Source: Trypanosoma brucei
Taxonomy: Eukaryota
Length of the DNA: 64,000 bases
NCBI GenBank assembly: GCA_000002445.1
Contig: CH464491.1
Coordinates: 1 to 64,000 of the forward strand
Direction: 5' to 3'
Part shown: positions 1 through 64,000 of the stretch, piece by piece
Layout of the letters: the number at the start of each line of letters is the position of its first letter
Position numbering within the stretch: the first letter of the stretch is position 1
Position numbers and translations under genes: made by a program
Notes under the pieces: model-generated
Database searches by the model: none
Seen by the model: the letters and a program-made list of their open reading frames with translations, nothing else
Told to the model about the DNA's origin: nothing

Positions 1-285
1 TACCCCTAACCCTAACCCTAACCCTAACCCTAACCCTAACCCTAACCCTAACCCTAACCCTAACCCTAACCCTAACCCTAACCCTAACCCTAACCCTAAC
101 CCTAACCCTAACCCTAACCCTAACCCTAACCCTAACCCTAACCCTAACCCTAACCCTAACCCTAACCCTAACCCTAACCCTAACCCTAACCCTAACCCTA
201 ACCCTAACCCTAACCCTAACCCTAACCCTAACCCTAACCCTAACCCTAACCCTAACCCTAACCCTAACCCTAACCCTAACCCGAA
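1..285. repeat. Telomere: tandem (CCCTAA)n on + strand, i.e. the TTAGGG G-strand is on the - strand running toward position 1; window position 1 is the chromosome terminus side
   Basis: About 47 perfect CCCTAA hexamers read directly from positions 3-282 before the unit changes to the 29-bp repeat. Confidence 0.97.
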
Positions 286-1578
286 CCCGCTAACCCGAAA
301 CACCCTAACCCGAACCCGCTAACCCGAAACACCCTAACCCGAACCCGCTAACCCGAAACACCCTAACCCGAACCCGCTAACCCGAAACACCCTAACCCGA
401 ACCCGCTAACCCGAAACACCCTAACCCGAACCCGCTAACCCGAAACACCCTAACCCGAACCCGCTAACCCGAAACACCCTAACCCGAACCCGCTAACCCG
501 AAACACCCTAACCCGAACCCGCTAACCCGAAACACCCTAACCCGAACCCGCTAACCCGAAACACCCTAACCCGAACCCGCTAACCCGAAACACCCTAACC
601 CGAACCCGCTAACCCGAAACACCCTAACCCGAACCCGCTAACCCGAAACACCCTAACCCGAACCCGCTAACCCGAAACACCCTAACCCGAACCCGCTAAC
701 CCGAAACACCCTAACCCGAACCCGCTAACCCGAAACACCCTAACCCGAACCCGCTAACCCGAAACACCCTAACCCGAACCCGCTAACCCGAAACACCCTA
801 ACCCGAACCCGCTAACCCGAAACACCCTAACCCGAACCCGCTAACCCGAAACACCCTAACCCGAACCCGCTAACCCGAAACACCCTAACCCGAACCCGCT
901 AACCCGAAACACCCTAACCCGAACCCGCTAACCCGAAACACCCTAACCCGAACCCGCTAACCCGAAACACCCTAACCCGAACCCGCTAACCCGAAACACC
1001 CTAACCCGAACCCGCTAACCCGAAACACCCTAACCCGAACCCGCTAACCCGAAACACCCTAACCCGAACCCGCTAACCCGAAACACCCTAACCCGAACCC
1101 GCTAACCCGAAACACCCTAACCCGAACCCGCTAACCCGAAACACCCTAACCCGAACCCGCTAACCCGAAACACCCTAACCCGAACCCGCTAACCCGAAAC
1201 ACCCTAACCCGAACCCGCTAACCCGAAACACCCTAACCCGAACCCGCTAACCCGAAACACCCTAACCCGAACCCGCTAACCCGAAACACCCTAACCCGAA
1301 CCCGCTAACCCGAAACACCCTAACCCGAACCCGCTAACCCGAAACACCCTAACCCGAACCCGCTAACCCGAAACACCCTAACCCGAACCCGCTAACCCGA
1401 AACACCCTAACCCGAACCCGCTAACCCGAAACACCCTAACCCGAACCCGCTAACCCGAAACACCCTAACCCGAACCCGCTAACCCGAAACACCCTAACCC
1501 GAACCCGCTAACCCGAAACACCCTAACCCGAACCCGCTAACCCGAAACACCCTAACCCGAACCCGCTAACCCGAAACA
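283..1578. repeat. Subtelomeric 29-bp repeat array (unit CCCTAACCCGAACCCGCTAACCCGAAACA, ~45 near-identical copies), a telomere-derived repeat of the kind adjacent to T. brucei telomeres
   Basis: The unit was read off directly and is essentially perfectly repeated from 283 to ~1578. The last unit ends ...cccgaaacaGCGAGCC. Confidence 0.9.
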
Positions 1579-2600
1579 GCGAGCCTTGAGTGTCGAACAA
1601 AAATAGCCGCAAAAAAAGACGCTGTCGGGCGATAGGAAAAAAAGCTGTTAAAAATTTTAACAATGGTGAAAAATGTGCAAAAAATCAAAGTCCAAAAAAA
1701 ATTTTTAAAAACTGGGAGGCGAAAAAAAAAAACAGTCAAAAATTCAAATTCGAAACAAGTAAAACAAGATTTTAAAAAAGCTAGACGCGAAAACCGATGT
1801 TAAAAATTAAAAATTAAAAAGTGGAGGTGCGTGCGCGTCGGGGGGCGGGGGGGAGGAGGGTTAGGGTCCGCATAACAAAATTGCCGCTGCATGGCTGAAA
1901 AAAAAATAACCAAAAACCAAAAAATTAAATAAAGATTAGGAAAAAAAAATTAAAAAAATTCAAAGGCCAAAAAAAAAAAATTAAAAAAAAGAGGTGCGTT
2001 TGCGGGGGGTGCGCGGGGGGCGGGGGGGAGGAGGGTTAGGGTCCGCATAATAAAATTGCTGCTGCATTGCTAAAATGAAAAAAATTAGCAATTTAAAAAA
2101 AATGTGAAAAAATTCGAAATGAAAAAAAAAAAATTGAACGTCAGGGCGAAAAAAAAGTGGAGGTGCTTGCGCTAAAAAAAAATAATAAATCGTGAAAAAA
2201 AACTGGAGGTGTCGCGGCGGCGCTGGGGGTGCGGGGGGGGAGGAGGGTTAGGGTCTGCATAACAAAACAGCCGCTGCACCGCTAATTTAAAAAAAAAAAT
2301 GTAAGCAAACAAACCGTCAAAAATTCAAATGCAAAAAAGTCTAAAAACAATGCGAAAAATTAAAAAACAGGTGCGGGGGGTGCGCGGGGGGCGGGGGGGG
2401 AGGAGGGTTAGGGTCCGCATAACAAAAGAGCCGCTGCATGGCTTTAAAAAAAAAAAACCACAAACCGCGCAAAAAACCGAAAACTAAAAAAAATGATTAG
2501 AAAAATGTATGAAAGAAAATCACATCGCAATAAAAAACAATAAAAGCAGCCGCTGCATCACTAAAAGACTAAAAAAACGAAAAAAAGAAAAGAGGAAAAT
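1579..2600. repeat. A-rich spacer containing 4 copies (plus one partial) of a ~75-nt G-rich element, core GGGGGGGAGGAGGGTTAGGGTCCGCATAACAAAA(N)GCCGCTGCA. Copies lie at ~1826-1896, 1993-2073, 2208-2285 and 2370-2445, with a partial at ~2548-2565
   Basis: The same GC-rich core, with embedded GGGTTAGGG, is seen four times at 160-215 bp spacing, separated by poly(A)-rich sequence. Confidence 0.6.
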
Positions 2601-2603
2601 TAA

Positions 2604-2720
2604 CCCTAACCGAGTAACCCTAATCCTAATCCTAACCCTAACCCTAACCCTAGCCCTAATCCTAAGCCTAACCCCCCTAACTAACCCCCCTAACTAACCT
2701 ACCTAACTACCCCCCCACCA
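2604..2720. repeat. Degenerate interstitial telomere-like tract (CCCTAA / CCTAAT / CCCTAG / CCTAAG variants decaying into CCCCCCTAACTAA units)
   Basis: Read directly: ccctaaccgagtaaccctaatcctaatcctaaccctaaccctaaccctagccctaatcctaagcctaacccccctaactaacccccctaactaacc. Confidence 0.7.
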
Positions 2721-2851
2721 CCTACAAAAATTAAAAAACGGGAAAAAAAAGAAAGAAAAAATTTTTTAGTTGCCAGAAAAAAAATTTACAGACTCAGAAT
2801 TTTTTACAAACTTACAAAACACACAGTTCAAATTTTTCGGTGGAATTTAAA

Positions 2852-2886
2852 GATGTTAAAATATATCAGAAGTTTTCAAGTAGCAA
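2852..2886 (-). promoter_or_regulatory. Conserved VSG 3'UTR elements: 16-mer (TGATATATTTTAACAT on - strand, one mismatch to TGATATATTTTAACAC) and the upstream 8/9-mer TTGCTACTT separated by GAAAACTTC
   Basis: The reverse complement of + 2852-2886 is TTGCTACTTGAAAACTTCTGATATATTTTAACATC. This matches, from memory, the conserved 3'UTR block of T. brucei VSG mRNAs, which is required for VSG mRNA stability. Confidence 0.85.
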
Positions 2887-2911
2887 AAATTTTAAAAAGA
2901 GGGGGTAAAAA

Positions 2912-4348
2912 TTAAAAAAGCAAAAATGCAAGCAAAAGAGGGGCTTTGTTAATGACAAAAGAATTGCTTGCTGTGGTGTTTGTAGTTCCAGGTTTCTCAT
3001 CTTTCCCTTCTGTTTCTTGGTTTGCTTTTTCTGCTGCTTTTTGTTTCCCTTCCTCACTCAATGTGCACTTTGGTTCTTCTTTTTTTGTTTCATCATATTT
3101 GCATTTTTTGTCAGCATTGCATGTTTTTGCATCTTTTATTTCGTTACATAGTTGCTCTGGGGTTTTATTTTTACCCTTGGATTCAGTGTCATCCAATCTT
3201 GTTTGTAGCTCTGTCAATCTCTTGCTCAGTTGCAATTGGTAGTGATACAGTATTGTAAGTAGCGTCTCTGTATCTTCTATTGCCCCCAATGTCGTTGGCT
3301 CAGCTTGTTTGCCTGTTTTGGCGGGTATCGGAAATTTCTCAATTTTTGCTATGAACTCTTTCCACTTTGCGTCGTCTTTTCCGCCAAAGTAAGAGGTCAC
3401 TTGTGCCTCTACATCTGCGTCGGCTGCCTCTGCTTTTTTAAGGTTGACTGTTCTGATCGCTTCGCTGACTAAGTTGTAATTTTTGATTTCGCCAGTAGTG
3501 TTGGTGAAGGCTGGATCCTCTGCTTGCGGTGGGAGCTTGTTTTTCGACCATGCGTTGTACCACGCCGGGTGCGTATTGGCGTGCTCTTGGGTCATTGTTT
3601 GTACGCTGTTTATGCTCAGCGCGTTGGCGCTGTTTGGAATTGTTAGGTAGCCGTCTAGCACCTTGAAGTTTGCTGCCAGCGCTGAGCCGTCTCCTAGGCC
3701 ATTGTTTGTGTGGCCGCTGGCAAGTGTGCACTTCCCGCTTGAGTGCTGTTCGTCGTCTCCGGATATCCTATGCGCCAGCTGGGGAAAGCCGTTGGCAGTT
3801 ATATGGGTTGGTTGTATGCCGCTGCTGCTTGCCCCTGTTAGTTTCAGTTTGCATTCCGTGCCGCCAAGCCTGTTTTGAGTTATGGTCGCCGCCGCTGACC
3901 CGGCATTTGTTAGCAGGCAGCCGTCGCTGCCGCCTTGGTTTACGTTAGACCATAACGATAAGTATTCATCTACATGCCCTTTGAGGTACGTTGCCGCGCT
4001 TGCGGTTTCGATGGCTGCTTGTATTGACGTTGTCCTTAGTTTAGAAAGGGAGGCCTGCACCTTGCTGCTGTAGTAAAGTTCTGCTAAAGCCGTTGGCGTT
4101 GCTTCTTTTGTTCCTGCCATCGCTAAGCCATAAATTTGTGCCCTCAGGGTGGCGCGCTGCATGAGTTCGACTTGGCTCGTTGCCGATTGTAGGTCTGAAA
4201 TTGCTTTGTGCGGTTTGCTATCCAGCTCTTCGGAGAGTCCACAAAGCGGTTTCCAGAAAGCTGGAAGCATCCCCTTTTGCGCCGTCGCGTCTACGGCCGC
4301 TAGTTGCTGCATTATTAAAAGCGCAACAGCAAACAAATAGTTGATCAT
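2912..4348 (-). CDS. VSG: Variant surface glycoprotein (VSG), 478 aa. N-terminal signal peptide (MINYLFAVALLIMQQLAAVDA), A-type N-terminal domain with 4 Cys, and a single 4-Cys C-terminal subdomain (CNEIKDAKTCNADKKCKYDETKKEEPKC). The 17-residue GPI signal NSFVINKAPLLLAFLLF follows a Ser omega site, which is class/type 2. A candidate spliced-leader acceptor AG lies at ~4435/4436 (- strand), preceded by a pyrimidine-rich tract at ~4459-4495
   Basis: Intact ORF. The canonical 3'UTR 16-mer and 8-mer lie immediately downstream. The GPI signal is almost identical to the type-2 VSG tail SNSFVI(H/N)KAPL(F/L)LAFLLF. It is transcribed toward the telomere. Confidence 0.9.
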   Translation of the reverse strand: MINYLFAVALLIMQQLAAVDATAQKGMLPAFWKPLCGLSEELDSKPHKAISDLQSATSQVELMQRATLRAQIYGLAMAGTKEATPTALAELYYSSKVQASLSKLRTTSIQAAIETASAATYLKGHVDEYLSLWSNVNQGGSDGCLLTNAGSAAATITQNRLGGTECKLKLTGASSSGIQPTHITANGFPQLAHRISGDDEQHSSGKCTLASGHTNNGLGDGSALAANFKVLDGYLTIPNSANALSINSVQTMTQEHANTHPAWYNAWSKNKLPPQAEDPAFTNTTGEIKNYNLVSEAIRTVNLKKAEAADADVEAQVTSYFGGKDDAKWKEFIAKIEKFPIPAKTGKQAEPTTLGAIEDTETLLTILYHYQLQLSKRLTELQTRLDDTESKGKNKTPEQLCNEIKDAKTCNADKKCKYDETKKEEPKCTLSEEGKQKAAEKANQETEGKDEKPGTTNTTASNSFVINKAPLLLAFLLF

Positions 4349-6119
4349 TGCTTGATTACCTTCGCCGGTGCTTGAAATTTACGAAGAGTGTCAAATCATG
4401 ATGTTGCAAGGATTGAACGGACATTTTTTTTAGCCTGCATCTCGCCGGTATGTTAGTTGTGTGAACAAAAGAAGAGAGCTGTAGAGCAGTAGCACCGTTT
4501 TTACTCTGTTTGTACACTGGCTTCTTACCAGGTTGAGTTGCTCGTAATCCATGTGCTGCTTAGCGCCTCTGCGATAGCCGTTGTAACTTCCATTACTTAT
4601 CCTGAAAACAATCTCTGCCTCATTTTCCCCTTCACCTATATGCTCTTCTAATGTTAAATACTTAGAATACCCCATAGGCGTGCCATAGCGCTTGTCAAAA
4701 GCGCACACCTTCTCGGAATCGACAGCCTTCCACCATTATGTTTCTCAAAATCAGTTCGGTTGCTAACTAAGGTCGTTGTCTTATTCAACGTTGTTGAAAA
4801 TTTAGTTACTTTGCCCGCCGTGCAATTTTTGTCGTTAGCGCATTCGGTTGTCGTCCTGGGTTGGTGTTGCTTGTGGTGGCGCCGTTTGTCACCGTAGAGC
4901 CACCTACAGAAAAAGAAACAAAAGGAGAAAAGTTAGAAATATAGAAGCTTCTGCGTTCTTTTCTGTTAAATGAAATTTAGAACAGACTTTTCCTTTCTTT
5001 CTCCTGGATTAAGTAAAAGACACTCAGGTATGGCATAGAACTTTCACTTTAAAAGGTAATTTGTATCATTTTATATTTATGCCATCTAGAGTATCAATAA
5101 TTTCTACACTTCACTCTCTTCTACCATAATTCAAGATGCCTGTGCATTTTTCACTCGCCAAAATCATGTAACGCTGCCACTTTCTCGAATAAAATTGATC
5201 TTCTGTTTCTTATTGTTAATCATTTTGTTTCGGTGTAAGGCGCTTCGCAATAATACTATGTAATGTATGGCCCCAAAATTCTACCCTTGCTGTTTTTGTT
5301 CTGCTAATACTGGACGCTAGCTCTCCATTCGCTATCTTTATTATGAAAACTACTCAATTATTAAATAAAATAATCTCTGGAAAACCCCTAGTAGGGAATT
5401 TAAGGCGTGTCACCATTGTTCCTTTCCTTTTTATAGCATTAGTGCGTAGGTTGATACATGTGCTATTTCAAGCAGGTTCAACGTCTTTGTTCCTCTTTTT
5501 CTGTAAATAATAATCCATTAGCAATCCCAGGTATTAAATCCGCGTAGCGACCATATTATATAGAAGCTATCAAGTGTTAGTCATTATTACTATATCTGAT
5601 TAAAAGATATTTTGACATTACCTCACACTTAGCCAATTCTTTCTTGTTGTTACTGCTTCTCACATATACATATTAAGATCTACAATCAGATTGAAAACAT
5701 CATTGTACACCATCTCTACAGCAGAATATATCCATTTCTGCTGGGGATAGGGCGTATTGTGTCATCCTTCTATATTATCTTTTCTATACGACGCTGTCAT
5801 ACATAGAGGTTTCATTCCATTTTTAATTGCTTTTTTTACCGTCTACTGTCATTTTTTGCAAATAAAGTAGCGGTCCTATTTAGGCTGTACACTGGATTTT
5901 CTCTCTCCATCATTTTCTTTTCTATCACTTCCTTGTGTGTAATAATTCCCATATTCTATTTACATCTCTTTATATATGTCTATTTGTGTTTCATTTAATA
6001 CTATTTCTCGTGCTCTCCTTCATACTGTCCCACACACATATTCCCATCGCACACTTTCCAATTTTAAAGTGCCCCTACTGTTTCCGATCGTTCAGTCTTC
6101 AACAACACTCTTAACATAA

Positions 6120-6562
6120 TATTAGTATGTACACACTCATAATACTCTCCTATTATTATTATTATTATTACTGCTCTTATTATAATATTCGTATATACAC
6201 ACACTCACAACACTCTCCTATTATTATCATTATTATTATCATTATTATTATTATCATTATTATTATTACTGCTCTCATTATAATATTCGTATATACACAC
6301 ACTCACAACACTCTCCTATTATCATTACTATCATCATTATTATTACTACTCTTATTATAATATTCGTATATATACACTCACAACACGCTCCTATTATTAT
6401 TATTATTATTATCATTATTATTACTGCTCTTATTATAATACTGGTGTATACACACTCACAACACTCTACTATTATTATCATTATTATTAGTATAATTATT
6501 ACTGCTCTTATTATAATATTCGTATATACACACTCACAACACTTTCCTATCATCATTATTAC

Positions 6563-6595
<33 letters not shown>

Positions 6596-6670
6596 TGCTC
6601 TTATTATAATATTCGTATACTCACACTCACAATACACTCCTATTATCATTATTATCATTATTATTATTAT
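6120..6670 (-). repeat. 70-bp repeat array: about 7 imperfect units of 70-95 bp, each a (TAA)n/(TTA)n triplet run followed by GAGTGTTGTGAGTGTGTGTATATACGAATATTATAATAAGAGCAGTAAT on the - strand
   Basis: The unit recurs at ~6127, 6195, 6290, 6365, 6445, 6520 and 6600. Its orientation matches that of the VSG, as in expression sites and silent VSG cassettes. Confidence 0.85.
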
Positions 6671-7994
6671 TTTAGAACACCCGTGTCAAGGGCATATAAA
6701 ATAGCTATGAAAATATCTTTTCTAAAAACGTTATTGATTATTTGGATGAATAAGCAAAATGGCACGTATTCTAACGCCTTTTGTATGATTGTTGTGGAGA
6801 ATAACCCTGTATGGAAAAGAAACAAGTGCACATATGAAACCTTCCGCCAATATTAACTCTCTGATCTTGCGTCACACTCCTCTTCAATTCTCTCCAGTTT
6901 TAGCGAATATTTGCATTTTGTGTGAACCCACACTCATCATAAATGTTATATGTCGCTTTGGAATTTCCTGCTGTTAAACTTCGTCAGTAGTGCGTCCACA
7001 TTTTTTACTTTTGCACAGAAAAACCGATGCGAGTATACCATCAACTTTTAAATAGTTTTTAAAAAAAACTGTGATTATGGTTTCAAAATCGTTGGAGAAC
7101 TTTTATGATTCTTAAGTCATGGGTGCCGAAAAACATGAGAAATGAAAGTCAACCTTCTCTTTCTTTTTAGTAAAAAAAAACTAGCCTTTTTCATTTCCCT
7201 AATGTGCTTCCGCGATCCACAATCTGCTCAAGAAACTTCTGAGGTCATCACCAGTATTTCTCTATCATCCTCTGTAAGGTTAGTTGCAAATTAAAAGCCC
7301 CTCGACTTCAAATCTTACAGCAAACTTTCCTCCATTCTAAGGTCTTTACTGCGTGTGAGTTCGAGCACAGAGTCTTGCTAAACACTTAATTTCTTGTAGC
7401 TATTTTTTGGGTTTGACAAGTCTTCTCGCCATGTTAAGTCCGTATGTCTCTCTTTTTCACATCTGCTCCATCAATCTTGAAATGATTCGTCAGCTAAACT
7501 GCTGCTACAATGACTTTCTATGGATTTATAAAAAAAATTGCACTATTTGCGGTGCGAACCGTACCGGACCCAATGCCCAGCATCAACATTGATAAGAAGG
7601 TTATCTAATTCTTTCTCAGAAGTATTAAAAGTTTAGCATCCAACCACTTTTTTTTTACCATTTATATCCGTTGCGCACTGTTAATTCTACCACAAAAACG
7701 GTAGAAAGCAATACAGAACTTCAGCAATTCGTCAGTAGCAGACCGATGATGTAGCCATTACCGAAAGCGCAATTAGTTGTATAAAAGGTAATTAGAGCCA
7801 CCGTTGTCACTACCAGAACCCCCGCTGTTGCCCCTCGACCATGTTTTCGCAGTTGTTCACGCATTCAGCATTACTTACCCCAAACAAATGAGAAACATTC
7901 CGTGATATTCGTCTGTCGGTGCTTGCGTTCCGATCAGTAGCCGCCGCAGGTGTTACATTTTCACTATCTTCCGTGGGTTGCGGCATCATGAACA

Positions 7995-8420
7995 CCCTGG
8001 CGATGCCGGCCACCTCAACGTGGTGCCAGAGTCCAGTACCCCGTATAATCGGGGGAAGCCAAGAGCCAGCAGCGTTCCTTTCATGGGGAACACTGCTTTG
8101 CTCCGGCTACGGCATCATACAGCACAGGGATCAGCAGCGTCTTGCTGGGACATCTTTGTTCATTTTCGGTGCCTGGGCACGTGCCAGCGTGCCATCAGCA
8201 GTATCATCCGCACTAAGATGCTGCTGTCCGGTGATGTGGAAGAGAATCCCGGCCCGTCGTTGCGCGGGATGCAGTGGAACTGCGCCGGGCTATCTCAAGA
8301 AAAGAGATTAGCATCTTGGACACCGGAGAGATGTATTTGCGGTGGCCAAGATGCTAATCCAAAGGATAATGGAGACTCTGCTTTGCGTTTGGACCGACGT
8401 CAACTTTTTTGTATTTGAAA
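7995..8420 (+). mobile_element. ingi: 5'-terminal fragment of an ingi-type non-LTR retrotransposon. The Pr77 hallmark 5' end is CCCTGGCGATGCCGGCCACCTCAACGTGGTGCCAGAGTCCAGTACCCCGTATAATCGGGGGAAGCCAAGAGCCAGCAGCG. Reading continues past the RIME breakpoint into an in-frame 2A-like peptide, DVEENPGP, at ~8236-8262. The 3' limit is uncertain
   Basis: Near-identical in inverted orientation to 10265-10512. The Pr77 and 2A-like motifs are characteristic of trypanosome ingi/L1Tc elements. Confidence 0.7.
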
Positions 8421-10009
8421 TAGTCAGTAGTATGATTTTTACCTTATCCCTCGCTTCTTGGTATAACTCTCGTTTTTGCGTCAAGAATCTCCCCTTAAGC
8501 ACATTTGGTTGGGTAATGGGGTTCTTCCGGCGAAGTACGCAAGTTGGGTTCTAACATGGGTAAACTTGGAAAGTAGGATTTGTGCCGACAACTCTTCACG
8601 GCGCGCATTGGTTTGATTCCCTCAGGAAGCCTATCTTCACCTGATCTTCCTCATTTCAGCGGCTCCAGAAATTGCCACTTTACAAAAACGAGGCAAGAAC
8701 GGCCAAGCAGTATTTTTGGATTAGGCTTGGGATCAGCTCAGGCCATTTCCGGGCAAATGACAGACCACATATCTCCGATCTTTTATAGGCTTATGGCGAA
8801 AGAGGAATGTAGAATTGTTGTCGTAACCAAAAATGCTACGGTAAAAATGCCGCTTCCAACCACCCCGCAGGCAATGGGGACAGCGACAGATAAAACCACC
8901 CGATTTGTTACACTACAAGAAGCGTGATAAATGCAACCGGTAACATACGTGTGTGGCTGCATGTTTGAAGTGAAATGGGTGGCGCCCAACTCTCTGGTGA
9001 GCAGTGGCTTCAACAGGCATCTTTTTCATAGTGCCATTTTGTGTGCCAGAACAGGTCCGAATGTACGTGAACGCACTCTGTTTTTTATCTTGCGGTTGGT
9101 AATGCGCAGTCCATTAGCCCTGAAACTGCCTCCTGCAAATAAGTTCACCATTGAAGAGGGCGTGGGCGCCAGAAGGGCCCCGTGGACGAAAGGAAAGGTG
9201 GAAATCGCTAACAAAATACTGTACCCCGCGGCTGCGGACTTGAAACCACCGGTAAAAACAGTTGCATTCACAGACCATACCTTCGTACATTGACAAAATG
9301 ACTTGTTAAGCGACCGGGCCAGGTCAGTTCGGTTGACGGACAACCTGTAGGTCCGACACTTGGAGCTAACGGAAAACGCGTCACTCACATTTTTTTTTTT
9401 TTAAAAGGCACCTGTATAACAGATATTCGAAAATCAGCCTTAAAGTTTTATGAAGGACAAACATCTTTAAACAAAAGATGCTGAAGAGCGCGATGGACGT
9501 CACTGCACGCCACCCCTTAGAGGCCAATTGCTGTCTTTTGTTAATTTTTAGTTTGGGGAATTTGAAGAAACGGAGGGAAAGCACTGAATTTCACTTCACG
9601 AGTATCCGCCATTATGAATATAATGAACACACCCCTTCTCCGAGAGTTCGCGTTGGACAACGAAACATAGGAAAAGGAAATTCCAAAAAAAAAAAGGACC
9701 ACTATATGCAAAATAAAAATGAATATTTTAACGAAACTGGAAACTATTTTATACTGCCTCGGAATGGCAAATTTTTTGCTTTCTCGGGAGGGTAGGTTTA
9801 TATTTTCCGCGAGGGTAATCGGTTTTTTTTACGTGTTAAAACAAGACCATATTTTTGACTGCCGTTGGAACTAGTTTTTGTGTCGATGTAGAACTAAGAA
9901 TAGGCTAATAGAAAGGAAACATGTCTTTCATACCGCAGTCTCTGTACTTTCTTGTGTGTCCCACAAAAGAATTTCTAAAATTTTGGCACTACTACGGAAT
10001 CGAGGTAAA

Positions 10010-10512
10010 TTATTTTTTTTAATTTTCTTCGTGCCTTCGTGAGAGTTTCCCCCCACTGGCGCGGCCATCAGCCATCACCGTAGAGCCCTGAGATGCTATC
10101 GGTCTGGCAACTGTGGCAGAGTCTCCCTTTTTCATTCATCCTAACACACTCTCTATATTTTTTGTTGTAGCTCCGCAGATGAACGGAATACAGCAGATGG
10201 GGCGAGAAACCTCCCACCCTGGACTCTCCCGAAGATGCCAATCGGCAATCCTTTTTTTTGGAGTTCCACATCACCGGACAGCAGCATCTTAGTGCGGATG
10301 ATACTGCTGATGGCACGCTAGCCACGTGCCCAGGGACCGACAAATGAAGAACGGTGTCCCAGCAAGACGCTGCTGATCCCTGTGCTGTATGATGCCGTAG
10401 CCGGAGCACAGCAGTGTTCCCCATGACAGGAGCGCTGCTGGCTCTTGGCTTCCCGCGATGATACGAGGCTCTGGACCCTGGCACCACGTTGAGGTGGCCG
10501 GCATCGCCAGGG
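10010..10512 (-). mobile_element. RIME: RIME (about 500 bp). About 248 bp of the ingi 5' end (Pr77) is joined at ...CCGGTGATGTGGAA| to about 240 bp of the ingi 3' end, ending in a short poly(A) (poly-T on the + strand at ~10024-10031)
   Basis: The 5' half aligns to the + copy at 7995-8250 and then diverges exactly where the RIME breakpoint is expected. The total length is ~500 bp. No unambiguous target-site duplication could be read. Confidence 0.75.
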
Positions 10513-13315
10513 AAAACGCTTGTAACCTTTCCGCTTCATTCAAATCTAAAGTGTATCGAACTAAAGCGGACACTCAATCAACAAGAATCACGTACCATTT
10601 ACCTCCTTTCCACTAAAAAGAATTTGTACACGGCGGCGCCTCTTCCAAGGTAGCTTTCTCGGTGTTCCCTCAGTAGTGTTTAACTGCATGAAAGTGTTAT
10701 ATCCCTCAGATTCCCCTGACAGGCCAACCAGTCTACTTTCCTTCCACGCGGTCTTCCAAAATTTCGAAAGGCGCTGATTCAACTTTCATTCTTGGCTTGC
10801 TGTCGTTTGGCCGTGACGCTTCCCCATCGGCGATGAAAGTCTAGTTCAACCAACCTCTCTATGCAAAACATGTGGTAGACGCGTGCACAAACCAGCACCA
10901 AGCAGCCAACTCTTTGTTTTTTTTACACCTCTAACCTACACACACCGTGCACTGTGACAACTCTGAGGCACAACTGCCACAGTCGATGTGATTACACGGA
11001 TGAATCTCTGCCGCCGTTTCTTCACCCGAGTGATTGCAACTCTTACACTAGGAAAGTTCACTGCCGATATTCAGACGTCATTCACATAAAACAAATCACA
11101 GAGTAATAATATTTTAGGTACAAGAAAATTCACCTAAATGCACGTGTCCTAGCACAAGACGGTACACTAATAGCACAAAGTGACACTCATTCCCTCACTA
11201 TTCAGAAAAGAGGTCGACGAAACGCCACACCAATAGTCTGTACGGGCATTTTCCCACACACTACACGACTACAATGCCTCTTCGCGGTGTATGCTACCCA
11301 CTATCCTTCACCCTTCCACACCTACAGTGGCTGCAAAATATCAGTTCATACCAGTCACACTACTTGTTCCTCGTTTTTAATCTTTTACGCAGCTGCTTCA
11401 CCACAAAAATTTAGGCACTATTGATCCCAATGCGGTTCTGCGTGGGGATAAATACATTTGCTTCTCTGCCACTAGATACGCGCTTATTAAGCGGCAGAAA
11501 TTATGGAGCGACTACACACGCAGAATATGAAAGCGAGACGAGATAGTTGTTTGCGCGAAGCATATACAAAAGCGTACTTCACATGATAAAGAGCACCGAG
11601 GTTGAATATTACAGAAGGAAAGTATGAAACGCGTGGAATTGAAGTTCTACCCTCTCATTGAGGGCAGGGGACCCATTAGCTCGACGTTTATGGCCTTTAC
11701 TTTCTCCAAACAAAATTGACAACCACAACCTTTCCCCCACTTACCTCCTGCCGCCGGCTTCTGTATTTTAATCACGCTGATGGCGTGCTCAGAAGTTGCT
11801 ACTGTTCCCTTTTATCTAAGTGTCAGAAATGTAAAGTGGCATATGTGCTTAGGCGTCATCGGCAGCTTTTGTTGGAAATAGTTCTTGTTTCCACCCAATG
11901 CATTTTGCATCTAATCTCCACTTTTAACTTTTATGCCCTTGTTTCCAGTATTGTACAAATGCAAACGGTCACATGCTTCCCCACCACGTCCCTGTACACT
12001 CGAGCTGTTTCGATCAATTGAATCGAACTCTTAGCGGTGGCAATGTCACTTTCGTGGGTTACTGAACTTATTTATATGGTTTTGACCAGCCTCATCGTCA
12101 TACATTCCTGATCCCCATAGGAAGGAGCAACATGATACTTAGCCGCTAGATTACCTTTCCTGGAGACCCCAAAAACAGGTGTTAAAAACTCGCCAGAAGA
12201 GGTACACTTACCCTTCATATTCACTTCATTAGCAGAGTTGCAAAGCACTACGACATTACATGATGAAAACGGTAAACGGTAAAATGCTCAAAGTTGAATA
12301 TTTACAATTAAGCAAAAGGAGATAATATCAGCCTTCAGCTCCACGACATCAGCATACGTCTGCGAGATTTTGTTCATCGTGAAGTTAACGTATAGAACAA
12401 AGAGGTTTAGCAGTTTATTTATCAGCATCTTCTAGTGAAACTATTATTACGATTGAGTTAATCGCTTGAAAAATTCGAACTTTGATACTTTTCGAAGAAA
12501 GAGTGCTCAATAACTTAATTAAATGTGCCGTGGCGACAAAGACGCAAAAAAAAAAACATTCGCAAGAATTTCCCTTCAAATAAGTTATGTTTCTTAATAA
12601 ACACAGTATCTGTGAGGCATCTTTATTATCATCAATTTCCCTTCCACATCTGACCCTTTCGTGATTTATTCTTCCTTGGTTAAAGCCGTTCACATATCTC
12701 CACTTTTTGTAACTCACCCATTCATCGAACATTCCTTTTCACTTCATTTTGCACTTTGTTTGTTCGCATTGGTTAAACATATTTTAAGGCAACAGAGATG
12801 ATTTCACACTTGCTGGTCGGAACACTCATTCTCTTCCCCGCATCTTAAACTGCCGATTCCGTTAAATCAACTTGTGGATGCTCACTGCTGCGTTTTAATC
12901 GGCACTTATTACATCTCTTTCAAAAATAAAAAATATAAAAATAACTCACTGGTTACGGTTTCTTAACATGTAACAAGGTTAAGGGGGGCTCCTCATTCAT
13001 TACCTATTTTTTGATATCCTTTACTTCTTCTCATGTATTACGTCATTTTCAATTTTGGTATTCTTCGTCCACACAATCAATAACCTCAATTTCTTTTTCT
13101 CTCTTCAAATAATCCCTTATTTATAGCAAGCTCGTTATTTCTGGCTTGTAGTTATTCGATTATCTTATCAAATGTCGCTACAACGCTCCATTCATACACT
13201 TTTCGGTGAAAGCAGTTGCACATTGGTCACTGATTCTCATTCTTGCTTCCACTTCCAGTGGTGTCCACCTTATTGGACATTTTCCAAGCCGTAAACGGGT
13301 TTACAACAATGCCTT

Positions 13316-14235
13316 TTAGGAGCAAAGGAAGCATAGTGCAGTGGAAAGCACCACTGTATGACTTTTGTGCGCAGCACTTCTCCCCCATTTTACACTGCTT
13401 TCTGCGGACTCCTGCCCATCCAAATTGCCTGTGCCCACCTCCCGTGCATTTTCCCTGTCAGGCCCCGATGTTAAGCTGCTCAGTTGCGGCCGCGTCACGT
13501 GGCTGTTATCATGGTGTGTTATTTGCAGTCCTGAAATATCTTCTCCGTTTTCGGTCGGTTGTCCCCCTAAAGTTCCCACTCCTTGTGTATCTTTTTGCCC
13601 AGGTCCCGGTGCTGCATCCGCTGGCGGTGGCTGCGCCACACTCCAGCTATCGTGTCCTGGCACTTGCGTCCCTGAAATTGTATTTCCTCCTTTTCCAAGT
13701 TCTCCGCTTTGGCCTTCCGAAGCTCCCGGTTCCTGTCCTCTTTGAACCACTTTCTGCTCACTGCCTTCACCCGCTGGGGACGTCGCGGCGGCAGTACTTG
13801 GGAGATTTCAGATGTGTGCGCGATGTGATCGTTTCTTGCGCTTCCAACTACTCTATCTTGTGGTTTTACGCCCACTTTAGGAAAGTCTTCTTTAGAGCCT
13901 GAAATCGATTGACTAGCCCCCTCCGCAGCCGAACCCGGTGTAGTACTCTTTTGTGTTCCTAGCTTCCCGGTGTCTTCGGACGTCGCACTTGCTGGATGGC
14001 TGTTACGAGATAAGGGAGAAGTAGGCTGTCTTCCCGCACTGCTTGGACCGACAGCGCTTTCACTTTGCGAAGAACAGTGGTGGTTATTTGAGCGGTCCCA
14101 GTATCCGTCGCACTTGCTGTTTTCGGTTGTTAATTGTATTGAAGCTTCCGGTTCAGCAAATAAAACAAGCAATAACAGCGTCAAAAATGGAACTGTTGCA
14201 AGTCCGAGCATCGTTTTCTTAAGAGGTTCAGACAA
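13316..14235 (-). pseudogene. Frameshifted member of a two-gene family of low-complexity predicted secreted/GPI-anchored proteins. The N-terminal 222-aa frame is 13567..14235: a signal-peptide-like MLGLATVPFLTLLLLVLFAEPEAS, then ...CDGYWDRSNNHHC..., then a Ser/Thr/Pro-rich region. The C-terminal hydrophobic tail (...HKSHTVVLSTALCFLCS) lies in a different frame, 13316..13750
   Basis: The two overlapping minus-strand ORFs together mirror the single intact paralog at 20125-20964, so a frameshift or sequencing error splits this copy. Confidence 0.5.
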
Positions 14236-17200
14236 AAATTATGCAAAGCAACACTAAAAGCAAAAAAAAAACAACAAACATGTATCAATCTATTCACGTC
14301 ACACGATAAAAAATTATTATCAGACTCGGAATTAGAACAAATAAAAATTAATATGTTACATGTAGTTACGATTGCTTCCTCGCATGAAGAGGTTTCAGAG
14401 AGATTATGAACGTCCCTTACATCACCTCAAGCGCCTTTTCACTACATTTTTTGATATTATGTAGACGTGTCGGTGCATTTGAATACTGCCTTTACACGTC
14501 TTTCTTTTAATGCTACTCAGGGGCATCTCATGATTTCTTATTTTACAAATTCACCGCTACTAAGAGCAACTAAAAGCAAATTAGACAATATGTCTTTTGG
14601 CAACTTCATCTTTCTATCAACTTAATAAGAAGACATACATTTAGTACATTTTTTTAGATCGGAGATGAAAGGTGTTGTTAATGTTTCCTTTATCGTACGT
14701 CCGCAGTTCCTTTGCCGCTCCAATGTGGTTGGGTTAAATCGTCGTTTCAGTTAGTTGCTGCAGCCATAACTATATATATATTTTTTGCTCTCTCTTCTTA
14801 AATACTCTAACCAAGTTTCCAAGGATAGGTTTCGCTACTCCTGTCTCTTGTGCTTGAATTGGCCCAATTGTAAGTTGCGCAAAATTCACGGTTTGTGTGA
14901 ATGCAACGCGTTTGCCTTAATATGCTTGTTTTCCCATATTCAATAACAACAATATCAGCATATGCATTTTTTATTTTAAAAATTATAATGTTTTTTCACT
15001 ATTTAGCTTCGTTTGCCTTCCTGTAGTTTTCGCTTTGATCAACTTGTCCAACTACCTATAGGTGCAAGCACATTCTTTCTATTTTAAAAGCATCGAAGTT
15101 TTCCACTTTATGCACCTTATTTAAAAGACATAAAAAACACCACTTCTTTGTTATCTCTACAATGTCTTCTGCGCTTGTGCGTTGATGACAGTTTTATTTT
15201 ATTAAGGTTAAAAAGTAAATAGTGAGCCAGTGTACACAACCAAAAGAAAAGTATTGGTATAAATTGTGGAATAATTATGGCAGAAATCCGTCCTTTTGTT
15301 GTTCTTGTGATTAAACCCGTCTTAGTTCTGATAGTTGTTTGCTCATTCGGGTTTTCGTTTATTCTTGTTTTTGTGGTTCGTCTGATCCCTTTGTTGATAA
15401 TTTTCTTCTCGCGCTTGACGTTAAGTTTGTATTTGCGTTGGTGGCTGTGTCTATGTTTTGCCTATGGTGGCGTTTGTGTCAGCGTCTGCATTTTCGCTAA
15501 TTTCTTCAACTTTCAGCAGGTTTTCGAGATCCCCAAGTCATTTGACACAACTTGTACTGCCTTGAATTGACAGTTTTGGATATACCATACAAATCTCATT
15601 GGTTTTTGATTCCCGTCCATCGCAGACGCTTAGCATCTTAGTTTTGTCCCCTCATTAGGTATGGTATTCACGACCACTTGATATTTGGCGTCTTTTTATA
15701 TCCGTTAATGGTAGTTTTCTCTTATCCCCAAATACAGTCAGCGTCTGCAGATCCTCTTTATGATCCATTTTCCATTTATTTTGAAACTCATTCCATGTAC
15801 TTCGTGGCTAGCAGAGGCCTTCCATATTGCATAGTCACATCATTCTGCATTTCCTGTATAATAAAAGTCTTTGCGTGGTGATTGTTGGCTTTCTCCCCGC
15901 ACAAACAGAGGAGGACTTCTAGAAAGGTTTTTCTTGTTGCGGTAGCCCTGTCTCGATTGTCTTTCCCACAGTCCAGTTCTCTGTATCGGTTCCTTACTAT
16001 TTCAGTTAAATCATCACTGTTTGATCAAAACATGATATCTTTAACCATTTCCCCAGGGAAGCTGCTTCTGCGACCTCCTTCACTCTTTTAATCGACCCGC
16101 CTATACGCTGTGTTAAACTAACAAGTTCACATAGTGGTTTAAACTCCTCCTCGTTAACTATGCCTTCCCCCGCGATGTACACATACGCCACTACCCAAAG
16201 CATGTCTGTCATCTATGCCGCTGATTTGTTCCATATTTTTGTTCTGCCTCCGCTAACTAGACTTCTTTTTAAAGGATTAGTTGAGAAAAAAATAAGTTTT
16301 TTTCTACCCATTTTGCTCCCAAAAAAGTTTCAAGCAAAGCATGCTCATACACATTTCTATTGAGAAGGCTATCTTCCTATTCTAGATATTTTTAATTGAA
16401 TAGTTGGCACTCCTTGATGAACTCGTATTTCGTGCCCTGTAGGAGTCGTGCCATTAAGATTTTGCAGTAAATACGCCGAGCCCACTCACAGGTACTAGAG
16501 GCACAAGGACTAGTCCCACATATAACCGTACAATTTTATTAACAATACTGCCAGATATTTTGGGTTGTTAGTCCTGCGTCGTGGTGACGAGTTCAGTGGA
16601 ACCCAGTTCGGGACTCTCACGGTTATTTCCGTGGAGCAAGCACGGAAGTGCGGCAACACTTGATGCACTTTTCAACCCTAAAGATATTACGTTTTCCTCG
16701 TGTGAAGGCAACTGTTTGTGTTAGTTGGTTCTCAACGTCAAGTAAAAATTGAGTTGCTATTATTTTTTTTTTCGTTGATCACAATTTATAGCAGCGTGCC
16801 GCCTTCCGATCCAGAGCAGCAGCAAAGACTTCCCAGAACCAGGCGCACCAACATGTGATGCGTTTCCGCTTTGTATACACTCATCCAAGTGGGCATGCTC
16901 CATTGTTGAGTGAATTAAATGTTTGAAGCTCCTACGCATCGAACAGTTTCCACACAAGTAAAATATTTCACCGCATTAGGGCAATAATAAGCACAGGCAC
17001 AACATTTCAGCAAAAGCTCAGTGACGATTTTTCCCAACTTTAGTATCTGAGAATAAGGTATGCTTCCTATGCTTTATTGAGTCGGGTTATCATGTCATCC
17101 AGCGAAGCAAATTAATGCCGGAAGTGATAAAATTGGGTGTTCATTTTATGAGCGGCGACTTTCGCACCCGTTGGTACTATTTCATTTTCCTCTAATATTG

Positions 17201-20124
17201 ACTATTACCACTCGTTACCTATGACGGTTTTCCCTGGGTTGGTTTTAGTGGTGTCGGGCTCTTACTTTTGATGTCAGCTCTCACGATTCATCCACGAAGT
17301 TTCAATACGTTCATTATGGTGGATCCGTTGCCGCAATCATTTCATCCATTGGTAAATTTGAATTTCTTGTCTTTTTCTTCTCTCTTATTCCCCGAGTTCA
17401 CGATTACTTTCGGCGGCTCCAATAGCCATCAGCGGCGGTATACCGCTTCACTGCAAGCCCTAATACACTGCATGACCCTTAACTTTCTCCGTTCTAGGTG
17501 TGTGCCCACAGGATCTTCTTTGTGCATGCGGCTTCCTGTGGCGATGCGGATGGATGCCCCAGATTTTCTCCAAGAAACCTTTCACTTCACATCGACCGCA
17601 ATATTTCGCACCTCGTAAATCCATGCCAACTTTCCAACTCCTTCCTACATATCGGTTACCCACGCTTACCCAACGGAACATGACGGTTCCAGTTCTCCAT
17701 GATAAACTTGAGTCACCTGAAGCCGAAGTCCTAATGTGATACCACACACCGTCGTAATTGGCAACAGTTCTCACTGCGTATTTTCTCCCCTTTGTTTGGT
17801 GCTTTATTTTCAAGCCAAACAGAGTGAAGAGGGCTATTCCCACCATTCACGCTGTTGAACGTGTTCTGTCCGTCACGATCGACACATCACACAAAACAAC
17901 ACTACAATCCAAAACCTTTGAATTATATTTGTACAGAATGCACTAAACGGTGTAGCTCTTCGGCATTTCATGATGCACTTTGCCCTTGGTTCCGAATCTA
18001 ATACAACATTTTATTACATGATTGTGTGTCAGGTTCTCAAACGTGGTCAACCGTGCTTTCTTCACTGTTTGTTTCCCTTTTCCTTCACTCATCATTCTTG
18101 CGACGATGCTAGAGTAATGACTTTCTATACTTGCTGTGTTTTCATCATCTGGGAAGGCTGAGAGACATTATGCCCCTGTTGTGCACCTCACCCATGCTAA
18201 CGACAGTCCCAAGGAGAATGCCCTTAATGCTTTTCTGTTTGTCCTCACTCCAGTGCTAACGCCGCCTTTTGCTCCATAGGCCCCGTCTGGGATTTTTTTA
18301 TACATCTTGAATACGCTTCAATGGGCCCAATATGGTTTACACGATAAAGCATAGTTGCGTTAATGTCTTTCGTTCGTTCACTCCCTTTCCCGCTTCCACG
18401 AACTCGGTTAGTTGAGTGCCATCTCGCCAAAGAAAGTGCATTCCGTCGTATCAATGAAAACTTTGAAACAGGTTCTCGAGCCGGTTTATTACGTATACCA
18501 ACCGGTCTCGGATGGTTTGTCGCTTTTACACACTGCAACAGACCTTGGGGAACCACGACACGGCGGCGACCACCTGTTACAAGTAACCTCTGTATTTGTG
18601 TCAACTGCTCGCTTGGACATATCCTCCACTTCGTTTCATCCCAGTGTGGGAAACGCTAAGTGTGGCTCGCGTTTGAGAGTTACGAACAATTTCTACTAAC
18701 GACACGGCATGCCTGCACCCAATCCTATACGTGTTACTATTTAACTTTGATCGTTCCTTCCTCTTTTCCAGTGGTTTGCAACTGCAAAACATCCGGTACC
18801 TCCATTTTGTTTTCTCAACCGCACCTGGGATGATTGCATTAACTGAACCACTTGTGTTCCATGGACATGGTGCTCTGCTGAATTATCCACTTTTAAACTC
18901 CCCCGATCAGTTTCATCATTATATATTTCCGACGGCGTAGAGGAGGAAACAACACGCTGTCTAGCCTCACGACTCGCCACCACCCACAACTTCGATTGCC
19001 GATGTTAAGAACTTACTTAAAGTAATGCATTTCTCTTTCCTGTAAACTTTAAACGACACTATACTGCTAAAGCAATAAATCAGATAATTGTGAAACCTAA
19101 TATTTGGAAAATAATAGGGAGAACACAACGCCCGCTTCCGAGCCTGTTTCTCAAGCACATATTGTAAAGCTATGTGTGTTGTGAACTCAACCACAAAAAT
19201 TAAAAAAGATCTCGTAGCGTATTTAGCAGCGTCTCCTCGCTACACCATTATTACGTTTGGCGCTTAACAGTGCACGAAGGTTAAGGTTGTTTTCCGCCAC
19301 TATACACCACTTGTTTCTTCAAGTGAGCTGCGGTTGAGCGGTTACAAATCAGAAAACCAACGACACCCCAGTGGTGTTCGCTTCAGTAAGCAATCATTGT
19401 TAAATCTCTTAGTGTAGTTGTAGTGTTGTTACCATCTTCGTCAATTTCTTTCGTCACATTCGCTCAATTTTGTAATTTGTTTACGAGTAATTTAACTTCA
19501 TCACACACCAGCACCTATAAATTTTATTTACATTATAATTCGTTAGCATTTAAATAATTAACGCATTTAACTGTTACTCACATCAGTAAAAAAATATCAT
19601 AAGTTTATTATTGGGGTTTTATGTATTATTAACGAAGTGGTCAGCGCATTTAACAAAATTTAAGTTTACGATCCCGTTAAGTTCGCCTTTAGTAAGCTGC
19701 CTTCAGCCTTTCTGCAAGAGCTCTAACTTTGGTTATGCGGCAACTTTCATTATACTTTCTTGAAACTTCATCAGCTACAACTTCCTTAATACCATTGAAG
19801 CCAGTTTACCTTTTCTTACCTATAATCATTTCATTGAGCATGTCCACTGTCAGTTAGCTTGTGGCTTTTAAAACCTTAACTTATTTTTCCTCCTTCAGAA
19901 TTATTCGACTTACTTCTGCACGTTACCCACAACTATATTATGGTCATGCTCTCCTCTTCCAACATCGTCCTCTTAAATATTACGCCGTTATTACGGTCCA
20001 TAAGTATTTCTCTCACAAAAGAAGTTGCAGACTAGTTTCTGATCCTCGTTCTAACCTTTTAGTTACGCAGCGTCCGCCTTACTTGGCATTTTTAAGCTTA
20101 TGCAGAGACTCACAGCAACGAGTT

Positions 20125-20964
20125 TTAGTAACTCAGGAGGCATAACGCTGCAGAAAGTATCATTGTATTCCTTGTATGTGCAACGCTTCTTCTCCCTTGT
20201 GTACTGTTTTCCGTCGAATCATGTTCCTCCAGATCGCTTGTAGCCGCTTCCTGTTTACCTCCCTGATCAGGCTCCGAGACTGCGCTCCTCGGTTGTGGAT
20301 GCGCTAGACCCTCACCACTTTCCCTTGTTAGCGGTGGTGGTGTGGTGTTCCTTCCCTGCCTCTGCCCTTCATGACTTTCACTTCCACGATCTCGTTTTTC
20401 ACCTTCAGACACTTCGTTTGCTCGCACGGTTGCCTGTCTGCTTTCTTCTACCTCTGTGGTTGCTGGCTCCTCACGCAAAGACAGGCCAACTGGTCCGTCG
20501 CTCCGCTCGACCTGCCCATCAATTCCAGTGGCACTCGCGGCGTCACTTTGTGGCTGACCCTCTTGAGGGGCACCCAAAGAACCAGACCGTGTTCCGCTGG
20601 AAATGCTTAAAGCTGGAGATGGCACCTGCCTTCCTCCATGCTGGGCGCCGGTTGCGCTGCCACGTACTTCTCGTCTTTCCGTTTGCGGCTGCAGAACAGG
20701 GAGTTGGGGAGACGCATCTCCACTAGGCCGATCCTGACGTGAAGGCAGCAATGAACACGGCACCCCTTTGCCGTCACGGTCCCAATATTGAATGCATCCG
20801 CTTCCGGACGAAACCGCTACCCCCACTACACTCGTTGTCGCGGAAGCGCTTCGCGACTCAGCTGGCAGGAGACACGTTATAAGTGTCAGCAACAGCACTG
20901 TTGTATTTTTGAACATAGTGTCACTTAGCTTGTTAACGCACAAAATTACACAAAACACTAACAA
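20125..20964 (-). CDS. Paralog of 13316-14235. A predicted secreted Ser/Gly/Pro/Glu/Gln-rich protein. Its probable start is the Met at ~20916 (MFKNTTVLLLTLITCLLPAESRS signal peptide). It carries the conserved motif C-IQ-YWDRDGKGVPC and a C-terminal hydrophobic GPI-signal-like tail (...NTMILSAALCLLSY). The family is unidentified. An ESAG9-like relationship is a guess only
   Basis: It shares its N-terminal signal, the CxxYWDR(x3-5)C motif, the low-complexity middle and the C-terminal hydrophobic tail with the upstream copy. Confidence 0.5.
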   Translation of the reverse strand: MLVFCVILCVNKLSDTMFKNTTVLLLTLITCLLPAESRSASATTSVVGVAVSSGSGCIQYWDRDGKGVPCSLLPSRQDRPSGDASPQLPVLQPQTERREVRGSATGAQHGGRQVPSPALSISSGTRSGSLGAPQEGQPQSDAASATGIDGQVERSDGPVGLSLREEPATTEVEESRQATVRANEVSEGEKRDRGSESHEGQRQGRNTTPPPLTRESGEGLAHPQPRSAVSEPDQGGKQEAATSDLEEHDSTENSTQGRRSVAHTRNTMILSAALCLLSY

Positions 20965-23900
20965 ACAGGGGCCTCCAATAGATATATACCAATTCGATTA
21001 AGTATTTATTTGTGAAGAATAATCTGATTATGATAGATATCCTTTTCTTATCACTTTGTGGATGCTGGTCACTGCTGGTCACACATGCTCGGTACTTTCT
21101 CCATTTTATTTTCACAATTGAGTTTTTCTGGTTATTTTAATTTTAACCTCAATAAAAGTAACTCAGTAAAATAAGATGATGATCGTAATACGAAATGTGT
21201 TCCACCATTCGTATAATTATTATTATTCATTATCTATTATTTATTATTATTTCTCTTTAAACAAAGATAAACATCTAACACAACAATGACACCAACAACG
21301 CAAAACGCCCCCACAAGTCGTCGATAACCTATATAAATCGAAATGAAGTACAGATATAGAGCTCCAATTACGCAAAACAAAACCTTCCCCCCTTTCCTCA
21401 TTATTTCTAAAATTCAGATGAATTAAGTGAAAGGAAACAGTCACAAAACTAACTCTTATCTCCAAATGATAATAAAAACAGAGGTAAATTCAAATTTGGG
21501 TTTTTGATATACAGAACCCTATTACGTGAAACAATTAGTCACACGTATGACGGACAAAAGGTAACAACGAAACACCCCACCAAACCAGTTGCTTTAAAAC
21601 GCAAAAAATACAACTCGGCAGGTAGGTCGTGTGAGTTGTATTTTTTGCGTTTTCTTTTTGTTTTAATCCTGTAAATAACGTTATTGCTTCCTCATATTTA
21701 CATAGTTTCATCATGCAGTACTCCAAAACTATAAACGGCACACACTTAAGCACCTTCACTTTTAAGCCACCTCGTTTTGTTAATACAAAAGAAACGGTTA
21801 GTTTAAAGGCGGCAAATTATCGGTACCGAATATACTGCGCCCTAGGGGTAAACGCCTTAACTGCTACACGGCAAAAGCAGGAAATGTCAGGAAAGGAAAT
21901 TTAAAAAAAACGGTTTTGCAGTCCTGTTCAACAGTAGACCAGTTCACAGAAAGGGGGAAATTAAAAAATTACATTAAGTTAAAAATTATTCTTACCTCCT
22001 TTGTTCTTTCTTACGCAATATCATTAGGGGAAAATAAATGATCTTTTTGTTTTGAGGCGATAAGGTTTGACCAATGATTTCGTAAGCTCCGATTAACCTT
22101 CCCAGCCAACACGCTCGAATCTACAGTCCTCTGGGCTTCGAATTTAAAAAAATGCCTTACCTCTATGCACACGTTCCCATCAACCACGACCGACCCTAGA
22201 CGAGACAGCTGCTCGTACAGAGTTCACGACGAAATACCCAAACGGGTTCGATCTCGTGATACACCCTTTTACAAAACCGAGGTGTAATTCGCTTTATCAA
22301 ACACTTTAAAGGCAATGACCGCAGAGAATTTAATGTACTTCCTACAAATGACGCCAAATTTAACCCCGAACTTAAATGGCAGCATCAAACTAATTAGATC
22401 CCAATTCATAATATTCAGTAATAAAACTTTTAACAAACTCACGAACACAACCGCTATTCACTACGAGGTTTCTTTGATTGTTATCGCCAAAATCTTCAAT
22501 GATTCTTAACGTTTTAAAATGGGACTTCAACCGATTAAACTCCCATATAAGAACTGAATTGTTAAAACGGAAACTGCATAATCATAACAACCGCAGTTAC
22601 ACCAATCCACGGTAATGAGAACCTCATGCACCCTTCATTTCTTGAAGCTCAACAACCAGTACCCACACTTGGTACACACCACCTTAACTTTTTTAAAAAA
22701 CATCCATATGGTATATAACGAATCATTCTGCGTATTTACACAATTCATCAGAATCGGGACTCTTGTTATCATGCAATACGTTATAACGATAACCCCATTC
22801 TTCGTTATCAACATAACAAGAAATCTCAAACAAATTTTGGACAGCCTTTTTACAAGACAAAATTCAGAGGCAGCTGCGACACGATAAAGAGAAACATTTA
22901 GATAATTATAGAAAATGTCGTCACTGAAAAACTCAGCAATGCGCAAGATAACAGTATGCAACTAGCACACCTAACCTTTGGTAAAATACACAAAACCACT
23001 CTGCAACATTCACCGAACATCGAATAAGAAGGAATTCAAGTTTATCAACTCTTCGTTCAAAGCTGTTCTACCTCATCCATCTTGCTACAGATTACTCTGT
23101 TAGACAAAAACGCTCAGAGTTTTCACAAAAAGTTTTCCTCTGACCTTGCATAATCCAACATCCATTTTTCAGCACCATTGTCATACCTTTTTTGTGGCCC
23201 GGTTACATTCACCTATAACAGAATCACTTTATTCCCTTGTCACTTCATACAAGCACTTAAAGAAGCCTTCAAACAAAATTTTAATATCCTCCGCTGCGAC
23301 CGATTGATTACCGGTGTAATCTACCCACTCATCACTCATATTTTATGCTTGAAATTCACGCTACCATCAAACGACTAAGGCTTATTTCACGAACAAAAGC
23401 ACAACTGCCAAAGAGCATAGGAATGACGTCATGAACATGAATACAGTAGGTTCTGGCTCTTTCATGTCCGCAATATTGCCACCAATCACCCACATTTAGG
23501 TTAAACATGTCAATGACAAAATAATCGAAATTGCTTACAAAATTGTGGGTCCCATCACTCACACTTCTTTGGGACGCCACTAAAGCAAAAATCTTAGTTC
23601 AAACAATTTGAACCAGAAACCTCCCACAACAACATGTCACTGACTAATAGACACGTAAAAAACACATAAGAAAAAGAGAAATAATCCATAGTTATATCGA
23701 CACGCAACGCAAAAATCAATATGTTTCCAGCCTGAACACGGGAAAACTCTACAATAATTTCCCCTTCCCTTTACAAAAGTTAACCAATGTAAAGAAAAAT
23801 ATTTATAAATACTCCTGGTTAAAGGCACAATAATAATATATGTATGCACGAATATACAACAACATGATTTCCTTACGGCACTGCCTGCCCTATTCCCACC

Positions 23901-35583: not shown

Positions 35584-36911
35584 ACTTTGAAAAATTTTGG
35601 GGCGGCGCTACGTTGTTCTAAAAAGGTAAGGAGACTGATATGTAATGAATGGGATATCTGAAGTGACGATGAGATGTTGTGTCATTCTGAGTGAAGAGCA
35701 AACGGGCCTCGTATATTAATTCTGTGAACGTGTCTACAGACGATTCTTTAGATGGTGAATATTTATTCCTTCTTGCAGTGAACCAAAGCCTAACAGAAGT
35801 GACACCTGCTATCGAATGATTCGCCTTCACATTCAACCAGTTACAGACAGTTAGTGTCTTTTTAAAATTGGCGGTAGATAACTTGGCTGACCAAGTGATA
35901 ATTAAAAGATTTGCTGTAAAACGAATATTAGCAACTACACTTCACCGCAAAAATGGGGACTTTGTGCTGCCACCCCTACGCTCATAGGGATTAGAAACCC
36001 TGCACAAAAGAATAAAAGGTCGCACGTAGTTGAAATTGTTTCTCGCCAAACGATTCGCGGCTGATCTCAACCCCCCTATTTCAGAAAAATTAACATCCGG
36101 TGTTCCGCTCAATTGCTACCGGGTGCTGTTACCAATCGTAGGTGAAGTTACAGCGGTCAAGTTATTTGTCCCTTCGGTACACCTTTAATAGTGAGAAAAA
36201 GAAAAAAAAGGAATCAAAAGAGGGCACAAGTTGAGTTGGGTGAGAAGTATTAGACGAACAGGTAGTGTATATGCATTGACGGTAACAGTCAAAGAAAAAA
36301 GAGGGAAAAAGTAACAACATCAATACCAATTAGAATGGAGTTGTGAGAGTAACACCACCTGAGACCCTTTTCTCGTTTCTTTCTTCATTGCGTCGCGTAA
36401 AAATAAAAAAAACAAAAGTGTAAACAGTTACGATGGGCTTCACACCTGTGCCAGTTTTTATCCCGCCTGTACTGACGCCCTTTTGACACCCCAATTGACG
36501 TGCATAACTGACATTCAACAGTTTGAAAGGTTTCAGAGCCTCGGGTAATAATTTTTGACTCAATATTTAGCGGCCGTCTCCACCCAAAAGAGAAGCCTCA
36601 CTTTCGGGAATGTAATCGAGAACATCGATCCCATCTTCAAAGAACTCGTCGAGGAATTCGAAGTCTGAGTCAAATAATGCACCATAATCCTCATCATCAT
36701 TCGCTGGTTTTTTTTGTCCATCACAACCATTAGTCCCACACCTCACGCTAGTGGCAAGTAGTGGCCGTGACATGCTACGCATATGGACCAAGAAATTACT
36801 TGTGATTGGGACGTGTAACCTCCGTAACATTTTCCCTGTTTCTTTTTTTAGACAATTAACTTTAAGTCATGATTTAAAGTCAAAAAAAAAATCAAAAAGG
36901 AAAAATATATG

Positions 36912-36930
36912 TATATATATATATATATAT
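36912..36930. repeat. (TA)n microsatellite. Similar runs lie at ~38286-38308, ~42967-42978 and ~62397-62414
   Basis: Read directly. These are typical intergenic dinucleotide runs. Confidence 0.9.
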
Positions 36931-37085
36931 AACATGAAATTATTGGCTTTATTTGCACGACAAAATATATAATTATTTAGACATGTATCATAACACGCGT
37001 ACTTATGAGACTTCATATAATGGGAATAGTTACAAACAATGTTCCGAATGTGGGGTAAAAGATGATGATGATGATAATGGCACGA

Positions 37086-37451
37086 CTATCGCAGTAGAAC
37101 GCACCAAAAGAAGATCAAAACGAAAAACACCACAACCCCAATTAAAAGTGTGTGGCGGAATCCATAACGTTGCACCACCTCTCCGATACGACCCACAGAC
37201 CGATTGACACCACTCGATGCACGCGAGAAGGCGGAACCCACGAAAGAAAGCATTTGATTTTGTTCTTCCACCTCTTGTCGTAATGTATCTGCGGAAGTTT
37301 TCACTTTAGCTGCTGTATTACCCAAAGCGTTCAACAGAGCCTCATTCTCCTTCACGAGATCTTCTTCAAATTGCGCACGCTTCTCAGCACTTAAATCATC
37401 AGATTGTTTTTCCAAACGTTGTCCACCAAAGACGGTGGATCTCATTTCCAA
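37086..37451 (-). CDS. Small tail-anchored Qc-SNARE of the Bet1 family (121 aa). The SNARE heptad carries a central Gln (...RQEVEEQNQMLSFVGSAFSRASSGVNRSVGRIGEV...) and the C-terminal TM is LLIGVVVFFVLIFFWCVLL
   Basis: Pattern match, from memory, to metazoan Bet1 ([30 protein letters not shown]). Orientation and spacing are consistent with the polycistron. Confidence 0.6.
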   Translation of the reverse strand: MEMRSTVFGGQRLEKQSDDLSAEKRAQFEEDLVKENEALLNALGNTAAKVKTSADTLRQEVEEQNQMLSFVGSAFSRASSGVNRSVGRIGEVVQRYGFRHTLLIGVVVFFVLIFFWCVLLR

Positions 37452-38948
37452 AGTGATAGATGTAAGTATTTACCCTCAGCTTGTAAGTAAAGAATCGCAA
37501 TACACAAAAACACGCGCACACTTTTTTATTATCGTACACGAGTTCCGTGAAAAAACGTTCGCTAATTTCTATGACAGGCAAAGAGCAGCGCCCACCGGAA
37601 ATAAATTGTCTTTTCTTTCCCTTTTTAAATGTGTAGAAGCAAATATGTTTTTTTTTGTTCTTCCATTTCACAGCCCAACAACAACAACAAAAAGAGATAT
37701 ATGGTAGCAATTGCGCTCACAATAAGTAACATCATAGCAGAGGACAAGAATGATTGTAATTGTGTTTGCACATATATAAACGTAAATATATATATATTTC
37801 TTTCCCTCTTAACAGGCATTCCTCAGAATCCTTCCGTTTCGATAGCACACACAAAAAAAAAAAGCATCGGTTTGTCATCGCAGACGTTACGATTTCATCA
37901 TGCGCCGGCAGCCAATGTTGCGTCGTTTCATCCGCCGCTTTTTGTCGTGTTCCATACGTATTTCTATACGATAGGGACGTTTAACGTTATATCCCATTCC
38001 ACCAACAAATGTTCTCTTGAGAAACTGTGACCAAAGCGCCAGCGATGGAGTAAACATAAGTAACTACCCTTTTTTTTTGCTTTTGCTTTTTTCTTTTTTT
38101 TTTTCACCGCTGACGGTGCGGCTGCTTCGACTATTTTTTTTTTTTTGTGTACGCCTCCGATACTTATTTTACATGAAATTTTTGGCAGGACAATGCGAAA
38201 TGTACCAATTTTTTTTTAAAAAAATAAAAATGCAACAAGGGGGAAAAAAGAAAACATAATGAAATAAATACGTATACTTACATATTATATATATATATAT
38301 ATATATATTTACATATTTGTATCAACAACAACAAACATAGTTATGGCGAATGCTTTTGGTAGTGTCGTTGAGGGTGACACGACGCGTGAAGTGAAATGCA
38401 AATATATATATAATATATTAAAATAAACTGTTATTTGCATTTATATTTCCTTATAGGGAAGGGAAGGTGCAGACACATGGACAGGGATAATTCTTCCTTC
38501 AAGTGTTCGGTGCCTCATGCAAATTACGAAATATTTATCGCAGTTCTACACAACCCCAACAAATCAAACAAAAAAGCAAGCACTAACATATATCCATTTT
38601 GTTTTTCTCTAATTGTTTCTTTTTTTTTTCCGAGTAAATTAAAAAAAAAGGAAAGTGGAAATCAAGACGAAAACAATAACAACAGTAACAAAAAAAGGGG
38701 TACAATCCTTCCATCCAACCATTATGTGAACCCCTACAACTCTACCCTTCCTGTTTTCTTATCACTTTCTTTTTTTTTCAAATTTAAACATTCATTTTTC
38801 GTTCCTAATTTACTTCCGTTACGGGAGTTCCGACACGCTGCAAATTATAAAACATAACCAAAACGGAGTGAAGGCGATGAACCGGCTTTGTCATTTTCCC
38901 GTTGCTGGTCATTTGAAACGCTTCGTCAAAAAACTCCACTTCCGGAAT

Positions 38949-39179
38949 TCACTCAACCACACCGCCCCTATGGGAAGTAATGGTAAAATATATTTGAACC
39001 ACCGTTGAACCGAGAACAATAAATAAAATTGTTGCACCAAGCCAACTGGGCAATGCAGAGGCATTTTCACGCTTCTCGCGTAGTTTTTTCTTTTCCTCAT
39101 CAGAGAGTCGTGGCATGCTGATTTGGCTGTTTTGCTTCTGCGCCTTAACGCGAATCATCCTTGTAGGGCTTAAAGGCAT
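38949..39179 (-). CDS. RAMP4/SERP (stress-associated ER protein)-like tail-anchored mini-protein, 76 aa (...EEKKKLREKRENASALPSWLGATILFIVLGSTVVQIYFTI...)
   Basis: Resembles SERP1 (...[30 protein letters not shown]...). It has a single C-terminal TM and the same strand as its neighbours. Confidence 0.55.
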   Translation of the reverse strand: MPLSPTRMIRVKAQKQNSQISMPRLSDEEKKKLREKRENASALPSWLGATILFIVLGSTVVQIYFTITSHRGGVVE

Positions 39180-39514
39180 TTTTTTTTTAAAAAAAATTTT
39201 TTGTTTTGTGTGTCGGGGTTGCTCCGGCTTAATTCGGTTCTAAAAAAAAAACTTAAAATCTACTATTGATGGAATAGGAAGCGGAAATAACCGTCGATGA
39301 TAATGACAATCAAGAAAAGAAAAAAAAAGAAGGGATCATCGAACACACACATGCGTGACAGAACACGGACAGAAAAGTAGGCATTATATGATGATGAAAT
39401 GCAACGACAAACCATGACAAAGCACTGCGGTAAAAACAAAAAAATTGTAATAAATACTTCTTCACAATAGAAGAGGATTAATAAAAATGCATTGAAGCAG
39501 GTGGCAGTGTCAGC

Positions 39515-41029
39515 CTATCGCACTCCATAACTTCGAAGGTTGAAATAATGGGCCTTCATACTCATCCGCTTCCCCAACTCTTCCGTGTAGTTTTGTACAC
39601 CACGCAAATCCTTTGAGAGATTCACACGGAAATAGAGATTGAAGGGTAATGCAAAGGGAATACGTTTGGCGTAGTCAACAATGTGACCGAGGCATCGCTG
39701 TTCATCTTCTGCATTCCACCAAAAACAAACATTAGGGTGAAGAAAACAAGTAACATCAACAACTGGTTGCAATAACTGACGCGTCACGTCCTGCGCTGAG
39801 GACCGAGTTACCTGGCGGAATGTACTTTTTACGATAATAGACGGTGCAAATGGTAAAATCACAGGAATACCACCAGAAAACAGTTGTGGAGGCGGCTCCT
39901 GAAACCATGGCACTTCGCTTCCATCTGCTCGCACAATCCGCTGCTCCACCACTTGTATCGCTTCATCACCCGCAGACGACGGCGGCACAACTTGAACGTT
40001 AAAAGCTGTTGCGTGACGGCTGGGAATGTCGGGATCACCCATTTCACCTGGTTTCAGATCGAGTGGTTGCCGGTCCCTTTCCACGGCATACATTTCTAAC
40101 ATTTCCCATATAACCTGCTTTGTGATATTTGCATGAAGTTCCCATTCCTCAGCCGCCTCCACAATTTGCGGAATCACGCGTGGATCCTCCCGGTGGACAC
40201 GAAACTCATATCCAATTGTAGTTACTTGAAAAGTTGGATTCTCCGGTGTGCTCCAAACACGCGGGCTGAGGGAATGATCAAAGCGACCAACAACAGAGAA
40301 ATCCGGCTCGGAACGGACCTCCACAAGTACACCAGACCGCTCAACACTCCTAACAGATGATCGCCTACACAACTGAAGTGCCGCGGTATTTGCTTTCGCC
40401 TTTCCCTCAAAGTAAACATCATTGGTATGTCCATTACGTCCACAACGCCATCCATGATTTGCATTTCCTCGATTCATACAAACGACGGTGGAGTGCCTTG
40501 AGTCGGTTTGCCGGAGGACGCCACACACCTTCGCTTCAATTGCGGGAAGGAGAGCCGCGCGTTCCGTGCGTGTGAGATGCAACACCTTATCGAAAAGTAC
40601 AATAAGTTCCTCACGGCTCAACCACTTGAGTTCATGCCAATCAATACCCTCATCCTTCAGTTTGTCGTAGTGCTTTTCCAAGTTACAAAGCATTTTGTAT
40701 TGTCTCCGACCGACGTGCCCACTGAGTTTTTCCAAAATGAGTTTTAGAGAAGTGTACCTGTTGTTTTCGCCCACAACATTAAAAGTATTGCTCAGGACCA
40801 TCTTTCGAGGCACCGAATATCGGGGATGATAACGGAGTGCATCCGCGGGAATAACACTACGTGTAGGAACCTTTGACACTTTACATAACACAGCAGTCCA
40901 TCTCATGCGATCAAAACAATAACGCAGCACAACTTCCCTCGAGACTTTAATATCAGAGAAGAGGTTTGTAACAACATAAAGTAGAAAGAAAAAAAGGCAA
41001 CACGGGGAGGTCAGGAAAAAGGAAAGCAC
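39515..41029 (-). CDS. Conserved hypothetical protein (504-aa ORF). The first ~41 codons look like low-complexity UTR read-through, so the probable start is the Met at ~40906 (MRWTAVLCKVSKVP...)
   Basis: A long uninterrupted ORF on the polycistron strand. I recognise no domain. Confidence 0.5.
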   Translation of the reverse strand: MLSFFLTSPCCLFFFLLYVVTNLFSDIKVSREVVLRYCFDRMRWTAVLCKVSKVPTRSVIPADALRYHPRYSVPRKMVLSNTFNVVGENNRYTSLKLILEKLSGHVGRRQYKMLCNLEKHYDKLKDEGIDWHELKWLSREELIVLFDKVLHLTRTERAALLPAIEAKVCGVLRQTDSRHSTVVCMNRGNANHGWRCGRNGHTNDVYFEGKAKANTAALQLCRRSSVRSVERSGVLVEVRSEPDFSVVGRFDHSLSPRVWSTPENPTFQVTTIGYEFRVHREDPRVIPQIVEAAEEWELHANITKQVIWEMLEMYAVERDRQPLDLKPGEMGDPDIPSRHATAFNVQVVPPSSAGDEAIQVVEQRIVRADGSEVPWFQEPPPQLFSGGIPVILPFAPSIIVKSTFRQVTRSSAQDVTRQLLQPVVDVTCFLHPNVCFWWNAEDEQRCLGHIVDYAKRIPFALPFNLYFRVNLSKDLRGVQNYTEELGKRMSMKAHYFNLRSYGVR

Positions 41030-41366
41030 ATAAAGTGGGGTCAGTTGCTCACATTTGGAAAGGAATAAAAGGTGACGAAAATCGTAGAAGCATGACGAGA
41101 AGGAGAGAAATAAAAGAAAAAATAAAGAAGAAATGGTGTCCCCACCGGTATTTTATATAATGAACTATGTTTATGGACACTACAAAGGATCCATAGAACG
41201 ATAACACAAAAAAAGGAGGCATTCGAACGCAAATTTTCCCTCCTTGTACCTTTCATATCCCATTGCTTCCACATTTACACATGCACGAAAACACACGTGT
41301 GCACGCACCCAATTTGATTTTCCCTCACTGCCGTCAAGAAATTGGTTTCTCACCCTCCGCAGAACA

Positions 41367-42176
41367 TCAAATAACTTTAGCTTCATTGTGGAGTTTCTCG
41401 TACAATTCCTCAACTGTTTTTACCTGCATCCCAACCTGACGCACTGGTGGTTCCTTTACAGTTTCACAAATAAGACGAGGGGTCACGTCTACACCCATCT
41501 CGAGTACGTTACGCACATCAATCGGTTTTTTGCGTGACTTCATGATGTTGGGAAGTTTGGGAAGGCGCGGAGTATTGAGACGGAGGTCAGCCGATACAAC
41601 ACACGGCATTTGAAGTTCCACCATTTGATGTCCCACATCCACCTCGCGTGTAACTTTTATAACACCGTCACGGCTGATATTAATTTTGGATGCAAAAGTC
41701 CCTTGCGGTACATTCAAAAGACCTGCGAGTAGTTGTGCGGTGGTGCCGAGATCCCAATCCACTGCTTGTTTTCCTAAAATCCAAAGGTCAGGTTTAAATT
41801 CTTCGTGGAGTTTCTTGAAAAGCTTAGCCACAGCAAGAGATTCAATTTCACCATTAGCTCCATCAGGTGTAATAATGTGAATGGCCTTGTCACAACCAAG
41901 TGCCATTGCAACTCGGAGGCCTTCTTCGGCTTTTTTATTCCCAACAGTTACTGCAATTACTTCTGTTGCTATTTTCTTTTCCTTCAGCCGCACAGCCTCT
42001 TCAATGGCAATTTCATCGAAGGGATTTATACTCATCTTGAGGGATTCGGTTTGTATTTTGTTATTCCTCACGCGCACTTTGACCGTATAATCCACAACAC
42101 GTTTAACTCCAACCATTACTTTCATACGAGAGACGGAGCACCTCGCGAAGAGTCCAGGAACCGTGCGAGATAACAT
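41367..42176 (-). CDS. ETFB: Electron transfer flavoprotein beta subunit (ETF-beta), 269 aa, with a possible N-terminal mitochondrial presequence
   Basis: Strong motif agreement with ETFB: VKRVVDYTVKVRV, NPFDEIAIEEAVRLKEKK, LGKQAVDWD, LAGLLNVPQGTFAS, LRLNTPRLPKLPNIMKSRKK. Confidence 0.85.
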   Translation of the reverse strand: MLSRTVPGLFARCSVSRMKVMVGVKRVVDYTVKVRVRNNKIQTESLKMSINPFDEIAIEEAVRLKEKKIATEVIAVTVGNKKAEEGLRVAMALGCDKAIHIITPDGANGEIESLAVAKLFKKLHEEFKPDLWILGKQAVDWDLGTTAQLLAGLLNVPQGTFASKINISRDGVIKVTREVDVGHQMVELQMPCVVSADLRLNTPRLPKLPNIMKSRKKPIDVRNVLEMGVDVTPRLICETVKEPPVRQVGMQVKTVEELYEKLHNEAKVI

Positions 42177-43123
42177 AGCGCACCAACACTAATATTTATT
42201 TCTTTACTTATTTTCCCCTCACGCAACGCTCTGCCGCACAGTGTTGAGTTGTAGTCTCTGTGTAAAAAAAAAAAAAGAAGCGACAAAAAGAAAAAAAATA
42301 GAGTAGTCAATCTTCGCTTTATTTGAACAAACACATTTGAAACTAGCAAATTCGCAGAAGGTGATAGAACAAAGGATGAAACATATTTTAAAAAATAAGA
42401 AAAAATCAAAACAGGTTGCATACCGACACGTTAAAATCATTAATGAGAAACGTAACAGTCCAGCTCAGTTTCTCCCCTTTTTTTCTTTCCCTCCTAAACC
42501 CCTTTTGTACGCCCCAAGCGCCGAACGATACACACAAACGTAACGCAGTGGAGCAAAAAAGGAAAAAAACGAAGACCACGCGGTTCCTCCATCCCCTTCA
42601 CGAAAAAAAATCTAATGAAAGGTAAGCACCAACAAAAGCAGCTTTGAAATAAACACTAATTTATCTGTCCTTCAAAACGACATATTCACAACCCCTCAAC
42701 ATATCTGTACTGCGGTAATATATATTTAACAGAGCAAAACAAATGTACACGAAATAATCGTCACATTGGCTTTTTGTTTCGACTACTTCCGTCAAGCAGT
42801 AACATTTTGTTGTTGGGATCTGCTGCATAACCACCTAGTAGATGGCGCCCCCACCTCATCATCTTCCTCCTGCTCGAAACAAAGTGTGTATTCGCTATGG
42901 CGTGTTTATACCAAAAAAAAAGGAGAAACGCGGATCCAAAATCAAACTTTGTGAAGGAAAAAAAAATATATATATATACCACCAGTTCTCACTGTTTTGT
43001 GCACCTCCTGTGATTTTAATGTGAATCATGTGATGCTAACAAATGGCTCTGCTACACATTTTTTAAACCGGCCAAAGGAAACGGGTTTCAGAAACAAAAA
43101 ATGGCAAAACAAAATTCTTTGCA

Positions 43124-45085
43124 TCATTTCCTTTTGGTAGCGTTGCGCATTGTCGTTTTACCATTAAAGTTAGGTAATCGCATCCGTATAGACTTTGGTG
43201 TGACAGTGACAAGTTCTTCATCGGTTACCCAAGCGATACACTCCTCAAATGTGGCACGTGTTGCTGCATAGGATGATTTGCGTCTACCAGCCTTATCATT
43301 GGCATTTGCCCGCATCCCACCCAACTGCTCATTGCGTTTACACACGTTTATCCCAAGATTTTGAAATAATGTCTTGGTATTCTCCCCAACGATTTGTCCA
43401 TAATAAACCGAATCACCCGGAAGCACAAAAAAGCGGCCCTGCTGAGCTTGCCCGGCTAACGACCAATCCGTTACTTCACCATCCTCAGTAGCGACTAAAG
43501 CACCCGTCTCCCGACCCGTTTCAGCGGCAGTCATTGGCTTGTATGAATCAAAACTGTGGTTTAGCACACCATCACCTGCTGTAAGTGTGTGAAAGCGAAG
43601 TGGTACATGTGATAAAAGTCGGACAGGCATGAGACATTCCATGCAAACACGACCGTCAGAGAGCTGTGTAATCTCACCAATCTCAGCCATTTTTGAGCTA
43701 AAAAACGACACCATGTCACCCACAAGATTCTCCCGAAACTCAAGTGTAACACGCTCATACGGTTCACACATTTCACCGTTAATGGTCTTTGTTACGATGC
43801 GTGGGGCCTGAACCTCAAACTCATAACCCTCACGACGCATGTCTTCGATAATAACAGAAAGATGGAGGGGTCCACGCCCCATTAACTTGATGTGCGGTGA
43901 CCCAAGGCCTACGAGTTGTAACGCCGTATTTACTAACGCCTCACGCTCCAATCGCTTTTGCAGAACAGCAATAGTCCCTAGTTGTTCATTTGCCTCTTTC
44001 TTGCGCCAACTTGCTTCACTGGCCTGCATAACGAGGCTGTAAGTTGGCTCATCGGGTTTACGATATGGGAACCTGTCAACAACGCCTTGCGAACAAACCG
44101 TCGAGCCAATCCTCACAGGAACCTTTTGTCCAATGGGTTCTTGCAAGTTTAACACACAAATGTCACCGAACGCTGCCGTCTGAACATTGATCTTCTCCAT
44201 TCCAACATATAACTGAATACTTTTGACGAGCGCATCGACCTGCTCCGCTTCAAGTGCAACAGTAACAATGTCTCCCACAGAAACGGATCCTTTGAATATA
44301 CGACCGATAGCCGTTTTGTGTCCTGTGGACTCGTCAACCTCAACCTGTGACACCAACAGTTGAAGTTTCGCGTCATCGTCTTCGGTGGGTGCGGGAACGA
44401 CGTCAAAAATCTTCTCGAAAAGAGGGCTTAGAGTTCCCTCTTTTTTTGGTGTGTCGTTCATGTACCCATTACGACCGGAACCATAAAGAAATGTCATATC
44501 CAACTGAGAGTCATCTTCAGCCGTCTCGAGGAAGAGGTCCTGAACACCATCCTCCGTTTTCTTAATATTAGTGTCATCCTTGTCAATTTTGTTCAAACAA
44601 ACAATTGGTTTCAGTCGCATTGCAAGCGACTTGCGAAGAACATAACGAGTTCCGGGTCGTACGCCTTCCTTTGCATCAACCAGGAGAATAATCCCCTCCA
44701 CCATTTGCAGAGCCCGCTCCACCTCCCCGGAAAAGTCCAAGTGACCTGGAGTATCCACAATGTTAATTCGCCTCTGGGGTTCATCTCCCTTCGATGGGAG
44801 TATTATAGCAGTATTTTTTGCAAGAATAGTAATTCCTCGTTCCTTCTCCTGGTCTTTACTATCCATCACACGGTTGCGAGCCTCCACAAGTGTTCCGGAT
44901 TGCTTCAGCATTTCATCAACCAATGTGGTTTTACCATGATCAACATGCGCGATGACAGCCACATTGCGTACGTCCTGCCGAAATTTGATGTACCGAATCA
45001 AACCAACAATCACAACGTTACGAAAAGTAATCGGTTGCACCGAGCAAGACAAACGTCGCATCGCCATCTTCACGTGTCCTGTCAT
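43124..45085 (-). CDS. TypA/BipA-family translational GTPase (653 aa) with an N-terminal extension (probable organellar targeting)
   Basis: G-domain motifs AHVDHGKTTLVD, DTPGH and NKID are present. The overall alignment pattern matches E. coli BipA (MDS.D.EKERGITILAKNTAI...). Confidence 0.85.
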   Translation of the reverse strand: MTGHVKMAMRRLSCSVQPITFRNVVIVGLIRYIKFRQDVRNVAVIAHVDHGKTTLVDEMLKQSGTLVEARNRVMDSKDQEKERGITILAKNTAIILPSKGDEPQRRINIVDTPGHLDFSGEVERALQMVEGIILLVDAKEGVRPGTRYVLRKSLAMRLKPIVCLNKIDKDDTNIKKTEDGVQDLFLETAEDDSQLDMTFLYGSGRNGYMNDTPKKEGTLSPLFEKIFDVVPAPTEDDDAKLQLLVSQVEVDESTGHKTAIGRIFKGSVSVGDIVTVALEAEQVDALVKSIQLYVGMEKINVQTAAFGDICVLNLQEPIGQKVPVRIGSTVCSQGVVDRFPYRKPDEPTYSLVMQASEASWRKKEANEQLGTIAVLQKRLEREALVNTALQLVGLGSPHIKLMGRGPLHLSVIIEDMRREGYEFEVQAPRIVTKTINGEMCEPYERVTLEFRENLVGDMVSFFSSKMAEIGEITQLSDGRVCMECLMPVRLLSHVPLRFHTLTAGDGVLNHSFDSYKPMTAAETGRETGALVATEDGEVTDWSLAGQAQQGRFFVLPGDSVYYGQIVGENTKTLFQNLGINVCKRNEQLGGMRANANDKAGRRKSSYAATRATFEECIAWVTDEELVTVTPKSIRMRLPNFNGKTTMRNATKRK

Positions 45086-45383
45086 GTAACATGAATAATA
45101 TACACCACATATACATGTTTATTTGTGAAAAATGGGGGGGGAAATGTTTAATAATTAAGTAGATGAAAAAAGAAAGAAAAAGAGATACGCAGCAGATATA
45201 TTAAAAGCGGAAAACACTCAACAAGGGTGGTCATAATGCATGTGGTAACGCATGCCCAACAATGGATAATTAAGAAAAGACGGAAGAAGGAAGGCACATG
45301 TCGTAACTTTGGTTTAGTAATTACTCATTACGCGCTGACTCAAACGCACTTCAACAACATTAAGGGATACCCACAACACTCAT

Positions 45384-45779
45384 TCAGTGCTGAACGTCCA
45401 GCAGCATTTTATCCACCTTAAGTTCATTAACCGGAATATTTTCCGTCCTCCCATCTGGCCACGTGCGGCGTACAATCATGGGGATCCGCCCTTGCAACAA
45501 CTCCAACTTAGTAATATGAATAGGATCGACGGATGCCGCAAATGGGTCGGCACAACCCTCCGCCAACTCAAGTGAATTTCCCGTTCCACATCCATTTTGA
45601 CTATCCAGGAGAACAGACGTTCCATTCACAATTTGGCGTGCCCTCTCGCCAATAATACGTGCCACCTCGTATTTTGTGAGGTACACACTGCTTTTCCGAT
45701 CCTTAAGAGGAGTAATGAGCAAAGCATCGGGAACATCTCCCATTTCCCCAACATACGAAACAATATCCGACTGTATCAT
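45384..45779 (-). CDS. RPB6: RNA polymerase common subunit RPB6/RPABC2-like (131 aa)
   Basis: LTKYEVARIIGERARQI matches the RPB6 signature TKYERAR.LG.RA.QI. The C-terminal ...IPMIVRRTWPDGRTENIPVNEL matches PIIIRRYLPDGSYEDW. Confidence 0.65.
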   Translation of the reverse strand: MIQSDIVSYVGEMGDVPDALLITPLKDRKSSVYLTKYEVARIIGERARQIVNGTSVLLDSQNGCGTGNSLELAEGCADPFAASVDPIHITKLELLQGRIPMIVRRTWPDGRTENIPVNELKVDKMLLDVQH

Positions 45780-46015
45780 ACCTATGCTCTCACCTTCGCC
45801 GCGTACAAGACAAAAGAGATATGATCGAATGTCCCAATTGTGTCAATACTGAAGGGGGAAAAAAAAGTAAAATAAATTTTAAAATATGGTCCATCATAAT
45901 TAGTATACACACACATACACATGCACGTACTTTCTAAAAAAAAAAGAAGAATAGTGTTGTAAAACTTCAACGGTGTACGGTAGCGAGAGAAGGTAGACTT
46001 TCCGAAATGTTAAGA

Positions 46016-48304
46016 CTAGCCCCCAGATCTCTCAGGTACAAATACTTCAACTCGTTCCTCCACACCATCCAACGCGATATTAAGAGAAAAACGGTCTAAC
46101 GGCGACAATGAGCACAGCTGAACAACTCCCATCCGAGGTGTTGAGTCATCAAAAGTGTCCGCCGCCAACTTTCGCAAGTGCGATGCCACATTTTTAAAAA
46201 AATAACTGAGGTATTGCTCCCAGGAACTGCATCGTTCAACTGAAGCAGCCGCCTCAGGGATTCGAATCTTACCTTCACTACCGCTGTGGCGAAACAGTGC
46301 ATAATTTGAACTCTGACGGAAGTCTTCGGCAATGACGCAGCGAACAAAATTAACGGACTGAACCATGGGGTCGACAAAAGATGCCTCGGAAACTTGAAGT
46401 CTCCTCAACCAACTTTGCTGAGCTTGCAGCAGAAAGTATGGAAGTTTATCCCGGAGAAAGTTGGTACCACTAGACTGATCCGCTCGCCAATCACCACTAC
46501 TCCACTCATTCCGCAGGGCGTGAAGAACCAACGAACAAACCGAAGCAAAAGGCGTCAAAACCAAAAAAGAGGAATACGTCCGCAAACGAAGATCAAAGGA
46601 ACATCTCTGAATCATTAAAGTAAAAACAGCGCGGGCCATGACACGGGGTCCTTCACTTGGACACGTTGTCGAAAGGCTAATAAGAGACTTTAGGAGCTCA
46701 AATACGAGACCAAACTTTCTTGTGGAAAACTTCAACGAACCTTCCATCTCGTCTTTGTTTGCGGTGTCGGCAACCGAAGGGGGCGCAGCCGTATCCTCTC
46801 CAGATATACGCATACTGTACGGGGTAACGAAGGTTAATATAATGGACAAAAATGTCAACCCTGTCATTACCACCGTAAGCGAAGAGTTCTTCATCGCCTC
46901 CAAAATCATGGGTCCAGCAAGAAACAAGAGTGTCTGTGGTGAGTTGGAGAACAACAAACACGAACACGAGTCACCAGTAGCCATCAAATCACACAGTAAA
47001 AACATGGCGCCAACCCTTTGCAAGGACACATAAGAGTTAACAGGGGCAACGCCCTCTCCATTAAATGTTGGCTCACCCTCGTCATCCTCATCCGACAAAA
47101 TATATATGGATTCCCTCTCACGCTTAAGATCATGAACTGTGGCCACTAACCTGTTACTACGGGGATCTAAACCACGTTCACTGTCGTCATAGGACAAACT
47201 TTCCATCAAATCGCCATGAAACATATCTCCCACATGTTCCGAGAGAAATGTCACTAATTCACCCTCGGGAATTAATTGCAATAACGCCTGAGTGATAGCC
47301 TCCCGTATTGCCTTGACATCAGCTAAATCCACTGGTGCTGCGACTCCCTCCGCCCCTGAAGTTATCGGGACATCACGGCTTTTTGACCCTGTTGCGGGGC
47401 ACACTTTGAAGGACCAATCCTTTAAGTTACTAACTGACCTGTGAAGAAAAGTACTGTTCTCAGTGTATGGTTGTGCAGCCTCCACCGTTGCTCTCAGAAG
47501 CAATAGCAGAGGCACTGTCTTGCGCGTGTCTCCAACGAGGTAAACAATATCCAATACAAGATGCGATAGTGCCTCTAAGGCTTCAAACCGATAATCAGAT
47601 ACGCAGCATTCTGAATGATCGTCCTCCTCTGTACTCTCGTCACTGTTAGCAATGTCCTTCCCTTCCTTCCGGCCATCTAATGTGTTAGTTGTACGTACCA
47701 GTTCTGGTGTGGCATCCCTCAGCGTTAACGATGCGGCACAATAGCAGACATTCTTCTCTACTTCAGGGAACCATGCACCTAAAACAGTTCGCGTCATGCG
47801 CAGCTGCTCACTTATGGAACCACAACTTCTCCTCCTCCTCCTCAGTGTATCTAAAAATAACTGGCGAAGGGTTGCACGGGTAACACGCAGATAGGCAACA
47901 AGAGCACGTCCCTTTTTTATTGATCCGATGGAAAGCAACTCAGTTAAAACCTCTCGTGAGTCCAAAGTACCCTCTTCCGTCTTTTCCATGGTTACTTCCG
48001 TGGGTGACTCGGTAGCTGAAAAAAGTGAGTGCATATCAACTTTAAGCGCAGACTGAAAGAGACACGATTCCAGGAACTCCGATATGGACAGTAAGGTATT
48101 TTCACATGATACGGAGCAACTAGAAGTCTCGCGGAACACAGTAATTAGGGAGACAGCATCACCCGATTCTAACAATTTTGCCCATTCATCGCGCCTGTCA
48201 CTATCAACATCCATACCAACCTTCGCTACGGTGATAAAAGCAATTTTATTTTCGCGAACGTTACTAAACCAGCACAATAGGGGACGAGGAGGAGCAGTAA
48301 ACAA
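46016..48304 (-). CDS. Hypothetical protein, 762 aa. I recognise no domain
   Basis: A long ORF on the polycistron strand with typical kinetoplastid codon texture. Confidence 0.45.
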   Translation of the reverse strand: MFTAPPRPLLCWFSNVRENKIAFITVAKVGMDVDSDRRDEWAKLLESGDAVSLITVFRETSSCSVSCENTLLSISEFLESCLFQSALKVDMHSLFSATESPTEVTMEKTEEGTLDSREVLTELLSIGSIKKGRALVAYLRVTRATLRQLFLDTLRRRRRSCGSISEQLRMTRTVLGAWFPEVEKNVCYCAASLTLRDATPELVRTTNTLDGRKEGKDIANSDESTEEDDHSECCVSDYRFEALEALSHLVLDIVYLVGDTRKTVPLLLLLRATVEAAQPYTENSTFLHRSVSNLKDWSFKVCPATGSKSRDVPITSGAEGVAAPVDLADVKAIREAITQALLQLIPEGELVTFLSEHVGDMFHGDLMESLSYDDSERGLDPRSNRLVATVHDLKRERESIYILSDEDDEGEPTFNGEGVAPVNSYVSLQRVGAMFLLCDLMATGDSCSCLLFSNSPQTLLFLAGPMILEAMKNSSLTVVMTGLTFLSIILTFVTPYSMRISGEDTAAPPSVADTANKDEMEGSLKFSTRKFGLVFELLKSLISLSTTCPSEGPRVMARAVFTLMIQRCSFDLRLRTYSSFLVLTPFASVCSLVLHALRNEWSSGDWRADQSSGTNFLRDKLPYFLLQAQQSWLRRLQVSEASFVDPMVQSVNFVRCVIAEDFRQSSNYALFRHSGSEGKIRIPEAAASVERCSSWEQYLSYFFKNVASHLRKLAADTFDDSTPRMGVVQLCSLSPLDRFSLNIALDGVEERVEVFVPERSGG

Positions 48305-48522
48305 ACGGTTTTCGACTCAACAAAACGGGAAATTAAAGGTGAAAATCACATTCATTCGCCATAGATTCCCAAGGTGCATTTTTTTTAAAAAAGAAGGTTT
48401 CAAACTCCTTAACAATGACGAAGCCGTGGATACGTCCAGCGTGCTGGGTATGGGAAAGTAATACCGTACAACACCCCTTCCAATCAAAACCGTAGCTACT
48501 ACCTGTTCTGCCTCCCCAACCT

Positions 48523-49515
48523 TCACATCAACGACCTGGTGGGGGACGAATGCTTCACTTTGCAATAATAATCAACAACACTTTCAGGTTCAACGCACAT
48601 ATGAGGAAGTTGCCCATCCAAATCCAACCCCTGAAACGCCATCGCCACATCAGAAGCAGAAACTGCTCCCGGTGGTTTGATATGTGCTTTAGTTACAGCC
48701 ACTGCCTGTTCTCGCACGGACGGGAGTTGCCCATTACTTTCTATGGTAGTCGCTGCTTCCTTTACACCCACTAAACTTGACCAGGGATTAAAGGCACACT
48801 CCGCCCGTAGTGCCACGAGGGTATTTGCCATAGCGGCTTCTCTATCCAGTAAGCGACGTCGCTCTGCCTCGAGATCAGCAGTTTGTTGAAGTAATCGGCC
48901 AACTTGCTCCTCCGCCCGAGTTGCTGCCTCCTGAGTCGTCTTCAACTGACTCTCTAATTCACTACAGAGGGTTGACAACCGCGCATTCTCACCAACGAGG
49001 ACGTCACATTCCTGTTGTTTCCTGCGCAGCTGACACTCTTTCGAATCGAGAGATCTATGGTAGTCGACTTGAGATCTTTGGATATTACTAATAAACTGGT
49101 TGTAACCATCCAGCTTCATTTCCCAAGCAGCTTTAAGTGAGCGAACCTCGCGCAAACAACGTTGTGAAAGATCGTTTAACTGACTCGATTGGGCATCTCG
49201 CCGAACAGACAAATCAAGAGAGGATGCGGGGTAAAGCCGGAATAATAATTCACTCACCTCAAATAGAATATCGTCTAAATCCAAAGCAACTTCCCGCAGC
49301 ATGCCTGAATCAGTTTGAGTACCTTCCGTAATCACGAGGGTTCGGTCCATGTTGTGAAGGCCGGAATTCGCCAACTCTTCCCTAAGCCGTGCAACTTCTC
49401 TCGAGAGGTCAGCGTTGCGCGCCGCTGCTGCTTCAACTTCCATGTTCAGTCGTATGACGTCCGCTTCAATCATACCTGACACGGAGGAAGATGAGAATGG
49501 AATTTTATCTAACAA
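48523..49515 (-). CDS. Coiled-coil hypothetical protein, 330 aa
   Basis: The heptad-rich central region is Glu/Leu/Arg/Gln-rich. It lies on the polycistron strand. Confidence 0.45.
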   Translation of the reverse strand: MLDKIPFSSSSVSGMIEADVIRLNMEVEAAAARNADLSREVARLREELANSGLHNMDRTLVITEGTQTDSGMLREVALDLDDILFEVSELLFRLYPASSLDLSVRRDAQSSQLNDLSQRCLREVRSLKAAWEMKLDGYNQFISNIQRSQVDYHRSLDSKECQLRRKQQECDVLVGENARLSTLCSELESQLKTTQEAATRAEEQVGRLLQQTADLEAERRRLLDREAAMANTLVALRAECAFNPWSSLVGVKEAATTIESNGQLPSVREQAVAVTKAHIKPPGAVSASDVAMAFQGLDLDGQLPHMCVEPESVVDYYCKVKHSSPTRSLM

Positions 49516-49773
49516 CGTAAAGCAGAGGAAAAAAAAGGATTAAAATATACGTACAACATATAGAAGGGGAAAGGCATCACGGTATACAAGGTTTGCCGAG
49601 AAACATGGAGCATTGTTCCATCATTTGTGCCCCTAGGCAACGCACTTCACGGTAACAGGAGCAGTTTCGCCACAACTTCTTATTGGCAGAAAGTACGACG
49701 AGTGACCGAGTTGTTCCCTAAACGAAAGTGGTGAATCGATGGTGGTAACACTCCCTCATCACCTTCGTCTCCG

Positions 49774-52233
49774 TCACAGAACTTGAGAAAAGTGCTTGTA
49801 AACTGTTTTCCTGAGTCCGAAGACGGAAGGTGACACCATTGAAGACAACGATACATTTCCGCTCACACTCTTGCGAAGACAAACGCCGTTGTCAAAAATG
49901 AGCATGGGAGCACTCTTGTGAAACTCACCCCTAATCCCTTGTTCATTACGAGCAGCATCACGCAACTTATGGAGGTCGGTTTCCCCAAGATAGTACAAAC
50001 CCCGCTGCAATCCCCTCATCTCACGCTCACGGGCGCATTGCTGAGCCTTGTCACTTGAAAGCGCCGTAAGCGTATAAACGCTGTCACGCATTTCGGTCGA
50101 TGTACCGCCCTCCGTCCGACGGCGCTGTGAGGGGTGCAGTTCTTCATGATCATCTTCCTCCTTCTCCTCATCCTTCTCTTTATACACAACTGCACGCACG
50201 AGTGAACCTTCCACCCAACCAACATCCCAAAACCCATTCGACCGTGTCTCCTTAACACGACGCAGCGCCGACGGAAGTGCGTTGGCAAGCTGCGGATCCA
50301 ACTGGACAACATACGAGTAAACATGTGTCGCCAGCTCCAAATGAGTCCCCAACGGACGTGGGACGAAAACGTTTTCTCCACACTTCATTACCTTCTCGGA
50401 CCGACAAAACTGGGTCATGGAATGATGATCATCAGTAGTGCCGCGTATCATCACTATTTTCTTTGCAAAGGTAAAACGAGACTTTAGCAAACTGCGTATC
50501 GTCCCAGCATCTGCAAAACCTGAGAGGTCGGTAATGAAAACACGAACATTTTTTATGCGAACTGCGTCGACGACCATTGTTTTCGATGGAATGTTCGCCT
50601 CAACTTGTGCGTCGTTGTGTAACTGCACGTTATCAGGACCTTCATCACTGTAAATACGCGCGGGTGCTTTTCGGCGCATGAGGGCCTGCATTTCGTCACC
50701 TATGGGCAAACCATAGGAGCAGTCCATCTTCTTCAAAACAGCACTGCTAAGCGAACCAACTGTTTCGAGAATAGGAAACTGAAGATGTTTAGATACGAAA
50801 CTCATGTAACTAGGAAGCACAAGTCCCGGCGTACACTGTTGTACCTTCTGCGCCCCTCCTCCACTTCCTTGTGCAGCATCTCCATTTTGCTTCTCATCGC
50901 CGTCATCACCGCTATCGCTGGCGATATCCTCAAGTGGAGCCACTTCATACGCTCCTCCATCCAAAGCCCTCCGCTGCTCTTCCAACTCCAATTCAAGTCT
51001 TAGATAATACTCCTCAAGTTCCTCTTTACTTAGTGGGATCCTTCTGGTGTACTGCACCTTAATGGCATCTCCCTTCGCTGCTGCGGCTACGGAAAACGCA
51101 GTTGTATCCCGCTTGGGTGTCCACGGAAATACAATAAGATGCTCCCGATCCTCATCACTACCTTGTAGAAAATACTCCAGGAGATCAGCCGCTACACCAT
51201 AGTCCAACGTTTCCCCATCGGCAAGACACACCTTTGGTCCCGCTACACTCATTACCTCCTGTGCCGTTTTGCACGTAATCACATTTGCAAAGAGTTGATG
51301 CTCACTTAAAATCACTTCATCTTTTAAAGACTCCGTCATCGTGCTTGCTTTCCCAATCACCTCGGCCGCTTGAACGGAAGCGAGAACAATTGAATAGTTA
51401 TCTCCTCCCTTCTCGGTAAGGAGATGCATGATTATTGTTAGCACTTCCAACCCTCTTCCAGGTACAGAGACAGGAACCAGTACATCCTTCCCATTACGAA
51501 GCGTGCTTAGCACCTCCCGGATGAACACATTAAGCTGCTCCTCGTATTTTTTTCCAGAATTACCGAGTAAATGAAACGGTGAGCCGTCTATAAACAAAAG
51601 TGTTGCCGTCGTTGGCGGTGCGAACCGATTAAGTGCGTACGAGGGCTTCAAGGAAAAGTCAGGGCAATAAAACAACTCATCAATTTGATATTTTATGAGC
51701 CATCCGCAACCGCCAAGCATCCGTCCGGAAAAAACGGGGAAACACTCCACTTCAACATCTCGATGACGGATGGTTACCTTACCACCATATGGTTCCCGTA
51801 CACTACGAAATGCACTATATATTTTGTCCACTGTCATTTCGAACTCCACTCCAGACTGAAGTTTCCATGTATTAGTGTTAGGAAAAAGATAAAGAAAGGG
51901 ATGCAGCAAGCCATGAAGTCCCATTTTCGCTGTAGCCCCAGCGGCAGCAACGTGTGTTTCCGCTGTTATATGCTCCATCACAAAAGGAAGTGCGCCGCAA
52001 CTGCTGAGTTCTGGCGTGGAAAAAAGAACTGCATGGAGATCGCCAAGGTAAGGTAAAAGGGCATCAAGGTAACTGGTTTCGAATCCATCATTCCACCCAC
52101 AGTCCATAAGAATTCGCACACCATCTATCTCCAGTAGGTATGCCATTGGTATGCTCGGGTGATACGCATCGCCAGATGGGGCCCCATATATATTTGTTAG
52201 TTTGATCGAACCAGCCGAAGCGCGCAGCATCAC
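49774..52233 (-). CDS. CPSF2: Cleavage and polyadenylation specificity factor 100-kDa subunit (CPSF2/CPSF100), the inactive metallo-beta-lactamase/beta-CASP paralog
   Basis: The N-terminus AYLLEIDGVRILMDCGWNDGF...LHAVLFSTPELSSCGALPFVM parallels human CPSF2 [21 protein letters not shown]...[21 protein letters not shown]. The HxHxDH motif is absent, as expected for CPSF100. Confidence 0.8.
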   Translation of the reverse strand: MMLRASAGSIKLTNIYGAPSGDAYHPSIPMAYLLEIDGVRILMDCGWNDGFETSYLDALLPYLGDLHAVLFSTPELSSCGALPFVMEHITAETHVAAAGATAKMGLHGLLHPFLYLFPNTNTWKLQSGVEFEMTVDKIYSAFRSVREPYGGKVTIRHRDVEVECFPVFSGRMLGGCGWLIKYQIDELFYCPDFSLKPSYALNRFAPPTTATLLFIDGSPFHLLGNSGKKYEEQLNVFIREVLSTLRNGKDVLVPVSVPGRGLEVLTIIMHLLTEKGGDNYSIVLASVQAAEVIGKASTMTESLKDEVILSEHQLFANVITCKTAQEVMSVAGPKVCLADGETLDYGVAADLLEYFLQGSDEDREHLIVFPWTPKRDTTAFSVAAAAKGDAIKVQYTRRIPLSKEELEEYYLRLELELEEQRRALDGGAYEVAPLEDIASDSGDDGDEKQNGDAAQGSGGGAQKVQQCTPGLVLPSYMSFVSKHLQFPILETVGSLSSAVLKKMDCSYGLPIGDEMQALMRRKAPARIYSDEGPDNVQLHNDAQVEANIPSKTMVVDAVRIKNVRVFITDLSGFADAGTIRSLLKSRFTFAKKIVMIRGTTDDHHSMTQFCRSEKVMKCGENVFVPRPLGTHLELATHVYSYVVQLDPQLANALPSALRRVKETRSNGFWDVGWVEGSLVRAVVYKEKDEEKEEDDHEELHPSQRRRTEGGTSTEMRDSVYTLTALSSDKAQQCAREREMRGLQRGLYYLGETDLHKLRDAARNEQGIRGEFHKSAPMLIFDNGVCLRKSVSGNVSLSSMVSPSVFGLRKTVYKHFSQVL

Positions 52234-52718
52234 CTCTTAACTCAATTTCGTGATCTTTTTAAACTATTGGTATGCAAACGAGCAGTCAAATATGGAAAAA
52301 AAATGAGTGACGGAAAGGAAAAATCCGTAAGAACACATCAGCACGCCTAAAAGTCATGCGAAATAAGCAATTCCTCCTGCACATACCCTTCCTCTTTCCC
52401 CATTCTCATGGAAGAGTGAACAATAGTGCTTCAGCCGGTATTACAAAACATGAACTTAATCGATAATCACAATAACTAACCATAAAAACGCAGAGCCAGT
52501 TGTCCCTTCTCCACCTAAAAACAAAACACAAAACGTCCCAAGCAAGTAACTTTGAACTCCAGTTCAAAAAAAAAAAATGATAATTTTTTTTTTCACGACT
52601 CGTGACCCATCCACACACTGCGGTCAGATCCGTAGAAGAACTGAGTAATCTCACGCCACTGGGAAGCAACAAAAAAAAAAATAAAATAAGAGAAAATGTA
52701 AGATAAAATGAAGCATAT

Positions 52719-55700
52719 TTATTCATTACCCTTTCCTTCGTAAACGAAACCACAGTACGGATTAGACGATGACACCTCTGCATGAGACTCACCCTTCTTT
52801 AGTGGGTTCGTAACGGTCCCAAAGCAGCGGTGTATCGCCCCCGCAGCAGCTTCCTCCACCGCATCTTTCTTGCGTTTGCTGACAGCGTAGCCAATACCGT
52901 AATGTATGTTGTCCGAGAGGAGTACACTAATGTGACAGTACCATAAACTATCCTTCATTGAAGTCTCAACAATTACGGGAAACCCGTATACAAATCCGAC
53001 AAGGTTCTTCAATGCGATAAGTTGTCTAGAGTCGTCACATTTCTTCATTATTGTGTTTTTATCAATGGAGGGAAGCCCCATCTCCTTATTGATGCTCTCT
53101 GTTAACCTCAGTAAAGACATCATGAGATCCGCATCAGGGGAAATCCTCTCCAGCTCCACGGTGCGCGCCCCATCCACCACATACAACGATGCCTCGTATT
53201 TTCTTTCCGATTGAGAGAAGCAAACATCTACCTTTACAAGAACAGAAGCATCAGCTGCAACTGTTTTATTGTCAACCAATTCCTTTTTGACATCCTCTAT
53301 TCTCGATGCGAGAAGGGATCCACTGCCATGCGCACGCACTCCCACGGAACCAGAAATTTGAGGCTCCGCCCCCATCACGCCAAGAGGATGGCTGTCGGAT
53401 TGCATATGCTCAACAAAAACACGTTGACAACATGATACCGCTGCTTTGAGTAAGGAACTGCCACGCCCATGTCCCAGAAAGAACTGAGGCGCCTCCTTGA
53501 TATTGCTGTTACTTAAAGAGGTTGGACAACGACCATACAGTTGCACATTTATCGCCTTCCCGACGCCAGAAATACGCAACTCTGTTGAGAGACCATATTT
53601 GGTCATCACACATTCAGCAATTGTTTCGAGTGGGGTTGGTGTGGGAAGTTGAGGCGGAAGCGATGGAAGAGCCGCTACCCGCCTCCAAGTTTCCAAGCAG
53701 ATTTCATTGATTTGCGCATCGTCACTGGAGGCACATACAATGGGTCCTCCTTCTTCAAACAAAGATTTCATAGCGGTGAAGAGTGCTGACACCGCCGTGG
53801 CCGAATAGGCGGCTTCCCCTAAAGGACTCATCTCATGCGGAGTTTCACGAAGTTTGCTGGTGTCGTCGCCAATCCACTTGGTGTACAACTGAGCCCTGAA
53901 ATGCCCATTATCCGCAACCTGCTCAACATTTTCCACCAGACTGAGTGACCCGCTACCACGGTCACTCGCACACTTTTCACCCAGCATGTCAACATACAAT
54001 TGAATCCCACGGCGGAACACACTGAGCATCGACTGCCGTGGAGGCACAAGTATGGGTTGTGATGGTAGCAGTTGCAACTTCTGGATAAAGGGATCCGACT
54101 CTGCAGCCATCTCAAAAGCGCTTTTAGGCAACGGAGTGGCAGATGAATAAATTCCCTCACACCCAGGGACATCACCGTTTTTGTCGATGAGCCCGTGATC
54201 CATTGCGTATTGTACACCGTCTTGGCATTCCTCTTTGAAGTGCTTAAATAACGCAATCGCAATAGCCTTTTGCTCGCTCGCAGATTTCTTCTGATCGAGT
54301 GCCAAGCAAATAAACTCCCGACACCCCTCTTCATCAACCATAAAAAGCTGTGTGGCCCACAATGGTCTTGTCGTCCGGATCCCAAGTGACTCATTCTCTG
54401 AGTTTGGAAGCAGCTGCACTCCTTCCAGAACTATTTCCTTCTTCTGGCGACGTGCGGCCCACCTCAGTTGTTCAACAATCCCCTTTGATACATGAGGGCA
54501 AATTGAGTCATTCACAGTTGCCTTCGTGGTGCTCATGATTTCCCTTACTTCTGGATGAAAGGCAAGTTGTTCTTCAAAGACGCGCGGGAAGCACTCCCGA
54601 ATTGCTGACATACTGGCAAGCGCTTCAGCCGCTTTTTTGTTAACTCCTGCAGCCTTAGCGACAGTAACAACAACAGCGGGTGGTGTGGCTTTAGTCTCCA
54701 GTTCATCTGTTGCAGCACCCGCAGGCGAGGGCTTACACCAACCCAACTCCACGTCAACATTAGTGACAAAAGTCCCACCAGTGCTCCTCAGCGTCACGAA
54801 AAGTACCCGATCCTCCTCAATGCCGAAACTATGGTGAAGTAGTCGTCGAAGGATTTCCTTAGGTCTGATACCTTTCGGTGGTAAAGCAAGAATAACAGGG
54901 TGGTCCGCGATACGCTTCCTTGCTCCCTCTGTCGCCACAGCACTCACGATATCTGCCGCCTTCTCCACGCACGAAAGGGCTATCGGTAAAGCGTTTTCGT
55001 GTTTACCCGTCAGCGCGCTTATCTGGCGGCCACTAAGTGTCTGCACGCTCACGCGCACCTGGCCATCCCCTATGTTGGTAGGAACAATGTTCACCTCTTC
55101 ACACGTGGCGTTGCGGATAATATCCATGTAAACACTTAACTCACTAATGTTGTGATTACGCTCTGCGTACCGAGGGGGTTGAGGTAAGCCCGCTGACTTG
55201 AATCCTTCGAAAATAGCTCGGCGCGCTGTACTCGAGTAACTAACACCAATGGATTCACCGAAGAAAGCATTTTTGACCGCCTTTTCTTCGGAGGAAAGTT
55301 TATCAACTGAGTCACGGGCATTTAGAGACACGGTTACTGTATGGGTAGCAACTCCCTGAAGATCTGTTCCTTTGGAGTGGTCAATGTTCAGTCGCAAAGA
55401 GGGGAACTGCTCCTCCAGCATCCGTTTGGCAGTAGAAATATCCTCCCCGCGCTCACGCAGATCAAGTACCGTCGCGCTACTTTGCTTTTCAGTGTGTGAA
55501 ACTAAGCTGGCATCAACAGCCTTCACTAGCCCATCAGACATGGAGGTCGCATCCAAAACAACTAACGGTGCCCAAGCGGTCTCCCCAACAGCTGATGATT
55601 CAATGACAACTGCTGGTTCACTAGAAATACACAACCTAAAATCCCTTGTCCATTTCTTTCGTAGTGACTTAATATCCGACATCACAGCCGCCAATGATAG

Positions 55701-55943
55701 TTTCAACCCTCCGCTATTTGTCGCGTGGGAACAAGGACACGCGCAAACCACTGCCTCCGCGGCTGCCGGAGATGCGTCAGGAACAGACGAAACTGGGGGG
55801 CTCGAAACCACCACATTTCGGGTCTGCGCATGAAATAATAACAACCTGGGTCGCAGAAATAACAAACGCCACATACTATTCTGCTTCTCTATCGGCCTTC
55901 CTCTCCTCTCCTTACACCTCACACCCCCCCCACACACACACAC
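52719..55943 (-). CDS. Hypothetical protein (1074-aa ORF; the true start is probably MWRLLFLRPRLLLF... or MSDIKSLRKKW...). It has a C-terminal dsRNA-binding-domain-like motif (...YGIGYAVSKRKKDAVEEAAAGAIHRCF...)
   Basis: A long ORF. The C-terminal G.G.G.SKK.A...AA motif is typical of the dsRBD alpha-beta-beta-beta-alpha fold. The N-terminus has presequence-like character. Confidence 0.5.
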   Translation of the reverse strand: MCVCGGGVRCKERRGRPIEKQNSMWRLLFLRPRLLLFHAQTRNVVVSSPPVSSVPDASPAAAEAVVCACPCSHATNSGGLKLSLAAVMSDIKSLRKKWTRDFRLCISSEPAVVIESSAVGETAWAPLVVLDATSMSDGLVKAVDASLVSHTEKQSSATVLDLRERGEDISTAKRMLEEQFPSLRLNIDHSKGTDLQGVATHTVTVSLNARDSVDKLSSEEKAVKNAFFGESIGVSYSSTARRAIFEGFKSAGLPQPPRYAERNHNISELSVYMDIIRNATCEEVNIVPTNIGDGQVRVSVQTLSGRQISALTGKHENALPIALSCVEKAADIVSAVATEGARKRIADHPVILALPPKGIRPKEILRRLLHHSFGIEEDRVLFVTLRSTGGTFVTNVDVELGWCKPSPAGAATDELETKATPPAVVVTVAKAAGVNKKAAEALASMSAIRECFPRVFEEQLAFHPEVREIMSTTKATVNDSICPHVSKGIVEQLRWAARRQKKEIVLEGVQLLPNSENESLGIRTTRPLWATQLFMVDEEGCREFICLALDQKKSASEQKAIAIALFKHFKEECQDGVQYAMDHGLIDKNGDVPGCEGIYSSATPLPKSAFEMAAESDPFIQKLQLLPSQPILVPPRQSMLSVFRRGIQLYVDMLGEKCASDRGSGSLSLVENVEQVADNGHFRAQLYTKWIGDDTSKLRETPHEMSPLGEAAYSATAVSALFTAMKSLFEEGGPIVCASSDDAQINEICLETWRRVAALPSLPPQLPTPTPLETIAECVMTKYGLSTELRISGVGKAINVQLYGRCPTSLSNSNIKEAPQFFLGHGRGSSLLKAAVSCCQRVFVEHMQSDSHPLGVMGAEPQISGSVGVRAHGSGSLLASRIEDVKKELVDNKTVAADASVLVKVDVCFSQSERKYEASLYVVDGARTVELERISPDADLMMSLLRLTESINKEMGLPSIDKNTIMKKCDDSRQLIALKNLVGFVYGFPVIVETSMKDSLWYCHISVLLSDNIHYGIGYAVSKRKKDAVEEAAAGAIHRCFGTVTNPLKKGESHAEVSSSNPYCGFVYEGKGNE

Positions 55944-56564
55944 AGAAGATAACAGTTCTCAAATCAAGAAGCCTCGAAGCCAACGCTACAAAGAGAAGTA
56001 GAGGCTACTTGGCCTTATGCTGTCCCCCTGAAAAGCAAGAAACCGAAGAAAAAGAATATTTGAAGAAAAAACAGCAATAAGCAATTTACTGAGGTGGCTC
56101 TACTTCATGTTATTGTGTTGTTGTTGTTGTTTGTTTTTGCGTTGCTTGATGACTGGGTATGCCTCTCGCCACCAACAAACTCCCCAAAAACTGATAAATG
56201 TTAAGCCGGACACAAAAACAACAGTAATGATAGTAATAATAATGATGATCACAGGAACAACAATAAGTAACCCCCGCGATGCAACACTAACAGGAGCCAC
56301 CGTGCCAACGCCCAGCAAAATCCTTCACATGAAATAGCGCATGGGACACAATTGTGTACTAAAGAATGAATATTTATCCACGCTGAGGCCAAATCCCTCT
56401 AAGAATTTTGACAAACTCCCAACACCATCTGGACGACCCCTACGGAGGTTTGAGTAACCATCTCCACCTCTACCTTTCCATCAAACCACAGGTGCCATCA
56501 TATGCGTAGGCAACGCGGCAGACACGAACAGTGGCTCCCACCAACGCATATTTGGTTCACTGGC

Positions 56565-57275
56565 TCACTCGCGAGACTCACACAGTGCAATAATATTGAA
56601 CCGAGGAGATTGTGGGTCCCGACCCATTTTCTCCTTAATCGCATCCACGCATGACTTTACAAAACTCTCCTCGTCCACGCAATGGCCATGAAGAAGTGGA
56701 TGAGGCTTTCTTCCGTCAAGTTCCACACAGCGATCACCTATCTTTACAAAACAGGTAAAATGAAGGTCGATATCTGCGTCGAGAGGCTGATTATCGGTAA
56801 CACCTGATGCTGACGCCAATGCATGTGCCTGGTCAAGCAGGGAATCTGATTCAATTAGTTTTGCATTTTCCTCGGGGGATTTATCCTTCGTACTCCACAG
56901 AAGTGTAGCAATTGGGCTTCCCTCCAACATGTCGCCCACAACATCCGTGTTATTGAGAACAGCGTGGAGCACAGCCATGGTGCCGCAAGCATTGGAAATT
57001 GTCTGTTTGCTGTAGAAGAACTTGTTTGTCGTCATAAACTGCTCTATTTCAGATTTTTGCTTGAGACAAGCTGCAGCATCTCCAGACTCCATCCCATCTG
57101 ACAATGGATACAAAAGAATCATCGCGTAAATCGGTCGGGGGACCATGGCGAGTAATTCGGCATCCAGGCCAAACACATCGTTGAATGCCACCTTTGGGTT
57201 GGTCAACCCTAAACTCTTCAGATATTCGTTCAACACATCGGGATTGCTTTCGAGCGGTAGCCACGTTTTGGTCAT
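56565..57275 (-). CDS. Ubiquitin C-terminal hydrolase (peptidase family C12, UCH-L3-like), 236 aa
   Basis: MTKTWLPLESNPDVLNEYL, the catalytic Cys context QTISNACGT and the conserved His region (...LDGRKPHPLLHG). Confidence 0.85.
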   Translation of the reverse strand: MTKTWLPLESNPDVLNEYLKSLGLTNPKVAFNDVFGLDAELLAMVPRPIYAMILLYPLSDGMESGDAAACLKQKSEIEQFMTTNKFFYSKQTISNACGTMAVLHAVLNNTDVVGDMLEGSPIATLLWSTKDKSPEENAKLIESDSLLDQAHALASASGVTDNQPLDADIDLHFTCFVKIGDRCVELDGRKPHPLLHGHCVDEESFVKSCVDAIKEKMGRDPQSPRFNIIALCESRE

Positions 57276-58089
57276 AGCGACAAACCTACCGAAGCAGATT
57301 ACAACTTTTGATCCTTCGAATTTTGATGCTCTCTTATTTGTTTTTTTTATCGTTTTCGGTCCCCACTTGTATCTCCTTCTTGTCTACTGAAACGGCCGGC
57401 AAAACCTTAGGTTATATCCGAGAGAAAGCAACGAAACGATGATTTGGAAAGGTGTGAGAAGCGGAGAGAGCGGGAAGGCTTAATAATTAAAGGAGGGAGC
57501 ACCACAACAAAGGGATCTATTTTCACGCGCCTATACCATGGCCAGCACTCTCGAGTATTTGTGTAGCACAGCAACAAACATAGTCATATATCAGTGTCAT
57601 TCACGACACCCGCGGCAAATAACAACACACCAGACACCAAATGAAAACAACAACAAAAATACGCGGGGGCTCTTTCACTGTTGAGCTTAGAAGTGAGTTC
57701 ACAGAAGGAAAATAAGTCCCTTGCTCCGCACTCACAATATTATGGTTCTGCAATGGCTCCACAAGATCCATAAACCTGTTCTCAACGTACACGCATATAT
57801 ACGATCACTCATTTTCCTTTCCGATAGCCACATTCCCTTCATACAGATTCCCTTACAAACAAAAACCTCATCTATGTCCTTAGTTTCCTGAATGATATAT
57901 GCATGCTTCCTTTCCAACTTTCTTTTGTTTTCAGCCCTTTTTTTCTCCTCATTCTACTTCCATCTCCTACTCTTACCTCAAAGCCTTCTTTACTCCGGTT
58001 CCACTCTCTAATTTGGCGTGTTGGCACTTGCAAAGGGCAAAAACAAAAGTGCCACAATGTCCTACCCACACTCACCACAAACAGTTTCT

Positions 58090-61000
58090 CTAAAGAAGAT
58101 GAGTCTTCAAATCAGGATCGATTTGTCTTTGCACCTGATTCAGGTCAACCATGTTCTCACACATGGGGCACACCTGAGACTGTCGCAACAGTGTAATGAA
58201 CGAAGTATACAAAGCAGGGAAGTGACACACAGGGCACTCAGAGTAGTTTTGCTTGACCATGTGTTTCCCTGTCACAATGCAAAAAGGAAGCGTATTCTTG
58301 CAGGATCCGCACTCCAATTCCGTCTCGAGCACTCCGGCATCGCAGAAGGGGCATGGAGACGTATCCTCTTGGGGATCTTCTAACTCCTCTTTACCGCGTC
58401 TGCGCACTATGGCTTCGATCTTCTTCCGGTTTTTGTCATCTAACTCAGTTCTGTACCTCTCATTTTGAATAATGATGCAGGCGTTGTCAAACGCAGACTT
58501 CTTGAAGCCGCTTTTCAGGCACTGCAATGCGGTGGATGTATATAAAGTGGAAATGTGTTGCGGAAACCTTTGGATGTTCCGTACCACGCGCAGGAGCATA
58601 CGGGAAGCCGTTTCATCATCATTCATCACCTTGATGAGGTGCTTTACGATCACGTACGAGTGTAGTAACATAAGACTCCGTCGCAGGTCGTTGGGCACAC
58701 GCATCTTTCTATCCCTGAGAATACGGAAGGCCTCCACGAGTGTCCTGTGGGCTGCCATGTAGCTCCCCACCTCCTGTTCTTTTGTAGCAATAAGCACAGA
58801 TGTTTTGGCAGCTTTTTCATAACTCCCGAGGGCCATGTACAACTTAAAAATATACGATGGTTCCTTCGGCTCCCCATCTGTCTCTCCCATAAGATAGTCA
58901 ATAAGTTTGTTAGTCAATGTATCGCTTCGAGACCTTCCGACAACCTCGATGGCCTTCTCAATATCCTCTGGTTGACCGGCCTCAAGGTAGTTCTTCAGTG
59001 CATACGGAAAATTGCCTGCAATGTGGTAGAACAATCCCGCTTGCCCTGGTTTGACATTCTGCTCGTAGTGGCGTGCTATGGCCGAAAACTCATTTTGATT
59101 AGCAGCTGGAGCCACACCATCAGTAAGCTGAACTTGTGAAAGCAATGCGCTCTCTAATGCAGTCATGCAGCCCTTTTCCTTCGCCAGCTCAAACCCCTCA
59201 AAGAAGGCCTTCGCAAGGACAAAGAACTCGACGGCGACAGAAAACTCACCACGCTTTTTGCACATGTTTGCTACAACAGACGCGGCAGCAACCGACCGCG
59301 TCTGACGGACAATATCGTACGCACCCTGCAAGTTGTTTAGTTTCTCAACTCTAATGCGTACCACATTGTCCCAGTCCTCCGCCTGTGTATACGCTTTCTC
59401 TGCCTCAGAGAATGCGCCTTCTTCCTCCTTTCCCTTAGCGAACATGCCAATGATGTTGCGAGATGTAATGCGAGGGATGATGCGACTTGCTGCTTTTAAG
59501 TTTCGTGCATCCACAATATACAGCTTCGCGGCGTGCTCAAAATTCAGCGCCTTCTCGTACAAATGCGCAGCCTCGTCGCAGTGCCGGAGGCTTTCCAAAA
59601 TTTCTGCGCATTCTGTGACAAAAGCCAAATCATTAGACTGTTCCGCCAACTTCACACCTTCTTGTACTCCGCCAGTGCGTAACAAGCATCGCGCTGATCC
59701 CTGCAAGCACTCAGCATTATGTTTCTTTACTTCACCCTGCGCAGCAGTCAGTTCAGTACTCGCATGTCCCTTCGGCATTGCCATTTCACCTGCCCTATAC
59801 ATTTCAAGGGCATTCGCATACTCCCCACGGTACTCAAGTTGTTGAGCATATTCCTTAGATAAGATGGGTAGTTTCTCTGGAGCCAACTGCTTCGCAAGAG
59901 TCAAGGCCGGTTCCCACTGCATGAGATCGTGCCGCATTTGTAAGGCACAAAGAGGCTGCGAGGAACGAAGAAAAAAGTTCTGCGCATCTTTAAAGTACCC
60001 CATAATCATAGAGACGTGTCCTATCAGGAGATTCTTTTCATTTATATGTTTAATGCTCTCAATATACATGACGAGGCTCGGTTGGGATAATTGCCGGTAG
60101 AGTCGGATGGCGAGTTCAACGTCAAGCATGTGCAGTGCCTTCACGGCCAAGTCCTCAGCCTCTTGTGGTGTACTAATATTTTGGGACGCCCACCGTAGGT
60201 GATTCAAAGAAAAGTTATTGTAGAACGCCTCCGAGTTTGGTACACGAGAAGTGGCCCGGTTATGCGAAGCCAGTGTGAGAGATTCTACAGCGTTGCATGG
60301 GCCCTGAAGCGTTACGGTACCCTTCATTACACCGAGTGGAGTGAAGCCACTTGGAATATTGGTGATAAGATTGACAGTTTTTGAATCCTTGACAACCACA
60401 GATTCGGCTGTTGGCCCATATCGGCTATGTGGTGCGTAAACGTACGTCACCATCGTGCTTGCGTTGTAAGATACCAACACACCGTAGTCACCTTGATCCC
60501 ATAAAATGTCCTTGTGCCCCTGCTCAAATCCTTCGGTTTGAGTGGAAACAAGTGTTATAGGATTAAGTATAAACATAACGTCATACTTGTCGATGAGGGC
60601 TATCCGAGTGCAGCTGAAATTAGGGAATGCTCGCTTAATTCCAGTAGTAGGTGTGTGCTCCATCACACATTGGTAGTCAGCAAGATTGACAATGAAAATT
60701 TTCTCTGGGGTTGCGTACATGAAGAGGGAGTCACTTATCCCAATAGAAATAACATCAGCGCCTCCACTCTCCGGAAGTGTAATAGAATCCGCACCGCTCC
60801 ACACTTCGTGCAGTTGAACCTTTCCGTCACAGAGCGCGGCCGCGTGGTTGTTGGACACTTTCAGAGCAGAAACATTTGAAGGGTAATTCACTGTATTTAC
60901 CAATTTGGCCTCTCCTTCCCCGGCCTTGTAGTATGCACCAGTGTTCCGAGAGCACACAGCTAAGACATCCCGTGAGGCAGCTAACAAAGTGGGATCCATG

Positions 61001-62160
61001 TCTAATGTCGCAGTGAAGACAACACGGTCATCCTTGACAGACTTCACCGTTACCGTTCGCGATCCGGTTAGTGAATAAATATTTGGTCCACACACCACAC
61101 TCGAGACAGGCACACTCCTCTTGAAACTGATTAAATGGGGTTGGTCAGTAACTACAGTTATGTTCATTCCATTCCCACTATGTTGCACGTCCTGTAGTGC
61201 ACCTAATGCCCCCTCCAGCTGAATCGAATCTGATTTTATTTCAGTTATTCGCTTGTCAGCCAAAGAAAAGAACTTGATGCTCGATCCAGCAACGGCAACG
61301 CAAGTTCCGGAGCCCCCAGAGCACGACATGCCGCACACGGCATCCTCGAACGGTCGGGTCACACCGTATACCTTGGAGTTTTGATGGTTGATTTGAACGA
61401 GGGCCATTGCACCAGAAGTAAACCCCACACATGTCAATCCTCCAGCAAGGCACCTGCACACCGTGATATTTCCAAGTTTTGCATCAAACGTCAATACGTG
61501 AGGTTGGAGAGTTTCCAAGTTGTAGTGCTCCAACACAGTGCCACAGTTAACCAAGGCAACTACGTTGGCAAGTGATGATGGATCACCGTGACCTGGAAAA
61601 TCAATCACCGAAAGGGAAGAAGGGACATTTTTTACGGTTACCCGCTGTTGAACGTTACCAGCAGCGTCAGAAACGGAAAGTACCTGATCCTCCCCAATCA
61701 CCACAAGGTTGTTGCTCGCTGTCCACACGCCATCAATAATTCGATTGTCATGGGTTCCAGTAACAGGCACTTTCTTCATTGTCTCACTATTTATTACCAT
61801 GAGGTCGCCGCCTGTGTTGCCTACTGCCAAAAGCGAAGCGACAGGAGACCATGCCATGAAACACAACCCCTGAAGGCCGGTATCTATAGAATCGGGTCCG
61901 GCCTCATTGCTCATTAGTAAAGAAACATTACTGGAGTCCTGTTGAATAAGGGCAAGTACAGCGCGTGTAGGATCCCACCCGAGCCGGGAGACATTGGGAA
62001 GAGAGAAAGTGTGAAGTCCTTTTCCTTCAGAGGATATTATTCGCACCTTCCCGTTGGGGCAATACACTGCAAGTTTTGAGCTATGGGGATCCCATGCGAA
62101 TTGCGGAACCCCCCGGTCGAGGTCCTCTGCCGTAAGCTCAAACTTTTTTTGAATGCTCAT
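58090..62160 (-). CDS. IFT144: Intraflagellar transport complex A subunit IFT144/WDR19 (1356 aa): N-terminal WD40 propellers, TPR-like helical repeats and a C-terminal Cys-rich zinc-ribbon-like tail
   Basis: The N-terminus VPQFAWDPHSSKLAV...LAVGNTGGDLMVINSETMKKVPVTGTHDNRI parallels human WDR19 PIQFAWQKTSGNYLAV...[31 protein letters not shown]. The length is also similar. Confidence 0.8.
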   Translation of the reverse strand: MSIQKKFELTAEDLDRGVPQFAWDPHSSKLAVYCPNGKVRIISSEGKGLHTFSLPNVSRLGWDPTRAVLALIQQDSSNVSLLMSNEAGPDSIDTGLQGLCFMAWSPVASLLAVGNTGGDLMVINSETMKKVPVTGTHDNRIIDGVWTASNNLVVIGEDQVLSVSDAAGNVQQRVTVKNVPSSLSVIDFPGHGDPSSLANVVALVNCGTVLEHYNLETLQPHVLTFDAKLGNITVCRCLAGGLTCVGFTSGAMALVQINHQNSKVYGVTRPFEDAVCGMSCSGGSGTCVAVAGSSIKFFSLADKRITEIKSDSIQLEGALGALQDVQHSGNGMNITVVTDQPHLISFKRSVPVSSVVCGPNIYSLTGSRTVTVKSVKDDRVVFTATLDMDPTLLAASRDVLAVCSRNTGAYYKAGEGEAKLVNTVNYPSNVSALKVSNNHAAALCDGKVQLHEVWSGADSITLPESGGADVISIGISDSLFMYATPEKIFIVNLADYQCVMEHTPTTGIKRAFPNFSCTRIALIDKYDVMFILNPITLVSTQTEGFEQGHKDILWDQGDYGVLVSYNASTMVTYVYAPHSRYGPTAESVVVKDSKTVNLITNIPSGFTPLGVMKGTVTLQGPCNAVESLTLASHNRATSRVPNSEAFYNNFSLNHLRWASQNISTPQEAEDLAVKALHMLDVELAIRLYRQLSQPSLVMYIESIKHINEKNLLIGHVSMIMGYFKDAQNFFLRSSQPLCALQMRHDLMQWEPALTLAKQLAPEKLPILSKEYAQQLEYRGEYANALEMYRAGEMAMPKGHASTELTAAQGEVKKHNAECLQGSARCLLRTGGVQEGVKLAEQSNDLAFVTECAEILESLRHCDEAAHLYEKALNFEHAAKLYIVDARNLKAASRIIPRITSRNIIGMFAKGKEEEGAFSEAEKAYTQAEDWDNVVRIRVEKLNNLQGAYDIVRQTRSVAAASVVANMCKKRGEFSVAVEFFVLAKAFFEGFELAKEKGCMTALESALLSQVQLTDGVAPAANQNEFSAIARHYEQNVKPGQAGLFYHIAGNFPYALKNYLEAGQPEDIEKAIEVVGRSRSDTLTNKLIDYLMGETDGEPKEPSYIFKLYMALGSYEKAAKTSVLIATKEQEVGSYMAAHRTLVEAFRILRDRKMRVPNDLRRSLMLLHSYVIVKHLIKVMNDDETASRMLLRVVRNIQRFPQHISTLYTSTALQCLKSGFKKSAFDNACIIIQNERYRTELDDKNRKKIEAIVRRRGKEELEDPQEDTSPCPFCDAGVLETELECGSCKNTLPFCIVTGKHMVKQNYSECPVCHFPALYTSFITLLRQSQVCPMCENMVDLNQVQRQIDPDLKTHLL

Positions 62161-62816
62161 TTAAAGCGGTATAAAACGTAAGCAAAAACGAAAAGGAGCA
62201 CACAAGCAAAAAGCAAGCTTCGTGTAAATGAAATGAAACTACCGAATAAAAATAAGGGGGAAAATAAAAGTAACATTTCAGCAAAAAGTGGATGGAAAGG
62301 TGTTAATATACCCCGCGCAACAAGAAAACAGATAGGCAATCAACCTATAGGGAAGCTGAATAACAAGCAAATGGGTGGGAAACATAACTTGTCAAAATAT
62401 ATATATATATATATGTTAATTTAATGTGTTTAACTTTACTCCGGCACCGCAATCCCTCAACAACTGACAACCTCATGAACTGTTCGTAACAAAATGAGAA
62501 AAAGAAGGAAGAGGAGGAGGGAAAAGTCACACCAAAAGTCGTATTGCTGTTTCCTGGTGCGGTACGCATTTCAGGAAACTACGTACTGAAACAACTGTAC
62601 GCTCTACGGATTTTGGTAGCTATTGGTATTCATCTTTTATGCTGGTGCTCCCTCTCACTGCTTATGCAGCGGAGCTTAAACCACAGACGACCCGACTTTT
62701 GAACAAAAGGAAACAGTGCGATGCTGCGTTCCAACCGGTCGCTCAGTGTGAAAAAAAAAAGGGGGTCAAAAGATACTCGAGTGTAGCTCACACTACCAAG
62801 ACTATTTCGCGGTACG

Positions 62817-63749
62817 TTATCCATTCAAACCGCTGCACACACAAAGAAGTTTATTAGTGGACCCTTGTGCCTCAAATATTCGATTTACTTGTTCGTAAGC
62901 AGCGATAAGTACCGCATTGCCGGGAAAAGCACGAATAGCCGTAACGCCGTAGCCACGTATGAGTCCGCGCATTCCCTCTATCTTATACAGGCGCATCAAA
63001 CCCTGAGTGATGGAAAGATTACCGTATTCACTTCTATTTGTCTGTACTTTAGTTTTAAGGACGTCAATTGGGTAAATAGACGTCCAGAAAACGACACCGG
63101 CACAACCACCCCCGAGAAAATGAACAAAAGGCGAGGCATCAGTGAAGACTTGCCCCTCCTGCAACATATTCCGAATAACCAATTGAAAGGTAGAAAAATA
63201 CATTCCACAGCCAAGTGCCTCCCGCATGATCATGGATACATGTCCCTTGAAGAGCCCCCGGATTCCGGAACTTCGATAAATGGAGGTGACACAATGTGCA
63301 GAGTTTTTATATATGCGTTTCTCCTCGGGGAGTGTGTTTTGTACTTGCATTTTACACTTAATCAACTCTGCAGGTGTTAACACGTGCGATACTACGATAC
63401 CACCAATGGCAGCTGCTGTAAAAACAGCAAGATAAGGTTCCGTGTCAGGCTCACACCGCTTTCTGTAAAAGAGATCCTGCGCCGGGCCTATGGCTTCGCG
63501 ATATGTAGCGAAGAGAGTGGCATTTTCCACAGCTGCACCAATCACGGGTAATGGAAGTCCCCTAAAAAAACCACCAAAAATGCCCTCACTGCGAGTTATC
63601 TCTATGATACAGCTCAAACTCCCACGGTAACGGTGTGGGTCGTCCTGCAGTCTCACTTTTATGGTATCCAGTGGGTATTCCACTATAGTTGCCAGTGCGC
63701 CACCAACTGAACCCGCAGTAACCTCCTTCAGAAAGTTTCCATCATGCAT
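62817..63749 (-). CDS. Mitochondrial carrier family protein, 310 aa
   Basis: Tripartite carrier signature repeats, e.g. PLDTIKVRLQ and PIDVLKTKVQ, and six predicted TM helices. Confidence 0.8.
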   Translation of the reverse strand: MHDGNFLKEVTAGSVGGALATIVEYPLDTIKVRLQDDPHRYRGSLSCIIEITRSEGIFGGFFRGLPLPVIGAAVENATLFATYREAIGPAQDLFYRKRCEPDTEPYLAVFTAAAIGGIVVSHVLTPAELIKCKMQVQNTLPEEKRIYKNSAHCVTSIYRSSGIRGLFKGHVSMIMREALGCGMYFSTFQLVIRNMLQEGQVFTDASPFVHFLGGGCAGVVFWTSIYPIDVLKTKVQTNRSEYGNLSITQGLMRLYKIEGMRGLIRGYGVTAIRAFPGNAVLIAAYEQVNRIFEAQGSTNKLLCVCSGLNG

Positions 63750-64000
63750 TCTCCCTCAAAGTTAACAAAAACAAAACGGAATAGGTTGCCCTAATTTTTT
63801 ATTAGGAAAAAACAAGTTGAGCCGGGTTGTGTGAGGTGTTTTCGGGGCTACCTTATGTATGGTGCGCAGCTATGGTGAGAATAACAGAACGAGAAAAATA
63901 TATAAGCAGAAAGGACAAAAATATATATTATCACAGCAATACAATAAAAAAAGATATAGCACGATGCAGCCAATATTAAACGATAAAGGAAAAGGATGCT

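What the first reader, a model, noticed from the sequence alone, without database searches (positions are those of the whole stretch)
1..39500. Telomeric VSG locus without canonical ESAGs: candidate metacyclic-type or otherwise non-canonical VSG expression site
Reading inward from the telomere:
- an intact VSG with a perfect 3'UTR 16-mer/8-mer;
- only ~0.55 kb of 70-bp repeats;
- an ingi/RIME pair;
- two copies of an unknown secreted-protein gene;
- two GRESAG4 cyclase genes;
- then housekeeping genes.
No ESAG7/ESAG6 transferrin-receptor genes are present. No ESAG5, 3, 2, 11, 1 or 8 homologue was recognisable in any frame. A bloodstream expression site would carry all of these plus kilobases of 70-bp repeats. 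The lack of ESAGs, the very short 70-bp array and the proximity of ingi/RIME are the published hallmarks of metacyclic VSG expression sites (MES) on megabase chromosomes. Alternatively this is a silent telomeric VSG into which the core polycistron reads directly.
Basis: partly seen in the sequence, partly recalled or inferred. Interest (0 to 1): 0.7.

Follow-up and report, generated by a model that had tools for sequence, protein, structure and literature searches.

The report
Metacyclic-type VSG site, chromosome 11 end
This is the left telomere of Trypanosoma brucei TREU927 chromosome 11, and it has the known layout of a "metacyclic" surface-antigen expression site (one intact VSG gene, few 70-bp repeats, no ESAG genes next to it), but its promoter and its activity in the tsetse fly are not shown here.

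Summary
The window is the left end of T. brucei brucei TREU927 chromosome 11. The VSG is XP_828106.1, and five housekeeping proteins match TREU927 exactly.

- The 16-mer is 15/16, not perfect.
- The "ingi/RIME pair" is one RIME plus a truncated ingi fragment, in inverted orientation.
- The two "secreted-protein" genes are divergent paralogues, and one is frameshifted.
- GenBank names the cyclases "ESAG4, putative".

No ESAG family that Pfam can detect lies between the cyclases and the VSG.

Three new lines of evidence favour a metacyclic expression site (MES):
- The same chromosome end in Lister 427 (Chr11_5A) carries the characterised MES of VSG-653.
- The same tandem cyclase pair (CAA09951/CAA09952, 90-96% identical) was deposited in 1998. 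I believe, from memory only, that this was with the ILTat 1.22/1.61 MES clones.
- The only match in the window to a box shared by the MES-653 and bloodstream-ES "promoter core" primers lies 4.1 kb upstream of the VSG.

I could not settle which way that box points. It lies in a 2-kb segment bracketed by inverted RIME/ingi arms. Metacyclic-stage expression could not be tested.

Verdict: a known kind of locus, probably a MES. Interest is low to moderate.

The parts
4..288 (.). Telomere repeats (CCCTAA)n; this is the chromosome end
   Evidence: TRF: 47.5 copies, 99% match; sequence read
273..1578 (.). 29-bp subtelomeric repeat array, 45 perfect copies
   Evidence: TRF: 100% match
1579..2750 (.). 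A-rich subtelomeric spacer. It holds four copies of a ~108-nt G-rich unit and a degenerate internal telomere-like tract (2601-2716).
2853..2868 (-). VSG 3'UTR 16-mer, 15/16 (last base T instead of C). It is preceded by the conserved TTGCTACTTGAAAA block.
2912..4348 (-). Intact A-type VSG gene (478 aa) = XP_828106.1 / EAN78994.1 / Q387N7, read towards the telomere
4349..6107 (-). Co-transposed region between the 70-bp repeats and the VSG. Positions 5173-6168 are 95% identical to a T. equiperdum contig that carries a related VSG.
6108..6675 (-). 70-bp repeat tract, about 7 units, 568 bp
6676..7994 (.). Unique 1.3-kb spacer with no recognisable feature
7995..8405 (+). Truncated ingi-derived element: the 5' 247 bp shared with RIME, then the start of the ingi ORF (DVEENPGP), with no poly(A). 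It forms the left inverted arm.
8502..8525 (.). Only site in the window resembling the box shared by the MES-653 and BES 'promoter core' primers. Minus strand reads AGAACCCCATTACCCAACCAAATG. It is the candidate Pol I ES promoter element, 4.15 kb upstream of the VSG ATG. Orientation is unresolved.
8406..10011 (.). Unique 1.6-kb segment between the two retroelements. It contains the candidate promoter box and has no Pfam-detectable coding content.
10012..10512 (-). Complete RIME (5' half, 3' half and A-tail). It forms the right inverted arm.
13316..14235 (-). Paralogue 1 of a T. brucei-specific gene with a signal peptide and a hydrophobic C-terminus. The N- and C-terminal parts are in different frames, so it is probably a pseudogene.
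16009..16212 (-). Weak remnant resembling the N-terminus of a B-type VSG or ESAG2-like protein (below the Pfam cut-off)
20125..20916 (-). Paralogue 2 (263 aa from the first ATG), intact. It has one homologue (90% identity) among 5.8 billion proteins.
25133..28840 (-). Receptor adenylate cyclase copy 1 = EAN78995.1 'ESAG4, putative'. It is 96% identical to CAA09952.1.
31849..35583 (-). Receptor adenylate cyclase copy 2. Its N-terminus and central block match CAA09951.1. Two blocks are 98% identical to copy 1.
37086..64000 (-). End of the core Pol II polycistron (housekeeping genes), all read towards the telomere. It is collinear at 98.8% with T. equiperdum and 97% with T. b. gambiense.

Best explanation
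The locus is a metacyclic-type VSG expression site (MES) at the 5' (left) telomere of TREU927 chromosome 11.

Proposed working, all inferred by analogy with characterised MESs:
- The core Pol II polycistron, read towards the telomere, ends after the two cyclase genes and the small surface-protein paralogues.
- A short Pol I promoter lies in the retroelement-flanked segment near 8.5 kb.
- In salivary-gland metacyclic forms this promoter drives a monocistronic unit through the 70-bp repeats and the co-transposed region into the single VSG.
- In other life-cycle stages the unit is silenced by telomeric chromatin.

Shown here: the anatomy, the chromosomal position, the absence of detectable ESAGs, and one promoter-box-like site.
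Inferred: that the box is a functional promoter aimed at the VSG, and that the VSG is expressed in metacyclics.
For: 1. Identity and position. The VSG and five housekeeping proteins are exact TREU927 proteins on one 5.26-Mb record, and the window starts with telomere repeats.
2. MES anatomy. There is a single intact VSG, a 568-bp 70-bp tract, and no 50-bp repeats. No Pfam family was found in any ORF between the VSG and the cyclases.
3. ESAG-like genes only far upstream. This is what is reported for the MESs of strains J10 and 1738, where ESAGs lie upstream of the promoter, not downstream (PMC8939820 and PMC8863249).
4. Same chromosome end in another strain. In Lister 427 the MES of VSG-653 lies on Chr11_5A, with the VSG at 8094-9488(-) and the promoter at 11525-11461. 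All but one of the 427 MESs or putative MESs lie at 5' chromosome ends (PMC8034637 supplement; PMC6784898 supplement).
5. The cyclase pair. CAA09952.1 is 96% identical to copy 1 and CAA09951.1 has the copy-2-specific blocks. Their protein ids are adjacent, so the same tandem pair was cloned from another T. brucei stock. From memory, unverified, these belong to the ILTat 1.22/1.61 MES entries AJ012198/AJ012199.
6. The promoter box. The MES-653 'promoter core' primer CCTATAACCCGACCAAATA and the BES 'promoter core' primer ATATCCCTATTACCACACCA match each other at 12 of 15 positions (my hand alignment). Both have their best match at one and the same site, 8502-8525. In simulations the 653 primer finds 0.17 such sites per 61 kb, and a co-located double match occurred in 0 of 300.
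7. Distance. 4.15 kb from box to VSG ATG lies within the published 1.6-8 kb range.
Against: - No real MES promoter sequence or profile could be obtained. The promoter call rests on about 20 nt known only from qPCR primers.
- The other MES-653 primers and homology-arm ends have no counterpart here.
- If the BES reverse primer is antisense to transcription, which is the usual convention, the box in sense orientation lies on the + strand. It would then point away from the VSG.
- No second promoter element could be recognised.
- The 16-mer, reported as invariant in VSG mRNAs (PMC8483307), differs at its last base.
- No expression data for this VSG were reachable, and its closest relatives are not among the seven EATRO1125 metacyclic VSGs.
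- Savage et al. [quoted passage not shown]
Confidence: 0.55

Rival explanations
1. Disabled or decayed MES. The site was once a MES, but its promoter segment has been turned round, or otherwise broken, by recombination between the inverted RIME/ingi arms. The VSG is now a silent telomeric copy. It would be used only as a donor for gene conversion, or reached by weak Pol II read-through.
For: - The promoter-like box lies inside a 2.0-kb segment bracketed by 249-bp inverted arms of 93.6% identity.
- Under the usual primer-naming convention the sense form of the box (TTGGTTGGGTAATGGGG) is on the + strand, pointing away from the VSG.
- The left element is a truncated ingi, which suggests earlier rearrangement.
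- The 16-mer carries a substitution.
Against: - The orientation inference depends on unverified primer conventions.
- No target-site duplication pattern supports an inversion in either configuration.
- The VSG ORF is fully intact, which argues against long neglect.
- I know of no MES with an inverted promoter.
Confidence: 0.22
2. Never a dedicated expression site. [quoted passage not shown]
For: - All genes from 64 kb down to the VSG are on the same strand, so the polycistron points into the VSG.
- The box match alone has a chance expectation of 0.17 per 61 kb, or about 0.02 for the 6 kb upstream of the VSG.
- No second promoter element was recognised.
Against: - Positional equivalence with the Lister 427 MES on Chr11_5A.
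- The match coincides for two independent primer references at one site.
- In published work, telomeric VSGs on megabase chromosomes with short 70-bp tracts and no ESAGs are MESs.
Confidence: 0.15
3. Bloodstream-form expression site whose promoter and ESAGs lie further upstream.
For: GenBank names the two cyclases 'ESAG4, putative'.
Against: - No other ORF in the scanned stretch between the VSG and the cyclases hit PF00913, the family to which, from my knowledge, ESAG6/7 belong, and no other ESAG family was found.
- There is no 50-bp array and only 0.57 kb of 70-bp repeats.
- 25 kb of conserved housekeeping genes, collinear with T. equiperdum and T. b. gambiense, follow directly.
- The BES upstream primers have no match in the loci checked, and the BES core forward primer has no good match in the window.
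Confidence: 0.01

Closest known systems
Lister 427 metacyclic expression site of VSG-653 (Chr11_5A; Kolev 2012, Cross 2014, Muller 2018, Davies 2021)
   Same: - Same end of the same chromosome.
- Telomeric VSG read towards the telomere.
- No ESAGs between promoter and VSG.
- Its promoter-core primer finds its only match in the window upstream of the VSG.
   Different: - The VSG is different.
- The promoter-to-VSG distance is 2.0 kb in 427 against 4.15 kb here.
- The sequences flanking the promoter, known only from primers and homology arms, are not conserved.
- Here the candidate box lies between inverted retroelement arms and its orientation is uncertain.
ILTat 1.22 / 1.61 MESs of EATRO 795 (Graham, Terry and Barry 1999; AJ012198, AJ012199)
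   Same: Classic MES layout: few 70-bp repeats, a promoter a few kb upstream, and ESAG-like genes and retroelements further upstream. This much is from memory. Cyclases CAA09951/CAA09952, which I believe come from these entries, are 90-96% identical to the two cyclases here and show the same copy-specific blocks.
   Different: The link between those protein ids and the MES entries is from memory and was not verified. The VSG here is unrelated to ILTat 1.22 and 1.61, since neither appears among its homologues.
Bloodstream-form VSG expression site (BES)
   Same: Telomeric VSG, 70-bp repeats, the 16-mer region, and a shared promoter box motif.
   Different: No ESAG7/6 or other ESAGs, no 50-bp repeats, a 70-bp tract about ten times shorter, and housekeeping genes within 35 kb of the VSG.

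Membership tests
Metacyclic VSG expression site (MES) | [quoted passage not shown] | tested here: met
Metacyclic VSG expression site (MES) | Monocistronic: no ESAGs between the promoter region and the VSG | tested here: met
   No Pfam family in any ORF of at least 50 aa across 4349-25132. ESAG3, ESAG9 and ESAG11 are not covered by Pfam as far as I know.
Metacyclic VSG expression site (MES) | Short 70-bp repeat tract | tested here: met
   568 bp, about 7 units
Metacyclic VSG expression site (MES) | MES-type Pol I promoter within a few kb upstream, aimed at the VSG | tested here: inconclusive
   There is one box-like site at 8502-8525, matching the MES-653 primer with 4 mismatches in 19 and the BES primer with 5 in 20. 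The full promoter profile was not obtainable and the orientation is ambiguous.
Metacyclic VSG expression site (MES) | Expression of the VSG in salivary-gland metacyclic forms, silent elsewhere | not testable with these tools
   No TREU927 fly-stage expression data were reachable. The VSG is not related to the EATRO1125 mVSGs.
Metacyclic VSG expression site (MES) | Positional equivalence with a known MES | tested here: met
   Lister 427 MES-653 lies on Chr11_5A. The window is the chr11 5' end.
Bloodstream VSG expression site (BES) | ESAG7/ESAG6 and further ESAGs downstream of a BES promoter, 50-bp repeats upstream, kilobases of 70-bp repeats | tested here: not met
Functional VSG 3'UTR | Invariant 16-mer TGATATATTTTAACAC | tested here: not met
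   The window has TGATATATTTTAACAT. The related T. equiperdum copy has the canonical form.

The most novel reading that the evidence does not exclude
The ES-type promoter element is genuine but points away from the VSG. It sits on a 2-kb segment that recombination between the flanking inverted RIME/ingi arms has flipped, or can flip. That would be a retroelement-mediated inversion that disconnects, or toggles, a metacyclic VSG from its Pol I promoter.
Probability: 0.15. Interest if true: 0.65.

Novelty: new member of a known kind. Interest (0 to 1): 0.3.

Why it matters
- Metacyclic VSGs are the first antigens a mammal sees after a tsetse bite.
- Fly-stage transcriptome papers map reads to TREU927 while stating that its assembled chromosomes hold no metacyclic VSGs. 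If this end of chromosome 11 is a MES, the reference already contains one complete example joined to core sequence. That example could be followed directly in TREU927 fly infections.
- If instead the promoter is inverted or dead, the locus would show how retroelements retire an expression site.
- Either way the architecture is a known one, so the gain is modest.

Tried and rejected
Searches for a reference MES or BES promoter sequence:
- Ginger 2002, Kolev 2017, Graham 1998 (two papers), Gunzl 2015, Ramey-Butler 2015, Berberof 2000 and Brandenburg 2007 are not held.
- Muller 2018 gives only the coordinates of its nhmmer hits.
- The HMM of Kay 2022 is on Dryad.
- Nguyen 2014 has no supplement held as text.
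- Young 2008 aligns only the region downstream of the promoter.
- Only qPCR primers were recovered.

Attempts to fetch a BES or MES locus through proteins:
- The closest VSG relative in T. equiperdum lies on a 6.2-kb contig that ends in 70-bp repeats (L001).
- A second T. equiperdum VSG is in an array (L004).
- The 74%-identical cyclase of T. b. equiperdum is a paralogue elsewhere in the genome (L002).
- A cyclase on a Schistosoma contig carries no ES primer matches (L003).
- The DAL972 chromosome 11 record stops at its cyclase (L006).
- The T. equiperdum chr11 contig runs 16 kb further than I could fetch.

Other tests:
- Target-site duplications were checked as a test for inversion. None is recognisable in either configuration.
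- The BES forward primer, the MES-653 reverse primer and the homology-arm ends have no convincing counterpart.
- Searching the literature by the VSG's accession numbers found nothing.
- No tRNA or Rfam family marks the end of the polycistron.

Rejected: a BES reading.


Full report
**Origin.** An exact look-up places the window on a 5,261,801-bp record of Trypanosoma brucei brucei TREU927. The 478-aa VSG is EAN78994.1 / XP_828106.1. ETF-beta, a BipA-type GTPase, a ubiquitin C-terminal hydrolase, WDR19 and a mitochondrial carrier are also exact TREU927 proteins with consecutive accession numbers. The window begins with (CCCTAA)n. It is therefore the left (5') telomere of chromosome 11; the chromosome number rests on the record's length, on memory and on collinearity with the DAL972 record FN554974.

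**Anatomy, reading inward.**
- Telomere repeats at 4-288, then 45 perfect 29-bp subtelomeric repeats at 273-1578. Next comes an A-rich spacer with four G-rich units and a degenerate telomere-like tract.
- The VSG at 2912-4348(-). It has a full-length A-type domain (PF00913, E 3.6e-106), a C-terminal domain and a GPI signal.
- Its 3'UTR has the conserved TTGCTACTTGAAAA block. The 16-mer reads TGATATATTTTAACAT, one base off the canonical form.
- A 1.76-kb co-transposed region, then 568 bp of 70-bp repeats at 6108-6675, then a 1.3-kb unique spacer.
- A truncated ingi-derived element at 7995-~8405(+), a 1.6-kb unique segment, and a complete RIME at 10012-10512(-). The 5' parts of the two elements form 249-bp inverted arms of 93.6% identity.
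- Two divergent paralogues of a small T. brucei-specific protein with a signal peptide and a hydrophobic C-terminus. One is at 13316-14235 and is apparently frameshifted. The other is at 20125-20916 and is intact. The only homologue among 5.8 billion proteins is 90% identical.
- A sub-threshold B-type-VSG-like remnant at 16009-16212.
- Two receptor adenylate cyclase genes at 25133-28840 and 31849-35583. Two blocks of them are 98% identical.
- Housekeeping genes on the same strand out to 64 kb.

**Check of the 'no ESAG' claim.** I translated every stop-to-stop ORF of at least 50 aa on both strands of 4349-25132 and scanned them against Pfam. Nothing was found apart from the weak VSG_B hit. In particular there was no second PF00913 hit (from my knowledge ESAG6/7 fall in that family), no ESAG1, no LRR, no BT1, and no reverse transcriptase or endonuclease. 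TRF shows no 50-bp repeat array. ESAGs without Pfam models could not be tested. GenBank labels the cyclases 'ESAG4, putative', but they lie 21 kb upstream of the VSG, beyond the retroelements. This matches published MES contigs, in which ESAGs lie upstream of the promoter and not downstream of it.

**A bloodstream expression site is excluded.** From 37 kb onward the sequence is collinear at 97-99% with T. equiperdum and T. b. gambiense core sequence.

**Positional evidence.** The supplement of Davies et al. 2021 places the Lister 427 MES of VSG-653 on Chr11_5A. The supplement of Muller et al. 2018 puts its promoter at 11525-11461(-), 2.0 kb upstream of the VSG. Their profile search lists nine putative MES promoters in 427, which they read as eight MESs (one hit is probably an ancient, inactive MES); eight of the nine hits lie at 5' chromosome ends, and the promoter-to-VSG distances they state run from 2.4 to about 8 kb. 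The window is the same chromosome end in another strain.

**The cyclase pair.** The 90% cluster of cyclase copy 1 contains CAA09952.1 and CAA09951.1, both named 'adenylate cyclase [Trypanosoma brucei]'.
- CAA09952.1 is 96% identical to copy 1 over 1083 residues and shares its specific N-terminus and central block.
- CAA09951.1 carries the N-terminus (MYDMKADVEIVNSL...) and central block (QFASLRRGFF...) that are specific to copy 2.
- The protein ids are adjacent, so the same tandem pair was cloned from another stock.
- From memory, these ids belong to the ILTat 1.22/1.61 MES entries AJ012198/AJ012199 of the Barry laboratory. I could not verify this.

**Promoter.** No MES or BES promoter sequence could be retrieved. 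Only qPCR primers were available.
- The MES-653 'promoter core' forward primer (CCTATAACCCGACCAAATA) and the BES 'promoter core' reverse primer (ATATCCCTATTACCACACCA) agree at 12 of 15 aligned positions by my hand alignment. They therefore appear to cover one homologous element.
- In the window both have their best match at one site, 8502-8525. The minus strand reads AGAACCCCATTACCCAACCAAATG, with 4 of 19 and 5 of 20 mismatches. The degenerate core CCNATWACCNNACCA occurs only there in 64 kb.
- Markov-chain simulations give 0.17 chance sites per 61 kb for the MES primer. No co-located double match occurred in 300 trials, although the two references are not independent.
- The site is 4.15 kb upstream of the VSG ATG, inside the published range.

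**Orientation.** The Rudenko laboratory names its primers sense and antisense. If its BES reverse primer is antisense to transcription, the element in sense form is TGGTGTGGTAATAGGG. In the window that form lies on the + strand, pointing away from the VSG. The MES-653 primer would then have been designed on the contig's + strand, and that MES does lie on the minus strand. If the naming is the other way round, or if the promoter contains the box in both orientations, the element points at the VSG. Because the box sits in a 2-kb segment between inverted arms, a real inversion is physically plausible. No target-site duplications are recognisable in either configuration. I weigh these considerations at roughly 2:1 in favour of the box facing the VSG, given that it is a promoter at all.

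**Expression.** Nothing could be learned.
- The accession numbers do not occur in the searchable literature.
- The closest relatives of the VSG are an EATRO1125 archive gene (79% identity) and a T. equiperdum copy (76%) that follows another VSG 3' end.
- None of the seven EATRO1125 metacyclic VSGs is related beyond the common C-terminal domain.
- Savage et al. 2016 state that mVSGs are absent from the assembled TREU927 chromosomes. This locus seems not to have been treated as a MES in the literature I could search.

**Conclusion.** The interpretation as a metacyclic-type site gains real support from position, from the conserved upstream cyclase pair and from a single promoter-box-like site. 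The promoter's identity and direction, and stage-specific expression, remain untested. The kind of locus is well known. The only unusual possibility is that retroelement arms have inverted the promoter segment.

Noticed in passing
window 2853-2868 (-): The VSG 16-mer ends in T instead of C (TGATATATTTTAACAT). The related T. equiperdum VSG copy (L001 3346-3361) has the canonical 16-mer. The motif is described as common to all VSG mRNAs, so this variant might lower expression.
   Followed up: partly
window 7995-8241 and 10264-10512: The 5' ends of a truncated ingi and a RIME form 249-bp inverted arms (93.6% identity) around a 2-kb unique segment. That segment holds the only ES-promoter-box-like site. 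Inversion by recombination is conceivable, but no target-site duplications could be found to test it.
   Followed up: partly
window 13316-14235 (-) and 20125-20916 (-): Two divergent paralogues of a small protein with a signal peptide, a C..YWDR motif, a low-complexity middle and a hydrophobic C-terminus. The telomere-proximal copy is frameshifted. The intact copy is not in the protein collection as an exact sequence. Its only homologue among 5.8 billion proteins is 90% identical (P0037) and of unknown origin.
   Followed up: partly
window 16009-16212 (-): A 68-aa ORF weakly resembles the N-terminus of B-type VSG/ESAG2-like proteins (PF13206, E 0.001-0.004, below cut-off). It may be the last trace of a VSG-related pseudogene between the two paralogues.
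   Followed up: partly
window 25137-28467 vs 31856-35183: The two cyclase genes are 98% identical in two blocks, but differ in a ~200-bp central block and at the N-terminus. The same block pattern is seen in CAA09951/CAA09952 from another stock, so the mosaic predates the split between the strains.
   Followed up: partly
L003 (Schistosoma mansoni assembly GCF_000237925.1, NW_017386323.1) 2300-6064: A 17-kb scaffold of the S. mansoni assembly encodes a trypanosome-type receptor adenylate cyclase ('hypothetical protein Smp_112590', 52% identical to the cyclase here). This looks like trypanosome DNA contaminating that assembly.
   Followed up: no
L006 (T. b. gambiense DAL972 FN554974.1, first 13.8 kb): The DAL972 chromosome 11 record starts just beyond its single assembled cyclase gene (the counterpart of copy 2). 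It also holds the equivalent of window 38213-40875 twice, which is probably an assembly artefact. The telomere-proximal 31 kb of TREU927 has no counterpart in that record.
   Followed up: partly
window 273-2750: Between the telomere and the VSG there are 45 perfectly identical 29-bp repeats. They are followed by four copies of a ~108-nt unit with G-runs ending in GGAGGGTTAGGGTC, and by a degenerate internal telomere-like tract at 2601-2716.
   Followed up: no

What the first reader, a model, noticed from the sequence alone, without database searches (positions are those of the whole stretch)
4349..7994. Unique 3.6-kb stretch between the VSG and ingi that should hold any local promoter and the spliced-leader acceptor
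A monocistronic VSG promoter, if present, must lie between the VSG ATG (4348) and the retroelement block (7995). This stretch has a 1.8 kb unique segment (4349-6119, analogous to a co-transposed region). It has the short 70-bp array. It has 1.3 kb of further unique sequence (6671-7994). A pyrimidine-rich tract on the minus strand at ~4459-4495 is followed by an AG at ~4435/4436. That would give an ~85-nt 5'UTR.
Basis: inference. Interest (0 to 1): 0.55.

Follow-up and report, generated by a model that had tools for sequence, protein, structure and literature searches.

The report
Non-coding leader of a telomeric VSG site
The 3.6-kb stretch is the ordinary non-coding DNA upstream of a telomeric trypanosome coat-protein (VSG) gene, and the only promoter-like element I could find lies about 470 bases beyond its far end, past a retroelement fragment.

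Summary
The window is the left end of Trypanosoma brucei TREU927 chromosome 11. The described anatomy is real. An intact A-type VSG lies at 2912-4348(-). It is preceded by 1.8 kb of unique DNA, six to seven 70-bp repeats (6108-6675), 1.3 kb of unique DNA, and an ingi 5' end at 7995. A 16-nt pyrimidine tract (4478-4463) is followed by AGs at 4442/4441 and 4436/4435.

The 1.8-kb segment behaves as a co-transposed region. A T. equiperdum telomere carries it at 86-95% identity, next to 70-bp repeats and a VSG only 76% identical.

Inside 4349-7994, matches to the published BES and MES-653 promoter-core sequences are at chance level. The single good match in the whole window is at 8506-8520(-), on the VSG-sense strand, about 4.1 kb upstream of the ATG and beyond a 310-nt ingi remnant. 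It matches 15/19 to the MES-653 core, and AGGGGAG follows 10 nt downstream.

The most likely reading (about 0.6) is a metacyclic-type monocistronic expression site whose transcribed leader is this stretch. I could not obtain the full MES consensus, and no expression data exist here. This is an ordinary feature of a known kind.

The parts
1..288 (.). Telomere hexamer tract (CCCTAA on the + strand): the chromosome end
   Evidence: TRF, 47.5 copies, 99% matches
273..1578 (.). Array of 29-bp telomere-derived repeats, 45 identical copies
   Evidence: TRF
2853..2868 (-). VSG 3'UTR 16-mer, TGATATATTTTAACAT (15/16 match)
   Evidence: Only match in the window at up to 2 mismatches
2912..4348 (-). Intact A-type VSG gene, 478 aa, read towards the telomere
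   Evidence: 100% identical to TREU927 EAN78994.1
4435..4442 (-). Two candidate trans-splice acceptor AGs: 4442/4441 (92-nt UTR) and 4436/4435 (86-nt UTR)
   Evidence: Only the 4436/4435 AG is conserved in T. equiperdum L002. Use of either site is inferred, not shown
4463..4478 (-). Proximal polypyrimidine tract CTCTCTTCTTTTGTTC
   Evidence: conserved in L002
4904..4932 (-). Stronger 25-nt polypyrimidine tract plus AG (4905/4904), 555 nt upstream of the ATG: a possible alternative acceptor
4349..6107 (-). Co-transposed, non-coding part of the VSG cassette
   Evidence: T. equiperdum L002 matches 6168-5173 at 95% and 5020-3159 at 86%, contiguous with 70-bp repeats and a telomere; no Pfam hits
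6108..6675 (-). Short 70-bp repeat array: six units plus one degenerate, in VSG-sense orientation
6676..7994 (-). 1.3-kb unique non-coding spacer with no promoter-core match
7995..8305 (+). Truncated ingi 5' fragment, antisense to the VSG. It keeps the 2A-like DVEENPGP and the start of the endonuclease ORF
   Evidence: The ~8305 end is my reading of the ORF and of the palindrome that starts at 8306
8306..8359 (.). 54-nt imperfect palindrome at the break in the ingi fragment
   Evidence: Self-match 8306-8359 against 8359-8306, 81%
8460..8525 (-). Candidate two-box Pol I (MES-type) promoter. Box 1 is CCCCATTACCCAACCA at 8521-8506 and AAGGGGAG lies at 8496-8489. The inferred start is near 8460
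   Evidence: The box-2 comparison and the start position rest on a BES sequence recalled from memory
10264..10512 (-). Second ingi 5' fragment, inverted relative to the first
   Evidence: the T. equiperdum syntenic contig L003 ends inside it
13316..14235 (-). ESAG9-like, apparently frameshifted gene upstream of the candidate promoter
   Evidence: 86% identical to T. equiperdum TEOVI_000013800, which UniRef names ESAG9

Best explanation
The locus is a metacyclic-type (monocistronic, ESAG-free) telomeric VSG expression site at the left end of TREU927 chromosome 11. The 3.6-kb stretch is its non-coding, presumably transcribed leader, not the seat of the promoter.

Proposed mechanism:
1. RNA polymerase I, recruited by the factor CITFA, starts near 8460 on the minus strand. 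The promoter would be a two-box element, CCCCATTACCCAACCA followed 10 nt later by AAGGGGAG.
2. Transcription runs antisense through a 310-nt ingi remnant and then the 1.3-kb spacer.
3. It continues through the six to seven 70-bp repeats. These are the upstream entry point for VSG gene conversion.
4. It then crosses the 1.8-kb co-transposed region.
5. The VSG mRNA is cut out by trans-splicing at an AG just downstream of the 4478-4463 pyrimidine tract, and by polyadenylation after the 16-mer.

Shown: the anatomy, the cassette behaviour of 4349-6168, the lack of coding content, the lack of promoter-core matches inside the interval, and the single box-1 match outside it.

Inferred: promoter activity, the start site, which AG is used, and metacyclic-stage expression.
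For: - Telomeric, intact VSG with a canonical 3'UTR element, read towards the telomere.
- No protein-family match between 4349 and 10340 among the longest stop-to-stop frames tested (seven in all). No tandem array of any kind, such as a 50-bp repeat array, in 7-64 kb. The best match to the BES core 20-mer anywhere in the window has 5 mismatches. This is not a bloodstream expression site.
- The positions shared by the two published cores (BES ATATCCCTATTACCACACCA and MES-653 CCTATAACCCGACCAAATA, PMC8034637 Table S3) give the pattern CCTATWACCNNACCA. Its only site at up to 1 mismatch on either strand is 8506-8520(-); 0.17 are expected per window.
- That site matches 15/19 to the MES-653 core. 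The null mean is 0.21 hits per window on both strands. That is about 0.01 for the sense strand within 6 kb of the ATG.
- AGGGGAG occurs only three times in the window, and one copy lies 10 nt downstream of box 1. This matches the order and spacing (off by 1 nt) of the BES promoter as I recall it. The first 20 nt of that recollection proved exact when compared with the published primer.
- CITFA needs both elements of the 67-bp BES promoter (PMC3950698), and the same factor is reported to recognise MES promoters (PMC8034637).
- In Lister 427, chromosome 5' ends including Chr11_5A carry MES VSGs within a few kb of contig starts. Eight VSGs lie less than 4 kb from a putative MES promoter and one lies 8.9 kb away (PMC8034637).
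- An ESAG9-like gene lies upstream of the candidate promoter. This matches the published criterion that in genuine MES any ESAGs lie upstream of the promoter (PMC8863249).
Against: - The full MES consensus (Ginger 2002, Kolev 2017, Cross 2014) was not obtainable. The test therefore rests on two short published primers plus an unverified recollection.
- Generic local alignment to the BES promoter is not significant: 13 of 30 shuffles reach the window maximum. A softer scoring ranks the site first by only one point.
- The match to the box-1 pattern departs at one conserved position (CCC for CCT).
- At 4.1 kb the promoter would be further from the VSG than the usual 1-2 kb. The one 427 VSG with a promoter 8.9 kb away did not respond to TbSAP knockdown.
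- Primers flanking the MES-653 promoter have no counterpart in the window.
- Six to seven 70-bp units is more than the "MES lack 70-bp repeats" view allows (PMC10089363).
- There are no expression, ChIP or start-site data. Comparative data stop short: the T. equiperdum contigs break at the ingi and at the 70-bp repeats.
Confidence: 0.6

Rival explanations
1. This is a promoterless, silent telomeric VSG cassette, like minichromosomal VSGs. It would serve only as a donor or recipient for gene conversion through its 70-bp repeats. The box-1-like site at 8506-8520 would be either chance or a dead relic.
For: - The 70-bp array plus conserved co-transposed region is the standard transposable cassette.
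- The box-1 match alone is expected 0.17-0.21 times per window.
- Whole-promoter similarity is not significant.
- An ingi remnant and a palindrome lie immediately downstream of the site, which indicates rearrangement.
Against: - The match lies on the correct strand, within about 4 kb upstream, and has a correctly spaced G-rich second box.
- In the Lister 427 supplement I read, the ESAG-free VSGs at the starts of megabase-chromosome 5' contigs are the ones listed as MES.
- The VSG is intact with a canonical UTR.
Confidence: 0.22
2. The promoter does lie inside 4349-7994. It would be of a divergent type that the two available core sequences cannot detect.
For: - MES promoters are usually 1-2 kb from the VSG.
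- MES promoters are described as divergent from BES promoters and from each other.
- Only two short probes were available to me.
Against: - The best sense-strand matches in the interval are at the level of shuffled sequence.
- No site matches the box-1 pattern at up to 3 mismatches on the minus strand in the interval.
- Known MES promoters are similar enough to be found with one HMM (PMC8863249).
Confidence: 0.08
3. The VSG is reached only by RNA polymerase II read-through from the upstream telomere-directed polycistron.
For: Every ORF of at least 200 aa from 20 kb onwards is on the same strand as the VSG, as is the ESAG9-like gene at 13.3-14.2 kb. Read-through is therefore topologically possible.
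Against: About 12 kb of gene-poor, retroelement-containing DNA separates the last clear gene from the VSG. Established knowledge is that VSG transcription is by Pol I, and that Pol II units terminate before subtelomeres; I could not test this here.
Confidence: 0.1

Closest known systems
Metacyclic VSG expression sites (ILTat 1.22/1.61/1.63/1.64; Lister 427 mVSG-397/531/639/653/1954 and others)
   Same: - A telomeric VSG is the only gene downstream of the candidate promoter, with no ESAGs in between.
- The site lies at a megabase-chromosome end next to housekeeping genes.
- ESAG-like and retroelement DNA lies upstream.
- The box-1 sequence matches the MES-653 core 15/19.
   Different: - The promoter would be about 4.1 kb from the VSG rather than 1-2 kb.
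- An ingi remnant sits between the promoter and the 70-bp repeats.
- There are six to seven 70-bp units.
- The flanks of the MES-653 promoter are not shared.
- Metacyclic expression is untested.
Bloodstream VSG expression sites (BES)
   Same: - The order promoter, 70-bp repeats, co-transposed region, VSG, telomere is the same.
- The two-box architecture is recognised by the same factor, CITFA.
- Retroelements are tolerated inside the unit, for example the ingi in BES2.
   Different: - There are no ESAG7/6 or other ESAGs downstream of the promoter.
- There is no 50-bp repeat array.
- The BES core 20-mer has 5 mismatches at its best site.
- The unit would be 4 kb long rather than 30-60 kb.
Co-transposed region upstream of VSG221 and generic VSG cassettes
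   Same: Unique non-coding DNA lies between the 70-bp repeats and the VSG. It travels with the 70-bp boundary and is conserved across strains more strongly than the VSG: 95% against 86% DNA identity and 76% protein identity.
   Different: There is no sequence relationship to the VSG221 region that I could test. Its role in expression-site stability is untested.
Minichromosomal or other promoterless telomeric VSGs
   Same: A telomeric VSG preceded by 70-bp repeats, with no ESAGs.
   Different: - This one is on a megabase chromosome, contiguous with core genes.
- A promoter-core-like element lies upstream.
- No tandem array such as 177-bp repeats is present.

Membership tests
Metacyclic VSG expression site (MES) | Telomere-adjacent VSG transcribed towards the chromosome end | tested here: met
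   VSG at 2912-4348(-); telomere repeats at 1-288
Metacyclic VSG expression site (MES) | Monocistronic: no ESAG or other gene between the promoter and the VSG | tested here: met
   No Pfam hit among the seven longest stop-to-stop frames tested from 4349-7994 and 8300-10340; no RNA genes
Metacyclic VSG expression site (MES) | MES-type Pol I promoter a few kb upstream of the VSG | tested here: inconclusive
   A single box-1 match at 8506-8520(-), 15/19 to the MES-653 core, with AGGGGAG 10 nt downstream. The full consensus or HMM was not available, and generic alignment is not significant
Metacyclic VSG expression site (MES) | Few or no 70-bp repeats | tested here: inconclusive
   Six to seven units over 568 bp. 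This is short compared with BES arrays but more than the 0-2 usually quoted (the 0-2 figure is from memory)
Metacyclic VSG expression site (MES) | Transcribed by Pol I specifically in metacyclic forms | not testable with these tools
   No expression or ChIP data are reachable. This VSG is not among the EATRO1125 mVSG cDNAs searched
Bloodstream VSG expression site (BES) | Conserved 67-bp BES promoter | tested here: not met
   No match at up to 3 mismatches to TCCCTATTACCACACCA. The best match to the 20-mer has 5 mismatches
Bloodstream VSG expression site (BES) | ESAG7/6 and other ESAGs between the promoter and the VSG; 50-bp repeats upstream | tested here: not met
   No coding matches downstream of the candidate promoter; no tandem arrays in 7-64 kb
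VSG cassette with co-transposed region | 70-bp repeat upstream boundary, with unique DNA that moves together with the VSG | tested here: met
   T. equiperdum L002: 70-bp repeats, then a 95% match to 6168-5173, an 86% match to 5020-3159, then a telomere
Trans-splice acceptor of a VSG mRNA | Polypyrimidine tract followed by an AG within about 100 nt of the ATG; actual spliced-leader addition | tested here: inconclusive
   The tract at 4478-4463 and the AGs at 4442/41 and 4436/35 are present and partly conserved. Actual use needs spliced-leader RNA-seq

The most novel reading that the evidence does not exclude
This would be a metacyclic expression site of intermediate design. Its Pol I promoter has been pushed to about 4 kb by a retroelement remnant, yet it keeps a working 70-bp array and a conserved co-transposed region. 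Its VSG could then be replaced by ordinary 70-bp-mediated gene conversion. T. equiperdum carries the same upstream cassette with a VSG only 76% identical. That would offer a concrete route for turnover of the metacyclic VSG repertoire, which is often assumed to be shielded from such exchange.
Probability: 0.3. Interest if true: 0.4.

Novelty: new member of a known kind. Interest (0 to 1): 0.25.

Why it matters
If the element at 8460-8525 is a working promoter, the reference strain TREU927 has a fully assembled metacyclic expression site, running from the telomere into the core genes. That would be convenient for studying how these sites are silenced and activated, and whether 70-bp repeats allow their VSGs to be exchanged. 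For genome scanning, the practical lesson is that a retroelement fragment is not a transcription-unit boundary, so promoter searches upstream of telomeric VSGs should extend past it. Otherwise the stretch is ordinary VSG-cassette DNA.

Tried and rejected
Literature:
- I tried to read Ginger 2002, Kolev 2017, Günzl 2015, Christiano 2017, Kolev 2012 and Becker 2004. None is held.
- Full-text searches for promoter sequence strings returned no trypanosome paper. A search for the VSG's accession numbers returned nothing.
- Several papers give no promoter sequence. The supplement of PMC8034637 was the only source of real core sequences.

Fetching a BES promoter:
- My recalled ESAG6 sequence was validated against PDB 6SOY.
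- I then searched for ESAG7 homologues. None sits on an indexed contig, and the TREU927 copy is not on record.

Fetching the orthologous promoter region:
- Exact look-ups of window proteins and ORFs mostly failed.
- The T. equiperdum syntenic contig L003 ends in the inverted ingi, and L002 starts in the 70-bp repeats. The 6.2-10.3-kb interval was therefore never captured.

Rejected readings:
- A CCCTAT at about 5750(-) was an early candidate. It has 7/19 mismatches to the MES core, which is chance level.
- A gapped BES-like match at 23887-23910(+) is on the wrong strand, needs three gaps and has no second box.
- rDNA promoter primers gave no match within 5 mismatches.
- Procyclin promoter cores could not be tested because no sequence was available.
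- The ORF at 4430-4708(-) and the other frames in the stretch have no family match.
Full report
WHAT THE WINDOW IS

The sequence starts with CCCTAA repeats (1-288), followed by 45 identical 29-bp telomere-derived repeats (273-1578). The ORF at 2912-4348 on the minus strand encodes a 478-aa protein with a full A-type VSG N-terminal domain (Pfam PF00913, E=3.6e-106). It ends in a GPI-signal C-terminus, SNSFVINKAPLLLAFLLF. The protein is 100% identical to the TREU927 protein EAN78994.1/XP_828106.1, carried on a 5.26-Mb record. The window is therefore the left end of T. brucei TREU927 chromosome 11.

The VSG 3'UTR carries the 16-mer as TGATATATTTTAACAT at 2853-2868(-). From 20 kb inward, all ORFs of at least 200 aa lie on the same strand as the VSG. 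They include two tandem receptor adenylate cyclases, an ETF subunit and a BipA-type GTPase. A polycistron therefore points at the telomere.

CHECKING THE OBSERVATION

Each structural statement holds.
- The 70-bp array is at 6108-6675. Six units carry the core TATACGAATATTATAATRAGAG on the minus strand, and there is one degenerate unit. Two units match the longer canonical core, which I recalled from memory, with 1-2 mismatches. The array is thus in VSG-sense orientation.
- The ingi 5' end sits at 7995(+). A second, inverted copy lies at 10512-10264, 93.6% identical over 249 nt.
- The first fragment continues into the 2A-like DVEENPGP and the first residues of the ingi ORF. It breaks off near 8305 at a 54-nt palindrome.
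- The stretch 4349-7994 has no other copy in the window apart from its own 70-bp units.
- No stop-to-stop frame in it hits any Pfam family, even at E≤1. It holds no Rfam family and no tRNA.

The pyrimidine tract on the VSG-sense strand is narrower than described. It is CTCTCTTCTTTTGTTC at 4478-4463. The first AG after it is at 4442/4441, giving a 92-nt UTR. Only five tracts of at least 12 nt occur on that strand between 8530 and the ATG. One of them is much stronger: 25 nt at 4932-4908, with an AG at 4905/4904, 555 nt upstream of the ATG.

WHAT THE 1.8-KB SEGMENT IS

A 6.2-kb telomeric contig of T. equiperdum OVI (L002) was reached through a VSG that is 76% identical at the protein level.
- It starts inside 70-bp repeats.
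- It then matches window 6168-5173 at 95% and 5020-3159 at 86%.
- It continues into the same kind of subtelomeric repeats.

The DNA between the 70-bp repeats and the VSG is therefore better conserved than the VSG itself. That is the behaviour of a co-transposed region in a VSG cassette.

In the alignment of the last 760 nt, the proximal pyrimidine tract is conserved, and so is the AG at 4436/4435. The AG at 4442/4441 is not conserved. The final roughly 70 nt before the ATG are almost invariant.

An 86-92-nt UTR is unremarkable. Published VSG UTRs span 15-91 nt, with short pyrimidine tracts averaging 11.5 nt (PMC5070307). My count on the EATRO1125 mVSG cDNAs gives about 31-155 nt (PMC8483307 S5). 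Which AG is used cannot be decided from sequence.

THE PROMOTER QUESTION

The papers that hold the MES consensus were not available. The supplement of the TbSAP paper (PMC8034637, Table S3) gives qPCR primers that sit in the promoter cores:
- BES: ATATCCCTATTACCACACCA
- MES-653: CCTATAACCCGACCAAATA

The two overlap, and their shared positions give the pattern CCTATWACCNNACCA.

Orientation is fixed by three points:
- Both amplicons cover the core only if CCCTAT/CCTAT is on the sense strand.
- This agrees with my recollection that the non-coding strand of this box is the one bound by a telomere-repeat-binding protein (Vanhamme 1995 and Berberof 2000, from memory).
- It also agrees with my recollection of the BES sequence.

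Inside 4349-7994 the best sense-strand matches have 8/20 and 7/19 mismatches. Shuffles of the interval give means of 7.6 and 6.9. No site meets the shared pattern at up to 3 mismatches on the minus strand.

Across the whole 64 kb, on both strands, exactly one site meets the pattern at up to 1 mismatch. It is 8506-8520 on the minus strand (0.17 expected).
- It is also the best match to the MES-653 primer, at 15/19. The null mean is 0.21 per window. That is roughly 0.01 for the sense strand within 6 kb upstream of the ATG.
- Read 5' to 3' on the VSG-sense strand, the region is AGAACCCCATTACCCAACCAAATGTGCTTAAGGGGAGATTCTTGACGC.
- AGGGGAG occurs only three times in the window, and one copy lies 10 nt after box 1.
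- In the BES promoter as I remember it (…CCCTATTACCACACCAGTTTATATTACAGGGGAGG…), the same G-rich box follows at a spacing 1 nt longer.

That continuation is from memory and unverified, although its first 20 nt proved exact when compared with the published primer.

CITFA binding needs both elements of the 67-bp BES promoter (PMC3950698). The same factor is reported to recognise MES promoters (PMC8034637). By analogy, the start site would lie near 8460.

CAVEATS

- A generic local alignment of the remembered 54-nt BES promoter against the window is not significant: 13 of 30 shuffles reach the window maximum.
- With a softer scoring the candidate ranks first by only one point.
- The case therefore rests on position-specific agreement with two short published sequences, on strand and location, and on an unverified second box.
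- Primers flanking the MES-653 promoter find nothing in the window, so this is not the same site as 427 Chr11_5A.
- At about 4.1 kb, the distance to the ATG exceeds the usual 1-2 kb. It is just beyond the under-4-kb range of eight Lister 427 sites. A ninth site, at 8.9 kb, did not respond to TbSAP loss.

CONTEXT THAT FITS A METACYCLIC-TYPE SITE

- There are no ESAGs, no BES core and no 50-bp repeats.
- An ESAG9-like, apparently frameshifted gene lies at 13316-14235(-), upstream of the candidate promoter. Genuine MES have been recognised by having any ESAGs upstream of the promoter (PMC8863249).
- In Lister 427, chromosome 5' ends including Chr11_5A carry MES VSGs within a few kb of the contig start.
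- Retroelements occur inside expression sites, for example in BES2 (PMC2567434). The ingi fragment at 7995 is therefore no boundary.

COMPARATIVE DEAD END

The T. equiperdum contig syntenic with window 24195-13661 (94% identity) and 11468-10337 (92%) stops inside the inverted ingi. L002 starts in the 70-bp repeats. The interval that holds the candidate promoter was never captured.

VERDICT

The co-transposed-region analogy and the proximal splice acceptor are reasonable. The assumption that the promoter must lie inside the stretch is not supported.

The best-supported reading (about 0.6) is a metacyclic-type monocistronic VSG expression site. Its promoter would sit at about 8460-8525(-), and the flagged 3.6 kb would be its non-coding leader.

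The rivals are:
- a promoterless cassette, with the match being chance or a relic (about 0.22);
- Pol II read-through only (about 0.1);
- an undetected divergent promoter inside the interval (about 0.08).

Either way this is a known kind of locus in a reference genome. Interest is low to moderate.

Noticed in passing
window 273-1578: Forty-five perfectly identical copies of a 29-bp repeat (ACCCTAACCCGAACCCGCTAACCCGAAAC) lie directly inside the CCCTAA tract. The perfect identity suggests either very recent homogenisation or an assembly collapse.
   Followed up: no
window 1809-2463 and 2601-2716: Four units, spaced 160-212 nt apart, of A-rich DNA each include GGGGGGAGGAGGGTTAGGGTCCGCATAACAAAA…GCCGCTGCA. 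A block of degenerate interstitial telomere repeats lies about 200 nt 3' of the VSG stop.
   Followed up: no
window 4904-4932 (-): A 25-nt polypyrimidine tract plus AG lies 555 nt upstream of the VSG ATG. It is stronger than the proximal tract and is conserved in T. equiperdum. It could be an alternative spliced-leader acceptor, as reported for some mVSG loci.
   Followed up: partly
window 7995-8359 and 10264-10512: Two ingi 5' fragments lie in inverted orientation, 93.6% identical, and bracket about 2 kb of unique DNA that contains the candidate promoter. The first fragment ends at a 54-nt palindrome, which suggests a rearrangement scar.
   Followed up: partly
window 13316-14235 (-) and 20125-20916 (-): The first is an ESAG9-like gene that appears frameshifted; it is 86% identical to T. 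equiperdum TEOVI_000013800. The second is an ORF with a signal peptide and a hydrophobic C-terminus, with no family match. Both lie between the core genes and the VSG site.
   Followed up: partly
L003 (T. equiperdum CZPT02000199) against window 11468-13661: The T. equiperdum syntenic contig lacks about 2.2 kb that TREU927 has. It is only 92-94% identical to the window here, which seems lower than I would expect for core regions of these taxa (not measured here).
   Followed up: no
window 25133-28840 and 31849-35583 (-): A tandem duplication of a receptor-type adenylate cyclase (GRESAG4-like), with a 6.72-kb period and 98-99% identity.
   Followed up: no
window 23887-23910 (+): CCCTATTCCCACCGTTGATATTA resembles the first half of the BES promoter, but only with three gaps. 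It is on the strand pointing away from the telomere and has no G-rich second box. I judged it to be chance.
   Followed up: partly

What the first reader, a model, noticed from the sequence alone, without database searches (positions are those of the whole stretch)
13316..20964. Paired, unclassified genes for low-complexity predicted GPI-anchored/secreted proteins upstream of the VSG; one is frameshifted
The two minus-strand genes are 13316-14235 and 20125-20964. Both encode proteins with:
- a cleavable-looking signal peptide;
- a shared CxxYWDR(x3-5)C motif near the mature N-terminus;
- a long Ser/Gly/Pro/Glu/Thr-rich, presumably O- and N-glycosylated, middle;
- an almost identical C-terminal tail (HTRNTMILSAALCLLSY vs HKSHTVVLSTALCFLCS) typical of a GPI-addition signal.
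The telomere-proximal copy needs a frame change to reach its tail, so it may be a pseudogene or contain an assembly error. I cannot place the family. It is not VSG, ISG, procyclin, ESAG4 or transferrin-receptor-like. ESAG9-like is only a weak guess. It is a small surface/secreted family sitting in a VSG-proximal subtelomere.
Basis: seen in the sequence. Interest (0 to 1): 0.6.

Follow-up and report, generated by a model that had tools for sequence, protein, structure and literature searches.

The report
Two ESAG9 genes beside telomeric VSG
The two "unclassified" genes are ordinary members of ESAG9, a known Trypanosoma brucei family of secreted or surface proteins made in the transmission (stumpy) stage; one copy is intact and the other has a one-base frameshift.

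Summary
Two minus-strand genes (CDS 20125-20916 and 13316-14211) share a signal peptide, a C-x2-YWDR-x5/6-C loop, a long Ser/Gly/Pro/Glu/Gln-rich disordered middle and a near-identical hydrophobic C-terminal tail.

They are not unclassified. A profile of the two genes retrieved 17 full-length proteins of 250-302 aa from T. brucei TREU927 and T. equiperdum. Those looked up are named ESAG9 or ESAG. An HMM built only from those named proteins matches copy B end to end (166 bits) and the repaired copy A (242 bits); 400 shuffled controls reached at most 6.4 bits.

The window is a chromosome end. Its VSG is 100% identical to a TREU927 VSG on a 5.26-Mb record. The order is core genes, two GRESAG4 cyclases, ESAG9-B, ESAG9-A, 70-bp repeats, VSG, telomere, all on one strand.

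The frameshift in copy A is a single missing G at 13786. The T. equiperdum orthologue has that G. The frame downstream of it is still open and still ESAG9-like, so this is either a very recent pseudogene or a base-calling error.

In T. equiperdum both orthologues are broken in other ways.

ESAG9 is a well-studied family: stumpy-enriched, repressed by REG9.1 and apparently secreted. The novelty is low.

The parts
20125..20916 (-). ESAG9 copy B: intact CDS, 263 aa plus stop (ATG at 20916, stop at 20125-20127)
   Evidence: ORF; translation. ESAG9-only HMM: 166 bits, HMM positions 1-259 of 260. 90% identical to P0001. Nearest named relatives are P0004 (37%) and P0006 (36%).
20842..20916 (-). Copy B N-terminal signal-peptide-like segment (residues 1 to about 25; hydrophobic core 5-19)
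   Evidence: Kyte-Doolittle 9-mer maximum 2.78, with several (-3,-1) cleavage candidates at residues 21-26. AlphaFold2 helix at residues 3-15. No dedicated predictor was available.
20755..20796 (-). Copy B Cys-loop motif CIQYWDRDGKGVPC
   Evidence: Pattern search. Both Cys are nearly invariant in the family alignment. Small beta-hairpin at residues 44-52 in the model.
20188..20751 (-). Copy B low-complexity Ser/Gly/Glu/Arg/Gln/Pro-rich middle (residues 56-243), predicted disordered
   Evidence: Composition. pLDDT below 50 for residues 56-243 with no secondary structure.
20128..20187 (-). Copy B C-terminal tail SVAHTRNTMILSAALCLLSY. It fits a GPI-addition signal: small omega residue, 5-residue polar spacer, 12-residue hydrophobic end.
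   Evidence: This is the most conserved block of the family (ENSTQ...S.AHK.H..ILSA.L). AlphaFold2 helix at 246-262.
13786..14211 (-). ESAG9 copy A, 5' part (142 codons, ATG at 14211), in the first frame
   Evidence: ESAG9-only HMM: 107.7 bits, HMM positions 1-142. 80% identical to T. equiperdum P0002, which UniRef names ESAG9.
13786..13786 (-). Frameshift site. One G is missing (window TGCCGCC-GCGACG versus T. equiperdum TGCCGCCGGCGACG), so base 13786 is shared by the last codon of the first frame and the first codon of the second.
   Evidence: DNA alignment; coordinates.
13316..13786 (-). ESAG9 copy A, 3' part (156 codons plus stop at 13316-13318), in the second frame. It includes an internal duplication of about 40 aa and the conserved tail SAAHKSHTVVLSTALCFLCS (13319-13378).
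   Evidence: ESAG9-only HMM: 124 bits, with HMM positions 181-222 matched twice. Tail located.
14074..14112 (-). Copy A Cys-loop motif CDGYWDRSNNHHC
14254..14271 (-). Copy A putative trans-splice acceptor: T10 tract followed by AG, about 44 nt upstream of the ATG (inferred)
   Evidence: The block TTAGTGTT..TTTG..TAATTTT is shared with copy B.
20958..20972 (-). Copy B putative trans-splice acceptor: CCCCTGTTTGTTAG, about 42 nt upstream of the ATG (inferred). The T. equiperdum allele has a longer T tract.
25133..35583 (-). Context: two tandem receptor-type adenylate cyclase (GRESAG4/ESAG4-type) genes upstream, 25133-28840 and 31849-35583
   Evidence: Pfam Peripla_BP_A-cyclase and Guanylate_cyc hits.
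1..6685 (-). Context: telomere (CCCTAA x47 and a 29-bp repeat x45, positions 4-1578), A-type VSG at 2912-4348, and about 8 copies of 70-bp-type repeats at 6076-6685
   Evidence: The VSG is 100% identical to a TREU927 VSG.

Best explanation
The two genes are paralogous members of the ESAG9 family (expression-site-associated gene 9; cell-surface phylome Family 2), which is specific to T. brucei and its close relatives. They sit at the end of a Trypanosoma brucei chromosome, between two GRESAG4 adenylate cyclase genes and a telomeric VSG.

Shown here:
- Full-length homology of both genes to named ESAG9 proteins.
- The family architecture: a hydrophobic N-terminal signal-like segment, a Cys-x2-YW-x(6-8)-Cys loop, about 190-230 residues predicted to be disordered, and a conserved C-terminal tail.
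- The same strand as every other gene in the window, reading towards the telomere.
- A pyrimidine tract plus AG about 40-45 nt upstream of each ATG.
- A 1-nt deletion that breaks copy A.

Inferred from the literature on the family, not tested for these copies:
- The genes are transcribed as part of the polycistronic unit.
- The mRNAs are kept low in slender bloodstream and procyclic forms through their 3' flanks and the RNA-binding protein REG9.1.
- The mRNAs rise in stumpy forms.
- The product of copy B enters the secretory pathway and is released, or is attached by a GPI anchor added at the tail (omega candidate Ser244).

Copy A as written can give only a truncated product: 142 ESAG9 residues followed by 72 out-of-frame residues. 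That product lacks the tail. The alternative is that the missing G is a sequencing error.
For: Homology:
- A profile of the two genes against 1.84 billion representative proteins gave 21 hits. Seventeen are 250-302 aa and match along their full length.
- An independent HMM built from 15 named ESAG9 proteins only scored copy B at 166 bits (HMM 1-259 of 260) and repaired copy A at 242 bits. Four hundred shuffled controls scored at most 6.4 bits.
- The family alignment shows the shared signal region, the two Cys, the YW and the tail.
- The orthologue of copy A is named ESAG9 in UniRef.

Anatomy:
- Hydrophobicity and omega-site analysis.
- AlphaFold2 places helices only at residues 3-15 and 246-262 and leaves 56-243 at pLDDT below 50.

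Context:
- Telomere, VSG and the cyclases.
- Only two ESAG9 loci in the window.

Family biology:
- All eight annotated TREU927 ESAG9 genes are up 2- to 30-fold in stumpy forms, and seven of eight have signal peptides (PMC2771046).
- The family is repressed via its 3'UTR and REG9.1, is assigned to Family 2 and is T. brucei-specific (PMC5380359).
- The proteins appear to be secreted, and the genes are frequently found outside expression sites (PMC5617986).
- A chromosome-11 ESAG9, Tb927.11.18660, rises (logFC 2.13) after REG9.1 RNAi.
Against: - There are no expression data for these two copies.
- The short 3'UTR motifs published for ESAG9 co-regulated transcripts are not present exactly in either 3' flank.
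- The 3' flanks of A and B share little beyond about 110 nt.
- No SignalP or GPI predictor could be run.
- Jensen et al. describe ESAG9s as probably secreted with no predicted transmembrane domain and do not mention a GPI anchor (PMC2771046).
- dN/dS against T. equiperdum is about 0.53 for both copies, which is weak constraint.
- Both T. equiperdum orthologues are disrupted, so this locus may be dispensable.
Confidence: 0.88

Rival explanations
1. Copy A is a functional ESAG9 gene, and the missing G at 13786 is an assembly or base-calling error rather than a real mutation.
For: - The frame after the shift stays open for 156 codons to the conserved stop.
- That 3' part still scores 124 bits against the ESAG9 HMM.
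- The lesion is a single base in a GG dinucleotide, and T. equiperdum has GG.
- dN/dS of copy A (0.53) equals that of intact copy B.
Against: - GG is not a long homopolymer.
- Frameshifted and degenerate ESAG9 and VSG genes are common in T. brucei subtelomeres; for example, Tb927.11.17880 is annotated 'ESAG9, degenerate'.
- The T. equiperdum orthologue is also non-functional, through an independent 2.2-kb deletion.
- Copy A lacks the ENST sequon that many family members have.
Confidence: 0.4
2. The whole locus is a decaying relic. Neither copy is used, and copy B is intact only because too little time has passed.
For: - Copy A is frameshifted.
- In T. equiperdum, copy B carries CAA to TAA at codon 77 and copy A has lost its 3' third.
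- dN/dS is about 0.53.
- The locus is 6% diverged between the two genomes, against 0.7% for the neighbouring core.
Against: - Copy B keeps a 263-codon frame, the two Cys, the YWDR and the tail.
- A second intact allele or paralogue, P0001, is 90% identical and also 263 aa.
- dN/dS is below 1 even though one lineage is a pseudogene.
- A splice-acceptor-like tract is conserved.
- ESAG9 genes as a family are expressed (PMC2771046).
Confidence: 0.15
3. The genes belong to another T. brucei-specific surface family, or to a separate 'ESAG9-like' group, rather than to ESAG9 proper. Candidates are Family 5 or Family 7 (230-270 aa, signal peptide plus a C-terminal hydrophobic helix).
For: - The size and architecture resemble the description of Families 5 and 7 in PMC5380359.
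- Jensen et al. list 'ESAG9-like' genes in addition to the eight ESAG9s (PMC2771046).
- No Pfam model exists to arbitrate.
Against: - The match to named ESAG9 proteins is end to end, with E values of 1e-47 and 1e-70.
- Every family-type hit that carries a name is called ESAG9 or ESAG.
- Families 4-7 lie next to strand-switch regions in tandem arrays (PMC3605285). This window has no strand switch, and the genes lie by a telomere.
Confidence: 0.04
4. The ORFs are chance open frames in low-complexity DNA.
For: - There is an antisense ORF of 219 aa over copy A.
- The composition is biased.
Against: - Homologues were found with E values down to 1e-106.
- The locus is syntenic in T. equiperdum.
- The motif was absent from 200 shuffles, and an ORF of at least 290 codons appeared in 0.5% of shuffles.
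Confidence: 0.01

Closest known systems
ESAG9 family of Trypanosoma brucei (cell-surface phylome Family 2). Examples are Tb927.1.5220, Tb927.5.120, Tb927.5.4620 (ESAG9-EQ), Tb927.7.170, Tb927.9.7370 and Tb927.11.18660.
   Same: - Full-length sequence homology.
- Size of 256-302 aa.
- Signal-peptide-like N-terminus, Cys-YW-Cys loop and disordered variable middle.
- Conserved tail (ENSTQ..S.AHK.H..ILSA.L).
- Subtelomeric or VSG-associated position.
- Restriction to Trypanozoon.
   Different: - Nothing structural differs.
- Copy B is only 29-37% identical to the named TREU927 and T. equiperdum members, and copy A at most 39%. That is normal for this very diverse family.
- Copy A is frameshifted.
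- Expression was not tested for these copies.
T. equiperdum OVI TEOVI_000013800 (P0002; UniRef name 'ESAG9 protein') and the uncalled neighbouring copy on contig CZPT02000199.1
   Same: - It is the orthologous locus, colinear with window 24195-13661 at 94% identity.
- P0002 is 80% identical to copy A.
- The copy B orthologue is 96% identical at the DNA level.
   Different: - T. equiperdum copy A has the G that the window lacks. However, it loses its 3' third to a 2.2-kb deletion and ends after 193 aa.
- T. equiperdum copy B has a premature TAA at codon 77.
T. cruzi mucin-associated surface proteins (MASP)
   Same: - Same design: conserved signal-peptide and GPI-signal ends around a variable low-complexity centre.
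- Jackson et al. cite a proposed remote ESAG9-MASP homology (PMC3605285).
   Different: - No T. cruzi protein reached E <= 1e-3 in the exhaustive profile search.
- The only hits outside Trypanozoon were long repetitive proteins; the one with a source name is a bacterial peptidase and the other two are unnamed.
- The resemblance is therefore one of architecture; homology was not demonstrated here.
VSG and procyclin GPI-addition signals
   Same: - The tail has a small omega residue (Ser), a short polar spacer and a hydrophobic end of about 12 residues.
- The putative propeptide is 19 aa, within the 17-23 aa range of VSG signals as I recall it.
- Tail hydrophobicity is similar to that of the window's own VSG: 2.78 and 2.4 against 2.76.
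   Different: - There is no sequence similarity to the VSG.
- Pfam Trypan_glycop is absent.
- GPI attachment was not shown for these proteins here, and the literature I could read describes the family as secreted.

Membership tests
ESAG9 (cell-surface phylome Family 2) | Full-length sequence similarity to proteins annotated as ESAG9 | tested here: met
   HMM built from 15 named ESAG9 proteins: copy B scores 166 bits over HMM positions 1-259 of 260, and repaired copy A scores 242 bits. Shuffled controls reach at most 6.4 bits.
ESAG9 (cell-surface phylome Family 2) | N-terminal signal peptide (seven of eight TREU927 members, PMC2771046) | tested here: met
   Hydrophobic core at residues 5-19 (copy B) and 1-21 (copy A), with (-3,-1) cleavage candidates. 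Helix at residues 3-15 in the model. This is a rule-based test; SignalP was not available.
ESAG9 (cell-surface phylome Family 2) | Conserved Cys pair with aromatic YW between them, near the mature N-terminus | tested here: met
   C41 and C54 of copy B are nearly invariant across 17 members. The motif is present in both window genes.
ESAG9 (cell-surface phylome Family 2) | Conserved C-terminal block (ENSTQ..S.AHK.H..ILSA.L) ending the protein | tested here: met
   Family alignment. Tails are at 20143-20181 and 13334-13372.
ESAG9 (cell-surface phylome Family 2) | Restricted to T. brucei and its close relatives (PMC5380359, PMC3605285) | tested here: met
   All family-type hits that carry a source name come from T. 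brucei TREU927, T. equiperdum or T. b. equiperdum. The three other hits are long repetitive proteins; one is a bacterial peptidase and two carry no name.
ESAG9 (cell-surface phylome Family 2) | Located in or near VSG expression sites or subtelomeres | tested here: met
   The genes lie 9 kb and 16 kb upstream of a telomeric VSG.
ESAG9 (cell-surface phylome Family 2) | Stumpy-form-enriched mRNA, repressed through the 3'UTR and REG9.1 | not testable with these tools
   No expression data were available. Published short motifs are absent as exact matches, but the authors report that those motifs are not sufficient (PMC5380359).
ESAG9 (cell-surface phylome Family 2) | Secretion or release of the glycosylated protein | not testable with these tools
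   Only sequons could be counted: copy B has N190 and N237 in the mature part, and copy A has none.
GPI-anchored protein | C-terminal signal: small omega and omega+2 residues, polar spacer, hydrophobic end with no cytoplasmic tail | tested here: inconclusive
   The pattern fits. Copy B has S-V-A / HTRNT / MILSAALCLLSY and copy A has S-A-A / HKSHT / VVLSTALCFLCS. No dedicated predictor or biochemical test was available.
VSG / VSG-related | Trypan_glycop N-terminal domain | tested here: not met
   No Pfam hit at E <= 0.01 for either gene, whereas the window's VSG scores 356 bits.
Cell-surface phylome Families 4-7 | [quoted passage not shown] | tested here: not met
   All 15 large gene-sized ORFs in the 64-kb window are on the minus strand, and the genes are telomere-proximal and 5.9 kb apart. 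No reference sequences for these families were available for a direct comparison.
T. cruzi MASP | Detectable sequence homology to MASP conserved termini | tested here: not met
   No T. cruzi hit at E <= 1e-3 in the exhaustive profile search. The resemblance is in architecture only.

The most novel reading that the evidence does not exclude
The pair is a conserved, syntenic ESAG9 locus that marks the boundary between the last housekeeping transcription unit and a small, ESAG-poor (metacyclic-type) telomeric VSG site.

Its independent disruption in tsetse-independent T. equiperdum (a stop codon in B, a deletion in A) would then reflect loss of a transmission-linked function. The family-wide conserved tail would be a true GPI signal, making some ESAG9s surface-anchored stumpy-stage proteins rather than purely secreted ones.
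Probability: 0.2. Interest if true: 0.35.

Novelty: already known. Interest (0 to 1): 0.13.

Why it matters
Mainly as a correction. The finding should be filed as ESAG9 and not as a new surface family.

ESAG9 proteins have no known function. They are among the most strongly stumpy-enriched products and are specific to the T. brucei group. An exact map of intact and broken copies at a chromosome end is therefore useful for assigning multi-mapping RNA-seq reads and for choosing copies to tag or delete.

Two small points may help people working on the family:
- The C-terminal tail is conserved across the family and looks like a GPI signal.
- The 'long' subtype arose by an internal duplication of about 40 aa.

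Tried and rejected
- Pfam on both genes, and on 17 family members at E <= 1: no family. ESAG9 has no Pfam model.
- Word-indexed protein search: only one close hit per gene, P0001 and P0002. The exhaustive profile search was needed to reach the rest of the family.
- Exact-protein look-ups of copy B, P0001, P0003, P0006, P0011, the VSG (P0026) and the first cyclase found no record. I could therefore not see how the reference annotation labels these two genes, nor fetch other ESAG9 loci for 3'UTR comparison.
- Barnwell 2010, Monk 2013 and Florent 1991 are not held. Statements about secretion rest on reviews and on Jensen 2009.
- Published 3'UTR motifs (AUGCGAAUAA, GAAAACAUGC, GCGUACAUGA) and the hexamers TCTTAC and TTCTTA: no exact motif match in either 3' flank. 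Only one TTCTTA was found, 1.1 kb downstream of copy B.
- Upstream 3 kb of A against B: no similarity, so the pair is not a recent segmental duplication.
- Structure prediction gave a low-confidence, essentially disordered model. No fold search was run because it would be meaningless.
- The literature search for whether this chromosome-11 VSG is a known metacyclic expression site was uninformative.
- Rejected outright: chance ORFs, VSG-related genes, and Families 4-7.

Full report
**1. What is in the sequence**

The window starts with 47 CCCTAA repeats and 45 copies of a 29-bp subtelomeric repeat. An A-type VSG lies at 2912-4348(-), and about eight 70-bp-type repeats lie at 6076-6685.

Further in are the two genes of the finding. 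Beyond them are two receptor-type adenylate cyclase genes at 25133-28840 and 31849-35583. From 39.5 kb onwards there are housekeeping genes: ETF, a BipA-type GTPase, CPSF100, a UCH peptidase, IFT144/WDR19 and a mitochondrial carrier.

All 15 gene-sized ORFs are on the minus strand, so they read towards the telomere. The VSG protein is 100% identical to a T. brucei brucei TREU927 VSG that lies on a 5.26-Mb record. The window is therefore an end of a large T. brucei chromosome, probably chromosome 11.

**2. Checking the observation**

The ORFs are as described. The ORF lister uses bacterial start codons. The real ATGs are at 20916 (copy B, 263 aa) and 14211 (copy A).

Both proteins have these features:
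- A hydrophobic N-terminus.
- The loop CIQYWDRDGKGVPC in copy B and CDGYWDRSNNHHC in copy A.
- A middle made mostly of Ser, Gly, Glu, Pro, Gln, Thr, Ala and Arg, with only 14% bulky hydrophobic residues.
- A short hydrophobic tail preceded by S-x-A and a five-residue polar spacer.

The motif occurs nowhere else in the six-frame translation and never in 200 block-shuffled windows. A stop-to-stop frame of at least 290 codons arose in 0.5% of shuffles. BLASTP between the two proteins gives E = 2e-10 for the last 66 residues.

**3. Identifying the family**

Pfam has nothing for either gene. The word-indexed search found one close relative for each:
- P0001: 263 aa, 90% identical to copy B, unnamed.

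A profile of both genes searched exhaustively against 1.84 billion representatives gave 21 hits. Seventeen are 250-302 aa and match from end to end. Almost all of the family-type hits carry the ESAG9 name, or the less specific 'ESAG'. They come from T. brucei TREU927 (records of 1.06, 1.61, 2.21 and 3.06 Mb), T. equiperdum or T. b. equiperdum. The three remaining hits are long repetitive proteins; the one with a source name is a bacterial peptidase and the other two are unnamed.

To avoid circularity I built an HMM from 15 named ESAG9 proteins only:
- Copy B scores 166 bits over HMM positions 1-259 of 260.
- Repaired copy A scores 242 bits.
- The two halves of copy A score 108 and 124 bits separately.
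- Four hundred shuffled versions score at most 6.4 bits.

A six-frame scan of the window with this HMM finds only these two loci. Both genes are therefore ESAG9 genes.

**4. Anatomy of the family**

The alignment shows what the family conserves:
- The signal region (M..L.LtL).
- Two nearly invariant Cys flanking Y-W.
- The C-terminal block ENSTQ...S.AHK.H..ILSA.L.

Everything between these elements is variable.

There are two length classes. The long one (296-302 aa) includes copy A, P0003, P0007, P0008 and P0016. It carries an internal duplication of about 40 residues, seen as HMM positions 181-222 matching twice in copy A.

AlphaFold2 on copy B with the family alignment gives a mean pLDDT of 43.9. 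It places helices only at residues 3-15 and 246-262, a small hairpin at the Cys loop, and leaves residues 56-243 below pLDDT 50. This is consistent with an intrinsically disordered ectodomain.

Copy B has sequons at N190 and N237; N237 lies in the ENST block. Copy A has none.

**5. The frameshift**

Alignment with the T. equiperdum orthologue pins the lesion to one missing G. The window reads TGCCGCC-GCGACG and T. equiperdum reads TGCCGCCGGCGACG. In window coordinates this is base 13786.

Restoring the G gives a 298-aa protein of the long subtype. The second frame is open for all 156 remaining codons and ends with the conserved tail. The lesion is therefore either very recent or an error. I cannot decide between these without reads, and I rate a real mutation as somewhat more likely (0.6 to 0.4).

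**6. Synteny and evolution**

The T. equiperdum contig is colinear with window 24195-13661 at 94% identity. It then jumps to 11468, so a 2.2-kb deletion removes the last third of copy A. This is why P0002 stops at 193 aa.

The T. equiperdum copy B has no indels but carries CAA to TAA at codon 77 and was not called as a gene. Both orthologues are thus broken there, while many other T. equiperdum ESAG9s are intact.

dN/dS is about 0.53 for both genes. The neighbouring UCH gene has no synonymous or non-synonymous change. The locus is 6% diverged, against 0.7% for the core.

The two copies share no similarity in their 3-kb upstream regions and little in their 3' flanks, so the duplication is old.

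**7. How it most likely works**

Shown here: family membership, the architecture, the orientation, and a pyrimidine tract plus AG about 42-44 nt upstream of each ATG.

Taken from the literature on the family:
- ESAG9 genes are frequently found outside expression sites and are rare expression-site components (PMC5617986, PMC2567434).
- All eight genes annotated in TREU927 are up 2- to 30-fold in stumpy forms. Seven have signal peptides and none has a predicted transmembrane domain (PMC2771046).
- Their expression is repressed in slender and procyclic forms through the 3'UTR and the RNA-binding protein REG9.1 (PMC5380359, PMC3827541).
- The proteins appear to be secreted (PMC5617986).
- In the REG9.1 RNAi data set, a chromosome-11 ESAG9 on the 'LH_fork' contig (Tb927.11.18660) rises with logFC 2.13. 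That contig has an ESAG1 next to it, which the window lacks, so it is a different haplotype or arrangement.

My inference is that copy B is transcribed as one of the last genes of the telomere-directed polycistronic unit. It would be controlled post-transcriptionally, and its product would enter the ER and be either released or GPI-anchored through the tail (omega candidate Ser244). GPI anchoring is plausible from the pattern but unproven.

**8. Comparison with the known, and verdict**

This is ESAG9, cell-surface phylome Family 2. It is not VSG-like. It does not fit the genomic setting of Families 4-7 (PMC3605285). It resembles T. cruzi MASP only in design, with no T. cruzi hit.

The family has been known since 1991 and has been studied functionally. 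The orthologue of copy A is already named ESAG9. The finding is therefore real but ordinary, and its novelty is 'already known'.

Noticed in passing
L001 (T. equiperdum CZPT02000199.1) 3290-4081 and 10001-10582; window 11469-13660: Both T. equiperdum orthologues of the pair are disrupted, each differently from the window. Copy B has CAA to TAA at codon 77. Copy A has lost its 3' third through a 2.2-kb deletion relative to the window.
   Followed up: yes
window 13661-24195 versus 54579-59275: The ESAG9 region is 94.1% identical to T. equiperdum, while the core region 35 kb further in is 99.3% identical. The UCH protein is identical. Divergence rises sharply towards the telomere.
   Followed up: partly
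window 2912-6685: The telomeric VSG has only about eight 70-bp-type repeats upstream. No ESAG6/7, ESAG1, ESAG2, ESAG3 or ESAG8-type ORFs lie between it and the ESAG9s. The site therefore looks like a minimal or metacyclic-type VSG site rather than a full bloodstream expression site. No promoter search was done.
   Followed up: no
window 7995-8165 (+) and 10342-10512 (-): An inverted repeat of 171 nt, 93% complementary, with arms 2.2 kb apart. ORFs through it share the peptide GKPRASS..MGNTA.LRLRHHTAQGSAASCWD. It is probably a pair of ingi/RIME-type retroposon ends, but that is my recollection and was not tested. The T. equiperdum contig ends inside this repeat.
   Followed up: partly
window 1800-2720: Between the 29-bp repeats and the VSG there are several copies of a G-rich block (GGGGGGAGGAGGGTTAGGGTCCGCATAA...) embedded in A-rich sequence. 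There is also an interstitial TAACCC array at 2601-2716.
   Followed up: no
window 13319-13786; P0003, P0007, P0008, P0016, P0019: The long ESAG9 subtype (296-302 aa) differs from the short one (251-263 aa) by an internal duplication of about 40 residues in the block before the tail. HMM positions 181-222 match twice.
   Followed up: partly
window 13243-13902 (+): A 219-aa ORF runs antisense to copy A. It is most likely a by-product of the codon composition of the sense strand.
   Followed up: no
TREU927 v5 contig Tb927_11_LH_fork (literature): The reference annotation has a chromosome-11 'left-hand fork' with VSGs, an ingi-related pseudogene, ESAG1 (Tb927.11.18650) and ESAG9 (Tb927.11.18660, 8417-9364, reverse strand). 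The window has no ESAG1, so the two homologues or assemblies differ in this subtelomere. Neither window ESAG9 protein is present as an exact sequence in the protein collections searched.
   Followed up: partly
window 39515-41029, 46016-48304, 52719-55943 (-): Three large core ORFs (504, 762 and 1074 aa) have no significant Pfam family.
   Followed up: no
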